Below the pieces are notes generated by a model. The model saw nothing but the letters and a program-made list of their open reading frames with translations, was not told the DNA's origin and did no database searches. From NCBI GenBank assembly GCA_040954595.2, contig CM082595.2, positions 7,058,193 through 7,122,192 of the forward strand: a stretch of DNA of 64,000 bases. The letters are read 5' to 3'. Positions 1 to 64,000 of the stretch are shown here, in pieces; position 1 is the stretch's first letter, and each line of letters begins with the position of its first letter. The stretch comes from Balanoglossus misakiensis (taxonomy: Eukaryota; Animalia; Hemichordata). The position numbers and the translations under genes are program-made.

Positions 1-586
1 TAATATAAAAAAATCGGTCGATTTTTCATAGTATTTTTTTTCGCTTAAAATTATTGACAAATACTAGGCTAGCTGCACACCAAAGTTGGAGATGATTGGC
101 CAAACAGATTTTGAGATATGTATGCATATTTATCCAAAATAATATGTGGTCTTAGCTTTACTATGGAAAGTATAGGCCCATGGCTTGGTAAAAAAATATG
201 AAAAATAATACTTAAAAATCTTCTTCTCAAAATTGGCATGGCCAATATCCTTGACATTTGGCATGTAGGACACTGACCACATGGTCCGCAAAAGTTGCTA
301 AAAGAATTTTGATATCTCCATTCATATGCAAATAAGGCCGATTTGAAAATTTTGCCCATATATGGTCATCAGGTCACGTGACTAATTAAACATTCACAAG
401 GGTACTGCACTAGCTCTCATTGGCCTGCACCATTGTGCCAAGTTTGAAATTGGTAGGTTTAGCCGTTTTCCAGATCTAGCTGACCAAAAAAACGACAGAA
501 GAAGAAGAAGTAGAAGAAATATAGCTGCAAGCAGCAATGGCGGGCCCAAGCCAACATAGCACATAGCAACATAGCAATAAGCATAT

Positions 587-3500
587 CTGCTCTGGATGCC
601 AAGATATGGAAAAGTAGGTCAAAGGTCACCTGAGGTCATGCAAAATTTGGGCGAGAAATTTTGACCCTATACTGGTCCATGTTCATCAAAAACCAAACCT
701 ATAGCCCTATTGGTTAGCCTGGAATTAGGTATGCACATAATTAATGAGGTAGGCAGGTGTCACAACTGACCCCCAATTTGGCTTTCCAATTTTAGTCCCA
801 ACCCTCCAAACGCCAAGCCTGTACCTGCTCTGGATGCCAAGATATGGTAAAGTAGGTCAAAGGTCACCTGAGGTCATACAAAATTTGGGCAAGAAATTTT
901 GACCCTATACTGGTCCATGTTCAACAAAAACCAAACCTATAGCCCTATTGGTTAGCCTGGAATTAGGTATGCACATAATTAATGAGATATGCAGGTGTCA
1001 CAGGTGACCCCCATTTTGGCTTTTCAATTTTAGTCCCAACCCTCCAAACGCCAAGTCTGTACCAGCTCTGGATGCCGAGATATACGAAAGTAGGTCAAAG
1101 GTCACCTGAGGTCACCCAAAATTCTGGCAAGAAATTTTGACCCTATACTGGTCCATGTCCCACAAGAACGAAACCTCTAGCCCTCTTAGTTAGCCCAGAA
1201 GTAGGTATGCACATAATTAATGAGTTAAGCAGGTGTTACAGGTGAGCCTCAAATTGTGCCTTCTATTTTGGTGCCATTGTGCTCACTAACCACAAGACAG
1301 TCACTGTACAGGACTATTGCACAGACCAGAATTCCACAATAAGACATGGACATAGCTTAACCATAGAGGTATAATTAAAGGTATAAATTTCATAAGAAAA
1401 TTAATATAAAAAAATCGGTCGATTTTTCATACTATTTTTTTTCGCTTAAAATTATTGACAAATACTAGGCTAGCTGCACACCAAAGTTGGAGATGATTGG
1501 CCAAACAGATTTTGAGATATGTATGCATATTTATCCAAAATAATATGTGGTCTTAGCTTTACTATGGAAAGTATAGGCCCATGGCTTGGTCAAAAAATAT
1601 GAAAAATAATACTTAAAAATCTTCTTCTCAAAATTGGCATGGCCAATATCCTTGACATTTGGCATGTAGGACACTGACCACATGGTCCGCAAAAGTTGCT
1701 AAAAGAATTTTGATATCTCCATTCATATGCAAATAAGGCCGATTTGAAAATTTTGCCCATATATGGTCATCAGGTCACGTGACTAATTAAACATTCACAA
1801 GGGTACTGCACTAGCTCTCATTGGCCTGCACCATTGTGCCAAGTTTGAAATTGGTAGGTTTAGCCGTTTTCCAGATCTAGCTGACCAAAAAAACGACAGA
1901 AGAAGAAGAAGTAGAAGAATATAGCTGCAAGCAGCAATAGCAGGCCCAAGCCAACATAGCACATAGCAACATAGCAATACGCATATCTGCTCTGGATGCC
2001 AAGATATGGTAAAGTAGGTCAAAGGTCACCTGAGGTCATGCAAAATTTGGGCAAGAAATGTTGACCCTATACTGGTCCATGTTCAACAAAAACCAAACCT
2101 ATAGCCCTATTGGTTAGCCTGGAATTAGGTATGCACATAATTAATGAGGTAGGCAGGTGTCACAGGTGACCCCCAGTGTTGCCTTTTCAATTTTAGTCCC
2201 AACCCTCCAAACGCCAAGTCTGTACCTGCTCTGGATGCCAAGATATGGTAAAGTAGGTCAAAGGTCACCTGAGGTCATACAAAATTTGGGCAAGAAATTT
2301 TGACCCTACACTGGTCCATGTTCAACAAAAACCAAACCTATAGCCCTATTGGTTAGCCTGGAATTAGGTATGCACATAATTAATGAGATATGCAGGTGTC
2401 ACAGGTGACCCCCATTTTGGCTTTTCAATTTTAGTCCCAACCCTCCAAACGCCAAGTCTGTACCAGCTCTGGATGCCAAGATATGGTAAAGTAGGTCAAA
2501 GGTCACCTGAGGTCATACAAAATTTGGGCAAGAAATTTTGACCCTACACTGGTCCATGTTCAACAAAAACCAAACCTATAGCCCTATTGGTTAGCCTGGA
2601 ATTAGGTATGCACATAATTAATGAGATATGCAGGTGTCACAGGTGACCCCCATTTTGGCTTTTCAATTTTAGTCCCAACCCTCCAAACGCCAAGTCTGTA
2701 CCAGCTCTGGATGCCGAGATATACGAAAGTAGGTCAAAGGTCACCTGAGGTCACCCAAAATTTTGGCAAGAAATTTTGACCCTATACTGGTCCATGTCCC
2801 ACAAGAACGAAACCTCTAGCCCTCTTAGTTAGCCCAGAAGTAGGTATGCACATAATTAATGAGTTAAGCAGGTGTTACAGGTGAGCCTCAAATTGTGCCT
2901 TCTATTTTGGTGCCATTGTGCTCACTAACCACAAGACAGTCACTGTACAGGACTATTGCACAGACCAGAATTCCACAATAAGACATGGACATAGCTTAAC
3001 CATAGAGGTATAATTAAAGGTATAAATTTCATAAGAAAATTAATATAAAAAAATCGGTCGATTTTTCATACTATTTTTTTTCGCTTAAAATTATTGACAA
3101 ATACTAGGCTAGCTGCACACCAAAGTTGGAGATGATTGGCCAAACAGATTTTGAGATATGTATGCATATTTATCCAAAATAATATGTGGCCTTAGCTTTA
3201 CTATGGAAAGTATAGGCCCATGGCTTGGTCAAAAAATATGAAAAATAATACTTAAAAATCTTCTTCTCAAAATTGGCATGGCCAATGTCCTTGACATTTG
3301 GCATGTAGGACACTGACCACATGGTCCGCAAAAGTTGCTAAAAGAATTTTGATATCTCCATTCATATGCAAATAAGGCCGATTGGAAAATTTTGCCCATA
3401 TATGGTCATCAGGTCACGTGACTAATTAAACATTCACAAGGGTACTGCACTAGCTCTCATTGGCCTGCACCATTGTGCCAAGTTTGAAATTTGTAGGTTT

Positions 3501-5800
3501 AGCCGTTTTCCAGATCTAGCTGACCAAAAAAAACGACAGAAGAAGAAGAAGAAGTAGAAGAAAAACCCCAGTAAAAACAATAGGGCCCAAGCCTGCTGGG
3601 CTTGGGCCCTAAAAACCCCAGTAAAAACAATAGGGCCCAAGCCTGCTGGGCTTGGGCCCTAAATATAGCTGCAAGCAGCAATAGCGGGCCCAAGCCAACA
3701 TAGCACATAGCAACATAGCAATAAGCATATCTGCTCTGGATGCCAAGATATGGTAAAGTAGGTCAAAGGTCACCTGAGGTCACCTAAAATTTGGGCAAAT
3801 TATTTTTAACCCCATACTGGTCCATGTCCCACAAGCACGAAACCTCTAGCCCTATTGGTTAGCCTGGAATTAGGTATGCACATAATTAATGAGATATGCA
3901 GGTGTCACAGGTGACCCCCATTTTGGCTTTTCAACTTTAGTCCCAACCCTCCAAACGCCAAGTCTGTACCTGCTCTGGATGCCGAGATCTGGTAAAGTAG
4001 GTCAAAGGTCACCCGAGGACAAGCAAAATTTGGGCAAGAAATTTTGAACCTATACTGGTCCATGTTCAACAAAAACCAAACCTATAGCCCTATTGGTTAG
4101 CCTGGAATTAGGTATGCACATATTAATGAGATATACAGGTGTCACAGGTGACCCCCATTTTGCCTTTTCAATTTTAGTCCTAACCCTCCAAACGCCAAGT
4201 CTGTACCTGCTCTGGATGCCAAGATCTGGTAAAGTAGGTCAAAGGTCACCTGAGGTCAAGCAAAATTTGGGCAAGAAATTTTGACCCTATACTGGTCCAT
4301 GTCCCACAAGAACGAAACCTCTAGCCCTCTTAGTTAGCCCAGAATTAGGTATGCACATAATTAATGAGTTAAGCAGGTGTTACAGGTGAGCCTAAAATTT
4401 TGCCTTTTATTTTGGTGCCATTGTGCTCACTGACCAATAGACAGTCACTGTACAGGACTATTGCACAGACCAGAATTCCACAATAAGACATGGACATAGC
4501 TTAACCATAGAGGTATAAGAAAAGGGATAAATTTAATAAAAAAATTAATATAAAAAAATCGGTCGATTTTTCATATTAATTTTTTCTGCTTAAAATGATT
4601 GATAAATGCTAGGCTAGCTGCACAGCAAATTTGGACTTGATCGGCCCAACAGATTTTGAGATATGTTTGCATATTTATCCAAAATAATATGTGGTCTTAG
4701 CTTAACTATGGAAAGTATAGGCCCATGGCTTGGTCGAAAAATATGAAAAATAATACTTAAAAATCTTCTTCTCAAAATTGACATGGCCTATGGCTTTGAT
4801 ATTTGGCATGTAGAACCCTGGCCATATGGTCCGTAAAAGTTGCTAAAAGAATTTTGATATCTTCATGCATATGCAAATAAGGCCGATTTGAAAACTTTGC
4901 CCATATATGGTCATCAGGTCACATGACTTATTAAACATTCACGAGGGTACTGCACCATATCTCATAGGCCTGAACAATTATGCCAAAATTGAGATTTGTG
5001 GGACTAGCCGTTTTCAAGATCTAGCTGGCCGAAAAAAGTGCCCAAGAAGAAGAAGTAGAAGAATATAGCTGCAAGCAGCAATAGCGGGCCCAAGCCAACA
5101 TAGCACATAGCACATAGCAACATAGCAATAAGCATATCTGCCCTGGATGCCAAGATATGGTAAAGTAGGTCAAAGGTCACCTGAGGTCATGCAAAATTTG
5201 GGCAAGATATTTTGACCCTATACTGGTCTGTGTTCAACAAAAAACAAACCTATAGCCCTATTGGTTAGCCTGGAATTAGGTATGCACATAATTAATTAGG
5301 TATGCAGGTGTCACAGGTGATCCCCAATTTTGGCTTTTCAATTTTAGTCCCAACCCTCCAAACGCCAAGTCGGTACCTGCTCTCGATGCCAAGATCTGGT
5401 AAAGTAGGTCAAAGGTCACCTGAGGTCATGCAAAATTTGGGCAAGAAATCTTTACCCTATACTGGTCCATGTTCAACAAAAACCAAACCTATAGCCCTAT
5501 CGGTTACCCTGGAATTAGGTATGCACATAATTAATGAGATATGCAGGTGTCACAGGTGACCCCAAATTGGGCTTTTCAATTTTAGTCCCAACCCTCCAAA
5601 CGCCAAGTCTGTACCTGCACTGGATGCCGAGATATAGGAAAGTAGGTCAAAGGTCACCTGAGGTCACCCAAAATTTGGGCAAGAAATTTTGACCCTATAC
5701 TGGTCCATGTCCCACAAGAACGAAACCTCTAGCCCTCTTAGTTAGCCCAGAATTAGGTATGCACATAATAAATGAGTTAAGCAGGTGTTACAGGTGAGCC
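587..5800. repeat. 239-bp core tandem repeats inside the HINE monomers (3, 4, 3, 3 copies)
   Basis: ctgctctggatgccaagatatgg...aaagtaggtcaaaggtcacctgaggtc recurs at ~587/826/1065; 1987/2226/2465/2704; 3731/3970/4208; 5138/5377/5616. Confidence 0.93.
3561..3660. repeat. 2 x 50-bp palindromic element terminus
   Basis: aaaaaccccagtaaaaacaatagggcccaagcctgctgggcttgggccct twice. Each copy forms a hairpin with a 12-bp stem (tagggcccaagc/gcttgggcccta). Confidence 0.9.
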
Positions 5801-6454
5801 TAAAATTGTGCCTTTTATTTTGGTGCCAATGTGCTCACACACCAATAGACAGTCACTGTACAGGACTATTGCACAGACCAGAATTCCACAATAAGACATG
5901 GACATAGCTTAACCATAGAGGTATAAGTAAAGGTATAAATTTAATAAAAAAATTAATATAAAAAAATCGGTCGATTTTTCATACTATTTTTTTTCGCTTA
6001 AAATTATTGACAAATGCTAGGCTAGCTGCACACCAAAGTTGGAGATGATCGGCCTAACAGATTTTGAGATATGTATGCATATTTATCAAAAATAATATGT
6101 GGTCATAGCTTTACTATGTAAAGTATAGGCCGATGGCTTGGGCGAAAAATATGAAAAATAATACTTAAAAATCTTCTTCTCAAAATTGACTTGGCCTATG
6201 GCCTTGACATTTGGCATGTAGAACCCTTGCCATATGGCCCACAAAGTATCTTAACAGAATTTTGATATCTCCATTCATATGCAAATTAGGCCGATTTGAA
6301 AATTTTGCCCATATATGGTCATCAGGTCACATGACTAATTACACATTCACAAGGGTACTGCACCAGCTCTCATAGGCCTGCACCATTGTGCCAAATGTGA
6401 GATTTGTAGGTTCAGCCGTTTTCAAGATCTAGCTGGACAAAAAAACGACACAAG

Positions 6455-6486
<32 letters not shown>

Positions 6487-6490
6487 GAAG

Positions 6491-6641
6491 AAAAACCCCA
6501 GTAATACCAATAGGGCCCAAGCCTGCTGGGCTTGGGCCCTAAAAAAAGCCAGTAATACCAATAGGGCACAAGCCTGCTTGGCTTGTGCCCTAAAAACTCC
6601 AGTAAAAACAATAGGGCCCAAGCCTGCTGGGCTTGGGCCCT
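6491..6641. repeat. 3 x ~50-bp palindromic element terminus
   Basis: Same hairpin unit three times. The middle copy has compensating changes (gggcacaagc/gcttgtgccc). Confidence 0.9.
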
Positions 6642-6643
6642 AA

Positions 6644-9600
6644 AAAAAAGATGAAGATGAGCCTGTGACACCAGCATCAATGCAACCTGAGATAAAATCA
6701 GAAGAAACAGGAGCTGAGAAAGCCAGACATTCACAACCGGAGACAATGGGAAAAGACACTGAGACTGTGGCCGAGATGATGGAAGAAGGAGTCGATGGAA
6801 CTGAGACTACAGGTAGTCAAGAGATATCTGAGGATACAAAGGGAGCCAGTGTTTCAGCAGAATCTTCTAAAACAGATTTATCAGGTATGTCCATTACATA
6901 TATCAGTGTTGGAAAACAACAGTTAAGTACATATCAGTATGCTGATACTACTAAAGGGGCAAATTGATTCAAAACTTCAAGTAAAATTAATGTCTAAGTC
7001 ATCTCTCCACTGCAGGAAGTAAAGAGATATCTGAGGATACAAAGGGAGCCAGTATTTCAACAGAACCTTCTAAAACAGGTATGTGCATTTCATCTCAGTG
7101 TTGGAAAATAACAGTTGAATACATGTGTTGATACTTAGGGATCAGTTGATTCAAAACTTCAAGTAAATGTTAAATCATTGGTTGCCAGACTTCTACCGGT
7201 ACTACCAAACTGCATTGTGTGTAAATGTATAACATAAGAAAACCTGAAGACAAAACATTTATGGCACTTACCAGAAACCTTGACATCACAACGCAAATTT
7301 TTACAAGTAAGAGGCAAGATGAGAATAGAGGTCTGGTCACCAACAATTCAGAGAGTTCAAAATCATTATAAGAAACTTTTCACTTGATCAAACATAAATA
7401 AAGTAACGTCAGAAGATACCAACCTTGTCATCTTTGAATTCAATAATTCTTTGCAAGAATAGATTGGCTGTCTGGTGATTGATGAATACTTTTGTCTGTA
7501 AAATATAAAAATCAAAATGCGTGCAGATATTGACTCAATAACATGTGGATTAGATTAATTTTGCTATGATCAATTCTGCCAGAGCATTTGATGGAGCATC
7601 AAGGTGTGCCAGAATAGGAAAAGAAAAGCTATGAGCCAATTTGTGTGTAAATGTCCAATGTACAAGTAGGCTGATTTTTTGCAGATACAGACAGCATAAA
7701 GCAATATAAAATACCAGTACACCAGTGGTTCAGCCTTTGTTTTGATTGGTATGGTTGAATCCATACACAAGAAAAAGGGGTGAAAGGTTCACTCTTTGTT
7801 ACAGTGGCCAGAATAAAACAACTGTGGTCCAGGGTGAAAATGCTCAATTTCTACAATTTCAACCACTAGCTACAATCATTCAATTTCTTCATTTGACTTT
7901 GGAATTGTCATATGTAGATATTCCACAACATCAAGAAACTTTAATTTTGTTATGATTATAAATAATCAAAAAAGGTAATTCAAATTAGGAACTTACCAAT
8001 GTTTTATCCAAGTGACAATCTGGAACAGCCAGTGGTGTTGAAACAGACTATTTATCATGACTCATCCTAAGTAACTGCAGGTTTTCCATCTCTCAGATCA
8101 TCTGAAATGATGTCACTATATAAGTGGTTAGGGTGTACTCTTGCAAAAAAAGATATCACTAAATTTCCAACCATGCATTTTACTTTCCAATAAATTCTCT
8201 AAAGTTAGAAAGGTTTACACCAATAATTTTCTCAAGGGTTTATTCACAAAAATATTCACCTTGTCAAAGAAAGTACAAGCCCTCTCAGCTAAGGAGTAGA
8301 TAATTCTTCTCTGTTCACCAATATGACAATTACTGATTGAAAAGCAGACCATCTCTGGTTGGCTGGGAAAAGAAACAAAATCTTTGGCACAACAACATTT
8401 CAGATAGTACATAAAGTTAGAAATACTTTGTATTATAATAGTCTGTCAATAAAATGACAGATAGGATAGCTTTTTACTTTATATTGCAAAGCAATAGAAA
8501 TAGTTTCAGAAATTGATGTTTGTCTTGTTGCCCTGGTTTCTTGGCACTGAAAAGCTACAAGTATAAGGTAGGCAATGATCCTTGAGACATTGTTGAAGAA
8601 TTTTTATATAAGACCTACTAATTCCAAAATTACAAGGAAAAGATTATTTTTGTACTTATCTGTTAGGATGTGTTACCATGACAACAATACTGTGACTAAA
8701 TCCATTGAGCAGTTGAATAGGAACATTTTTTATGGGTTACAAAGACCATAAATAAAGTGATAATTTCAGGTAATATTTCTGCTACTTGTTTTCAAAAATA
8801 AAAATATTAACTGATATTAACGTTTTGTCCAGTTTCCATGGTTACTCGGAATTTGAAAATGTGTACATATAGAGTACTTGGGCAGAAATATATCATGGCA
8901 ATAACTCGCTAAATTTGTAAAAAAAAAAGGTTTAATTAAAGTTAAATTAAAACACTAACTTTAGCACATTGTCAATGTTTTACAAAATACATTGAGGTTC
9001 AGTTGTCATGGTTACCAGTGAATAATGCTACCATCATACATTTTTTCCTAAAAATAATGGACCAAAGAATTATCCCTGAAACTCAGTTCAAGAATTGTTA
9101 TGAAATGTCTACTGAGTCAAAAGTTACAAGTAAAAGATTATTTTTGAACTGATTTCTTTGAATGTGTTACCATGGCAACATCAACGATAGTACATCTATT
9201 GAATGGTTAAATAAGATAGTCTTTCATGTATATTATAGTAAAGCTGTCAAAAAGAGACAAAGTAAATTTCCTCCTAGCTATATTGCAGAGAAAAAGAAAT
9301 AGTTCAAGAAACTCATGGTTACTCTGGTTGCCATGGTTATTTGTCACTGTAAACATTGTGTAGAAAAACTACCCCTTAGTAGTTCAGTTGTCATAGCAAT
9401 GATTTGTTTCTTTTGTAATATGTTTTCTCTTGTTAAAATGAACAATAAAACACTAACTCTAGCATATTCCTAATGCATTTCAATACAGCATGTTTGACCT
9501 TTGACCTGTGTTTCACCTTACAGGTCACTGGTCAATGAGGACACTGAACGGCCAAAGTCCAAAGCCAGGATGAAAGTTTAATGGACCAAGAGGTATGGTG

Positions 9601-10341
9601 TTCCATGCTGACAAACTGGTGGTGTGTGACAAAGACAACAGGGTTGTACAGATACTGAATCAAGATTACACCTGTGACAAAGTCTTGGGAAGTTTTGATG
9701 GTCAGTTTGCAAAGCCATTCCAGCCATTGGATGTAGCTGTCTCCCATGACAACATCTACTTCATAAATGATGGTGGAAATTCTCAAATTGTTGTTTGTGA
9801 TCAAAACAATAAAATTCTTAGAATAATTACTCTACCTGCAGGCGTCAATGTCTGTGGCATCGCTATACTGAATGGATTTGTTTTGGTCACTGAGGTCAAT
9901 GGTGATCGGCTACTCAAGTACACCCAAGATGGTCAGTATGTTGCAGAGGTTGGTGGTGAAGGTGATGGCCAAACACAATTCAGTGGGCCATTCTCTGTGG
10001 TGGTCAACAGTAAGAATGTGATCATGGTGTCTGACTATTACAATCACTGCATCAAGTGTTTTGATGCTGAATTGAAATTCTTGTATCAATTTGGTGTGGA
10101 AGGTTCAGGTCCTGGTCAGCTGAGGTTTCCACACAACATTGACGTCGATGACGACGATAATTTGTTTGTGTGTGATTGGGTGAATAATAGGATTGTGAAA
10201 TGGAGATTTGATGGAGAGTGGGTCTGTCACTTATTTGAAGGTGAGGTGAGACTCCCTGTGTTCATTGCAGTCAGCGGTGACAGAATTGCTGTTGGAGAGT
10301 CTGGCAGAGACCAAATCAAAGTATTCCACAAGCAGACATAA
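6644..10341 (+). pseudogene. Copy A of the GT4-TRADD-N-coiled coil-NHL gene, 3' part only: linker exons ~6644-6884 and 7016-7078, NHL exon 9524-10341
   Basis: Homologous to the linker and NHL exons of copies B and C. The linker exon abuts the HINE array at aaaagatgaagatgag. In-frame TGA at 9571-9573 where B and C have CGA (Arg). Confidence 0.85.
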
Positions 10342-12646
10342 ACATCACCATGAAATGCATGTCCACACGACATCAAAAACAGTGAAATTTGGGAGAAAAT
10401 TTAGAGGCTGCGGCGATAAATTTACGATTGATCGCATTCCATGGCAACAAAGTTCAAACTGAACCAATGTCACTTTCACAATTTTTGGAGTTATTTTCCA
10501 CATTTTGAAGTAAAATTCAGAACAGAAATTAATTGTAGGTGCAGTCGCTACATGTACTGAGTGGAGGCAAAATAAACTGAGGGAGTTTTGAGTAATTTTT
10601 GCAGTTTATTTTGAGGGATTTTGAGACAAGACTGTTTGAAACTGAATGCAATCCGTCAACTTGGCATGTAAACAATCAAAAATTGGGTTCTTTTTTTCAA
10701 ATTTGCAAAGACATTTCTGAAAGAAAAATAGTTCAGTTTACAGTCGCTTCATGTAACGAGTATAAACAATCCAAATCTGAGTCGTTTTGGAATATTTTTA
10801 CTCGTTTTTTTGATGAATTTTGACATGGAGGGGTCTGAAAGTTATGATGTGAGGTCCATTTCCCATCAGATCTCCAAATTGCATCCAAAAGGATGAAGGC
10901 GATTCATCAATTTATGTGTGCAAAATGATTCTAAAAACTTACCTGTAAATCGCCTGATATATATTGTATTGTGATCTGTAAATATTTCCATTCTGTAGTC
11001 CAAAATTGTTGTTATTTCAAATATATATGAACAAGGGATGTGAACCATGTGAACGGCGAAGTTTTACCGCCATGATTTGCATATCCACTTTTGATTAATC
11101 ATGGTGTAGAGGGCGCACTCAGAGCTCGATGAGACTAGCGTGAAAAGTAACTTTGCAGTTCTATGTTAATCAGATATGTACAGAAAGTTTGTTTTTCATT
11201 TTATTTAGTCGATTTCAAGGAGTAAAATTTCGCTGTCTGGCTGACAAGCGTTAATACAGCCATCTGATTCAGAGGCAGCAACTGAAATATCAACAGTAGG
11301 GGGCGCTATGACCATTTTTGCTATAAGGCCGATGACTCTGGCAGTTACGTTCTCGATCGTCCTGATGTTTTGAGGCCACTGTCCTTTTGCCCGAGAGAAA
11401 CATGCAACTTTGGCAAGCAAAGATGACTTGCGCAGATTGTATGATACTCTAGCATGCTTTCTTTGTTTTAGGTGATATTTTCGTAACTAAAATGTACATA
11501 GTGAGTAAACAATTAGTATAAAGTTGTTTATTGTGTTATTTTGAGTTTTTATTGCAAATAATCACATGCTGTTTGTATTTACTTTTTTTAAATTTGTTTA
11601 AACTTTAAATGTAGTTGAATGTTTAGCTGAGAAAGTGCATCTGTATATGGCACCCTGATTTCACCAATAATTTAATGGCTGACAGTCGTATTACTATTGT
11701 TAAGTCATTTTATTGAATCCAAGAATTTATGATGGAATTGGACGTTTGTAACTAGCATGCGTCAGTTTGCAACATATATCTACATGTAATAAATGGAAAT
11801 GTGATAAATTAAACACCTGTGTTTGATATGCTTGCATTCATCCCCCAAAAATCCTCCTGTGTAACCACATTCATGGATAGTACTGTAAAACGGTGCTTGT
11901 GATTGGTTAAGATTGGTATAGATAAACAACAAAACAAAGCTAACAGACACATCTAAACCATTTGCACACATACCCCACACAGATATAAACACTCAGAAAA
12001 ACATGTTCGGTTCAAAGTTTTATTACAAATGGTAGCAATGCTGGTCACTAGGTTACAGTTTAAATCAGAATAAAACTCTCTTCTGTCATTTCAAACAAAA
12101 TTCTGAATTCAGAAACAGGAAAAGGAAGCTTTGCTGTATATTGTCTGCCATGTCAAAGGTCAAATGGAACTTTCATAGTATTATTCTGTCTGGTTGATAC
12201 CATGGCAATCTTCGACTAAAAAAAATGTCCAGGGTCAAACTACTAAGATCATGAGATGGTTTGAAGTTAGATGTTAAACGGTGCTTGTGATTGGTTAAGA
12301 TTGGTATAGATACACATTACAAGCCAATGAAAAGAACAGTAACATTCAATTGGTTTTATTGCAACAAACACTGGATATATCTGTTTGCTTCTCACATTCC
12401 GGCAAAAATAACATGATAGCAGAAAAAAACATGGGCTCACACATTTGAAAGTTATTTTGAAAGTTTTAAATAAAGTGAAATAATCCTATATCAAGAAAGT
12501 GTCATGTGATAAATAGTTTTGTTTATTTGATTTTCACATCATTATGCTGAATCTCAAGACAGAAAACTACAGGATTGGTTAAAGGGCCGGTAGCTATGAC
12601 CATTTGACGATTTTTTTCACTATTTGGAGGCATCACAAAACCTTAC

Positions 12647-15600
12647 CTGCTAAAGCTTTCCTCTGATCGGCCAATTTCCCAATTTCTTGAATTTCCAATT
12701 GTTGTTCTGCAGTTAAACCACTTATTAAGGCGTTATACCAGCTGGGATCTTGCACTTGTAAACCTATTGTAGAAGAACAAATCATTGTTAATGACACAGT
12801 CCCCACTGGACCAATACACTATTCGAGGACTGACATCAGTTCAAGAACTTCAAAATGGCTCTGACAAGATTTCTCACAAAGCAGGCAAATTCATATGAAT
12901 CTGAAGCTTATTTGGTATAGAAGACTATATTGCTGATGATAGTCAAGGAGTTAATGAACAAATCTGCTTGATTCACAATTCAACAATTTTACATCCTGCC
13001 ATTTTTTTACCTTGTAACACTTCTTTAAATACCATGTATTCATCAATTGGACAGTCTTCATCATCAAGAGGCGTGTTGTAACTTTCCAGAGCGGTTTCTT
13101 CATAGCCTTCCTCATCATCGTCAAAATTCCTGTCACCAATCTGTTGCCAAGGAAACAATAATTCTTATGCCAAAATGTTACTTGTAATTTTTCCTGTGTC
13201 AATTACTCTACGGAGAAATTGCAATCATAGTGGACACCGCCCTCTAGAGAATATACCAGCTTTATTTAAAAAAGGACCAAGTTTAAAGTTATCATTCCAG
13301 CTGTGTTCAGACAGTTAGGACGAGCGCCCTCTAGAGGGAAGCAACTGACTCACCCTCTTCGCTAACATATCCATGTATTCCTGCGACGTCTCGTCTACTT
13401 CATCTTCATCACTTTCTAAGACTTCTTCGTAATCTTCATCCTCATCTTCCTCCTCGTCATCACTGTCCCCCTCCTCTGCCTGAGCCCTACCTGTCAATGT
13501 AATAAAAGAGAATGATGTTACAAGTTGTGATTGTAACAAAATACTGTAAAACAGGAATTTTTTACAGACTTCACGAGAGCCAAAAAACCACAAAAATAAA
13601 AAGTTGCATAAAACAGTTTTTGAAGATAACGATGCAGTTAGTGAATTACGAGAACGCAAAAATGAATCTCCACTAAACAGTTGCCTCTTATTAACATGTC
13701 GAAATTTCCTGGTTTACAGTATATATTATTTTGTGTACGATATATATTCAAGCAGAAAATGCCATACACGTTCAACTGTACAAAGCACAGTGAAATTGGA
13801 TGTAGCAAATATGCATACTTACTTTCATAGGCTCTGTGAAGTCCTTTGAATATTAGCAAGAGTGCTGGCAGAAACTGAGATGCAAAGGAATTGACATGCA
13901 GTTTCTGGTCTCGATGGCAAACTCATCAATGTACAAAGTCCAAGTGCACAGATTTTACGATCATGTAAGCTACAAACAAATAATAATTATAACATAGTTA
14001 CATGCCATTCTAAAGTCCCGGTCACTAGTCAAATCATCAATTTTGTCCATTAATCAGTTTTCATTTCAGATCATATGGAGCCAGTCAATTTTTCAACATA
14101 AATAAAATTATTTCAAGCAATAAAATGGTAACAATACTCATGTTTGTAAAATTAATATCATTAGGGTTGGACATCATGGTTCAACACTGGTTTCATTATA
14201 AAATTTCTTTCATAGAACTGGTGAAATGACAAACAATGATATAAAGATAGTACTGAACTCACCCGAGAAAACAGTCAGTGTCATGGAACCACTGCTTGAG
14301 GAACTGTTCAGTGATAGATTGGTCTGAGTTTGGAAGCCTCATTTTTTCTAAAATTTCTAAAAGTAAGACTGGATTGTAATAGAGGGCAGCCACTACGACT
14401 TGTAGACACATTGTTCTGAGTTCACTAATGTCTTGACTTCCCGCGTCAGTCGCTCTAAAACTAATTCTATGAAGGATGGGATTACCTGTCGGTGAAATGA
14501 GAAAAAAATAATTACTTCTGATTTTACTGAAAAATCTCCTGTGGCAGAGATCTTAAATGGATCCACACCACCAGTCTGTGGAGAACAAAGTTCAACTTGT
14601 TCCATACACCCTTTTCCCTAAGTCTCTAATGACCCGAGCAGCCATCTTGAATATGAACTGAAAGCGAGGCTAATGGGGAACCCCCCCCCCCCCCCTTGAT
14701 GTGATTGGTCAAATTTTCCCCATTGGCCTCGATTGAGTTCAAATTCATAACGGCTGTGTTAGGGCACTAGACTTATGAAAAGGGTGTATCCATGTCAGCT
14801 TACCTGATCTATGAGTCCTTTGTACTGTAATAAAATAACTTCTAACAACTTGGCAGCATGGCATTCAGAGTCCTCGCCCGCATCACCTTTGAAAATCTGC
14901 AGAAAAAAGGCAACAGTGCTTGAAAAACAAAGTATTATCCCCTTGGGATCTGCTTGGAACAAACCACTACTATCTAAGACTTGTCACCAGCAAAGAACGG
15001 TCTTGATAAAGGGAGGGGGTTGCCTCATACAGGTTACTCACTCTTTTGCAGATATTGTAGATGACTTCAATGTGTTTCGCATCAGATATAAATGCCTGTG
15101 GATCCACTATGATGTAGTTGTGAAGAGCTGGCATCATTTCTACAGCAAACAAGAACCGAATATGTTCAAATAAATTTAAGACAGGTAAGATTTACAATTT
15201 TAAGACCTCAGGAAATTTTCCGAGGATTTATTTTCTGAAAGATGACAACAGATTGTGTTGAAAGGGTGAATATCTTACATTAAGTTGAATGGATGAACTT
15301 ACCCAGGAAGAAATCAAAGCCGTCTTTCTGGAACATGTCGTACATCATGAAGAAAACTTGCCATAAAGGCCGTGAAATGTGACTACACGTAAGACTAAAG
15401 ACCAATGACAAAACTTCCTCATAAAAATCTGCAAGACAAAAAAATCATACAAAAAATGTTATAGATGCTTTCAATTCGTCTTTTCTTTAAGAATATTGTA
15501 AGTTTAAACATTTCTTATCATTCACTTGTCTGTCAGTTCCGAGTAAAGTTTCTGGCGGTCAGGAATCAACAAACATTTTCTAATTTGCGGCAAAGGTTCA

Positions 15601-17162
15601 CTTGAATTTTTCTTCTCCATTATTGGAAGCCTACTCACCCATCACATTTTGTTGTAATATTGTTCATATAACACTCAAAACAATTTCCTCTATCTGCATC
15701 ATAATCTGTGAAAATAAATGCAAATGAAAAAATCCCCATAATTATTAGAAGAAATGCCATCAAGAGGGATGATCATGGTTATATGTTGAAATTCAAAATG
15801 GCAACTTCAGTTGCCATAGTGATTTTCAAAATGGCTACTTTGAATATACTACATTGCTCCTGGTTCTGAGACAATCGCATTTGAAACACACATTGAATGG
15901 ATTATTCTTATGAAATATGTTCAGATTTCTTAACAATGACAATTATTGTTACAATTACTCTCCATTTCAATAATTCACCTCTTTGTGATCCTCCATGACA
16001 GTAAGAATTGTCTCTATAGTGTTGAGAATTCCCATTGCCGTAATGGCCTTATCTTCAGTCTGGTCTTCTGCATCTACGACCTGGTTGAAGGTGACAGCCT
16101 GTTTAACCAACAAAAAAATGGTTATTGCATTATCACATGACACAGGCTGGCAAGACAAGATGGTGCAGAATCAACATTCAGCAGAGTTTAAATGCAGCAG
16201 GAAAAGAAATGTGTAATTCGTTCCAGAAATCTTAAAACTGGTTGTGTGGGTACACTACAACATTCTCAGCCTGATGTATCGAGAATTTGTTGCTCCATGA
16301 AATACCACCACCAAACTATCAAATTTACCGAAACCTATGACTTACCAAATTCCGAGTAATTTCTACAGCTATTGGTATGATGTCATCACCATCATAGGTA
16401 CAAATCAGTTTTTGCATCACATTGGTCAAATCATCGTTTTTTGTTTCTCTGATGACGTAGAGTAAATAAAAGAATATTTTCATGTTTAGTTTTTCAGTTT
16501 CTGAGGACAATAATGCTATTATCTATGAAGGAAAATGTTGTTCTTTTGTCAAAAATTTTCATGGTTGACATTTTATCATTATACAATAGCATATATGTAG
16601 TCAACTCATTTTACGGGACTTTTGCTGTAGCGTTTTCAAATCCCAACATTTTCCACCTCCATACGGAGCACACATCAACAAATATTTTCTGCCAAACCTA
16701 CCATGTATAATATCCTTCACGTGTCCCTGTAAATATTATTTGGCATCATCCTGGTTTGTGATGAGCATCTGTAGAGCGATGGCTGCCTCCACTTTCACTG
16801 GCATTTCTATCTCTTCACACAGACATTTTCTGCTGAGTTCCAACGCTTGTATCAAGTTCTTCTTGTCTTTGTAGTTGATTTCGCTGAAGTAGTGCAGCAC
16901 CCAGTTCGCCTGTGTGAAGCATGTCAGATAACGTGGCGTGAAATCAGGTCAATAATCATTATCATACAAGAGAAACAATTACCAGGTCCATGAAACAATA
17001 GATAATAACAATAATTGTATATGGTTGCTACAATGAAGGATCTGAAGCAAAATATTACAGAATCGAGCCTACCCTTGCTCTCATGTAACCAAAGTCACTG
17101 TGGAATTCTGGGAAAACGTGCAACGTTAGCAACAGCTCCATCTGCTCTTTGTATTTCTTTTT
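12647..17162 (-). pseudogene. IPO7: Importin-7 (RanBP7)-like partial pseudogene, copy 1
   Basis: Exons translate to [128 protein letters not shown], which is the IPO7/8 C-terminal part. Lesions: TAA at 16736-16738, lost acceptor near 16465, frameshift near 14428, 4-nt insertion near 13898, last exon deleted. Confidence 0.92.
14604..14789. mobile_element. Small fold-back MITE in an IPO7 intron
   Basis: Ends atacacccttttc / gaaaagggtgtat, with internal arms also self-complementary around a poly-C centre. Confidence 0.65.
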
Positions 17163-17634
17163 CTGTTGGCGGGAAAAAAAATATTTCAACTTTATTTGTG
17201 AAAATTACAGTTTAAAGACATTATATTAGAAAATTTATCATATTTATTATGTGCGATAATATTCAGTTCAGTCTCATCACATTTGCTGGTAGATTCTATC
17301 AAAACAGAACATGTAACTTTATTTTGAGCCACCGTTTCTAAAATATCATTCATTCACTATATATCCACATGTAGAATAACATAAATGGTGTCTTGTATCA
17401 AACATTATTAATGGAAAAAGGGTAGGGAGAGAGAGACTTTGTCCCTTTAATTGAATTCGCCTATATATCGGCAAACAGGCTCCCTCCCTTACAGTGAAGT
17501 GAACACCGTGAAGGTCTGAACCTAATGTATCATTAGGCAGATTCTGGTGATGCTTCAGGTTAAACATGTATACCGATAGCGCAATGAAAGAAAGAATAAA
17601 CGTGTACATGTGTATCTCTCTTTTCTTCTTCAAG

Positions 17635-17789
17635 GTATGGACGCTTGAAGTCTATCTTCTCAGCTTTGCTTGTCCAATCCGTTTTTTGTTTTGTGGCGGC
17701 GCTGTCACCAAACCTTGTCTTATTTATGTTGTGTCAGTTCATCATCGGGTTCACCTATCCAGGAATCTTTATTGCAACGTTTGCATATG
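17635..17789 (+). pseudogene. Orphan SLC22 (organic cation transporter, MFS)-type exon
   Basis: ttcttcaag|...|gtaag flanks, 155 nt, translating to YGRLKSIFSALLVQSVFCFVAALSPNLVLFMLCQFIIGFTYPGIFIATFAY (MFS motif A tail plus two TM helices). No neighbouring transporter exons seen. Confidence 0.7.
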
Positions 17790-20700
17790 GTAAGAAAATC
17801 TGTATACATTGTATGTATATAAAAGTAGGGTAGTAGGAGAAACGAAAGGCGGTATAATCTCTACAACGCTGTTTCGTGAGTCTCTGGGTGATTTCGGACT
17901 AAACTACGCCACTTACCCACACAGAAACCATCTTTAAAAGACAAAACAGGCAGCATATGACAGAATCGGAGGCGTTTTCGTCAAGTTTGTTTAAAGTTTT
18001 GAAGCTTCCGGGTTCTGGGTATCCTGTGACATTAGCGTAATATACGCAGTACGCAGTTACGCGCACAGAAATTCGGGTCAGCTTTCATCATTCATGACTC
18101 AACAAACAAAAATTAAGTTTATAAGTTTGATTTTTATTCTTCATCGGTTTAAGTTTCCAATTTCTCTATCTATGCTAGAAAGCGCTCTTATACAGTCGCA
18201 TTCTGGGCTCTGTTCGTGTGACGAATGGTGGGCTAACTTTAAAAATACAACAGGATGAAATGAATCATTCTGCGGGCAATGTTGTCCGTTTCGTCAGCTA
18301 ATCAAAGATTATAACCGTCTGGGGACTACATGCCCCCACTTCACACACGACTGACGTAATCAAGCTTTGCGTTATCTGCAAAGTTGGTCTCGGCAAACAC
18401 GACAATGTCACGGCTGACAAAAATGTTCTGCCGATAACCACTGCTTGGCTCAGCGCTGACCGTCAACCCAGACTGGACTCTGCCTGCTGAGGGCGCTAGT
18501 CACTGTCCCATCCTCGTACCCCGGTTCTCGAGAGTGCACGATAATACACCAAACAACAGAAATGGCAAAATTAAGGGACCTCCATGACCAAACTATGGAG
18601 TCCTGACTAGACCAACTGATCTCAACTATTGTTTGTGGCTGTACATTAAGACATAAACACATTGTTTGTCATATATACAAAGTAACAACCACATTGTTTC
18701 TGAGAGTTTTAAACCAGAAATTGCCCCTAAATTATACTATTTTGCTATTGGCTATCCATTCACCTTGATATGAATAAAAAACTTCAATTTTGTGGACTGA
18801 CATCATACATATTTTATGTACATACATACATACCAGTACATACATGTACATGTATACACACATGCCTGCAAGAACTTGCACACATACCATACACAAATAT
18901 ACCGGTATACTGGTACATACACCATCAATCTTGTATTGGCAAATTACAATTAATCAGAAGCACCTACACTTGCTGGAAAATGTCTATGTTTACAAAAATA
19001 TACCGGTACTACATGATTCAATGCAAAATATAAGCTATAATACTATACTTGTTGGCATTTATTGGTATTTTTTGCTGTAAATTTGGAAATTAACAAGATT
19101 TTACTTTGTTAATAGTGAGACAGTTGAAGCTGACCTTATTTGACCTTCCCCTCATTACATAGGATGTCAACAAATCTCAAAGTGAAACTTAAAAACAATT
19201 TCTACTTTAAGTTGAGCGGGCAACGATAAAAGTTTAAATCACTAAAGAATATCAAAAACATTAGTGAAAGGTACTAATAAATCTTGAGTTCATGAAGCTG
19301 TAGGGCATTTTTTTCAAAGGTTTTTAGATTTTTAGAATAATACTGACATGTTTTAAATGGAGACTGGCAACTGAACTTTGACAGTGCCTGGATCTCCACC
19401 GTGTTGGGCCACTGTAAGTAAACTCTTTGTTTTGCACCCTCATGCAAATAGTTTGTTGTTTTCTTTTGTTTTTTTGAAGATTTTCTGACCACAAAAGTCT
19501 GTTACAAATTTTACATAATTTGCTCAAATCACCTGCAAGGTTGAGGTGTATGTGTTATGAACAATGAATTTGAAAATTACTGCTTGAATCTTGAATGAAT
19601 ACTTCTCTGACAAGGATCCAAAATATATGAATTCCATGTACAACTGTATTATCTGCAATCGACCGTATCTGACCTTTACCTCATATATCCAACTGTCCTG
19701 TTGACAAACATTAAATGGAAATCCAACAGAAAGAAATATATTTGAATTGAATAGAAGATGACAAAGTTGCAGTCACCAAAGAATATTTAAAACATTTGAT
19801 GATGTTTTAGTTAGTTGCAGTGAAACATTGTAAAAGTTAATAACTGAACTTCAATTACTGACATGTTCTAAATGGATGATGTCAGTTGAACTTTGATAGA
19901 GTCCCAGACTAGATGTACAACACAGGTATTTACTCAGATCACATGACAAGCGTGCTTGGTATCTCGAGGTACAAAAAATCTGACTCAGCAACTTTTTTGC
20001 CATTTTTTCCCGGTGAGCATGTCACCTGCAGAGCGCTAATACAGTTGTGTGCCTCAGGACAGAATTTCTACTTTGTGAAGGAATCAACTTATCTGTTACA
20101 ACACTAAGAGGTATGTTGCATTGAACTTGGTGATTTTCTGTCTTTTTCTTTCAGTCCTCAAACTCAAGCCACACCTTTTTAATTTTCATGTAACAGAAAC
20201 ACACCTTTAAAAAGAATTCTATTGGAAATAACTTAACAATTAAGCGTCCAAACTTTTCTTGGCTTTGAAAGATGACCAGAATATTGTGAATACCAATATA
20301 CTTGTATTAATTTACATGTGACTAATACCACTTATATCACATGTATAAGGATTGAAGCTCTTACTTGTGAAGGAATATCATCCACTCTTTACAACCATTT
20401 TCATATGTATGTAAAGTGTACTGAAACTGATGATTTATTATCTTGTGTTTTAACTGAAGATATTGAATATATATAAATGACATTGTTATTATGTTAATGC
20501 CAGAGATTCCAAACTCTGATATCAAATCTACAACACAGGTATGTGACAAGTACTGAGCAGCTCGTACGGTACTCGATCGGAACCAAACTCTGGGATTTCT
20601 CCTCTTTTTGCCAGTGGGAGCTACTCAAGCTTTGTATGGATTGAATGGATTGAAACTCTAACTTCTGAAGGAATCAACCTCTCTGTTACAACATTACTAT

Positions 20701-21676
20701 AGGTATGTTAAATGTATAGAAGTTTGTGATTTATTGTCTTGAAATTCTGTCAGTCCTCAAACTCAACGACTTCTTCATCTAACAGAAACACACCCTAAAA
20801 AAGAATTCTATTGAAAATAGGTCACTTAACACTTTTCATGATTTGAATTCATGGGTCTGAACAATGTCTATGATTCATCAATGTAAAAACTTAATCAGTA
20901 ATAACTATAAAAGGGACAATTATTTTCCCCAATGTGATACAGTATAGGTTATACAAAATATTTAGTGCATGCATGCACTTTTGGAGATATTGCGAACAGC
21001 AAACTGGTGATAGTGTCCTGTGTCAATATGTAACAGGTACAACAACAGGTATCACATGAAAATCACATGCAGTACTCATGTAAGCCTAGAACCAAACTCG
21101 ATCAAAGACGTGATTTTGCCTCGTGAGCACTAACTTTCATGTCGTGTGAGAAAATTGTCTGCACTTTTACAGCCTTTGTTAGTATATTACAGTATTTTAT
21201 TGACAGAAGTGATCATTTCAACAGCCTTCTACCCCTCAAATTCAATGCCTTCAAATTATTTGTTGGTATCACAGAGCGAATTTTATCTAAATAAAATTCT
21301 ACTTTAATTCTACTTTGAAATTCTGTCGACCACTGTAAGTTTGTTTTTGCCAATTACGATTATTAAGCCCTAACTTTTCTATCAATCATACGTACACATG
21401 ATACTATCATGCAGAGTAAGGTTAATATTTAATCGTACATGTTGTGGTCTGGTTTTACACAGACAGTGACCTCATTTGACCTTTAGGGAGCTGTCTTTAA
21501 TACAGTGTCACATCACATACCAGTATACCCTACATCCACTGAATCAACTGCATTGATTTTGTCCATTCTCGATACAAATGATACACGATCACATCATCAC
21601 CACAATCACTGGTCGACTTCTCATATTTATAACTATACCCAGGTACAATATGTTTCTTCCCAGCAGGAATGTAATT

Positions 21677-24206
21677 ATGTCAGAACCATCTGCAGCACTG
21701 GTTGTATTGAAATCATGGGACAAGGAGGCAAAAACCTCCCAACCAACTCAAGCTATAATCAAACATCTCAAAGAAAACACACTCCAGTCTGAGAACGTTT
21801 CTGAATTCCACTGTACTACCCTTGAAATTGAAGTGAGTGAAGAACAAAAGAAAGATGCAGAGAGTGTTAGTGCTACTTTGATCTCAGCTGTAAGAGACAA
21901 GAGATTGGATCCTCATGAAGACCCCCCTGCAATAAACTGGCTTGTTCACCATGATACATACTTCCCAGGACTGAAGGAACTGAAAAACATCCAACATGTA
22001 GTCGGATATTCTCCTCAGACACAAACTGCAGCCAAAGCAATTCATGAAAGTCTCTTCCCTGAAGCCAAACTTCACCAACTCAGACTTCCTGACCCACCAC
22101 CTGTGGCAGCATTAATTGTCATGCAAACCTGGCAGACAGAATCAGAAGATCAGACAACAACACCAAGTCACCAGCTTGTCACAAAATTTCAAGAAGAAAC
22201 CCTGAAGACAGAGAAAGTTTCTCAATCCTACTGTACTACACTTGATGTTGTTGTGAGTGAAGAACAAAAGAAAGATGCAGAGAAATTTGATGTTACTTTG
22301 ATCCCAGCTATAAGAGACGAGAGGATGGATCCTTCTGAAGACCCCCCTGGAGTAAACTGGCTTTTTCACCATGGTACATACTTCCCAGACTTGAAGGGGC
22401 TGCAAAACATCAAGCATGTAGTGGGAATCTCTCCAAAGACAAAAAATGCAGCAGCCGCAATTCACGAAAGTCTTTTCCCTGAAGCCAAACTTCACCAACT
22501 CTCACTTCCTGAACCACCAGCTGCAGCGTTACTGCTACTACCAACCTGGGACACAACCTCAGAAGGGCCGATTGCAAAACCAAGTCATATGCTTGTCAAT
22601 GAGTTCCATGAAATGATAAAGTCTGAGAATGTTTCTGAATTCCTCTGTACTACCCTTCAAGTTGAAGTGAGTGAAGAACAAAAGAAAGATGCAAAGCGTG
22701 TGAATGTCACTTTGATTCCAGCGAAAAGAAACAAGTGGTTGGATCCTCATGAAGACCCCCCTGCAATTAACTGGCTTGTTCACTATGGTACATACTTCCC
22801 TGGACTGAAGGAACTGAAAAACATCCAACATGTAGTCGGATATTCTCCAAAGACACAGAATGCAGCCAAAGCAATCCACGAAAGTCTCTTCTCTGAAGCC
22901 AAACTTCATCAACTCCATCTTCCAGATCCACCTCCTGGAGTATTATTTGTGTATGACGACTGGAACAAAGAAGATTGTGGCTTGACTGGGTTTCACAGAA
23001 CTCTTGTACAAGATTTCTGTAAAAGGAAAGTCAAAGAAGGAAGAGCTTACTCCACTCTGGTTGGTGTCAAAGTAAGTGATGACCAGAAGGCAGATGCTGC
23101 CAAGTGTCGGGTTACATTGATTCCAGCACAACAACCAGAAGACAGAACTGCAGAGCCAGAAGAAGATCTGCCACATTTAAGATGGCTGTCATATCATGAA
23201 ATCTACTACCCTCACCTCAGACAGCTACAAAACATCAAGTATGTTGTTTGTTATGCTCCGAGGACTGGATTCGCTGCTGCAAATATCAGAAAAAAATTGT
23301 TTCCTGATGCAGAACTAGTGATGATCAACCATGCCTATGAAGAACCCAACTGTCGGTTGAAACAACCAAAAGGAAAGTTAAGTGAAATGATGCTGAAGCT
23401 GGCCAGTGAAGCTGATATCATATTTTCTATTGGTCCAAGCATGTACGAGCATTTCCAGAACGAATACCGGGCTACCTTTGATGGCAGGGAACTACACATG
23501 ATCCCTCATGAAGAGATTTTTCCCAGACCTGCTGAAATCTTTTTCAAGAAAGACCCAAAGTTCCTAGATGGAGTGACTACTCACAGCATACTGACATACG
23601 GGCAGATTGATACACAAGAAGCCTTGGACAGATGTGAGACAATAGCAGCTGCTATTGGAATTGTAGCAAACCGACTGAAAGATTTGTTACGTGACAAACT
23701 TCTGAATTGGTCAATACGTGGAGCAGGCGAGGCTGAATCGAAGCATATTCTACAGCAGATGAACAATGTAATGGCAGATCTTCACCCAGAATACTCAGAA
23801 ACGACCTTACTGAGAGTTCTGCATCAATCCCATAGCTGTTTTCTTGCCCCGTTCTACGAGGATTATCCCTTTTGTGGTTTAGAAGCTATAGCTGTTGGGT
23901 TACCAACCTTTATCTATAAATATTCCCAGCTTGGGCAGTTGGTCAACAAGTACTTTCCAGCAGACATTGTACAAAGATTTGTGATTTCTAACCCTGGACC
24001 CAATGAGATTTCAGAGAAGATAACATGGGTTGTCCAGTATACCAAGTTAGCTTTTGAAAAAGCTAAGGATCTGAAGAAGGCTTTCATGGAGAGTGAAGAT
24101 GTTAATAGAAGTTATGGTGCATTTGCTAGTTTGTTGACACCAAACCAAAGAAGCGAAGATGAAGGTGGTCTTGACCAGTGCAGCAAGGATACAACAAATC
24201 CTGCAG
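21677..24206 (+). CDS. Copy B large exon: three ~138-aa repeats followed by a GT-B/GT4-like glycosyltransferase domain
   Basis: EEQKKDA at ~21840, 22260, 22674 (period 414-420 nt). The fourth module DDW...GLTGFHRTL...LVMINH...ADIIFSIGP continues into a C-lobe with EDYPFCGLEAIAVGLP (EX7E motif of GT4). Confidence 0.8.
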
Positions 24207-27200
24207 GTATGGGACAATTTGAAATCTTACTGTTTGATCTGGGGTGCAAAGTCATGTTATTTGGTATCTGGGAGATAATTGACTTGAACAGCTATAATCA
24301 TCCTGTCTGATACCCTTCTCGAGTTGTGCACATGGTAAGATGGGAGACCTATTTGATGATAACATTGTATTCTATTTTTTTGTAGTCATCACCTCTGTTC
24401 ACAATTAATGTGTCAGCAAGAGAATCAGATTGACCAATTTGTCATGTAAACTACAGTGACACAATATTGCGTAGTGTACGTACTTTTACACACTTCAGAT
24501 GAAATGATTCTGTGGTGCTTATCTGAAAATAATCATTTGTATTCTTTTCCGCCCGAGTAAAATAATTGAATCATAGAACAAAATAATAACAACAAAATAC
24601 CTGGTACCTAAATGTTTATTTAAATATTTTTGTTGTTCTTGTGGAAATGTCATTTCGGGATTTCGCAAAGTATCTATTTTGCAATGTATCATAAGCCCTT
24701 TAATGTTGTCTCTGAATTAATATTTTTTTTTCCTACTTCTCATCATCACCAGATCATCATGCCGACACAACAATTACAATCCATGTCGGACTGGATGACA
24801 ATGTCTACCACAAGCATCTAGCAGAAAATGAGGTGCAGAATGAGGAAAGGCAACAGGCAGCATCTACAGCTTGGAACAACTGCAAACAACAGTTGAAGAG
24901 AAGAGCATCTGATGTGGTATCCAACAGTGGTGACACTGAGAAAGTCAAGAAAGTCTGCACTGAGAATTTGGGTGAAGTGGAAATAGCCAGTATGAAATCA
25001 GAGTCTCTGCAAATCACAGCCAACATGCGTAGACTTTATAATCTCTACAGATTGCGGGGAAGCGGTCTTGAAGATTCAAGAAGTTTAGCCAAGGCATTAG
25101 AACCAATCTTGATGACAGATGAAATGACAGAGGCCAACACAGCTGGAATACCACTACAGTTGACAGCAACATATGACCAAGCCAGGTTTGATGAACTGGA
25201 ACTATTCTTTCTGAACAGTAAGTTTTAATAGTTTATCAGAGAATACTATAAAACTCTCAGACTATTGATCAAACCAGAAAAAAAAAAATTCAGGACAATT
25301 TACTATGTATCGATTGTTATAACAGCACTTGATCGGTTAAATGCTCTAAAAGAGACACACATCACTCTGAAATCATAACCCCGGTAGATGATAGAATTAT
25401 TCAACAGTAGAACTTGATTTGATAAAGATTTCACAGTACCGGTAATTTACTTTCCTCAATGTATCTTTCAGGAGATGGTGGAGGAATAGGACCAGTGGTA
25501 TGTGATGACAGCATTGATGAGGAATATGTCAATGAGATACTGGCTGAGGTATGCTTTGTAATTTTAACCCTTAAAGTGCCACACCTGATCAATTGCAAGC
25601 CAAGCTGCTCTTACATAATTGTCTTAAAGAGCAATATCAGCTGCACAGGTCAATACCGGTTGTGAATCTGGTGATCGACTGTGTGGTATTTGAGTGATGG
25701 GTATTATATCCTGTGGTCATGTTTTTTATTTATAGTTGTCAAATAATAAAAGTATTCATTTCTTCCAATTTCAGATTGACAGAACACACCTGACTTTGCA
25801 ATGGGAGTTAACAGAAAAAGATTCTGATACTGAACACACTGGCCTGAAACAAAGTGAGTGATTTTACCATCATTTCTGTCAATGACAACAAACTGCACAT
25901 TTAGGCTTCATAAATATTCAAAGATTCGAAAAATACTGGCATAAAATGTGTTTTCATATATCCAAATTTTCCTTGACAATACACATTTGACTTGACCTTA
26001 ACATTCTACCATACATTGCACAGAATACCATTTGTTCTTCTGCATCACCAGTTTAATTTGATGCTTGAAAGATTAATGTGCCAAGACTAAAAACCTGATT
26101 TTGTTTGTATTTTGCAGGTGAGATAATATCCAGGTTGTTGTTCCTTGAGATTGATCCAACACGAGAAATCCAGAAGTCAGCTGACAAATATGCACCTCTG
26201 ATACTCAACAGTGAGCAGTGTAAAAGACAGAAAGGAAGACAGTGTGACATCATACAACTTACAGTGAAAATGACCAAGAAAGTTCAGCATATCCTATCTC
26301 ACAGATCTCAAGTCTTAGAGTTACTGGGTGTTAGAAGGTACCTTACGACTGACACAGAAAGGACTGATTTCAGTGAATCAGGTAATTCGCAAATATGATG
26401 CAAACAGCACATTTGCTTTACAAAGGGAAGTATGTTTGCTGAACTTTGTAACAAAAAGTAATGGGAACATACACAGATATGCACTGTGCAACATGAATAA
26501 AACTTTATTAATAGTTTTGCAATAATATCATTCTCTATGTGTGATAATTATGGAACTTAATACATGTCCAAGGTTACTTGATATCAATGACATATATTTA
26601 TCTACATTCTCCATTTCAGAGTTGGAAGATGAAGTCACACTACATGGCAGACCAATTCATCCCATACCAGCTGAATCTATCAGCTTACAAGCAAAAAGCT
26701 TACTACCCTTTGAAGCTAGTGCAAAGCATCTCAAAGAACTGCAAAAACTATTGGATGGGGCCCTGACAGAGAAGTCTAAAATTCAGACTGAGTCAGTTGG
26801 GAATAAGAGAAAGCTAGTTGGAGAAATCACTAAACTGCAGACTGAGTCAGTTGAGAATAAGAGAAAGCTAGTTGGAGAAATCACTAAACTGCAGACTGAG
26901 TCAGTTGAGAATAAGAGAAAGCTAGTTGGAGAAATCACTAAACTGCAGACTGAGTCAGTTGAGAATAAGAGAAAGCTAGTTGGAGAAATCACTAAACTGC
27001 AGACCGAGTCAGTTGAGAATAAGAGAAAGCTAGTTGGAGAAATCACTAAACTGCAGACAGAGAAAATGATTCTAGAGAATCAGTTGAAAGAAGCATTTCA
27101 GGAAAAGTCACTCTTAGAAGAGCAGTACAAACATAAACTTGCAAGTGTTGAGAAAGTAGCCGCCACACAACTTATGGATGTCATTTCCCTGAATCAAAGA

Positions 27201-30200
27201 TTGAAAGAATCAGACCCTAGACACATCCAAGAGTTGGAATCTAAACTTGAACAACAAGAACAAACCATAACTGAGCTAAAGTCAAAATTATCTAAAATTC
27301 AGGATGAGCAATCTGACACTGAGCTGCAACTGACAACTGCTAAAACTCTTCAACTGGAAGAAGATGCAACAATGGAAAATGAACAAGGTGAGATTGATAT
27401 GAATCTGCTTCGATTATTCCTGCATCAAGAAACCCTCGGTCAAATAAAATCTTCCAGCTCACATAGATTATAAAAAATGCAAGTTTTCATTGTTGTAGGA
27501 ATTAACCAAGTACTTAACATTTCATTTCAAATATTTGTAGGCAAACTCACACCATCTGATGTGCCTCTCAAGAAAGATGACACAGGAGACATATCACCTG
27601 TAACCATGGCTACAAAAGATGAAGATGAGCCTGTGAAACCAGCAGCTGTGCAACCTGAGATGGCATCAGAAGAAACAGGAGCAGAGAAAGCCAGACATCC
27701 ACAACCGGAGACAATGGGAAAAGAAGACACTGAAGCTGTGACCAAGATGACGGAAGGAGATGGAACTGAGACTGAGCAAACAAAACCAAAACAATTTAAG
27801 ACAAAGGAAAAAGGTACACCAGTAAAACCTGTCAATAACAAACTTAGAAAGTTGGAACTACATTTACATCAATCTGATGTTGGAAAGCATGGTATAGTGT
27901 ACTAGTATTCTTGATAGAGAAAAATCAGTCACAGATATCCAATGAGATGAGTAAACATTCAATGTTGGTTCAATCTGATGTTGGAAAGCAGTACGCGGTA
28001 TATTCTTGACAGAGGAAAATGAGATATTCCATAAGAAATAAGAAAACATTCCATTAAATATCAGCCAAACTTAATCAGATTAATTGACAGCACTATATTT
28101 TCATAGTTTGATCACTTTCTTTTGCAGAAGAAAAGCCATCCAAAGGTGTCATCAGCAAGATAAGGAGATTTTTTGGTGGAAGAAAAGAAACTGCTGGTGA
28201 TTCAGGGACTACAGGAAGTAAAGAGATATCTGAGGATACAAAGGGAGCCAGTTTTTCACCAAAACCTTCTAAAACAGGTATGTGCATTTCATCTCAGTGT
28301 TGGAAAATAACAGTTGAATACATGTGTTGATACTAAGGGACCAGTTGATTCAAAACTTTAAGTAAATGTTGAATCATTGGTTGCCAGACTTCTACCGGTA
28401 CTACCAAACTGCCTTGTGTGTAAATGTATAACATAAGAAAACTAGATGACATAACATTTATGGCACTTACCAGAAACCTTGACATCACAAAGCACATGAG
28501 GCAAGATGAGAATAGAGGTCTGGTCACCAACAATTCAGAGAGTTCAAAATCATTATAAGAAACTTTTCACTTGATCAAACATAAACAAAGTTACGTCAGA
28601 AGATACCAACCTTGTCAACTTTCAATTCAATAATTTTTTGCAAGAATAGATTGGCTGTCTGGTGATTGATGAATACTTTTGTCTGTAAAATATAAAAATC
28701 AAAATGCGTGCAGATATTGACTCAATATCAATATCATGTGGATTAGATTAATTTTGCTATGATCAATTCTGCAATAGCATTTGATGGAGCATCAAGGTGT
28801 ACCAGAATAGGAAAAGAAAAGCTATGAGCCAATTTGTGTGTAAATGTCCAATGTACAAGTAGGCTGATTATTTGCACATACAGACAGCATAAAGCAATAT
28901 AATATACCGGTACACCAGTGGTTCAGCCTTTGTTTTGATTGGTATGGTTGAATCCATACACAAGAAAAAGGGGTGAAAGGTTCACTCTTTGTTACAGAAT
29001 AAAACAACTGTGGTCCAGGGTGAAAATGCTCAATTTCTACAATTTCAACCACTAGCTACAATCATTCAATTTCTTCATTTGACTTTGGAATTGTCATATG
29101 TAGATATTCCACAATATCAAGAAACTTTAATTTTGTTAAGATTATAAATAATCAAAAAAGGTAATTCAAATTAGGAACTTACCAATTTTTTATCCAAGTG
29201 ACAATCTGGAACAGCCAGTGGTGTTGAAACAGACTATTTATCATGACTCATCCTAAGTAACTGCAGGTTTTCCATCTCTCAGATCATCTGAAATGATGTC
29301 ACTATATAAGTGGTTAGGGTGTACTCTTGCAAAAACAGATATCACTAAATTTCCAACCATGCATTTTACTTTCCAATAAATTCTCTAAAGTTAGAAAGGT
29401 TTACACCAATAATTTCTCAAGGGTTTATTCACAATTCACCTGGTCAAAGAAAGTACAAGCCCTCTCAGCTAAGGAGTAGATAATTCTTCTCTGTTCACCA
29501 ATATGACAATTACTGATTGAAAAGTAGACCATCTCTGGTTGGCTGGGAAAAGAAACAAAATCTTTGGCACAACAACATTACAGATAGTACATAAAGTTAG
29601 AAATACTTTGTATTATAATAGTCTGTCAATAAAATGACAGATAGGATAGCTGTTTACTTTATATTGCAAAGCAATACAAATAGTTTCAGAAATTGATGTT
29701 TGTCTTGTTGCCCTGGTTTCTTGGCACTGAAAAGCTACAAGTATAAGGTAGGCAATGATCCTTGAGACATTGTTGAAGAATTTTTATGTAAGACCTACTA
29801 ATTCCAAAATTACAAGGAAAAGATTATTTCTGTACTTATCTGTTAGGATGTGTTACCATGACAACAATACTGCCACTAAATCCATTGAGCAGTTGAATAG
29901 GAACATTTTTTATGGGTTACAACGACCATAAATAAAGTGATAATTTCAGGTAATATTTCTGCTACTTGTTTTCAAAATTAGAATTATTAACTGATATTAA
30001 CATTTTGTCCAGTTTCCATGGTTACTCGGAATTTGAAAATGTGTACATATAGAGTACTTGGGCAGAAATATTTCATGGCAATAACTCGCTAAATTTGTAA
30101 AAAAAAGGTTTAAAGTTAAATTAAAACACTAACTTTAGCACATTGCCAATGTTTTACAAAATACATTGAGGTTCAGTTGTCATGGTTACCAGTGAATAAT

Positions 30201-31515
30201 GCTACCATCATACATTTTTTCCTAAAAATAATGGACCAAAGACTTATCCCTGAAACTCAGTTCAAGAATTGTTATGAAATGTCTACTGAGTCAAAAGTTA
30301 CAAGTAAAAGATTATTTTTGAACTGATTTCTTTGAATGTGTTACCATGGCAACATCAACGATAGTACATCTATTGAATGGTTAAATAAGATAGTCTTTCA
30401 TGTATATTATAGTAAAGCTGTCAAAAAGAGACAAAGTAAATTTCCTCCTAGCTATATTGCAGAGAAAAAGAAATAGTTCAAGAAACTCATGGTTACTCTG
30501 GTTGCCATGGTTATTTGTCACTGTAAACATTGTGTAGAAAAACTACCCCTTAGTAGTTCAGTTGTCATAGCAATGATTTGCTTCTTTTGTAATATGTTTT
30601 CTCTTGTTAAAATGAACAATAAAACACTAACTCTAGCATATTCCTAATGCATTTCAATACAGCATGTTTGACCTTTGACCTGTGTTTCACCTTACAGGTC
30701 ACTGGTCAATGAGGAAACTGGACGGCCAAAGTCCAAAGCCAGGACGAAAGTTTAATGAACCAACAGGTATGGTGTTCCATGCTGACAAACTGGTGGTGTG
30801 TGACTCAGGCAACAGGGTTGTACAGATACTGAATCAAGATTACACCTGTGACAAAGTCTTGGGAAGTTTTGATGGTCAGTTTGCGAAGCCATTCCGGCCA
30901 TGGGGTGTAGCTGTCTCCCATGACAACATCTACTTCATAAATGATGGTGGAAATTCTCAAATTGTTGTTTGTGATCAAAACAATAAAATTCTTAGAATAA
31001 TTACTCTACCTGCAGGCGTCGAAGTCTGGGGCATCACTCTACTGAATGGATTTGTTTTGGTCACTGAGGTCGCAGGTCATCGGCTACTCAAGTACACCCA
31101 AGATGATCAGTATGTTGCAGAGGTTGGTGGTTGGGGTGATGGCCAAACACAATTCGGTTTCCCATACTCTGTGGTGGTCAACAGTAAGAATGTCATCATG
31201 GTGTGTGACCGTTGGAATCACTGCATCAAGTGTTTTGATGCTGAATTGAAATTCTTGTATCAATTTGGTGTGAAAGGTAAAGGTCCTGGTCAGCTGTTGT
31301 ATCCAGACAGCATTGACGTCGATGACGACGATAATTTGTTTGTGTGTGATTATGAGAATGATAGGATTGTGAAATGGAGATTTGATGGAGAGTGGATCTG
31401 TCACTTATTTGAAGGTGAGGTGAGAGACCCGGATTTCCTTGCAGTCAGCGGTGACAGAATTGCTGTTGGAGAGGATGGCAGCGACCAAATCAAAGTATTT
31501 CACAAGCAGACATAA
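21677..31515 (+). CDS. Copy B: ~1807-aa multidomain protein (3 GT N-lobe-like repeats, GT4-type glycosyltransferase, TRADD-N-like, coiled coil, acidic linker, NHL propeller)
   Basis: Manual exon model 21677-24206, 24753-25217, 25472-25548, 25775-25853, 26118-26381, 26620-27387, 27541-27813, 28128-28277, 30698-31515. All introns are GT-AG and phases are compatible, summing to 5424 nt open frame. The ATG choice and the weak donor at 27814 are uncertain. Confidence 0.8.
24753..25217 (+). CDS. Copy B exon 2, TRADD-N-like domain
   Basis: SESLQITANMRRLYNLYRL...LAKALEPILMTDE...LQLTATYD resembles, from memory, the GSL.I.V...L..L..L...L...L.T.E pattern of TRADD-like N-terminal domains that accompany GT4 domains in invertebrates. 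Confidence 0.55.
26784..27053 (+). repeat. Coding 54-bp minisatellite x5 (QTESVENKRKLVGEITKL) in the coiled-coil exon 26620-27387
   Basis: cagactgagtcagttgagaataagagaaagctagttggagaaatcactaaactg repeated five times, nearly identical. Confidence 0.97.
30698..31515 (+). CDS. Copy B terminal exon: six-bladed NHL-repeat beta-propeller
   Basis: Repeated F..P.G/D-V/I-AV ... V.D..N.R/C-I/V blades, GDGQTQF and GPGQL..P motifs. Acceptor cttacag, stop TAA. Confidence 0.93.
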
Positions 31516-34333
31516 ACATCACCATGAAATGCATGTCAACACGACATCAAAAACAGTGAAATTTGGGAGAAAATTTAGAGGCTGCGTCGATAAATTTACG
31601 ATTGATCGCATGCCATGGCAACAAAGTTCAAACTGAACCAATGTCACTTTCACAATTTTTGGAGTTATTTTCCACATTTTGAAGTAAAATTCGGAACAGA
31701 AATTAATTGTAGGTGTAGTCGCTAATGTACTGAGTGGAGGCAAAATAAACTGAGGGAGTTTTGAGTAATTTTTGCAGTTTATTTTGAGGGATTTTGAGAC
31801 AAGACTGTTTGAAACTGAATGCAATCCGTCAACTTGGCATGTAAACAATCACAAATTGGGTTCTTTTTTCAAATTTGCAAAGACATTTTTGAAAGAAAAA
31901 TAGTTCAGTTTACAGTCGCTTCATGTAACGAGTATAAACAATCCAAATCTGAGTCGTTTTGGAATATTTTTACTCGTTTTTTTGATGAATTTTGACATGG
32001 AGGGGTCTGAAAATTATGATGTGAGGTCCATTTCCCATCAGATCTCCATTGCATCCAAAAGGATGAAGGCGATTCATCAATTTATGTGTGCAAAATAATT
32101 CTAAAAACTTACCTGTAAATCGCCTGATATATATTGTATTGTAATTTGTACATATTGCCATTCTGTAGTCCAAAATTGTGGTTATTTCAAATATATATGA
32201 ACAAGGGATGTGAACCATGTGAACGGCGAAGTTTTACCGCCATGATTTGCATATCCACTTTTGATTAATGGTGTAGAGGGCGCACTTAGAGCTAGATGAG
32301 ACTAGCGTGAAAAGTAACTTTGCAGTTCTATGTTAATCAGATATGTACAGAAAGTTTGTTTTTCATTTTATTTAGTCGATTTCAAGGAGTAAAATTTCGC
32401 TGCCTGGCTGACAAGCGTTAATACAGCCATCTGATTCAGAGGCAGCAACTGAAATATCGACAGTAGGGGGCGCTATGACCATTTTTGCTATCAGGCCGAC
32501 GACTCTGGCAGTTATGTTCTCGATCGTCCTGATGTTTTGAGGCCACTGTCCTTTTGCCCGAGAGAAATATGCAACTTTGGCAAGCAAAGATGACTTGCGC
32601 AGATTGTATGATACTCTAGCAAGCTTTCTTTGTTTTAGTTGATATTTTCGTAACTAAAATGTACATAGTGAGTAAACAATTAGTATAAAGTTGTTTATTG
32701 TGTTATTTTGAGTTTTTAATGCAAATAATCACATGCTGTTTGTATTTACTTTTTTTAAATTGGTTTAAACTTTAAATGTAGTTGAATGTTTAGCTGAGAA
32801 AGTGCATCTGTATATGGCACCCTGATTTCATCAATAATTTAATGGCTGACAGTCGTATTACTATTGTTAAGTCATTTTATTGAATGCAAGAATTTATGAT
32901 GGAATTGGACGTTTGTAACTAGCATGCGTCAGTTTGCAACATATATCTACATGTAATAAATGGTAATGTGATAAATTAAACACCTGTGTGTTTGATATGC
33001 TTGCATTCATCCCCCAAAAATCCTCCTGTGTAACCACATTCATGGATAGTACTGCAAAACAAGCTAACAGACACATCTAAACCATTTGCACACATACCCC
33101 ACACAGACATAAACACTCAGAAAAACATGTTCGGTTTAAAGTTTTATTACAAATGGTAGCAATGCTGGTGTCACCAGGTTACAGTAAATCAGAATAAAAC
33201 TCTCATCTGTCATTTCAAACAAAATTCTGAATTCAGAAACAGGAAAAGGAAGCTTTGCTGTATATTGTCTGCCATGTCAAAGGTCAAATGGAACTATCAT
33301 AGTATTATTCTGTCTGGTTGATACCATGGCAATCTTCGACTAAAAAAATGTCCAGTGTCAAACTACTAAGATCATGAGATGGTTTGAAGGTAGATGTAAA
33401 ACGGTGCTTGTGATTGGTTAAGATTGGTATAGATACACATTACAAGCCAATGAAAAGAACAGTAACATTCAATTGGTTTTATTGCAACAAACACTGGATA
33501 TATCTGTTTGCTTCTCACATTCCGGCAAAAATAACATGATAGCAGAAAAAAACATGGGCTCACACATTTGAAAGTTATTTTGAGAGTTTTAAATAAATTG
33601 AAATAATCCTATATCAAGAAAGTGTCATGTGATAAATAGTTTTGTTTATTTGATTTTCACATCATTATGCTGAATCTCAAGACAGAAAACTACAGGATTG
33701 GTTAAAGGGTCGGTAGCTATATGACCATTTGACGATTTTTTCACTATTTGGTCTGCGCAAAGACAATTTCTTGGTCTGCTTGTAAAACATTTTAAAAACG
33801 CCAAGTATTCACATTGTCAGCAAAGTAAGTATCATGCAAGTGCAATGATATCATTGAGATCTGAATTTTTGTCCAGGCTATTAAAATTCACCGTTGGGTA
33901 GGTGGCTGTGACTATTAGTGTGAATTCTGGACTTTGACTTTCAGTTTTGGTTGTTTTAAAATTTGCAGTTTCTAAGTTGATTCAAATGGCCGCATTATAA
34001 ACCCATATATATGTTTCCTCTTTTACTTGGAAATTAATTCCATTCTGAAATATTCTGGAAGAACTTTATTCTGATTTTATTTCTAACACAATATTAAAGA
34101 ATAATTCTCTTGTACACCTAAAGATTACTGTTTCTACAGATTTATTTTACAAAAAAATTCTTTGGAAGAAACAGATAAAAATATCTTTGAAGTTGTTTAA
34201 GACTTCCTTGTTTTCACCCACATTCAGTGGTCTTCCTTCCCCAATTAGGTATAATGGTATGTTCTGTTTATTTTAACAGGACAAGGTTATTCTGTATCAA
34301 GGGGTAGGCAGGGTGATTTCTGAGGGGTTGTCT

Positions 34334-37300
34334 TCACTGCTGTGGTGGAGGCATTCCAAACTGAAACGCAGTAGGCACGGCTGTCTGTGTAAATTGATAC
34401 CCCCAACTTCCTTGATTTTCTTAGACTCTGTCAAATAAACAAAAACAAATGCATTTTATTCTAAATTGCTTCTATTTGCTGAAAAAGTTTCAGATAATAT
34501 TTTTGCAACAAAATCTGTATAAAGGCATATGGGAAAAGAGTAACAACAAAACTGTTTTTATAAGATTTTTTAATGTTATGCGTCTGGATTTTGGCTCATA
34601 TGTTTGTTGTATTCAAACGAGAATGCCAACACAGGTCAAAGGTCATGAAAGTGATAGTACAAAACAATGGATTCGGACCAAACCATGGTGGGGAAAGGGG
34701 TAAACAGAGAAGGGTTTGAAAGAGGGTGATACAGTATCAGAAGGCATCACAAAACCTTACCTGCTAAAGCTTTCCTCTGATCGGCCAATTTCCCAATTTC
34801 TTGAATTTCCAATTGTTGTTCTGCAGTTAAACCACTTATTAAGGCGTTATACCAGCTGGGATCTTGCACTTGTAAACCTATTGTAGAAGAACAAATCATT
34901 GTTAATGACACAGTCCCCACTGGACCAATACACTATTCGAGGACTGACATCAGTTCAAGAACTTCAAAATGGCTCTGACAAGATTTCTCACAAAGCAGGC
35001 AAATTCATATGAATCTGAAGCTTATTTGGTACAGAAGATTATATGGCTGATGATAGTCAAGGAGTTAATGAACAAATCTGCTTGATTCACAATTCAACAA
35101 TTTTACATCCTGCCATTTTTTACCTTGTAAAACTTCTTTAAATACCATGTATTCATCGATTGGACAATCTTCATCATCAAGAGGCGTGTTGTAACTTTCC
35201 AGAGCAGTTTCTTCATAGCCTTCCTCATCATCGTCAAAATTCCTGTCACCACTCTGTTGCCAAGGAAACAATAATTCTTATGCCAAAATGTTACTTGTAA
35301 TTTTTCCTGTGTCAATTACTCACTGGAGAAATTGCAATCATAGTGGACACCGCCCTCTAGAGAATATACCAGCTTTATTTAAAAAAGGACCAAGTTTAAA
35401 GTTATCATTCCAGATGTGTTCAGACAGTTAGTACGAGCGCCCTCTAGAGGGAAGCAACTGACTCACCCTCTTCGCTAACATATCCATGTATTCCTGCGAC
35501 GTCTCGTCTACTTCATCTTCATCACTTTCTAAGACTTCTTCGTAATCTTCATCCTCATCTTCATCCTCGTCATCACTGTCTCCCTCCTCTGCCTGAGCCC
35601 TACCTGTCAATGTAATAAAGAGAATGATGTTACAAGTTTTGATTGTAACAAAATACTGTAAAACAGGAATTTTTTTACAGACTTCACGATCCAAAAAACC
35701 ACGAAAATAAAAAGTTTCATAAAACAGTTTTTGAAGATAACGATGCAGTTAGTGAATTACGAGAACGCAAAAATGAATCTCCTCTTAACTGTTGCCTCTT
35801 ATTGACATGTCGAAATTTCCTGGTTTACAGTATATATTATTTTGTGTACAATATATATTCAAGCAGAAAATGCCATACACGTTCAACTGTACAAAGCACA
35901 GTGAAATTGGATGTAGCAAATATGCATACTTACTTTCATAGGCTCTGTGAAGTCCTTTGAATATTAGCAAGAGTGCTGGCAGAAACTGAGATGCAAAGGA
36001 ATTGACAGTTTCTGGTCTCGATGGCAAACTCATCAATGTACAAAGTCCAAGTGCACAGATTTTACGATCATGTAAGCTACAAACAAATAATAATCATAAC
36101 ATACTTACATGCCATTCTAAAGTCCCAGTCACTAGTCAAATCATCAATTTTGTCCATTAATCAGTTTTCATTTCAGATCATATGGAGCCAGTCAATTTTT
36201 CAACATAAATAAATTATTTCAAGCAATAAAATGGTAACAATACTCATGTTTGTAAAATTAATATCGTTAGTGTTGGCCATCATGGTTCAACACTGGTTTC
36301 ATTATAAAATTTCTTTCATAGAACTGGTGAAATGACAAACAATGATATAAAGATAGTACTGAACTCACCCGAGAAAACAGTCAGTGTCATGGAACCACTG
36401 CTTGAGGAACTGTTCAGTGATAGATTGGTCTGAGTTTGGAAGCCTCATTTTTTCTAAAATTTCTAAAAGTAAGACTGGATTGTAATAGAGGGCAGCCACT
36501 GCGACTTGTAGACACATTGTTCTGAGTTCACTAATGTCTTGACTTCCCGCGTCAGTCGCTCTAAAACTAATTCTATGAAGGATGGGATTACCTGTCGGTG
36601 AAATGAGAAAAAATAGTTAGTTCTGATTTTACTGAAAAATCTCCTGTGGCAGAGATCTTAAATGGATCCACACCACCAGTCTGTGGAGAACAAAGTTCAA
36701 CTTGTTCCATACACCCTTTTCCCTAAGTCTCTAGTGACCCGAGCAGCCATCTTGAATATGAACTGAAAGCGAGGCTAATGGGGAAACCCCCCCTTGATGT
36801 GATTGGTCAAATTTTCCCCATTGGCCTCGATTGAGTTCAAATTCATAATGGCTGTGTTAGGGCACTAGACTTATGAAAAGGGTGTATCCATGTCAGCTTA
36901 CCTGATCTATGAGTCCTTTGTACTGTAATAAAATAACTTCTAACAACTTGGCAGCATGGCATTCAGAGTCCTCGCCCGCATCACCTTTGAAAATCTGCAG
37001 AAAAAAGGCAACAGTGCTTGAAAAACAAAGTATTATCCCCTTGGGATCTGCTTGGAACAAACCACTACTAGCTAAGACTTGTCACCAGCAAAGAAGGGTC
37101 TTGACAAAGGGAGGGGGGGGGGTTGCCTCATACAGGGTACTCACTCTTTTGCAGATATTGTAGATGACTTCAATGTGTTTCGCATCAGATATAAATGCCT
37201 GTGGATCCACTATGATGTAGTTGTGAAGAGCTGGCATCATTTCTACAGCAAACAAGAACCGAATATGTTCAAATAAATTTAAGACAGGTAAGATTTACAA

Positions 37301-39311
37301 TTTTAAGACCTCAGGAAATTTTTCGAGGATTTATTTTCTGAAAGATGACAACAGATTGTGTTGAAAGGGTGAATATCTTACATTAAGTTGAATGGATGAA
37401 CTTACCCAGGAAGAAATCAAAGCCGTCTTTCTGGAACATGTCGTACATCATGAAGAAAACTTGCCATAAAGGCCGTGAAATGTGACTACACGTAAGACTA
37501 AAGACCAATGACAAAACTTCCTCATAAAAATCTGCAAGACAAAAAAATCATACAAAAAATGTTATAGATGCGTTCAATTCGTCTTCTCTTTAAGAATATT
37601 GTAAGTTTAAAAATTTCGTATGTCATTCACTTGTCTGTCAGTTCCGAGTAAAGATTCTGGCGGTCAGGAATCAACAAACATTTTCTAATTTGCGGCAAAG
37701 GTTCACTTGAATTTTTCTTCTCCATTATTGGAAGCCTACTCACCCATCACATTTTGTTGTAATATTGTTCCTATAACACTCAAAACAATTTCCTCTATCT
37801 GCATCATAATCTGTGAAAATAAATGCACAAGAACTTAACAATTATGTTTTTTTAACAGGTCAATGAAAAAATCCCCATAATTATTAGAAGAAATGCCATC
37901 AAGAGGGATGATCATGGTTATATGTTGAAATTCAAAATGGCAACTTCAGTTGCCATAGTGATTTTCAAAATGGCTACCTTGAATATACTACATTGCTCCT
38001 GGTTCTGAGACAATCGCATTTGAAACACACATTGAATGGATTATTCTTATGAAATATGTTCAGATTTCTTAACAATGACAATTATTGTTACAATTATTAT
38101 CCATTTCAATAATTCACCTCTTTGTGATCCTCCATGACAGTAAGAATTGTCTCTATAGTGTTGAGAATTCCCATTGCCGTAATGGCCTTATCTTCAGTCT
38201 GGTCTTCTGCATCTACGACCTGGTTGAAGGTGACAGCCTGTTTAACCAACAAAAAAATGGTTATTGCATTATCACATGACACAGGCTGGCAAGACAAGAT
38301 GGCGCAGAATCAATATTCAGCAGAGTTTAAATGCAGCAGGAAAAGAAATGTGTAATTCGTTCCAGAAATCTTATAACTGGTTGTGTGGGTACACTACACA
38401 ACATTTTCAGCCAGATGTATCAAGAATTTGTTGCTCCATGAAATACCACCACCAAACTATCAAATTTACCGAATCCTACGACTTACCAAATTCCGAGTAA
38501 TTTCTACAGCTATTGGTATGATGTCATCACCATAGGTACAAATCAGTTTTTGCATCACATTGGTCAAATCATCGTTTTCTGTTTCTCTGATGACGTAGAG
38601 TAACTCTGGAAAACAAAAGAATATTTTCATGTTTAGTTTTTCAGTTTCTGAGGGCAATGATGCTATTATCTATGAAGGAAAATGTCGTTCTTTTGACAAA
38701 AATTTTCATGGTTGACATTTTATCATTATACAATAGCATATAAGTAGTCAACTCATTTTACGGCACTTTTGCTGTAGCGTTTTCAAATCCCAACATTTTC
38801 CACCACCATACGGAGCACACACATCAACAAATATTTCCCGCCAAACCTACCATGTATAATATCCTTCACATGTCCCTGTAAATATTCTTTGGCATCATCC
38901 TGGTTTGTGATGAGCATCTGTAGAGCGATGGCCGCCTCCACTTTCACTGGCATTTCTTTCTCTTCACACAGACATTTTCTGCTGAGTTCCAACGCTTGTA
39001 TCAAGTTCTTCTTATCTTTGTAGTTGATTTCGCTGAAGTAGTGCAGCACCCAGTTCGCCTGTGTGAAGCACGTCAGATAACGTGGCGTGAAATCAGGTCA
39101 ATAATCATTATCATACAAGAGAAACAATTACCAGGTCCAAGAAACAATAGATAATAACAATAATTGTATATGGTTGCTACAATGAAGGATCTGAAGCAAA
39201 ATATTACAGAATCGAGCCTACCCTTGCTCTCATGTAACCAAAGTCACTGTGGAATTCTGGGAAAATGTGTAACGTTAGCAACAGCTCCATCTGCTCTTTG
39301 TATTTCTTTTT
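34334..39311 (-). pseudogene. IPO7: Importin-7-like partial pseudogene, copy 2
   Basis: Same exon series from KKKYKEQMELL to the terminal exon ESKKIKEVG. N-terminal exons are absent. Frameshift after REVKT (~36534) and a 1-nt deletion in the poly-G of the last exon (~34400). Confidence 0.92.
36709..36887. mobile_element. Fold-back MITE, duplicate of 14604-14789 (third copy starts at 63867)
   Basis: Same inverted ends atacacccttttc / gaaaagggtgtat. Confidence 0.65.
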
Positions 39312-39774
39312 CTGTTGGCGGGAAAAAAAATATTTCAACTTTATTTGTGAAAATTACAGTTTAAAGACATTATATTAGAAAATTTATCATATTTATTATG
39401 TGCGATAATATTCAGTTCAGTCTCATCACATTTGCTGGTAGATTCTATCAAAACAGAACATGTAACTTTATTTTGAGCCACCGTTTCTAAAATATCATTC
39501 ATTCACTATATATCCACATGTAGAATAACATAAATGGTGTCTTGTATCAAACATTATTAATGGAAAAAGGGTAGGGAGAGAGAGACTTTGTCCCTTTAAT
39601 TGAATTCGCCTATATATCGGCAAACAGGCTCCCTCCCTTACAGTGAAGTGAACACCGTGAAGGTCTGAACCTAATGTACCATTCGGATGACGTCAGGTAA
39701 TGCTTCAGGTTAAACATATACCGATGGCACAATGAAAGAAAGAATAGACGTATATCATTTTCTTCTTCTTCAAG

Positions 39775-39929
39775 GTATGGACGATTGAAATCTATCTTCT
39801 CAGCTTTGCTTGTCCAATCCGTTTTTTGTTTTGTGGCGGCGCTGTCACCAAACCTTGTCATTTTTATGTTGTGTCAGTTCATCATCGGGTTCACCTATCC
39901 AGGAATCTTTATTGCAACGTTTGCATATG
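39775..39929 (+). pseudogene. Orphan SLC22-type exon, copy 2
   Basis: 155-nt exon, YGRLKSIFSALLVQSVFCFVAALSPNLVIFMLCQFIIGFTYPGIFIATFAY, with AG/GT flanks. Confidence 0.7.
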
Positions 39930-42230
39930 GTAAGAGAGTGCACGATAATACACCAAACAACAGAAATGGCAAAATTAAGGGACCTCCATGACCAAACTAT
40001 GGAGTCCTGACTAGACCAACTGATCTCAACTATTGTTTGTGGCTGTACATTAATTAAGACATAAACACTTTGTTTGTCATATTATACAAAGTAACAACCA
40101 CATTGTTTCTCAGAGTTTTAGACCAGAAATTGCCCCTAAATTATACTATTTTACTATTGGCTATCCATTCACCTTGATTTGAATAAAAAACTTCAATTTT
40201 GTGGACTGACATCATACATATTTTATGTACATACATACATACCAGTACATACATGTACATGTATACACACATGCCTGCAAGAACATGCACTCATACCATA
40301 CACAAATATACCGGTATACTGGTACATACACCATCAATCTTTTATTGGCAAATTACAATTAATCAGAAGCACCTACACTTGCTGGAAAATGTCTATGTTT
40401 ACAAAAATATACCGGTACTACATGATTCAATGCAAAATATAAGCTATAATACTATACTTGTTGGCATTTATTGGTATTTTTTGCTGTAAATTTGGAAATT
40501 AACAAGATTTTACTTTGTTAATAGTGAGACAGTTGAAGCTGACCTTATTTGACCTTCCCCTCATTACATAGGCTGTCAACAAATGTCAAAGTGAAACTGA
40601 AAAACAATTTCTACTTTAAGTTCAGAGCAGGCAACGATAAAAGTTTAAATCACTAAAGAATATCAAAAACATTTAGGTACTAATAAATCTTGAGTTCATG
40701 AAGCTGTAGGGCATTTGTTTCAAAGGTTTTTAGATTTTTAGAATAATACTGACATGTTTTAAATGGAGACTGGCAACTGAACTTTGACAGTGCCTGGATC
40801 TCCACTGTGTTGGGCCACTGTAAGTAAACTCTTTGTTTTGCACCTTCATGCAAATAGTTTGTTGTTTCTTTTGTTTTTTTGAAGATTTTCTGACCACAAA
40901 AGTCTGTTACAAATTTTACATAATTTGCTCAAATAACCTGCAAGGTTGAGGTGTATGTGTTATGAACAATGAAGTTGAAAATTACTACTTGAATCTTGAA
41001 TGAATACTTCTCTGACAAGGATCCAAAATATATGAATTCCATGTACAACTGGCTTTATCTGCAATCGACCGTATCTGACCTTTACCTCATATATCCAACT
41101 GTCCTGTTGACAAACATTAAATGGAAATCCAACCGAAAGAAATATATTTGAATTGAATAGAAGATGACAAAGTTCCAGTCACCAAAGAATATTTAAAACA
41201 TTTGATGATGTTTTAGTTAGTTGCAGTGAAACATTGTAAAAGTTAATAACTTCAATTACTGACATGTTCTAAATGGATGATGCAGGTGAACTTTGATAGA
41301 GTCCAGACTAGATGTACAACACAGGTATTTACTCAGATCACATGACAAGCGTGCTTGGTATATCGAGGTACACAAAATCTGACTCAGCAACTTTTTTGCC
41401 ATTTTTTCTGGGTGAGCATGTCACCTGCAGAGCTCTTGATACAGTTGTGTGCCTCAGGACAGAATTTCTACCTTGTGAAGGAATCAACTTATCTGTTACA
41501 ACACTAAGAGGTATGTTGCATTGAACTTGGTGATTTTCTGTCTTTTTCTTTCAGTCCTCAAACTCAAGCCACACCTTTTTAATTTTCATGTAACAGAAAC
41601 ACACCTTTAAAAATACTTATATTGGAAATAACTTAACAATTAAGCGTCCAAACTTTTCTTGGCTTTGAAAGATGACCAGAATATTGTGAATACCAATATA
41701 CTTGTATTAATTTACATGTGAATAACACCACTTATATCACATGTATAAGGATTGAAGCTATAATTTGTGAAGGAATATCATCCACTCTTTACAACCATTT
41801 TCATATGTACCGGTATGTTGTACTGAAACTGATGATTTATTATCTTGTGTTTTAACTGAAGATATTGAATATATATAGATGACATTGTAAATGGGTGGTG
41901 GCAAAGAGATTCCAAACTCTGATATCACATCTACAACACAGGTATTGTGACAAGTACTGAGCAGCTCGTACGTCTTGATAGGAACCAAACTCTGGGATTT
42001 CTCCTCTTTTTGCCAGTGGGAGCTACTCTAGCTTTGTATGGATTGAATGGATTGAAACTCTAACTTCTGAAGGAATCAACCTCTCTGTTACAACATTACT
42101 ATAGGTATGTTAAATGTAAAGAAGTTTGTGATTTATTGTCTTGAAATTCTGTCAGTCCTCAAACTCAACGACTTCTTCATATAACAGAAACACACCCTAA
42201 AAAAACAATTCTATCGAAAATAAGTCATTA

Positions 42231-44824
42231 TAGTGGAGTGGCCAAACCCTAATTTTCATAGCGATTGTGCATTTTGTGATAAAAGCACCAAACTTGGCTC
42301 AGATGTGTGTTAATGTGAACTAAACAAATTCAGATAGCGAGCCACTAAATATCTGTTGATGAGTTTCCATGGCAACCAATTTTTCAAAATGGCCACCAAT
42401 ACAGATAATTTCACCCACCAAATAACAACTGTAAACACCAAAATAAATTTAGATTACTATATTTGATACAAGGAACTGTGGAAAGAATGATTTGCAAAGA
42501 TATTATGGTTACTAAACTACTTATAGGGGTAAGTAAGTTATCAAAACACAATTTAAAGGCGCAACTTTTAATCCCTTTGTTCTCGGATTAATAGGTGCTC
42601 CTCTAGAAGTGAAACCATACTGTCTATGGTCAAACATTAGGCTAATTGCGATATTTAACTTGCAGTACATAAATTACACATATGAATCACAACAGTTTAC
42701 CACCTTAGCTAATGATAATCATATTAACAGATCACCGATATATTCAAATTGCACACGGATGTGGGCTTAGCTTACTCGTGACTGGTAAAATTTCCTTATC
42801 AACTGAGAGTCCACTGCCCGAAATAGACGTTGATCCAAACTGAGTCCGCAGTCGTCACGTTTATTGGTCGACAGACATAGGGCCTCAAACGCAATACAAT
42901 CTAAATGGACCCCGGGTAACAAACCATGCGAAAATGTTGGCTTTGTTTCGACCACAATCGCGACCGCAGCGTTGACAACGTTTTTTCGGGGCGTTGATGT
43001 TTGTCAAAATGCCATAGGAAATTAAAGAAACTGAAGTCGAATTGCTGAAACGTTAATAATCGACCATATGTCTTGATACTTTAGATCATGTATCAGTTCG
43101 ACTCCAGCAATTTTGGCGACTGTTAACAGAGTTGACCAAAAGATAAATGGTGTCTATGATTCCAAACTCATAAAAATTACACCGGGGGACACAACATTAT
43201 TTTATTTGTCGAGAATAGTGTTCATCATGCCATAAATATTGTCAAAAATGTGTGTTAATTATGAAAACCCAACTAAATATACAAGCAGTTGGCCTTTAGA
43301 TTGGTAAATGGAAAAACAGGTATTATTGCAATTTTCTGGGATTAGGTGCCCCAAGGCTCCCAACAAGTCACTTGGAATGTACTTCCATTCTAATATCTCA
43401 ATGTGTAAAGATCTGACTTTGCAAGAGATATTACGGAAAACTTCATTTCATTTAATAGCATGAAGTAAGCGAAATCTTACTCTTTACAGAAAAGCTGTGA
43501 TCCTGAAGACTTTTGGTGTTTTGAAGCTTATTTTCACTTTATCATTTTATTCTTTGATTTTGGGGGTTCAAAAATACACAAAATAACATGTCAAAATAGA
43601 ACTGCTGACTATCATCAAGGTGCGATTAAAATTATCGATAACATGAGCAATACAAAGCACTTCAAGCGACTTCATCAAAACGCTTTCCGAAGGACAAGTA
43701 TTGGATGAAAAGTTTGAAACAGATTTTGATTTTGATTCCTAACATCTATCTATGTACATACAACCTAGACATAGTTAGTTTCTATAGTAACTTTAACAAA
43801 CCAATCGACTGTCATGATACTGGCTTTCTGCCATCATTTTATGGGGAAGTGATTCTTTATTTGCATGAATCATTTGATGAAGATAAAATAGAAAAGCTAG
43901 ATTCTGCACTGATTCAAACTGGTCAGATCAATTTATAAGGTTGAGAAACAAGATGCCGTTTTTTCCTGGGTTGACTAAATTTGGAATTTTGTTCATGAAA
44001 GATATTTTTATGGGGAAAATAACGAATCAACTGAGGTTTACTTGTTAAACTTTTATCACAAAATGCCCAAATGTTATGAAAATGTTGTTTATGCCAGGTC
44101 ACTATTATAATATATCTATGGTTATACAGTGTTTTAACTAAGTTTGTTGTAATCGTGGTTATTACCAAACTTGAATTTCTTTAGTGACTGAATCTCGATC
44201 CTGTATTTACCCCTTTAACTAGTTTAGTGATGATAAAAATTTTGAAAATTACTCTTTGAGCAGTTTTTTGTTTCAAATTTTGTAATATGAATTTATTTTG
44301 GAATTTTATAATTGTTATTTTGTGGGTGAGATTATCTGTATTGGCGGCCATTTTGAAAAAATGAAAAAATGATTGCCATGGAAACTCATCAACAGATATT
44401 GTGGCTCGCTATCTGAATTTGTTTAGTACACATTAATGCACATCTGAGCCAAGTTTGGTGCTTGTATCACAAAATGCACAATTGATTTGTTATGCCGCTG
44501 TACTGTAGACGTTAAACTGTGTTTTATCATTTATTCTATATTCAGAACTATTTCGGTGACCACAAATACCCTTTCTATAGTTTCTGGTTTCAAATATCAT
44601 AATCTGAAATTACCTTGGTGTTCTTTAGTCGTTATTTTGTGGGAAAGATTAATGTAGTGGCGGCCATTTTGAAAAATGGTTGCCATGGCTACCCGTTAAC
44701 AGATATTAAGTGGCTCGCTATCTGAATTTGCTTAGTACACAGTAACACACATCTGAGCCAAGTTTGGTGCTTTTATCACAAAATGCACAATCGATATGAA
44801 ATTTGGGGTTTGGCCGCTCTACTA
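42231..44824. mobile_element. Non-autonomous TIR DNA transposon (Academ-like termini TAGT...ACTA, 3-bp TTA TSD)
   Basis: The left end tagtggagtggccaaaccct...cattttgtgataaaagcaccaaacttggctcagatgtg is the imperfect reverse complement (>160 bp) of the right end. tta flanks both sides. The element is absent at the equivalent site of the previous unit (~20826). Superfamily is inference. Confidence 0.8.
43290..44150 (+). pseudogene. Decayed L1/Tx1-type ORF2 fragment inside the TIR element
   Basis: Remnant peptides *SKRNLTLYRKAVILKTFGVLKLIF (compare WKTRNLTIIGKVQVIKSLAISKLTY in the intact LINE) and FLPSFYGEVILYLHE, with many stops. Boundaries are approximate. Confidence 0.55.
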
Positions 44825-45656
44825 TTACACTTTTCATGATTTGAATTAATGGGTCTGAACATTGTCTGTGATTCATCAATATCAAAACTAGGGACAATTA
44901 TTTTCACCAACGCGGTACACTATAGGTTATACAAAATATTAAGTGCATGCATGCACTTTTGGAGATATCACAAACAGCAAACTGGTGATAGTGTCCTGTG
45001 TCAATATGTAACCGGTACAACAACAGTTATCACATGAAAATCACATGCAGCCTAGAACCAAACTCGATCAAAGACCTGATTTTGCCTCGTGAGCACTAAC
45101 TTTCATGTCGTGTGAGAAAATTGTCTGCACTTTTACAGCCCTTGTTAGTAGTTACAGTATTTTATTGACAGAAGTGATCATTTCAACAGCCTTCTACCCC
45201 TCAAATTCAATGCCTTCAAATTATTTGTTGGTATCACAGAGCGAATTTTATCTATAAATAAAATTCTACTTTAACTCTACTTTGAAATTCTGTCGACCAC
45301 TGTAAGATTGAGACAATTTGTTTTTGCCAATTACGATTTTTAAGCCCTAACTTTTCTATTAATCATACGTACACATGATACTATCATGCAGAGTAAGGTT
45401 AATATTTAATCGTACATGTTGTGGTCTGGTTTTACACAGACAGTGACCTCATTTGACCTTTAGGGAGCTGTCTTTAATACAGTGTCACATCACATACCAG
45501 CTGTATACCCTACATCCACTGAATCAACTGCATTGATTTTGTCCATTCTCGATACAAATGATACACGATCACATCATCACCACAATCACTGGTCGACTTC
45601 TCATATTTATAACTATACCCAGGTACAATATGTTTCTTCCCAGCAGGAATGCAATT

Positions 45657-48186
45657 ATGTCGGGAAAACCATCTGCAGCACTGGTTGTATTGAAATCATG
45701 GGACAAAGAGGCAAAAACCTCCCAACCAACTCAAGCTATAATCAAACATCTCAAAGAAAACACACTCCAGTCTGAGAACGTTTCTGAATTCCACTGTACT
45801 ACCCTTGAAATTGAAGTGAGTGAAGAACAAAAGAAAGATGCAGGAGGTGTTGGTGCTACTTTGATCTCAGCCAAAAGAAACAAGTGGTTGGATCCAAAGA
45901 AAGATCCACCTGGAGAACACTGGCTCTTCAACCATTGGGTCTACTTCCCTGGACTGAAGGACCTGAAAAACATCCAACATGTAGTCGGATATTCTCCACA
46001 GACACACACTGCAGCCGCAGCAATTCATGAAAGTCTCTTCCCCGAAGCCAAACTTCATCAACTCCAACTTCCCAATCCACCACCTGTGGCAGCATTAATG
46101 GTCATGCAAACCTGGCAGACAGAATCAGAAGATCAGACAACAACACCAACTCATCAGCTTGTCACAAAATTTCAAGAAGAAACCCTGAAGTCAGAGAAAG
46201 TTTCTCAATCCTACTGTACTACACTTGATGTTGTTGTGAGTGAAGAACAAAAGAAAGATGCAGAGAAATTTGATGTTACTTTGATCCCAGCTATAAGAGA
46301 CGAGAGGATGGATCCTCTTGAAGACCCCCCTGGAGTACACTGGCTTGTTAACCATGGTACATACTTCCCAGACTTGAAGGGACTGCAAAACATCAAGCAT
46401 GTAGTGGGAATCTCTCCAAAGACAAAAAATGCTGCAGTGGCAATTCATAAAAGTCTCTTCCCTGAAGCCAAACTTCACCAACTCTCACTTCCTGAACCAC
46501 CAGCTGCAGCGTTACTGCTACTACCAACCTGGGACAAAACCTCAGAAGGGCAGATCACAAAACCAAGTCATATGCTTGTCAATGAGTTCCGTGAAAAGAT
46601 TAAGTCTGATAAAGTTTCTGAATTCCACTGTACTACCCTTGAAGTTGAAGTTAGTGAAGAACAAAAGAAAGATGCAGAAAGTTTTGATGTTACTCTGATC
46701 CCAGCCAAAAGAAACAAGTGGTTGGATCCAAAGAAAGATCCACCTGGAGAACACTGGCTCTTCAACCATTGGGTCTACTTCCCAGATCTGAAGAAACTGA
46801 AAAACATCCAACATGTAGTCGGATATTCTCCACAGACACACAATGCAGCCAAAGCAATTCATGAAAGTCTCTTCCCTGAAGCCAAACTTCATCAACTCCA
46901 TCTTCCAGATCCACCTCCTGGGGCACTGTTTGTGTATAATGAATGGAACAAAGAAGATTGTGGCTTGACTGGGTTTCACAGAACTCTTGTACAAGATTTC
47001 TGTAAAAGGAAAGTCAAAGAAGGAAGAGCTTACTCCACTCTGGTTGGTGTCAAAGTCAGTGATGATCAGAAGGCAGATGCTGCCAAGTGTCGGGTTAAAT
47101 TGATTCCAGCACAACAAGAAGAAGACAGGACTGCAGAGCCAGAAAAAGATCTGCCACATTTAAGATGGCTGTCATATCATGAAATCTACTACCCTCACCT
47201 CAGACAGCTACAAAACATCAAGTATGTTGTTGGTTATGCTCCAAGAACTGGATTCGCTGCCGCAAATATCAGAAAAAAATTGTTTCCTGATGCAGAACTA
47301 GTGATGATCAACCATGCCTATGAAGAACGCAACTGTCTGTTGAAACTACCTCCAGGAACGTTGAGTGAAATGATGCTGAAGCTGGCCAGTGAAGCTGACA
47401 TCATATTCTCAATTGGTCCAAGTATGTATGAGCATTTCAAGAAGAAATACCGGGCTACCTTTGATGGCAGGGAACTATACAGGATCCCTCATGAAGAGAT
47501 TTTCCCCAGACCTGCTGAAGTCTTTTTCAAGAAAGACCCAAAGTTCCTAGATGGAATGACTACTCACAGTATACTGACATACGGGCAGATTGATACACAA
47601 GGAGCCTTGAACAGATGTGAGACAATAGCAGCTGCTATTGGAAGTGTAGCAAACCTACTGAAAGATTTTTATGACAAACTTCTGAATTGGTCAATACGTG
47701 GAGCAGGTGAGGCTGAACTGAAGCATATTCTACAGCAGATGAACAATGTAATGGCAGATCTTCACCCAGATTACTCAGAAACGACCTTACTGAGAGTTCT
47801 GCATCAATCTGATAGTTGTTTTCTTGCCCCATTCTACAAGGATTATCCCTTTTGTGGTTTAGAAGCTATAGCTGTTGGGTTACCAACCTTTATCTATGAA
47901 TATTCCCAGCTTGGGCAGTTGGTCAACAAGTACTTTCCAACAGAAATTGTACACAGATTTGTGATTTCTAACCCTGAACCCAAGGAGATTTCAGAGAAGA
48001 TAACATGGGTTGTCAAGAATACCAAGTTTGCTTTTGAAAAAGCTAAGGATCTGAAGAAGGCTTTCATGGAGAGTGAAGATGTAAATAGAAGTTATGGTGC
48101 ATTTGCTAGTTTGTTGACACCAAACCAAAGAAGCGAAGATGAAGGTGGTCTTGACCAGTGTGGCAAGGATACAACTAATCCTGCAG
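45657..48186 (+). CDS. Copy C large exon: three repeats plus GT4-like domain
   Basis: Collinear with 21677-24206. The motif reads KDYPFCGLEAIAVGLP. Confidence 0.8.
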
Positions 48187-51100
48187 GTATAGGACAATTT
48201 GAAATCTTACTGTTTGATCTGGGATGCAGAGTCATGTTATTTGGTTTCTGGGAGACAATTGACTTGAACCGCTGTAATCATCCTGTCTTATACCCTTCTC
48301 GAGTTGTGCACATGGTAAGATGGGAGACCTATTTGATGATAACATTGTATTCTATTTTTTTGTAGTCATCACCTCTGTTCACAATTAATGTGTCAGCAAG
48401 AGAATCAGATTGACCAATTTGTCATGTAAACTACAGTGACACAATATTGCGTAGTATACGTACTTTTACACACTTCAGATGAAATGATTCTGTGGTGCTT
48501 ATCTGAAAATAATCATTTGTATTCTTTTCCGCCCGAGTAAAATAATTGAATCATAGAACAAAATAATAACAACAAAAATACCTGGTATCTAAATGTTTAT
48601 TTAAATATTTTTGTTGTTCTTGTGGAAATGTCATTTCGCTATTTCGCAAAGTATCTATTTTGCAATGTATCATAAGCCCTTTAATGTTGTCTCTGAATTA
48701 ATATATTTTTTTTCCTACTTCTCATCATCACCAGATCATCATGCCGACACAACAATTACAATCCATGTCGGACTGGATGACAATGTCTACCACAAGCATC
48801 TAGCAGAAAATGAGGGCCAGAATGAGGAAAGGCAACAGGCAGCATCTACCGGTACAGATTGGAACAACTGCAAACAACAGTTGAAGAGAAGAGCATCTGA
48901 TGTGGTATCCAACAGTGATGACACTGAGAAAGTCAAGAAAGCCTGCACTGAGAATTTGGGTAAAGTGGAAATAACCAGTATGAAATCAGAGTCTCTGCAA
49001 ATCACAGTCAACATGCGTAGACTTTATAATCTCTACAGATTGCGGGGAAGCTGTCTTGAAGATTCAAGAAGTTTAGCCAAGGCATTAGAACCAATCTTGA
49101 TGACAGATGAAATGACAGAGGCCAACACAGCTGGAATACCACTACAGTTGACAGCAACATATGACCAAACCAGGTTTGATGAACTGGAACTATTCTTTCT
49201 GAACAGTAAGTTTTAATAGTTTATCAGAGAATACTATAAAACTCTCAGACTATTGATCAAACCAGAAAAAAAAAAATTCAGGACAATTTACTATGTATCG
49301 ATTGTTATAACAGCACTTGATCGGTTAAATGCTCTAAAAGAGACACACATCACTCTGAAATCATACCCCCGGTAGATGATAGAATTATTCAACAGAAGAA
49401 CTTGATTTGATAACGATTTCACAGTACCGGTAATTTACTTTCCTCAATGTATCTTTCAGGAGATGGTGGAGGAATAGGACCAGTGGTATGTGATGACAGC
49501 ATTGATGAGGAATATGTCAATGAGATACTGGCCGAGGTATGCTTTGTAATTTTAACCCTTAAAGTGCCACACCTGATCAATTGCAAGCCAAGCTGCTCTT
49601 GTATAATTGTCTTCAAGAGCAATATCAGCTGCACAGGTCAATACCGGTTTACCCGTTGCGAATCTGGTGATCGACTGTGTGGTATTTGAGTGATGGGTAT
49701 TATAATATCATGTGGTCATGTTTTTTATATATAGTTGTCAAATAATAAAAGTGTTCATTTCTTCCAATTTCAGATTGACAGAACACACCTGACTTTGCAA
49801 CGGGAGTTAACAGAAAAAGATTCTGATACTGAACACACTGGCCTGAAACAAAGTGAGTGATTTTACCATCATTTCAGTCAATGACAACAAAATGCACATT
49901 TAGGCTTCATAAATATTCAAAGATTCGAAAAATAGTGGCATATATCCAAATTTTCCTTGACAATACACATTTGACTTGGCGTTGCACAATATACTCTGAC
50001 TTTTTTACCACATGAACAATGTACTACATGTAGGAAGGTTTTTGTTTTGGCCATAAAAATTGATATCTCCTTAAAATAAATTAGGATTGTTAACTTGTAA
50101 TGATGGAAGAAACAATTGTCAGCCAACATTAACATTCTACCATACATTGCACAGTATACCATTTGTTCTTTCTGCATCACCAGTTTGATTTGATGCTTGA
50201 AAGATTGATGTCACTTGTGCCAAGATTAAAAACCTGATTTTGTTTGTATTTTGCAGGTCAGATATTATCCAGGTTGTTGTTCCTTGAGATTGATCCAATA
50301 CGAGAAATCCAGAAGTCAGCTGACAAATATGCACCACTGATACTCAACAGTGAGCAGTGTAAAAGACAGAAAGGAAGACAGTGTGACATCATACAACTTA
50401 CAGTGAAAATGACCGAGAAAGTTCAGCATATCCTATCTCACAGACCTCAAATCTTAGAGTTACTGGGTGTTAGTAGGTATCTTATGACTGACACAGAAAG
50501 GGTGGATTTCAGTGACTCAGGTAAAATACAGGGATTTTCTAACTGACAGATATGATGAAAACAGCACATTTGCTTTACAAGAAGTATATTTGCTGCACTT
50601 TGTAACGAAAAGTAAATGGGAACATACACAGCTATGCACTGGTGTGCAACATGAATGAAACTTTACAATAGTTATGCAATAATATCATTCTCTATGTGTG
50701 ATAATTATGTAACTTAATAACCTTTGTGCACTGAGTGTAACAGTCAGCACATTTTTACAACAGATGCAATGTATTCTATGGATCAAGGTAGTATGGGAAA
50801 ATGTGTGCTCAAGATTAATGATATGCATACATGTATATTACAGTACTTGTCCAAGGTTACTTGATATCAATGACAGATTTATCTACATAATCCATTTCAG
50901 AGTTGGAAGAAGAAATCATACAACATGGCAGACCAATTCATCCCATACCAGCTGAATCTATCAGCTTACAAGCAAAAAGCTTACTGCCCTTTGAAGCTAG
51001 TGCAAAGCAGCTCAAAGAACTAAAACAACTTTTGGATGGGGCCCTGATAGAGAAGTCTAAAATTCAGACTGAGTCAGCTGAGAATACGAGAAAGCTGGTT

Positions 51101-54100
51101 GGAGAAATAACTAAACTGCAGACTGAGTCAGTTGAGAATAAGAGAAAGCTAGTTGGAGAAATCACTAAACTGCAGACCGAGTCAGCTGAGAATACGAGAA
51201 AGCTGGTTGGAGAAATAACTAAACTGCAGACTGAGTCAGTTGAGAATAAGAGAAAGCTAGTTGGAGAAATCACTAAACTGCAGACCGAGTCAGTTGAGAA
51301 TAAGAGAAAGCTAGTTGGAGAAATCACTAAACTGCAGACAGAGAAAATGATTCTAGAGAATCAGTTGAAAGAAGCACTTCAGGAAAAGTCACTCTTAGAA
51401 GAGCAGTACAAACAGAAACTTGCAAGTGATGAGAAAGTAGCTGCCACACAACTTATGGATGTCATTTCCCTGAAGCAAAGATTGAAAGAATTAGACCCTA
51501 GAAACATCCAAGAGTTGGAATCTAAACTTGAACAACAAGAACAAACCATAACTGAGCTAAAGTCAAAATTATCTAAAATTCAGGATGAGCAATCTGACAC
51601 TGCAGAGCTGCAACTGAAAACTCTTCAACTGGAAGAAGATGCAACATTGGAAACTGAACAAGGTGAGATTGATATGAATCTGCTTCGATTATTCCTGCAT
51701 CAAGAAACCCTTGGTCAAATAAAATCTTCCAGCTCACATAGATTATAACAAATGCAAGTTTTCTTTGTTGTAAGAATTACCCAAGTACTTAACATTTCAT
51801 TTCAAATATTTGTAGGCAAACTCACACCATCTGATATGCCTCTCAAGAAAGATGACACGGGAGACATATCACCTGTAACCATGGCTACAAAAGATGAAGA
51901 TGAGCCTGTGAAACCAGCAGCTGTGCAACCTGAGATGGCATCAGAAGAAACAGGAGCAGAGAAAGCCAGACATTCACAACAGGAGACAATGGGAAAAGAA
52001 GACACTGAAGCTGTGACCAAGATGACGGAAGGAGATGGAACTGAGACTGAGCAAACAAAATCAAAACAATTTAAGACAAAGGAAAAAGGTGCACCAGTAA
52101 AACCTGTCAATAACAAACTTAGAAAGTTGGAACTACATTTACATCAATCTGATGTTGGAAAGCATGGTATAGTATACTAGTATTCTTGATAGAAAAAAAT
52201 CAGTCACAGATATCCAATGAGATGAATAAACATTCAATGTTGGTTCAATCTGATGTTGGAAAGCAGTACCCGGTATATTCTTGACAGAGGAAAATGAGAT
52301 ATCCCATAAGAAATAAGAAAACATTCCATTAAATATCAGCCAAACTTAATCAGATTAATTGACAGCACTATATTTTCATTGTTTGATCACTTTCTTTTGC
52401 AGAAGAAAAGCAATCCAAAGGTGTCATCAGAAAGATAAGGAGATTTTTTGGTGGAAGTAAAGAAACTGCTGGTGATTCAGGGACTACAGGAAGTAAAGAA
52501 ATATCTGAGGATACAAAGAGAGCCAGTGTTTCAGCAGAACCTTCTAAAACAGGTATGTGCATTTCATCTCAGTGTTGGAAAATAACAGTTGAATACATGT
52601 GTTGATACTAAGGGACCAGTTGATTCAAAACTTCAAGTAAATATTGAATCATTGGTTGCCAGACTTCTACCGGTACTACCAAACTGCATTGTGTGTAAAT
52701 GTATAACATAAGAAAACTTGATGACATAACATTTATGGCACTTACCAGAAACCTTGACATCACAAAGCACATGAGGCAAGATGAGAATAGAGGTCTGGTC
52801 ACCAACAATTCAGAGAGTTCAAAATCATTATAAGAAACTTTTCACTTGATCAAACATAAACAAAGTAACGTCAGAAGATACCAACCTTGTCAAATTTGAA
52901 TTCAATAATTCTTTGCAAGAATAGATTGGCTGTCTGGTGATTGATGAATACTTTTGTCTGTAAAATATAAAAATCAAAATGCGTGCAGATATTGACTCAA
53001 TATCAATATCATGTGGATTAGATTAATTTTGCTATGATCAATTCTGCAAGAGCATTTGATGGAGCATCAAGGTGTACCAGAATAGGAAAAGAAAAGCTAT
53101 GAGCCAATTTGTGTGTAAATGTCCAATGTACAAGTAGGCTGATTATTTGCAGATACAGACAGCATAAAGCAATATAAAATACCGGTACACCAGTGGTTCA
53201 GCCTTTGTTTTGATTGGTATGGTTGAATCCATACACAAGAAAAAGGGGTGAAAGGTTCAGTCTTTGTTACAGTGGCCAGAATAAAACAACTGTGGTCCAG
53301 GGTGAAAATGCTCAATTTCTACAATTTCAACCACTAGCTACAATCATTCAATTTCTTCATTTGACTTTGGAATTGTCATATGTAGATATTCCACAATATC
53401 AAGAAACTTTAATTTTGTTATGATTATAAATAATCAAAAAAGGTAATTCAAATTAGGAACTTGCCAATTTTTTATCCAAGTGACAATTTGGAACAGCCAG
53501 TGGTGTTGAAACAGACTATTTATCATGACTCATCCTAAGTAACTGCAGGTTTTCCATCTCTCAGATCATCTGAAATGATGTCACTATATAAGTAAGTGGT
53601 TAGGGTGTACTCTTGCAAAAAAAGATATCACTATTTCCAACCATGCATTTTACTTTCCAATAAATTCTCTAAAGTTAGAAAGGTTTACACCAATAATTTC
53701 TCAAGGGTTTATTCACAAAAATATTCACCAGGTCAAAGAAAGTACACGCCCTCTCAGCTAAGGAGTAGATAATTCTTCTCTGTTCACCAATATGACAATT
53801 ACTGATTGAAAAGCAGAGACCATCTCTGGTTGGCTGGGAAAAGAAACAAAATCTTTGGCACAACAACATTACAGATAGTACATAAAGTTAGAAATACTTT
53901 GTATTATAATAGTCTGTCAATAAAATGACAGATAGGATAGCTTTTTACTTTATATTGGTACTGAAAAGCTACAAGTATAAGGTAGGCAATGATCCTTGAG
54001 ACATTGTTGAAGAATTTTTATGTAAGACCTACTAATTCCAAAATTACAAGGAAAAGATTATTTCTGTACTTATCTGTTAGGATGTGTTACCATGACAACA

Positions 54101-57100
54101 ATACTGCCACTAAATCCATTGAGCAGTTGAATAGGAACATTTTTTATGGGTTACAAAGACCATAAATAAAGTAGACAGAATTTAAAGAATCTTGAACTGT
54201 CAGTGAATTTTCTTGAGGGTCTTTGTTCTAATCATCCTACAGTGCAAAATTACGAGATGCTCGAGTCAGCAAAAAGTGATTTGGAGAAAGCTTATGATTA
54301 TATTACAGAAGGAGCGGTCGTAAGATCCAGGATTAATTGGTACGAGAAAGGTGAAAAATGTAACAAGTTCTTTTTAAGTTTGGAAAAGGTAAATAAACGC
54401 AACTCGAGTATCAGCAATTTGAAGAAAGATGAGTATACAATTATAGACAACCCAAAGAATATTTTGTGTGAAATTAAGCAGTTTTATGCCAAGCTTTACT
54501 CAAGGTGCGCCACAAACTCCAACGATGTGCATTATTTCCTGGATGCAAATTTACCAATGTTGTCAGAGAATGATAAAGTTTTGTGTGAGGGTCCTTTGAC
54601 CCCTGGGGAAGTTTTCTCGGTTCTTCTCTCCCTTCCAGACAACAAAAGCCCCGGCAATGATGGCCTTACAAAAGATTTTTACGTGGCGTTTTGGCCACAG
54701 GTGGGGAATTTAGTTTTGAATTCTCTTAATTATGGTTACAGAACGGGGGAATTTTCAAATTCACAGAAACAGAGTGTTATAACTCTGATTGATAAACCTG
54801 GGAAGGATCAACTCTATCTGAAAAATTGGAGACCAATCTCCCTTATGAATGTTGACATGAAGCTTGCTTCAAAATGCCTTGTTAAACGTATTGAAAAAGT
54901 TTTGCCCTGCTTAATTGGTGACTCCCAAGCGGCCTTTGTCCGGGGGAAAAACATTGGTGATTATATCTGTTTGATAGATGAGATTTTTCATTACACCTGT
55001 AATGCTGATATTCCAGCAATTTTATTAGCCATAGATTTTGAAAAAGCTTTTGACACTGTGAGTTGGGATTATCTCTACAATACGTTGTCTTCCTTTAATT
55101 TTGGAGTGTCCTTCATCAACTGGGTTAAAACTTTATATTTTAACATCGAAAGCACTGTAATGAACAATGGGTTTGGTACTGGCTATTTTAAGCTTGAGAA
55201 GGGAGTGCGCCAAGGTGACCCTTTGTCACCTATGTTATTTATTCTGGTTTTAGAAACACTCTTGCATTCAATAAGAAATAACCGACAGATTAGTGGTATA
55301 AATATTGGCAGTGTTGAAATTAAGGAGTCGGCGTTCGCCGACGATATGACCTGTTTTTTATCAAATGAAAACTCTGTTAGAATTGTTTTTGAAATGTTAA
55401 CTTCCTTTTATAATGCTTCTGGTTTGAAAGTCAACAAAGATAAGACAGAAGCTGTTTGGCTTGGGAAATGGAGACTTCGAAAAGATGAGGCGTTTGGGGT
55501 AAAGTGGCCCACCCCTACTATCAAGATTGTGGGGATTCATTTTTCGTATAATGAAAAAATTGCCCAGGAAAAAAATATTGTTACCCCAGTCGAAAATCTA
55601 AAAAAGGTCCTCAATATGTGGAAAACTAGGAATTTGACCATCATTGGGAAAGTTCAAGTTATTAAGTCATTGGCAATTTCCAAATTAACATATGTGCTTA
55701 CACATGTAATTTTTCCTAATGAAGTAATAGGTCGGGTTCATAAGTTAATTTATAATTTTCTCTGGAATGGACAAGACCGGGTTTGCAGGAATATAATGAT
55801 AGGGGAGGTGGGCCAAGGAGGCTTAAAAATGCCCAATTTAGATGTGATGATAAAAACAAAGCAAGTTTTACTGATTAAACGCCTGTTGAATGAGGAATGT
55901 AAACACCCTTGGAAACACTTTGTCTTACACAGTTTAGAGAAAGTCGGTGGAAAATTACTTTTTAAATGTAACTTCCGCACCAATCTTTTGCCTGTGCAAG
56001 TCTCCAGTTTTATAAATAATTGTCTTGTCACATGGTCAGAAATCAACATTATTCCAAATACTACAGACCAGGTGATTTGGAACAACAGAAATGTCCTTGT
56101 TGGAGGAAAGTCGGTTTTTTATAAGGCTTTTTCTGACGCTGGCTTTAATTTCATCTCTGACATGTTTACAGGTTTTAATAGAGTATCATGGTCTGTATTT
56201 GAGCAGAAAGGCCTGAATTTAAATCAGAAATTAAAGTGGTTAGGATTGACACTTTCTGTTCCAAACAAGTTAAAAAATTGTACCAAAGCACATAGTGCAC
56301 ATGAGCTTTGTATTTCATTAAATGGCACAATCTGTAATTTAGACACTTTAACGAAAAAGAGTTTGAAATGTAATTTGAACGACCGTATTATAGAGACTCC
56401 AAAAAGTCAAGCAACACTGGAAAAAATGTTGAATATATTTAATCTAAACTGGGAAAGAATGTATGACTTCACTTACAAGTTATCAATACATTGTAAAGCT
56501 AGAGCTTTTCAATTTAAATTACTTCACAATATTTTGTATACAAACAAACAGCTAAACAGGTACAATCCACAGAGGTTTCCAACTGCTCTTTGTGATTTAT
56601 GTAAAGTGGAAACAGAGTCCATCGATCATTTATTTCATAGTTGCAATTGTACTACTGCTCTCTGGAGAGACCTACTGTTTACGTTGGGTATCCCTCTTAA
56701 ATTGAAAAAACTACCATCAGTGTTATGTATGGTTTTGGGTGACCCAAACGAGACTTTTATAGTCAATTTCATAGCAATGCAAGTTAGAATGTACATTTAC
56801 TACTGTAAATTAAATAATAGAATTCCGAATATCACTGGGTTTATTGGTCAGCTCAAAAACATACATGAAATTGCACTTAAGATTGCAACTGCAAATCATA
56901 AAATGTATTTTCATCTTAAAAAATGGTCGTCACTAATGAGGTATATAACAAACTGAGAATACCAGATTGTATTGTTTTTTCTTTTTTCTCTTCTTTTCAT
57001 TAAGTTATGCTTCCAAAAAAAAAAAATAATTGTCATTTTTTTTTTTTTTCAAAAAATCTACTTATGTATCAAAATGACTGTTTGTCTTCCCAATAAAAAG

Positions 57101-58731
57101 TATGAAATAAAAAAAAAAAAAAAAAAAAAAAAAAAGACCATAAATAAAGTGATAATTTCAGGTAATATTTCTGCTACTTGTTTTCAAAAATAGAATTATT
57201 AACTGATATTAACATTTTGTCCAGTTTCCATGGTTACTCGGAATTTGAAAATGTGTACATATAGAGTACTTGGGCAGAAGTATATCATCGCAATAACTCG
57301 CTAAATTTGTAAAAAAAAAGGTTTAAAGTTAAATTAAAACAGTAACTTTAGCACATTGCCAATGTTTTACAAAATACATTGAGGTTCAGTTGTCATGGTT
57401 ACCAGTGAATAATGCTACCATCATACATTTTTCCTAAAAATAATGAACCAAAGAATTATCCCTGAAACTCAGTTCAAGAATTGTTATGAAATGTCTACTG
57501 AGTCAAAAGTTACAAGTAAAAGATTATTTTTGAACTGATTTCTTTGAATGTGTTACCATGGCAACATCAACGATAGTACATCTATTGAATGGTTAAATAA
57601 GATAGTCTTTCATGTATATTATAGTAAAGCTGTCAAAAAGGGACAAAGTAAATTTCCTCCTAGCTATATTGCAGAGAAAAAGAAATAGTTCAAGAAACTC
57701 ATGGTTACTCTGGTTGCCATGGTTATTTGTCACTGTAAACATTGTGTAGAAAAACTACCCCTTAGTAGTTCAGTTGTCATAGCAATGATTTGTTTCTTTT
57801 GTAATATGTTTTCTCTTGTTAAAATGAACAATAAAACACTAACTCTAGCATATTCCTAATGCATTTCAATACAGCAATACAGTTTGACCTTTGACCTGTG
57901 TTTCACCTTACAGGTCACTGGTCAATGAGGACACTGGACGGCCAAAGTCCAAAGCCAGGACGAAAGTTTAATGGACCAAGAGGTATGGTGTTCCATGCTG
58001 ACAAACTGGTGGTGTGTGACTCAGGCAACAGGGTTGTACAGATACTGAATCAAGATTACACCTGTGACAAAGTCTTGGGAAGTTTTGATGGTCAGTTTGC
58101 AAAGCCATTCCAGCCACAGGATGTAGCTGTCTCCCATGACAACATCTACTTCATAAATGATGGTGGAAATTCTCAAATTGTTGTTTGTGATCAAAACAAT
58201 AAAATTCTTAGAATAATTACTCTACCTGCAGGCGTCAATATCTGGGGCATCACTCTACTGAATGGATTTGTTTTGGTCACTGAGGTCGAAGGTCATCGGC
58301 TACTCAAGTACACCCAAGATGGTCAGTATGTTGCAGAGGTTGGTGGTTGGGGTGATGGCCAAACACAATTCCGTTCCCCATACTCTGTGGTGGTCAACAG
58401 TAAGAATGTCATCATGGTGTCTGACAGTGAAAATCACTGCATCAAGTGTTTTGATGCTGAATTGAAATTCTTGTATCAATTTGGTGTGGAAGGTGAAGGT
58501 CCTGGTCAGCTGAGGCGTCCAGACAGCATTGACGTCGATGACGACGATAATTTGTTTGTGTGTGATGATGGGAATGCTAGGATTGTGAAATGGAGATTTG
58601 ATGGAGAGTGGATCTGTGACTTATTTGAATGGAAGGTGGGATACCCTCAGTTCCTTGCAGTCAGCGGTGACAGAATTGCTGTTGGAGAGGTTGGCAGCGA
58701 CCAAATCAAAGTATTCTACAAGCAGACATAA
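45657..58731 (+). CDS. Copy C: ~1807-aa paralogue of the GT4-TRADD-N-coiled coil-NHL gene
   Basis: Exons 45657-48186, 48735-49205, 49460-49536, 49774-49852, 50257-50520, 50901-51662, 51816-52088, 52403-52552, 57914-58731. GT-AG introns, 5424 nt open frame. Coding indels versus copy B are all multiples of 3. Confidence 0.8.
48735..49205 (+). CDS. Copy C exon 2, TRADD-N-like domain
   Basis: Paralogous to 24753-25217 with a 6-nt in-frame insertion. Confidence 0.55.
51065..51334 (+). repeat. Coding 54-bp minisatellite x5 with two unit variants
   Basis: Units in order SAENTRK, SVENKRK, SAENTRK, SVENKRK, SVENKRK. Confidence 0.97.
54173..56956 (+). CDS. LINE ORF2 reverse transcriptase with C-terminal zinc finger; endonuclease domain lost by 5' truncation
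   Basis: KSPGNDG, NWRPISL, IDFEKAFD, GVRQGDPLSP, FADD, GGLKMP, CDLC..ESIDHLFHSC. The frame is open from the insertion edge to TGA at 56956. Confidence 0.95.
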   Translation, partial: RQNLKNLELSVNFLEGLCSNHPTVQNYEMLESAKSDLEKAYDYITEGAVVRSRINWYEKGEKCNKFFLSLEKVNKRNSSISNLKKDEYTIIDNPKNILCEIKQFYAKLYSRCATNSNDVHYFLDANLPMLSENDKVLCEGPLTPGEVFSVLLSLPDNKSPGNDGLTKDFYVAFWPQVGNLVLNSLNYGYRTGEFSNSQKQSVITLIDKPGKDQLYLKNWRPISLMNVDMKLASKCLVKRIEKVLPCLIGDSQAAFVRGKNIGDYICLIDEIFHYTCNADIPAILLAIDFEKAFDTVSWDYLYNTLSSFNFGVSFINWVKTLYFNIESTVMNNGFGTGYFKLEKGVRQGDPLSPMLFILVLETLLHSIRNNRQISGINIGSVEIKESAFADDMTCFLSNENSVRIVFEMLTSFYNASGLKVNKDKTEAVWLGKWRLRKDEAFGVKWPTPTIKIVGIHFSYNEKIAQEKNIVTPVENLKKVLNMWKTRNLTIIGKVQVIKSLAISKLTYVLTHVIFPNEVIGRVHKLIYNFLWNGQDRVCRNIMIGEVGQGGLKMPNLDVMIKTKQVLLIKRLLNEECKHPWKHFVLHSLEKVGGKLLFKCNFRTNLLPVQVSSFINNCLVTWSEINIIPNTTDQVIWNNRNVLVGGKSVFYKAFSDAGFNFISDMFTGFNRVSWSVFEQKGLNLNQKLKWLGLTLSVPNKLKNCTKAHSAHELCISLNGTICNLDTLTKKSLKCNLNDRIIETPKSQATLEKMLNIFNLNWERMYDFTYKLSIHCKARAFQFKLLHNILYTNKQLNRYNPQRFPTALCDLCKVETESIDHLFHSCNCTTALWRDLLFTLGIPLKLKKLPSVLCMVLGDPNETFIVNFIAMQVRMYIYYCKLNNRIPNITGFIGQLKNIHEIALKIATANHKMYFHLKKWSSLMRYITN
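54173..57132 (+). mobile_element. 5'-truncated non-LTR retrotransposon (L1/Tx1 clade) in the last intron of copy C
   Basis: 18-bp TSD aaagaccataaataaagt at 54155-54172 and 57133-57150. Poly(A) tail preceded by aataaa. Empty sites at ~8741 and ~29921 in the other units. Confidence 0.96.
57914..58731 (+). CDS. Copy C terminal exon: NHL beta-propeller
   Basis: Same length and blade motifs as 30698-31515, intact frame. Confidence 0.93.
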
Positions 58732-61544
58732 ACATCACCATGAAATACATGTCCACACGACATCAAAAACAGTGAAATTTGGGAGAAAATTTAGAGGCTG
58801 CGTCGATAAATTTACGATTGATCGCATGCCATGGCAACAAAGTTCAAACTGAACCAATGTCACTTTCACAATTTTTGGAGTTATTTTCCACATTTTGAAG
58901 TAAAATTCGGAACAGAAATTAATTGTAGGTGCAGTCGCTACATGTACTGAGTGGAGGCAAAATAAACTGAGGGAGTTTTGAGTAATTTTTGCAGTTTATT
59001 TTGAGGGATTTTGAGACAAGACTGTTTGAAACTGAATGCAATCCGTCAACTTGGAATGTAAACAATCAAAAATTGGGTTCTTTTTTCCACATTTACAAAG
59101 ACATTTTTGAAAGAAACTTATTTCAGCCTACAGTCGCTTCATGTAACGAGTATAAACAATCCAAATCTGAGTCGTTTTGGAATATTTTTACTCGTTTTTT
59201 TGATGAATTTTGACATGGAGGGGTCTGAAAGTTATGATGTGAGGTCCATTTCCCATCAGATCTCCATTGCATCCGAAAGGATGAAGGCGATTCATCAATT
59301 TATGTGTGCAAAATGATTCTAAAAACTTACCTGCAAATCGCCTGATATATATTGTATTGTGATCTGTAAATATTTCCATTCTGTAGTCCAAAATTGTTGT
59401 TATTTCAAATATGTATGAACAAGGGATGTGAACCATGTGAACGGCGAAGTTTTACCGCCATGATTTGCATATCCACTTTTGATTAATGGTGTAGAGGGCG
59501 CACTTAGAGCTCGATGAGACTAGCGTGAAAAGTTACTTTGCAGTTCTATGTTAATCAGATATGTACAGAAAGTTTGTTTTTCATTTTATTTAGTCGATTT
59601 CAAGGAGTAAAATTTCGCTGTCTGGCTGACAAGCGTTAATACAGCCATCTGATTCAGAGGCAGCAACTGAAATATCAACAGTAGGGGGCGCTATGACCAT
59701 TTTTGCTATCAGGCCGACGACTCTTGCTGTTCTCGATCGTCCTAAATGTTTTGAGGCCACTGTCCTTTTGCCCGATAGAAACATGCAGCTTTGGCAAGCA
59801 AAGATGACTTGCGCAGATTGTATCATACTCTACCATGCTTTCTTTGTTTTTAGTTGATATTTTCGTTACTAAAATGTACATAGTCAGTAAACAATTAGTA
59901 TAAAGTTGTTTATCGTGTTATTTTGAGTTTTTATTGCAAATAATCACGTTTGTATTTTTTAAAAATTTGTTTAAACTTTAAATGTAGTTGAATTTGTTTA
60001 GCTGAGAAAGTGCATCTGTATATGGCACCCTGATTTCATCAATAATTTAATGGCTGACAGTCGTATTACTATTGTTAAGTCATTTTATTGAATGCAAGAA
60101 TTTATGATGGAATTGGACGTTTGTAACTAGCATGCGAGTCAGTTTGCAACATATATCTATATGTAATAAATGGAAATGTGATAAATTAAACACCTGTGTT
60201 TGATATGCTTGCATTCATCCCCCAAAAATCCTCCTGTGTAACCACATTCATGGATAGTACTGCAAAACAAGCTAACAGACACATCTAAACCATTTGCACA
60301 CATACCCCACACAGACATAAACACTCAGAAAAACATGTTCGGTTCAAAGTTTTATTACAAATGGTAGCAATGCTGGTGTCACCAGGTTACAGTAAATCAG
60401 AATAAAACTCTCATCTGCCATTTCAAACAAAATTCTGAATTCAGAAACAGGAAAAGGAAGCTTTGCTGTATATTGTCTGCCATGTCAAAGGTCAAATGGA
60501 ACTATCATAGAATTATTCTGTCTGGTTGATACCATGGCAATCTTCGACTAAAAAAATGTCCAGGGTCAAACTACTAAGATCATGAGATGGTTTGAAGGTA
60601 GATGTAAAACGGTGCTTGTAATTGGTTAAGATTGGTATAGATACACATTACAAGCCAATGAAAAGAACAGTAACATTCAATTGGTTTTATTGCAACAAAC
60701 ACTGGATATATCTGTTTGCTTCTCACATTCCGGCAAAAATAACATGATAGCAGAAAAAAACATGGGCTCACACATTTGAAAGTAATTTGAAAGTTTTAAA
60801 TAAAGTGAAATAATCCAATATCAAGAAAGTGTAATGTGATAAATAGTTTTGTTTATTTGATTTTCACATCATTATGCTGAATCTCAAGACAGAAAACTAC
60901 AGGATTGGTTAAAGGGCCGGTAGCTATGACCATTTGACGATTTTTTCATTATTTGGTCTGCGCAAAGACAATTTCTTAGTCTGCTTGTATAAACATCTTA
61001 AAAACGCCAAGTATTCACATTGTCAGCAAAGTAAGTATCATGCAAGTGCAATGATATCATTGAGATCTGAATTTTAATCCAGGCTAAAATTCAAATGTCT
61101 ATTAAAATTCACCGTTGGGTAGGTATTAGTGTGAATTCTGGACTTTGACTTTCAGTTTTGGTTGTTTTATAATTTGCAGTTTCTAAGTTGATTCAAATGG
61201 CCGCATTATAAACCCATATCTATGTTTCCTCTTTTACTTGGAAATTAATTCCATTTTGAAATATTCTGGAAGAATTTTATTCTGATTTTATTTCTAACAC
61301 AATATTAAAGAATAATTCTCTTGTACACCTAAAGATTACTGTTTCTACAGATTTATTTTACAAAAAAATTCTTTGGAAGAAACAGATAAAAATATCTTTG
61401 AAGTTGTTTAAGACTTCCTTGTTTTCACCCACATTCAGTGGTCTTCCTTCCCCAATTAGGTATAATGGTATGTTCTGTTTATTTTAACAGGACAAGGTTA
61501 TTCTGTATCAAGGGGTGGGCAGGGTGATTTCTGAGGGGTTGTCT

Positions 61545-64000
61545 TCACTTCTGCGGTGGAGGCATTCCGAACTGAAACGCAGTAGGCACGGCTGTCTGTG
61601 TAAATTGATACCCCCCAACTTCCTTGATTTTCTTAGACTCTGTCAAATAAACAAAAACAAATGTATTTTATTCTAAATCGCTTCATTTGCTGAAAAAGTT
61701 TCAGATAATATTTTTGCAACAAAATCTGTATAAAGGCATATGGGAAGAGAGTAACAACAAAACTGTTTTTATAAGATTTTTTAATGTTATGCGTCTGGAT
61801 TTTGGCTCATATGGGAGTTTGTTGTATTCAAACCAAACCATGGTGGGGAAAGGGGTAAACAGAGAAGGGTGTGAAAGAGGGTGATACAGTACCAGAAGGC
61901 ATCACAAAACCTTACCTGCTAAAGCTTTCCTCTGATCGGCCAATTTCCCAATTTCTTGAATTTCCAATTGTTGTTCTGCAGTTAAACCACTTATTAAGGC
62001 GTTATACCAGCTGGGATCTTGCACTTGTAAACCTATTGTAGAAGAACAAATCATTGTTAATGACACAGTCCCCACTGGACCAATACACTATTCGAGGACT
62101 GACATCAGTTCAAGAACTTCAAAATGGCTCTGACAAGATTTCTCACAAAGCAGGCAAATTCATATGAATCTGAAGCTTATTTGGTATAGAAGATTATATG
62201 GCTGATGATAGTCAAGGAGTTAATGAACAAATCTGCTTGATTCACAATTCAACAATTTTACATCCTGCCATTTTTTACCTTGTAAAACTTCTTTAAATAC
62301 CATGTATTCATCAATTGGACAATCTTCATCATCAAGAGGCGTGTTGTAACTTTCCAGAGCGGTCTCTTCATAGCCTTCCTCATCATCGTCAAAATTCCTG
62401 TCACCACTCTGTTGCCAAGGAAACAATAATTCTTATGCCAAAATGTTACTTGTAATTTTTCCTGTGTCAATTACTCACTGGAGAAATTGCAATCATAGTG
62501 GACACCGCCCTCTAGAGAATATACCAGCTTTATTTAAAAAAGGACCAAGTTTAAAGTTATCATTCCAGCTGTGTTCAGACAGTTAGGACGAGCGCCCTCT
62601 AGAGGGAAGCAACTGACTCACCCTCTTCGCTAACATATCCATGTATTCCTGCGACGTCTCGTCTACTTCATCTTCATCACTTTCTAAGACTTCTTCGTAA
62701 TCTTCATCCTCATCTTCCTCCTCGTCATCACTGTCTCCCTCCTCTGCCTGAGCCCTACCTGTCAATGTAATAAAAGAGAATGATCTTACAAGTTGTGATT
62801 GTAACAAAATACCGTAAAACAGGAATTTTTTACAGACTTCACGAGAGCCAAAAAACCACGAAAATAATAAGTGAATAAAACAGTTTTTGAAGATAACGAT
62901 GCAGTTAGTGAATTACGAGAACGCAAAAATGAATCTCCACTTAACAGTTGCCTCTTATTAACATGTCGAAATTTCCTGGTTTACAGTATATATTATTTTG
63001 TGTACGATATATATTCAAGCAGAAAATGCCATACACGTTCAACTGTACAAAGCACAGTGAAATTGGATGTAGCAAATATGCATACTTATTTTCATAGGCT
63101 CTGTGAAGTCCTTTGAATATTAGCAAGAGTGCTGGCAGAAACTGAGATGCAAAGGAATTGACAGTTTCTGGTCTCGATGGCAAACTCATCAATGTACAAA
63201 GTCCAAATGCACAGATTTTACGATCATGTCAGCTACAAACAAATAATAATTATAACATAGTTACATGCCATTCTAAAGTCCAAGTCACTAGTCAAATCAT
63301 CAATTTTGTCCATTAATCAGTTTTCATTTCAGATCATATGGAGCCAGTCAATTTTTCAACATAAATAAAATTATTTCAAGCAATAAAATGGTAACAATAC
63401 TCATGTTTGTAAAATTAATATCGTTAGTGTTGGCCATCATGGTTCAACACTGGTTTCATTATAAAATTTCTTTCATAGAACTGGTGAAATGACAAACAAT
63501 GATATAAAGATAGATCTGAACTCACCCGAGAAAACAGTCAGTGTCATGGAACCACTGCTTGAGGAACTGCTCAGTGATAGATTGGTCTGAGTTTGGAAGC
63601 CTCATTTTTTCTAAAATTTCTAAAAGTAAGACTGGATTGTAATAGAGGGCAGGCACTACGACTTGTAGACACATTGTTCTGAGTTCACTAATGTCTTGAC
63701 TTCCCGCGTCAGTCGCTCTAAAACTAATTCTATGAAGGATGGGATTACCTGTCGGTGAAATGAGAAAAAAATAATTAGTTCTGATTTTACAGAAAAATCT
63801 CCTGTGGCAGAGATGTTAAATGGATCCACACCACCAGTCTGTGGAGAACAAAGTTCAACTTGTTCCATACACCCTTTTCCCTAAGTCTCTAATGACCCGA
63901 GCAGCCATCTTGAATATGAACTCAAAGCGAGGCTAATGGGGAAACCCCCCTTGATGTGATTGGTCAAATTTTCCCCATTGGCCTCGATTGAGTTCAAATT
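61545..64000 (-). pseudogene. IPO7: Importin-7-like pseudogene, copy 3 (runs off the window)
   Basis: The terminal exon ESKKIKEVGGYQFTQTAVPTAFQFGMP is intact, but the shared frameshift after REVKT is present (~63691). Confidence 0.88.

Follow-up and report, generated by a model that had tools for sequence, protein, structure and literature searches.

What does a tandem array that joins glycosyltransferase (GT) exons to exons for an NHL propeller encode in an acorn worm, a member of the hemichordates, the sister lineage of the echinoderms, whose intracellular immunity has to our knowledge barely been studied? NHL propellers are mostly known as conserved RNA- or protein-binding modules in TRIM proteins. 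In the 64,000-nucleotide stretch of Balanoglossus misakiensis DNA analysed here (contig CM082595.2; hereafter the window), the NHL domain appears to behave as an immune recognition surface that varies between copies, one face bearing about thirty hot sites. On balance, the array is considered likely to encode an immune receptor that acts inside cells and belongs to an acorn-worm family with a variable NHL face.

The tandem array and its copies

Three gene copies stand in tandem, two intact (B and C) and one broken (A), in a repeat unit of 21-27 kb (Table 1). Splicing of copies B and C by script gave nine exons each, with GT-AG boundaries at all introns, phase 1 in seven of the eight introns and a single open frame, which bears out the two nine-exon, 1807-aa copies and the disabled third copy of the original prediction; this length is counted from the ATG matching the start of the homologs and becomes 1816 aa if an in-frame ATG 27 nt upstream is used. 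The residue differs between B and C at 180 of 1812 aligned codons. The joints between exons 2 and 3, 5 and 6, and 8 and 9 fall within stretches that are continuous in RefSeq homologs, and exons 1-9 constitute one predicted gene joining the GT and NHL parts. In copy A, exon 7 is interrupted by a tandem repeat block and a TGA (9571-9573) lies inside the NHL exon.

The NHL exons are spaced 21,174 and 27,216 bases apart, and collinear blocks are 94-98% identical. Carried along in the unit are the 3' half of an importin-7 gene, found again at about 12600-17150 and 61850-64000 and unsuitable as a neutral control, and a single MFS-transporter-like exon, whose matching stretch terminates near 17795. 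The ratio of observed to expected CpG is 1.05 in the CpG-rich segment upstream of copy B, a candidate promoter, against 0.19-0.34 within and just 5' of the gene; this segment is missing upstream of copy C. The LINE in intron 8 of copy C has a poly(A) tail and an 18-bp target duplication. Uncollapsed haplotypes were excluded as the source of the repeat by the three copies, the one shared junction and the copy-specific insertions with target duplication. A search of Rfam gave 0 matches.

Table 1. Positions of the gene copies, their predicted domains and other elements (position 1 is the first letter of the window).
Feature	Position	Strand	Basis or remark
Copy A, disabled; 3' portion left, with a piece of exon 7, a changed exon 8 region and the NHL exon (9524-10341)	6646..10341	+	
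CpG-rich segment, 734 bp, upstream of copy B; candidate promoter	17796..18529	.	inferred
Copy B, intact 9-exon gene	21677..31515	+	GT-AG introns, open frame; 1807 aa
Copy B, exons 1-5	21677-24206, 24753-25217, 25472-25548, 25775-25853, 26118-26381	+	
Copy B, exons 6-9	26620-27387, 27541-27813, 28128-28277, 30698-31515	+	
Copy B, three tandem ~140-aa partial GT N-terminal Rossmann lobes (exon 1)	21677..22933	+	
GT4-conflict domain, GT-B fold (exon 1)	22934..24139	+	Pfam match, fold search, alignment
TRADD-N-like domain with long helical insert (exon 2)	24753..25217	+	language-model features, motif count
Second small domain, predicted ferredoxin-like fold (exon 5)	26118..26381	+	optional in homologs
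Predicted coiled coil, 5.3 copies of a 54-bp (18-aa) repeat (exon 6)	26620..27387	+	
Low-complexity linker (exons 7-8)	27541..28277	+	exon 7: no Pfam match
Copy B, six-bladed NHL propeller, hypervariable top face (exon 9)	30698..31515	+	
Importin-7 gene, 3' half, passenger in unit	34700..39300	-	E 6e-20 to importin 7
MFS-transporter-like exon, single, passenger at unit junction	39701..39930	+	MFS_1 E 9.5e-05, below cut-off
Copy C, intact frame	45657..58731	+	GT-AG introns; 1807 aa
Copy C, exons 1-5	45657-48186, 48735-49205, 49460-49536, 49774-49852, 50257-50520	+	
Copy C, exons 6-9	50901-51662, 51816-52088, 52403-52552, 57914-58731	+	
5'-truncated LINE (RVT_1, zf-RVT), intron 8 of copy C	54173..57132	+ (sense)	

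The glycosyltransferase part and the small domains

The predicted protein begins with three partial GT N-lobes, continues with GT4-conflict, TRADD-N-like and ferredoxin-fold domains, and ends in a coiled coil and the NHL propeller. The domain order first proposed was upheld by Pfam, by fold search and by the 31 of 117 homologs in which GT C-lobe, TRADD-N-like and NHL domains occur in a single protein model; the domain list itself named its members in the right order but overlooked the second, ferredoxin-fold domain of exon 5. Both domains expected from Pfam were recovered above their cut-offs, GT4-conflict (PF20706) at E 2e-41 and 2e-39 (142.5 and 136 bits; cut-off 26) and NHL (PF01436) at E 1e-15 to 1e-20 (57-73 bits; cut-off 20). 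A GT-B fold with two Rossmann lobes, also foreseen, was obtained both in the structural model (pLDDT 73) and by fold search, in which residues 420-804 had their best matches among retaining GT4 enzymes (for MshA, Z 15.6, rmsd 5.5, 317 aligned). Searches for related solved sequences, made with the GT domain and with the TRADD-N-like profile, found none. The extra N-lobes each fold separately in the model (block pLDDT 62-90) and stop short of the end of the His-bearing strand; three such lobes are present in 0 of 117 homologs, with P0072 carrying two. In one gene conversion tract of 21 sites, repeat 1 groups with repeat 3 of the same gene.

The second Glu and the Gly of the GT are invariant (52/52), as is the neighbouring Asp/Glu (52/52), and the N-lobe His is kept in 21 of 26 aligned rows. 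A formal E-x7-E is present in copy B; the position of its first Glu is Lys in copy C and Glu in three of 26 rows, and a conserved acid lies one residue past it. In characterised GT4s, two basic residues hold the pyrophosphate (PMC8760489). This Arg/Lys pair, its positions assigned by alignment and strand order, is absent in B and C, which have Gln and Glu/Gly instead. At the Arg position, aligned close homologs have Gln, Glu, Asn or Asp, and Arg or Lys in 0 of 45; Lys five residues beyond it is found in 9 of 46, and Arg or Lys is kept at the first basic position in 7 of 26 rows, all of them distant members. Catalysis by the GT is doubtful because the phosphate-binding Arg/Lys are missing, though the His and second Glu are kept, and the conserved Glu, Gly and His would be equally compatible with a working active site or a binding site. 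We lean slightly towards reading the GT as a switch or scaffold that binds nucleotide sugars or glycans rather than as a normal transferase; the three extra N-lobes may provide additional surfaces for binding or as decoys, which gene conversion would reshuffle.

The alternative that survives best, although we judge it unlikely, is a restriction factor whose propeller would capture a foreign target for an active, atypical GT4 to glycosylate, in the manner of a TRIM ligase with sugar for ubiquitin. Such an enzyme would account for the complete GT-B fold with its retaining-GT4 matches, for the conserved Glu, Gly, acid and His and for purifying selection on the GT N-lobe (pN/pS 0.30), and it could draw on the E-x7-E of copy B, on the dispensability of one Glu in some GT4s (PMC8760489) and on Pseudomonas aeruginosa WaaG, which hydrolyses its donor despite a Thr at the Arg position (PMC10579960). 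It has to contend with the loss of both pyrophosphate-holding residues in B and C, with a first Glu that is rare in the family and replaced in copy C, and with a distance of about 700 residues between enzyme and propeller.

The domain of exon 2 lies directly C-terminal to GT4, as in known hemichordate proteins. It is named TRADD-N-like because a profile match to the TRADD-N Pfam model (PF20694) is absent: among the 25 families listed at an E limit of 10, it was matched by 0 of 16 domain sequences, and none of 29 further relatives matched it at E 0.001. The original TRADD-N-like assignment is nonetheless favoured by the language-model features of homolog P0013 (residues 225-332; score 0.91, 197/256 shared with a TRADD-like_N cluster) and by Ser or Cys in the beta2-beta3 turn of 105 of 109 aligned domains (Glu-Ser in the window copy), and is weakened, besides the Pfam result, by the poor model of this part in homolog P0019 (pLDDT 30-67). 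The window's exon 2 alone gave no atlas match. A tiny residue followed by Ser at this turn is the motif of TRADD-N of the DEDD2 clade (PMC8195603); a tiny residue precedes the turn Ser/Cys in 35 of 109 domains, mostly in distant members. A wide fold search, covering mainly the exon 5 domain, returned Z of 6-7.6, indicating a common fold only, and TRADD-N chains were absent among the best 50 matches listed; as hhalign fails to align the two small domains (probability 0.5%), exon 5 is not called a second TRADD-N. In agreement with the absence of RING, B-box and NACHT claimed at first, Pfam detected no RING or B-box in the scanned window exons or in 12 full-length homologs and no NACHT or NB-ARC NTPase in the window, the short exons 3, 4 and 8 having been inspected by eye only for domain content. 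No signal peptide or membrane segment was seen in B or C.

Family turnover and the variable face of the propeller

The family comprises about 80 Ptychodera clusters and also occurs in Glandiceps and Saccoglossus; Ptychodera flava supplied 80 of 81 matches in the homolog search, with dozens of paralogs over several contigs. Its constant core is GT4 plus TRADD-N-like, to which swappable NHL, TPR, NB-ARC-TPR or PARP14-like tails are joined: P0012 carries NB-ARC (E 2e-4) and TPR, P0005 TPR, and P0108 a PARP14-like tail (RRM-KH-Macro-WWE-PARP), while P0011 has an N-terminal DED. In a quick tree, the window copies cluster with P0072-P0074 (SH-aLRT 98). The tandem copies, the pseudogene copy A, the expansion in Ptychodera and diversifying selection on the predicted binding face mark it as a birth-and-death gene family, as had been suggested.

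The NHL exon encodes six pairs of blade motifs, and its nearest solved structures are the NHL domains of Thin, TRIM3, TRIM71, TRIM2 and Brat (E 7e-38 to 2e-21). Replacement changes are concentrated on the propeller's predicted binding face; in NHL domains, ligands are bound on the side made up by the bc and da loops (PMC4015489). Among copies A, B and C, 28 of the 48 sites on the top face are variable, compared with 14 of 207 elsewhere in the NHL, and 13 of 14 three-state sites lie on top, a contrast that is inflated because the sites were set by motif offsets after the three-way alignment was viewed. Less dependent on that choice are a whole-exon test (74.4 replacement vs 6.6 silent changes, dN/dS 3.0, p=0.0025), run on three sequences only, one of them the pseudogene copy A, and the entropy in 17 Ptychodera paralogs, where the same positions are variable (1.76 vs 0.89 bits, p=1.5e-9). 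Pairwise NHL ratios were 2.1-2.8 (p 0.02-0.06; B vs C alone, p=0.057). Base differences amount to 19-28% in top codons, 2.1-2.6% in other NHL codons and 89/4327 in introns; the rest of the gene diverges at intron level, and no positive selection was found outside the NHL (pN/pS 0.13-1.5, none significant). The variable NHL sensor of the original prediction is thus better supported than it could be at first. Because the face differs sharply between near-identical copies, the protein probably serves as a sensor of pathogens inside cells and evolves fast.

Diversifying selection and copy turnover leave the opponent unnamed, and the face could instead serve allorecognition, gamete recognition or defence against selfish elements, infection not being involved; fungal heterokaryon-incompatibility NLRs are reported to recognise self via variable propellers (PMC12222747). 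We hold this to be quite improbable in view of the signal peptide and membrane segment not seen in B or C, the NB-ARC-TPR, DED and PARP14-like tails of the paralogs, and their spread over several contigs in place of one polymorphic locus. Still less probable is that the copies are recent segmental duplicates drifting to loss, with NHL variation brought in as short conversion tracts from older paralogs without local selection. The dead passengers of the unit, the dead copy A, a copy C that lacks the CpG-rich segment and holds a sense LINE, and the conversion in the N-lobe repeats would all fit, but conversion in the N-lobes carries silent changes (pS 0.19-0.21, against 0.03-0.04 in the NHL), the NHL changes are 1-3 codons long and occur in all six blades, two 5.4 kb frames remain open, and micro-conversion would itself require selection in the donors. 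A post-transcriptional regulator of the TRIM-NHL type (Brat, TRIM71), to which the closest solved structures point, is highly improbable, since the top face is not basic (by residue count, Lys+Arg 6/4/5 and Asp+Glu 4/9/6 in the top 48 positions of A/B/C, in a domain that is acidic as a whole), as against the positively charged top of RNA-binding NHLs (PMC4015489), and since the face is hypervariable rather than conserved and RING and B-box were not found.

A putative immune receptor and known systems

As an intracellular immune receptor, the protein would be cytosolic; the ligand of its propeller face would be a foreign protein or glycan that changes rapidly, the coiled coil would, by oligomerisation, cluster the GT4 and TRADD-N-like domains so that the signal is passed on, and the TRADD-N-like sheet may recruit a partner. 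A bolder proposal, in our opinion rather unlikely, is that acorn worms carry in their germline dozens of intracellular NHL receptors with antibody-like faces, a repertoire linked to an atypical glycosyltransferase that would sugar-mark or disable the captured pathogen molecule as the glycosylation counterpart of ubiquitin restriction by TRIM proteins, the N-lobes forming a second recombining specificity module. Should the enzyme prove active, animals would have a restriction mechanism based on sugar; should it prove inactive, these GT4 domains would have turned into binding or signalling modules. Copies B and C offer a natural near-identical pair that differs mainly in the binding face, with a naturally altered GT donor site, and the array makes one of the predicted GT4 and TRADD-N systems concrete and open to testing.

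The combination of GT4 with TRADD-N (DEDD2 clade) in cnidarians, amphioxus and hemichordates has been published by Kaur et al. 2021, who place these proteins among predicted counter-invader systems, so that their immune role is a prediction in the literature too (PMC8195603). The main text makes no mention of NHL, and the supplement contains one amphioxus protein, XP_019644604.1, with GT4, TRADD-N and a beta-propeller (PMC8195603). The acorn-worm copies share the pairing and differ in their divergent TRADD-N-like domain, up to three extra N-lobes, added ferredoxin-fold domain, long coiled coil and measured selection on the propeller face. The Branchiostoma and Amphimedon proteins that combine Death/DED, TRADD-N, a coiled coil and a beta-propeller resemble them in adaptor, linker and variable C-terminal propeller, but have an N-terminal death-fold rather than GT4, and the Branchiostoma propellers are described as WD40 (PMC8195603). 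No glycosyltransferase, NHL or TRADD gene is named in the text or one supplement of a Saccoglossus poly(I:C) study (PMC10210618).

With TRIM-NHL proteins (TRIM2, TRIM3, TRIM71, Brat, Thin) the window proteins share a coiled coil followed by a clearly homologous six-bladed NHL; unlike them, they are without RING/B-box, have a variable and non-basic top, and belong to a family with many copies and rapid turnover. Retaining GT4 enzymes (MshA, BshA, PimB', sucrose-phosphate synthase) have the GT-B fold, the N-lobe His and the second Glu of E-x7-E in common with the window GT, whereas the latter lacks the Arg/Lys pair, does not conserve the first Glu and has a repeated N-lobe. The closest relatives, Ptychodera flava XP_070561900.1, XP_070566174.1 and XP_070557115.1 and Glandiceps talaboti XP_077985422.1, belong to the same family with the same domain order; these RefSeq proteins are about 50% identical and are labelled 'uncharacterized' or by low-complexity likeness. 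The architecture, at first taken to be undescribed, is therefore known in its GT4 and TRADD-N pairing, while the NHL expansion with its signature of selection, and also the multiplication of the N-lobes, are new relative to what has been published.

Gene structure and protein domains

The array is real and well formed, and is no artefact. The window (33-43% GC, no N) gave, in self-comparison, a collinear tandem repeat from 6.6 kb onward at 94-98% identity. Splice sites were read from the sequence and exons then joined by script, yielding for copies B and C nine exons each, every intron GT-AG, and a single open frame of 1807 aa, as originally predicted; the third, disabled copy of that prediction corresponds to copy A, a 3' remnant with a stop inside its NHL exon. 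The gene model is supported from outside by exon joints 2/3, 5/6 and 8/9, which sit within uninterrupted stretches of RefSeq homologs, by the phase-1/1 exon 5, which is precisely the segment absent from homologs such as P0001, and by the joint presence of GT C-lobe, exon 2 domain and NHL in 31 of 117 homologous proteins, a count made after removal of named isoforms that may still include further isoforms or gene fragments.

Numbered from the ATG at 21677 (copy B), residues 1-419 hold the opening portion of the GT N-lobe three times over, as ~140-aa copies that each model as a separate alpha/beta unit (model mean pLDDT 73, pTM 0.46). The anticipated GT4 domain was recovered at residues 420-820, modelled as a GT-B enzyme fold for which structural comparison ranks retaining GT4s highest (MshA, Z 15.6, rmsd 5.5, 317 aligned), with 395 of 500 Foldseek matches at E 0.001. 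Exon 2 (about residues 845-1000) encodes the candidate TRADD-N domain; it had no Pfam match, structure prediction gave no usable fold, and exon 2 of the window had no match in the atlas. For a 44%-identical homolog, the core reaches 0.91 in comparison with TRADD-like_N clusters. Of 109 exon 2 domains, 105 retain the turn Ser and 35 have the complete Gly/Ser-Ser/Cys turn defined for TRADD-N by Kaur et al. 2021 (PMC8195603). The domain is TRADD-N-like, a putative rather than a proven TRADD-N. The predicted domain order held, save that a second conserved domain in exon 5 (about residues 1050-1140) had been overlooked; its model is beta-alpha-beta-beta-alpha-beta (block pLDDT 37-72), and S6/ACT-type folds match it at Z 6-7.6. 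The coiled coil lies in exon 6 and contains an 18-aa repeat, exons 7-8 form a linker, and exon 9 is the expected NHL propeller, which is six-bladed and has TRIM-type propellers as nearest relatives. Hydropathy scanning revealed neither a signal nor a membrane segment, the sole borderline window lying within the propeller. The protein is a GT4-conflict and NHL family member, and neither a TRIM nor an NLR.

A hemichordate family

Homolog searches returned Ptychodera flava proteins (12/12, 27/27 and 80/81) plus one from Glandiceps. A full-library profile search gave 68 matches, 33 already named and 35 new, 20 of the latter being assigned to species (12 Ptychodera, 5 Glandiceps, 3 Saccoglossus); across these searches every match assigned to a species is from a hemichordate. 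The window protein is ~50% identical to its Ptychodera homologs, and this identity and a quick-method tree of 46 rows suggest an acorn worm on the Ptychodera side. All through the family, GT4 and TRADD-N-like form the constant part, followed by NHL, TPR, NB-ARC-TPR or PARP14-like tails; DED occurs at the N-terminus of a single member, and membrane segments occur in some distant ones. Of the 74 proteins that carry both GT C-lobe and exon 2 domain, two N-lobe matches were obtained in 31 and three in 2; the window protein has four N-lobes (three extra). In P0108 (Glandiceps, XP_077990954.1; 3027 aa) a whole PARP14-like chain is fused to the GT4 and TRADD-N-like core, and P0091, another homolog, starts with a hydrophobic stretch and also has NHL, two membrane segments and a pair of TRADD-N-like domains. 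Several Ptychodera models (9/82), among P0051-P0064 and similar proteins, carry the TRADD-N-like domain and NHL without GT, and may be genuine GT-less forms or split gene models.

Turnover and mobile elements

Every unit carries the 3' half of importin-7 and an MFS-like exon. Copy A is interrupted by a repeat block, inserted in an A run of its exon 7, which may resemble non-autonomous Helentron-type elements. A CpG-rich 734-bp segment precedes copy B; the region ahead of copy C lacks it and has, nearby, a 2.6-kb inverted-repeat element in its place, which contains no long frame. Within copy C a sense LINE of recent insertion precedes the NHL exon and could terminate transcripts ahead of it. 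Of the three copies, B is probably the strongest candidate for a functional gene. The copy A linker is ~85% like those of B and C, its flanks being 96-99% alike, and linker exons seem subject to fast turnover.

The frameshift shared by the three importin-7 fragments suggests a working importin-7 gene beyond further units. Comparison of A with B over 397 anchored codons gave 8 silent and 4 replacement changes, a departure from neutrality at p=0.0004, but a biased count as A stretches with extra lesions are omitted. CpG depletion is stronger in the receptor gene body at 21677-30697 (0.19-0.25) than in importin-7 at 34700-39300 (0.46), and may reflect gene-body methylation and hence long-term transcription.

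Features of the array and their positions in the window
Feature	Position	Strand	Description
Tandem block	1-6646		~1.4-1.6 kb units, internal 238-bp repeats, 50-bp palindromic end
Copy A	6646-10341		
Exon 8 3' half	6805-7167		Present twice in copy A
Copy B	21677-31515		
Copy C	45657-58731		
Long frames matching GT4-conflict	21557-24310; 45537-48365		
Long frames matching NHL	9574; 30679; 57895		
Long frame matching LINE reverse transcriptase	54170		
LINE	54173-57132	sense	Unbroken 928-codon frame, poly(A) tail, 18-bp target duplication, without 5' end
2.6-kb element	42230-44825		Ends in ~250-bp inverted repeats (85% alike); specific to the region before copy C
~990-bp stretch	33751-34742; 60960-61900		Units B and C; missing from unit A at 12627
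Importin-7 fragments	14423; 36529; 63686	minus	One frameshift common to all three

Selection, proposed mechanism and known systems

Copies B and C differ at 89/4327 intron bases versus 41/813 in the NHL exon (p=7e-6). Pairwise pN/pS in this exon is 2.10, 2.82 and 2.16 (p 0.028, 0.021 and 0.057), and changes counted once across the three copies stand at 74.4 against 6.6 (ratio 3.0, p=0.0025); region by region, the window copies have a replacement excess nowhere else. Variation is concentrated on the ligand face of NHL domains, formed by the da and bc loops (PMC4015489), where 28/48 positions are variable (pN 0.23-0.33, pS 0.03-0.07) versus 14/207 elsewhere, the offsets of these 48 positions having been picked after the alignment was viewed. 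An independent check agrees, variability across 17 Ptychodera paralogs being highest at these positions.

The reading we favour, by a modest degree, is an intracellular receptor whose variable propeller, judging from selection, would bind a foreign ligand. TRIM-type layouts cluster through their coiled coil, and the protein may do likewise. The TRADD-N-like sheet would recruit a partner, by analogy with TRADD-N, which engages the TRAF2 MATH domain (PMC8195603), and the GT module might act as a switch through nucleotide sugar or glycan binding, sugar transfer being less likely.

A rather unlikely alternative is a restriction factor in which an active GT4 glycosylates the target captured by the propeller. 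Characterised GT4s use the two Glu residues of E-x7-E to bind the sugar (first) and the ribose (second), the pyrophosphate being held by Arg and Lys (PMC8760489). In the family alignment Glu736 (the second Glu) and Gly734 never vary, the acid at 729 is kept in 52/52 and His552 in 21/26. The Arg position is occupied by Gln643 and the Lys position by Glu or Gly, and with both basic residues lost normal catalysis appears possible yet questionable. In 7/26 rows, those of distant hemichordate members, the first position has retained Arg or Lys, and WaaG of P. aeruginosa tolerates loss of one basic residue (PMC10579960).

The same propeller variation could mark a self/non-self or genetic-conflict gene unrelated to infection, which we consider improbable. 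Drifting segmental duplicates, their NHL variation stemming from short conversion tracts, are more improbable still. Conversion within the exon is seen in the N-lobe repeats, which diverge differently from the NHL exon. Their silent divergence is high (pS about 0.2), and at 21 sites of a ~100-bp tract, covering the loop after the third strand, repeats 1 and 3 are alike within each gene; the tract is flanked by sites grouping by copy (43). An RNA-binding regulator of TRIM-NHL type is very unlikely, as the top (ligand-binding) face is an aromatic and acidic mix and not basic.

Coral NLRs with glycosyltransferase domains exist. The original prediction knew of no description of this exact architecture, a claim now weakened: GT4 ahead of TRADD-N was published for cnidarians, amphioxus and hemichordates (Kaur et al. 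2021, PMC8195603), and the supplement, of which 30/175 GT4-GTase and 26/190 propeller places were covered so that more such rows may exist, holds at least one GT4, TRADD-N and beta-propeller protein and, among the matches listed, several Death, TRADD-N, coiled coil and beta-propeller proteins. The same supplement gives no TRADD-N for the Saccoglossus family member XP_006819467.1, and seems thereby to have missed this clade of the TRADD-N-like domain. Neither a GT4-NHL family in hemichordates nor diversifying selection in GT4-linked NHL propellers appeared in the full-text literature searched, subscription journals being mostly outside its coverage. The array would work as one encoding a variable-sensor type of immune receptor; in amphioxus, DED and TRADD-N occur with variable WD40 propellers (Kaur et al. 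2021, PMC8195603).

Follow-up and report, generated by a model that had tools for sequence, protein, structure and literature searches.

Three tandem copies at the locus

The window, a 64,000-nucleotide stretch of contig CM082595.2 of the hemichordate Balanoglossus misakiensis, contains tandem duplication units (7009-64000, unstranded) of about 21-24 kb each that are 94-98% identical in self-BLAST: unit A (7009-20824), unit B (20829-42227) and unit C (44827 to the window end). On the minus strand, each of the three units also includes the 3' portion of an importin-7-like gene (E 1e-21). The remnants of copy A (6646-10341, plus strand) consist of remains of exons 5 and 6, which immediately follow a repeat array, and of an NHL exon (9524-10341) that is interrupted early by a TGA at codon 16 (9571-9573); copy A is likely a pseudogene. 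Genes B and C are predicted from the DNA as open models of 1,790 amino acids in seven exons. A 5'-truncated non-LTR retrotransposon (54173-57132, plus strand) encoding reverse transcriptase and zf-RVT and ending in poly(A) lies inside intron 6 of gene C; its 18-nt target duplication is found at 54155 and 57133, and the insertion is present in C only.

Predicted architecture of genes B and C

The predicted domain order in B and C is a conflict-type GT4 glycosyltransferase, a probable TRADD-N domain, a coiled coil and an NHL propeller. In the gene B model, which lies on the plus strand, all introns are GT-AG and of phase 1. Exon 1 (21650-24206) encodes three degenerate GT4 N-terminal repeats, recognized by repeat alignment, and then the GT4-conflict core, which Pfam matches to PF20706 in three stretches (E 2e-41); PF20706 scores of 142 and 136 bits, against a gathering cut-off of 26, identify the domain as GT4-conflict. 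The donor-binding acidic motif of GT4 enzymes has E-x7-E spacing. Here it is acid-x6-Glu, one residue shorter; the distal Glu is retained, together with an Asp seven residues ahead of it, in 23 of 25 aligned rows. A sequence search of the GT4 core against PDB gave no real match to any solved structure.

Exon 2 (24753-25217) is modelled as a ferredoxin-like domain with a helical insert (AF2 pLDDT 88). Compared with the TRADD-N structure 1f2h, the model reaches Z 5.8 with an rmsd of 4.2 over 110 aligned residues, sharing first place with a transposase at Z 5.9, and Foldseek finds 1f3v at E 0.29 and TM 0.41, below the tool's trust level; the Pfam scan returned no match and ESM Atlas no usable one. 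Judged by this predicted fold, the exon 2 domain is probably a TRADD-N. Exon 3 (26118-26381) encodes a small family-conserved domain (39-49% identity to Ptychodera flava relatives in tblastn), for which the Pfam scan gave nothing above cut-off. Exon 4 (26620-27387) contains a predicted coiled coil and a 54-nt tandem repeat of 5.3 copies, exons 5 (27541-27891) and 6 (28128-28277) form a low-complexity linker with a short basic stretch, and exon 7 (30698-31515) encodes a six-bladed NHL propeller with a variable top face. Gene C, also on the plus strand, has the same architecture in open frame in its exons 1-6 (45630-48186, 48735-49205, 50257-50520, 50901-51662, 51816-52166 and 52403-52552), and its exon 7 (57914-58731) encodes an NHL propeller with a top face unlike that of B. 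The Pfam scan of the B and C exons gave no match to RING or B-box, and the predicted models begin with the GT4 repeats; likewise, no NACHT or HET match was obtained among the scanned B/C exons or in six P. flava relatives. With a highest 19-residue hydropathy of 1.6, both proteins appear cytosolic.

Divergence of the NHL exon is concentrated on one face

The NHL exons comprise 271 codons apiece, and NHL repeats (PF01436) are recognized in A, B and C with 57-73 bits against a cut-off of 20. The AF2 model (pLDDT 94) has 24 strands in six four-stranded blades, blade 6 being closed by the first strand, and superimposes on the NHL domains of TRIM2/3/Thin with TM 0.87-0.89. An initial annotation of this DNA had counted about 30 amino acid but only about 3 silent codon differences between B and C; the recount gives 30 amino acid, 3 purely silent and 41 nucleotide differences. 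For A/B the amino acid and silent counts are 38 and 4, for A/C 34 and 1, codon 16, where A has the stop that the initial annotation had passed over, being excluded from three-way counts. The codons said to differ at two or three bases are there as well (7 in B/C, 7-15 per pair overall), and so are all the blade motifs quoted around the prolines and in the D-x-x-N loops. The flanking introns, described as nearly identical, belong to non-coding DNA that differs by 1-3% around the NHL exons: 29 of 2263 sites in B/C intron 6 (1.3%), 22 of 760 in the 3' flank (2.9%), and 1.2-2.4% for A versus B or C. Intron 3, first scored at 38/178, proved on re-alignment with its flanks to contain a large indel and to be only moderately raised in divergence.

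When the top is defined as the b-c and d-a loops (PMC4015489) plus the first three residues of strand a, 34 of the 44 variable residues map to the top face of the AlphaFold model, in agreement with the prediction that they would lie on one face. Of 101 top residues 34 vary, versus 10 of 169 others (P 4e-9), only 1 of 45 bottom-loop residues does so, and 25 of the 30 B/C differences are on that one face. Positions equivalent to the RNA contacts of LIN-41, listed in PMC5908797 and mapped by spacing on the TRIM71 blades, vary in 23 of 30 cases versus 21 of 240 elsewhere; this 30-position set was picked after the initial annotation had named these loops, and the face test and the site models below are independent of it. 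The variation was thought to fall on two positions of each blade. It does follow the blades, but in each of them it involves some five positions spread over two loops, and it is uneven: 14 of 15 contact positions vary in blades 4-6 versus 9 of 15 in blades 1-3, the b-c loop of blade 2 being invariant. In gene B (plus strand) the main variable codon clusters are 30754-30765, 30805-30810, 30892-30903, 31018-31029, 31069-31074, 31156-31167, 31210-31215, 31297-31308, 31351-31356, 31423-31434 and 31474-31479, with further variable NHL codons at 145, 192 and 194.

At the LIN-41-contact positions the nucleotide difference is 28-39%, versus 2-3% at others, so that 25-35 of 90 contact-codon nucleotides differ where 2.7 are expected at 3% (Poisson P ≤ 3e-16). 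Amino acid changes thus accumulate at these contact positions at more than 10 times the intronic rate, and the rest of the NHL exon diverges like an intron.

Positive selection, mutation and conversion

At contact positions pN is 0.34-0.47 and pS 0.05-0.11, while pN of the non-top part is 0.012-0.020. In our own codon maximum likelihood implementation (not PAML; 270 codons), M2a is preferred over M1a with a likelihood ratio of 102 and omega of about 76 on 9% of sites, an estimate drawn from three window sequences with few silent changes and with site calls by NEB; when double and triple hits are allowed, the likelihood ratio is still 52, with omega of about 48 on 12% of sites. Averaged over the whole exon, dN/dS reaches no more than about 2.2-2.9 (for B/C, P = 0.054 in a one-sided Fisher test), so the strong selection signal is site-specific. 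In the non-top framework pN is about equal to pS, and purifying selection is therefore not demonstrable between copies A, B and C.

Without selection, the same pattern might arise in relaxed copies through mutation hot spots, through mutations that alter several bases at once, or through a patchwork of conversion tracts from diverged paralogues. Such an origin would be in line with the broken state of copy A, with the framework ratio, with the 7-15 codons per pair that differ at several bases and with conversion, which is evident in the GT4 repeats of the same gene, where B/C silent divergence of the exon amounts to 12.6%. However, that exon has an omega of 0.43, the opposite signature, and the likelihood ratio survives multi-hit rates. 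Third positions are spared in the NHL exon (variable contact codons differ 16, 18 and 7 times at positions 1, 2 and 3), and the pattern recurs blade by blade and in P. flava. Neither do short conversion tracts, proposed by the initial annotation as feeding the exon, find much support: only 1 of 18 fourfold-degenerate sites beside contact codons varies (P 0.001 against 40% variable, 0.10 against 20%), and a Sawyer-type runs test over 7,238 aligned columns, 250 of them polymorphic, detects no tract common to two of A, B and C, with odd-one-out counts outside the exon of 60/57/59. There are two weak hints of conversion. One is a run of five changes specific to C within 22 nt (P = 0.005, uncorrected), which can also be counted for the origin without selection; the other is silent divergence, which in raw figures is 3-6% on the top face outside the contact positions and 1-2% elsewhere. 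An origin without selection is largely refuted and has a slim chance at best, and within the NHL exon selected point mutation fits better than conversion.

Nucleotides with three states number 10 in the NHL exon versus 2 in about 6,400 columns outside. Together with the presence of a pseudogene copy and a reverse transcriptase in the window, this might suggest programmed templated mutagenesis, either of the adenine type known from DGRs or as directed micro-conversion in which pseudogenes such as A act as donors. Yet A (adenine) is involved in only 25 of 41 variable contact nucleotides, the reverse transcriptase belongs to an intronic retrotransposon inserted in C only, and self-BLAST finds no template repeat in the window, a result that covers the window alone and leaves room for a distant template. 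We regard templated mutagenesis as very improbable.

Variation at the same positions in a second sample and in Ptychodera flava

Three DNA runs, from one sample of one study, were examined as contigs. They differ by fixed changes from each of the three copies in the window, and this sample therefore probably represents another individual or a close relative. Between 31140 and 31380, all 14 substitution rows in contigs at least 86% alike lie within 6 of the 15 codons that vary in the window, out of 79 codons in this interval, the comparison being under-sampled at codons 153-156, 171 and 218-219, where contig cover collapses. None is silent on the B background, six are new alleles, and 8 of the 14 match the A or C base.

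The larger paralogue pool supposed by the initial annotation does exist, in the form of many P. flava paralogues and the other-sample contigs. From 86 protein matches, 58 cover the domain and 54 are unique, of which 53 are P. flava rows. Across these 53 domains, entropy at contact positions (2.49 bits) exceeds that of the bottom loops (1.15 bits; P 6e-9). In the P. flava pair that is most alike, contact positions are not enriched (2/30 vs 11/238). The diversifying selection claimed for the top face is thus strongly supported by the face test, the site models and the P. flava entropy.

The copies being about 98% alike outside exons, one might think of an assembly artefact, or of alleles laid out in tandem. 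Since the same positions vary in the other sample and in the 53 P. flava relatives, assembly error is unlikely; moreover, the three copies have distinct junctions and one private insertion with a target duplication, variant rows of the other sample match the A or C base, and errors would neither preserve the frame nor track blade geometry. Such an artefact is barely credible.

Among the longer matches, 20 of 58 combine GT4 with NHL and 12 are P. flava RING/B-box plus NHL proteins; all P. flava architectures are database gene predictions, with possible fusions of neighbouring genes. GT4 and RING/B-box heads are interleaved on the tree of the P. flava NHL clade, which was first built in quick mode; in an AU test from a later careful tree (29 labelled rows, 30 variable columns dropped), a TRIM-only clade is rejected (P 0.013). 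A profile search of 1.84 billion representatives matched mostly long unnamed multi-propeller proteins.

Candidate ligands and proposed function

We consider it probable, at roughly 0.6, that the copies are young paralogues of a large family whose top face diversifies under strong positive selection, the intact ones likely acting as intracellular sensor-effectors against invaders. With such selection on the top face, and with B and C joined to a GT4-type domain, these proteins are likely variable pathogen sensors. GT4-conflict domains have been proposed as anti-invader effectors (PMC8195603), and the ligands described for the NHL domains of TRIM32 and TRIM56 are a bacterial effector and viral molecules (RNA or protein).

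Each top face would bind a different, fast-changing invader molecule. This ligand may more likely be a protein than an RNA, since aromatic residues and glycine are frequent on the face and its charge is mixed. The contact-set net charge, by residue count only, is +3 in A, -4 in B and 0 in C; contact residues include 3 basic, 7 acidic and 8 aromatic ones in B and 4, 4 and 4 in C. That the faces are under the same selection but each recognizes its own RNA motif, from viruses or mobile elements, seems unlikely. The variable positions are those that contact RNA in LIN-41, the NHL-like domain of TRIM56 is reported to bind viral RNA, and in P. flava the contact positions have a mildly basic mean net charge of +2.3, which counts towards an RNA ligand; but LIN-41 and Brat require a basic top surface (PMC5908797, PMC4015489), and their conserved basic face is not found here, contact positions being variable and charge mixed. 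The LIN-41 analogy locates the surface, not the ligand.

Distinctly unlikely, in our view, is surveillance of the host itself, in which the faces would read polymorphic host proteins in allorecognition, guarding or germline conflict. The WD40 propellers of fungal HNWD receptors, which read HET-C, likewise have few selected top-face codons, and B and C look cytosolic. An array of several genes with numerous paralogues in P. flava, however, fits a repertoire better than an allelic locus, and no co-evolving partner gene is seen in the window.

For the anti-invader sensors, we propose that the coiled coil would cluster the proteins and that a TRADD-N-like switch may free the GT4 domain, which could then glycosylate either a host target or the invader molecule that the propeller has bound. 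The main source of new faces would most likely be selected point mutation in an array that keeps duplicating by birth and death, conversion being a secondary shuffler. More tentatively, the family may constitute a germline-encoded repertoire of acorn worms, in which the hypervariable NHL exon is a paratope swapped among heads and the invader is ubiquitinated (TRIM) or glycosylated (GT4). This is possible rather than probable; if true, it would mean targeted glycosylation as an animal immune effector.

NHL domains are known chiefly from developmental regulators, as conserved modules that bind RNA or partner molecules. In this invertebrate deuterostome their binding surface behaves like an antigen-binding site and is coupled to a proposed glycosyltransferase effector; no tested function of a GT4-conflict effector in animals was found in the literature. 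Genes B and C form a natural matched pair, one scaffold with 30 differences of which 25 are on one face, so ligand specificity is directly testable. The family offers a handle on cytosolic recognition diversity in long-lived marine invertebrates without adaptive immunity, and the NHL scaffold is also a naturally diversified propeller binder.

Comparison with known systems

The predicted proteins share with TRIM-NHL proteins (LIN-41/TRIM71, Brat, TRIM2/3, TRIM32, TRIM56, Thin) the six-bladed fold and the surface positions. Unlike these class VII TRIMs, predicted B and C have neither RING nor B-box; genuine TRIM members of this NHL clade occur in P. flava. Tandem intracellular sensors with selection on the binding surface are also found in TRIM5/finTRIM B30.2 arrays and in plant NLR proteins with their LRR surfaces, which evolve by birth-and-death with pseudogenes and act through an E3 ligase or TIR/CC effector. 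In B and C the binding fold differs, and the predicted effector is a glycosyltransferase. The contact residues of LIN-41 are conserved across species (PMC5908797), whereas the equivalent positions are the most variable ones in A, B and C, on a face that is not consistently basic.

Kaur et al. 2021 (PMC8195603) describe the pairing of GT4-conflict with TRADD-N from cnidarians, cephalochordates and hemichordates, and mention DED-TRADD-N-WD40 proteins of amphioxus whose propellers are variable. Like those proteins, B and C have a PF20706 GT4-conflict domain, probably followed by TRADD-N, but the sensor reported in PMC8195603 after GT4-TRADD-N is an LRR, whereas it is NHL in B and C. NHL is absent from the main text of that paper, its accessible parts contain no codon-level selection analysis, and among the matches listed in its supplement 6 none of 11 Saccoglossus GT4 entries has GT4 followed by a C-terminal propeller. 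A full-text search of freely accessible literature returned neither a hemichordate GT4-NHL family nor selection on NHL top faces.

In the HNWD receptors of Podospora anserina (het-d, het-e, het-r), a few codons per blade diversify within a near-constant framework (PMC12222747, PMC4986451). The arrangement resembles that predicted here, a cytosolic beta-propeller sensor behind an effector head with few top-face codons per blade under diversifying selection, although HNWD has WD40 instead of NHL, a NACHT NTPase and a HET effector. Within one HNWD gene the blades share 80-100% identity and show concerted evolution; in the NHL exon, self-BLAST and TRF find no blade-to-blade repeat, and diversification is between gene copies. 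The best reading of these genes would be a diversifying cytosolic sensor-effector family, analogous to fungal HNWD and TRIM5.

Evidence for Diversifying Selection on the Top Face of the NHL Propeller

The initial annotation had counted about 30 amino acid differences and about 3 silent codons between the NHL exons of the tandem copies B (30698-31515) and C (57914-58731), and the recount gives exactly 30 and 3. Copy A (9524-10341) differs from B by 38 amino acids and 4 silent codons and from C by 34 amino acids and 1 silent codon. The near identity claimed for the flanking introns holds as well, as the flanking intron and 3' flank diverge by just 1.2-2.9%. Over the whole NHL exon, dN/dS amounts to 2.2-2.9 with marginal significance (P 0.018-0.054), and the question therefore becomes one of where the changes are placed.

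The AlphaFold model of the NHL domain is a six-bladed propeller (pLDDT 94), with NHL domains from Thin, TRIM2, and TRIM3 as its closest structures. On NHL propellers, the top face is made up of b-c and d-a loops (PMC4015489); we extended it by the three residues that open each strand a and assigned faces from the secondary-structure string of the model. In this predicted fold, residues variable among A, B, and C make up 34 of 101 on top versus 10 of 169 elsewhere (1 of 45 in the bottom loops), and the variable sites are thus concentrated on one face, as had been proposed. RNA-contact residues of LIN-41 are catalogued in PMC5908797 and were mapped by us, by spacing on the TRIM71 blades, to the two residues before and the one after the blade proline and the two after the blade aspartate. 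Of these contact positions 23/30 are variable versus 21/240 others, in a set fixed after reading the initial annotation and hence unblinded; the face test and the site models are independent of it.

Per pair of copies, 25-35 of the 90 nucleotides in contact codons differ, compared with 16-23 of 720 in the remaining exon, and pN falls from 0.34-0.47 in contact codons through 0.05-0.08 for other top-face codons to 0.012-0.020 in the rest of the domain. In the non-top framework pN is about equal to pS, so that purifying selection is invisible at this depth. Codon likelihoods were obtained with our own code (star tree, 270 codons, F3x4). Together with the pN peak at contact codons, the preference for M2a over M1a (LRT 102, or 52 in a model that permits double and triple changes) sustains the proposal of diversifying selection, with an omega of about 50-75 on about one tenth of the sites, an estimate that is imprecise as it comes from three sequences only. 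We regard the NHL feature as real and the case for selection as strong, with a probability of roughly 0.9.

Contigs of one further sample were aligned to the NHL exon, and substitution rows of at least 4% were considered. Within 31140-31380, the 14 rows all fall into six codons, each of which belongs to the 15 (of 79) codons that vary in the window, an overlap that is partly forced because derived states of B itself necessarily lie at such codons. The new alleles alone occupy four codons and give P 0.0009 for the overlap. All rows are non-silent against the B background; 8 carry the base of A or C, 6 are new, and a single variant is carried by up to 23 contigs. Among 53 Ptychodera flava domains, a set that may hold isoforms and haplotype duplicates, entropy reaches 2.49 bits at contact positions, compared with 1.40 for the other top loops and 1.15 for the bottom loops; contact positions account for 17 of the 30 columns with the highest variability. 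Most close P. flava pairs repeat the pattern (e.g., 17/30 contact versus 13/237 other positions), but the closest pair breaks it (2/30 versus 11/238).

Locus Organization and Gene Models

Self-comparison resolves the window into a tandem array of three units, about 21-24 kb long and mutually 94-98% alike. Each unit contains one NHL exon and, on the opposite strand, the 3' part of an importin-7-like gene (minus strand; 11200-17800, 32370-39100, and 59500-64000). The last of these extends past the window end and may represent the intact gene. An MFS-transporter-like exon (39701-39991, plus strand) lies close to a unit end, and both kinds of pieces are probably passengers of the duplication. P. 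flava proteins are the best 52 of the 58 longer homologues of the NHL exon and 27 of the 28 of similar length, with at most 67% identity, which points to an acorn worm other than P. flava as the likely source.

Genes B (21650-31515) and C (45630-58731), both on the plus strand, were modelled from splice signals and homology, each with seven predicted exons, an open frame of 1,790 aa, and introns all in phase 1. Both models start with three degenerate GT4 N-terminal copies (21650-22930 in B, 45630-46915 in C), followed by a GT4-conflict core and a ferredoxin-like domain resembling TRADD-N at borderline score only; next come a small domain of unknown kind, a coiled coil, and a linker, and the propeller is last. 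A hydropathy scan of the modelled protein gave no convincing membrane helix. Upstream of the propeller, exon 6 (28128-28277) contributes a short stretch that is basic and possibly amphipathic and might act as a signal for membrane attachment or localisation; like stretches occur in the homologues P0002 and P0006. In copy A, codon 16 of the NHL exon is a stop, and the copy starts abruptly inside exon 5, behind a nested tandem array (1-6647; units of about 1.4 kb with 238-bp subunits and 50-bp palindromic repeats) that adjoins mid-exon 5. A young non-LTR retrotransposon, truncated at its 5' end (54173-57132), occurs solely in copy C; its RT/zf-RVT frame is open over 928 aa, and it has poly(A) and an 18-nt target duplication. 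At the B/C junction, an element of about 2.6 kb (42230-44825) bounded by long inverted repeats (about 255 bp, 85%) is likely a DNA transposon derivative.

Origin of the Variation

Judged from the sequence, gene conversion at this locus is real. In repeats 1 and 3 of the GT4 exon, the first 39 informative sites group by position and the next 19 consecutive ones by gene (46 columns); this tract of about 46 nt, common to both repeats within each gene, alters a surface motif in both at once and is read as intragenic conversion. B/C silent divergence is 12.6% in the GT4 exon (omega 0.43) and 9.7% in the GT4 core (22930-24206 versus 46915-48186; omega 0.42), the latter several-fold over the intronic level, a pattern suggestive of exchange, mostly confined to the exon, with a paralogue of greater divergence. 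From the end of exon 3 through intron 3 to the start of exon 4 (26300-26700 versus 50440-50980), divergence exceeds that of other introns and a large indel is present, possibly marking a further tract.

Unlike the GT4 exon, the NHL exon shows a silent divergence of 2.6-3.8%. Only 1 of 18 fourfold sites adjoining contact codons varies, variable bases in contact codons spare third positions (7, versus 16 first and 18 second), and no tract shared by two of the three copies is found in the NHL exon and aligned flanks. The suggestion that short conversion tracts feed this variation accordingly has little support, and point mutation under selection, within an array that duplicates, fits best. Conversion in very short stretches, or from copies that are nearly identical, would be hard to trace; it is hinted at by one 22-nt run in C and by a somewhat raised silent divergence of the top face. 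A DGR-like process generating the variable codons is countered by the lack of a template in the window and of adenine bias. Among the 58 longer homologues, 20 combine GT4 with NHL and 12 P. flava proteins combine RING and/or B-box with NHL, architectures being database predictions for P. flava. A tree built without the variable columns pairs a TRIM protein with a GT4 protein (support 97/92) and rejects a TRIM-only clade (AU, P 0.013). As the propeller is encoded by a single phase-1 terminal exon, this suggests its exchange between heads.

Possible Function and Known Parallels

The GT4 core is a putative enzyme. Its motif with the distal glutamate persists in 23 of the 25 rows aligned, albeit with a spacing shorter than in the consensus. 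The P. flava homologue P0031 carries a death effector domain ahead of GT4-NHL, which ties the family to death-domain signalling. An immune-sensor role of the GT4-NHL family seems to us rather probable, and a full chain from sensor via switch to glycosyltransferase would be plausible. The variable faces are about 20% aromatic, those of the window copies are glycine-rich, and net charge ranges from +3 to -4, whereas the LIN-41 cavity is basic; a protein ligand may thus be somewhat more likely than RNA.

GT4-conflict domains have been proposed as anti-invader effectors, GT4-TRADD-N-LRR proteins are known in hemichordates, and amphioxus has variable WD40 propellers behind TRADD-N (PMC8195603); the text and searched supplements of that source yielded no listing of a GT4-NHL architecture. 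The pathogen molecules targeted through the NHL domains of TRIM32 and TRIM56 comprise a bacterial effector as well as viral RNA or protein (PMC10989757; PMC13236048). Fungal HNWD receptors likewise have a few selected codons per blade, but in a WD40 propeller (PMC12222747; PMC4986451).
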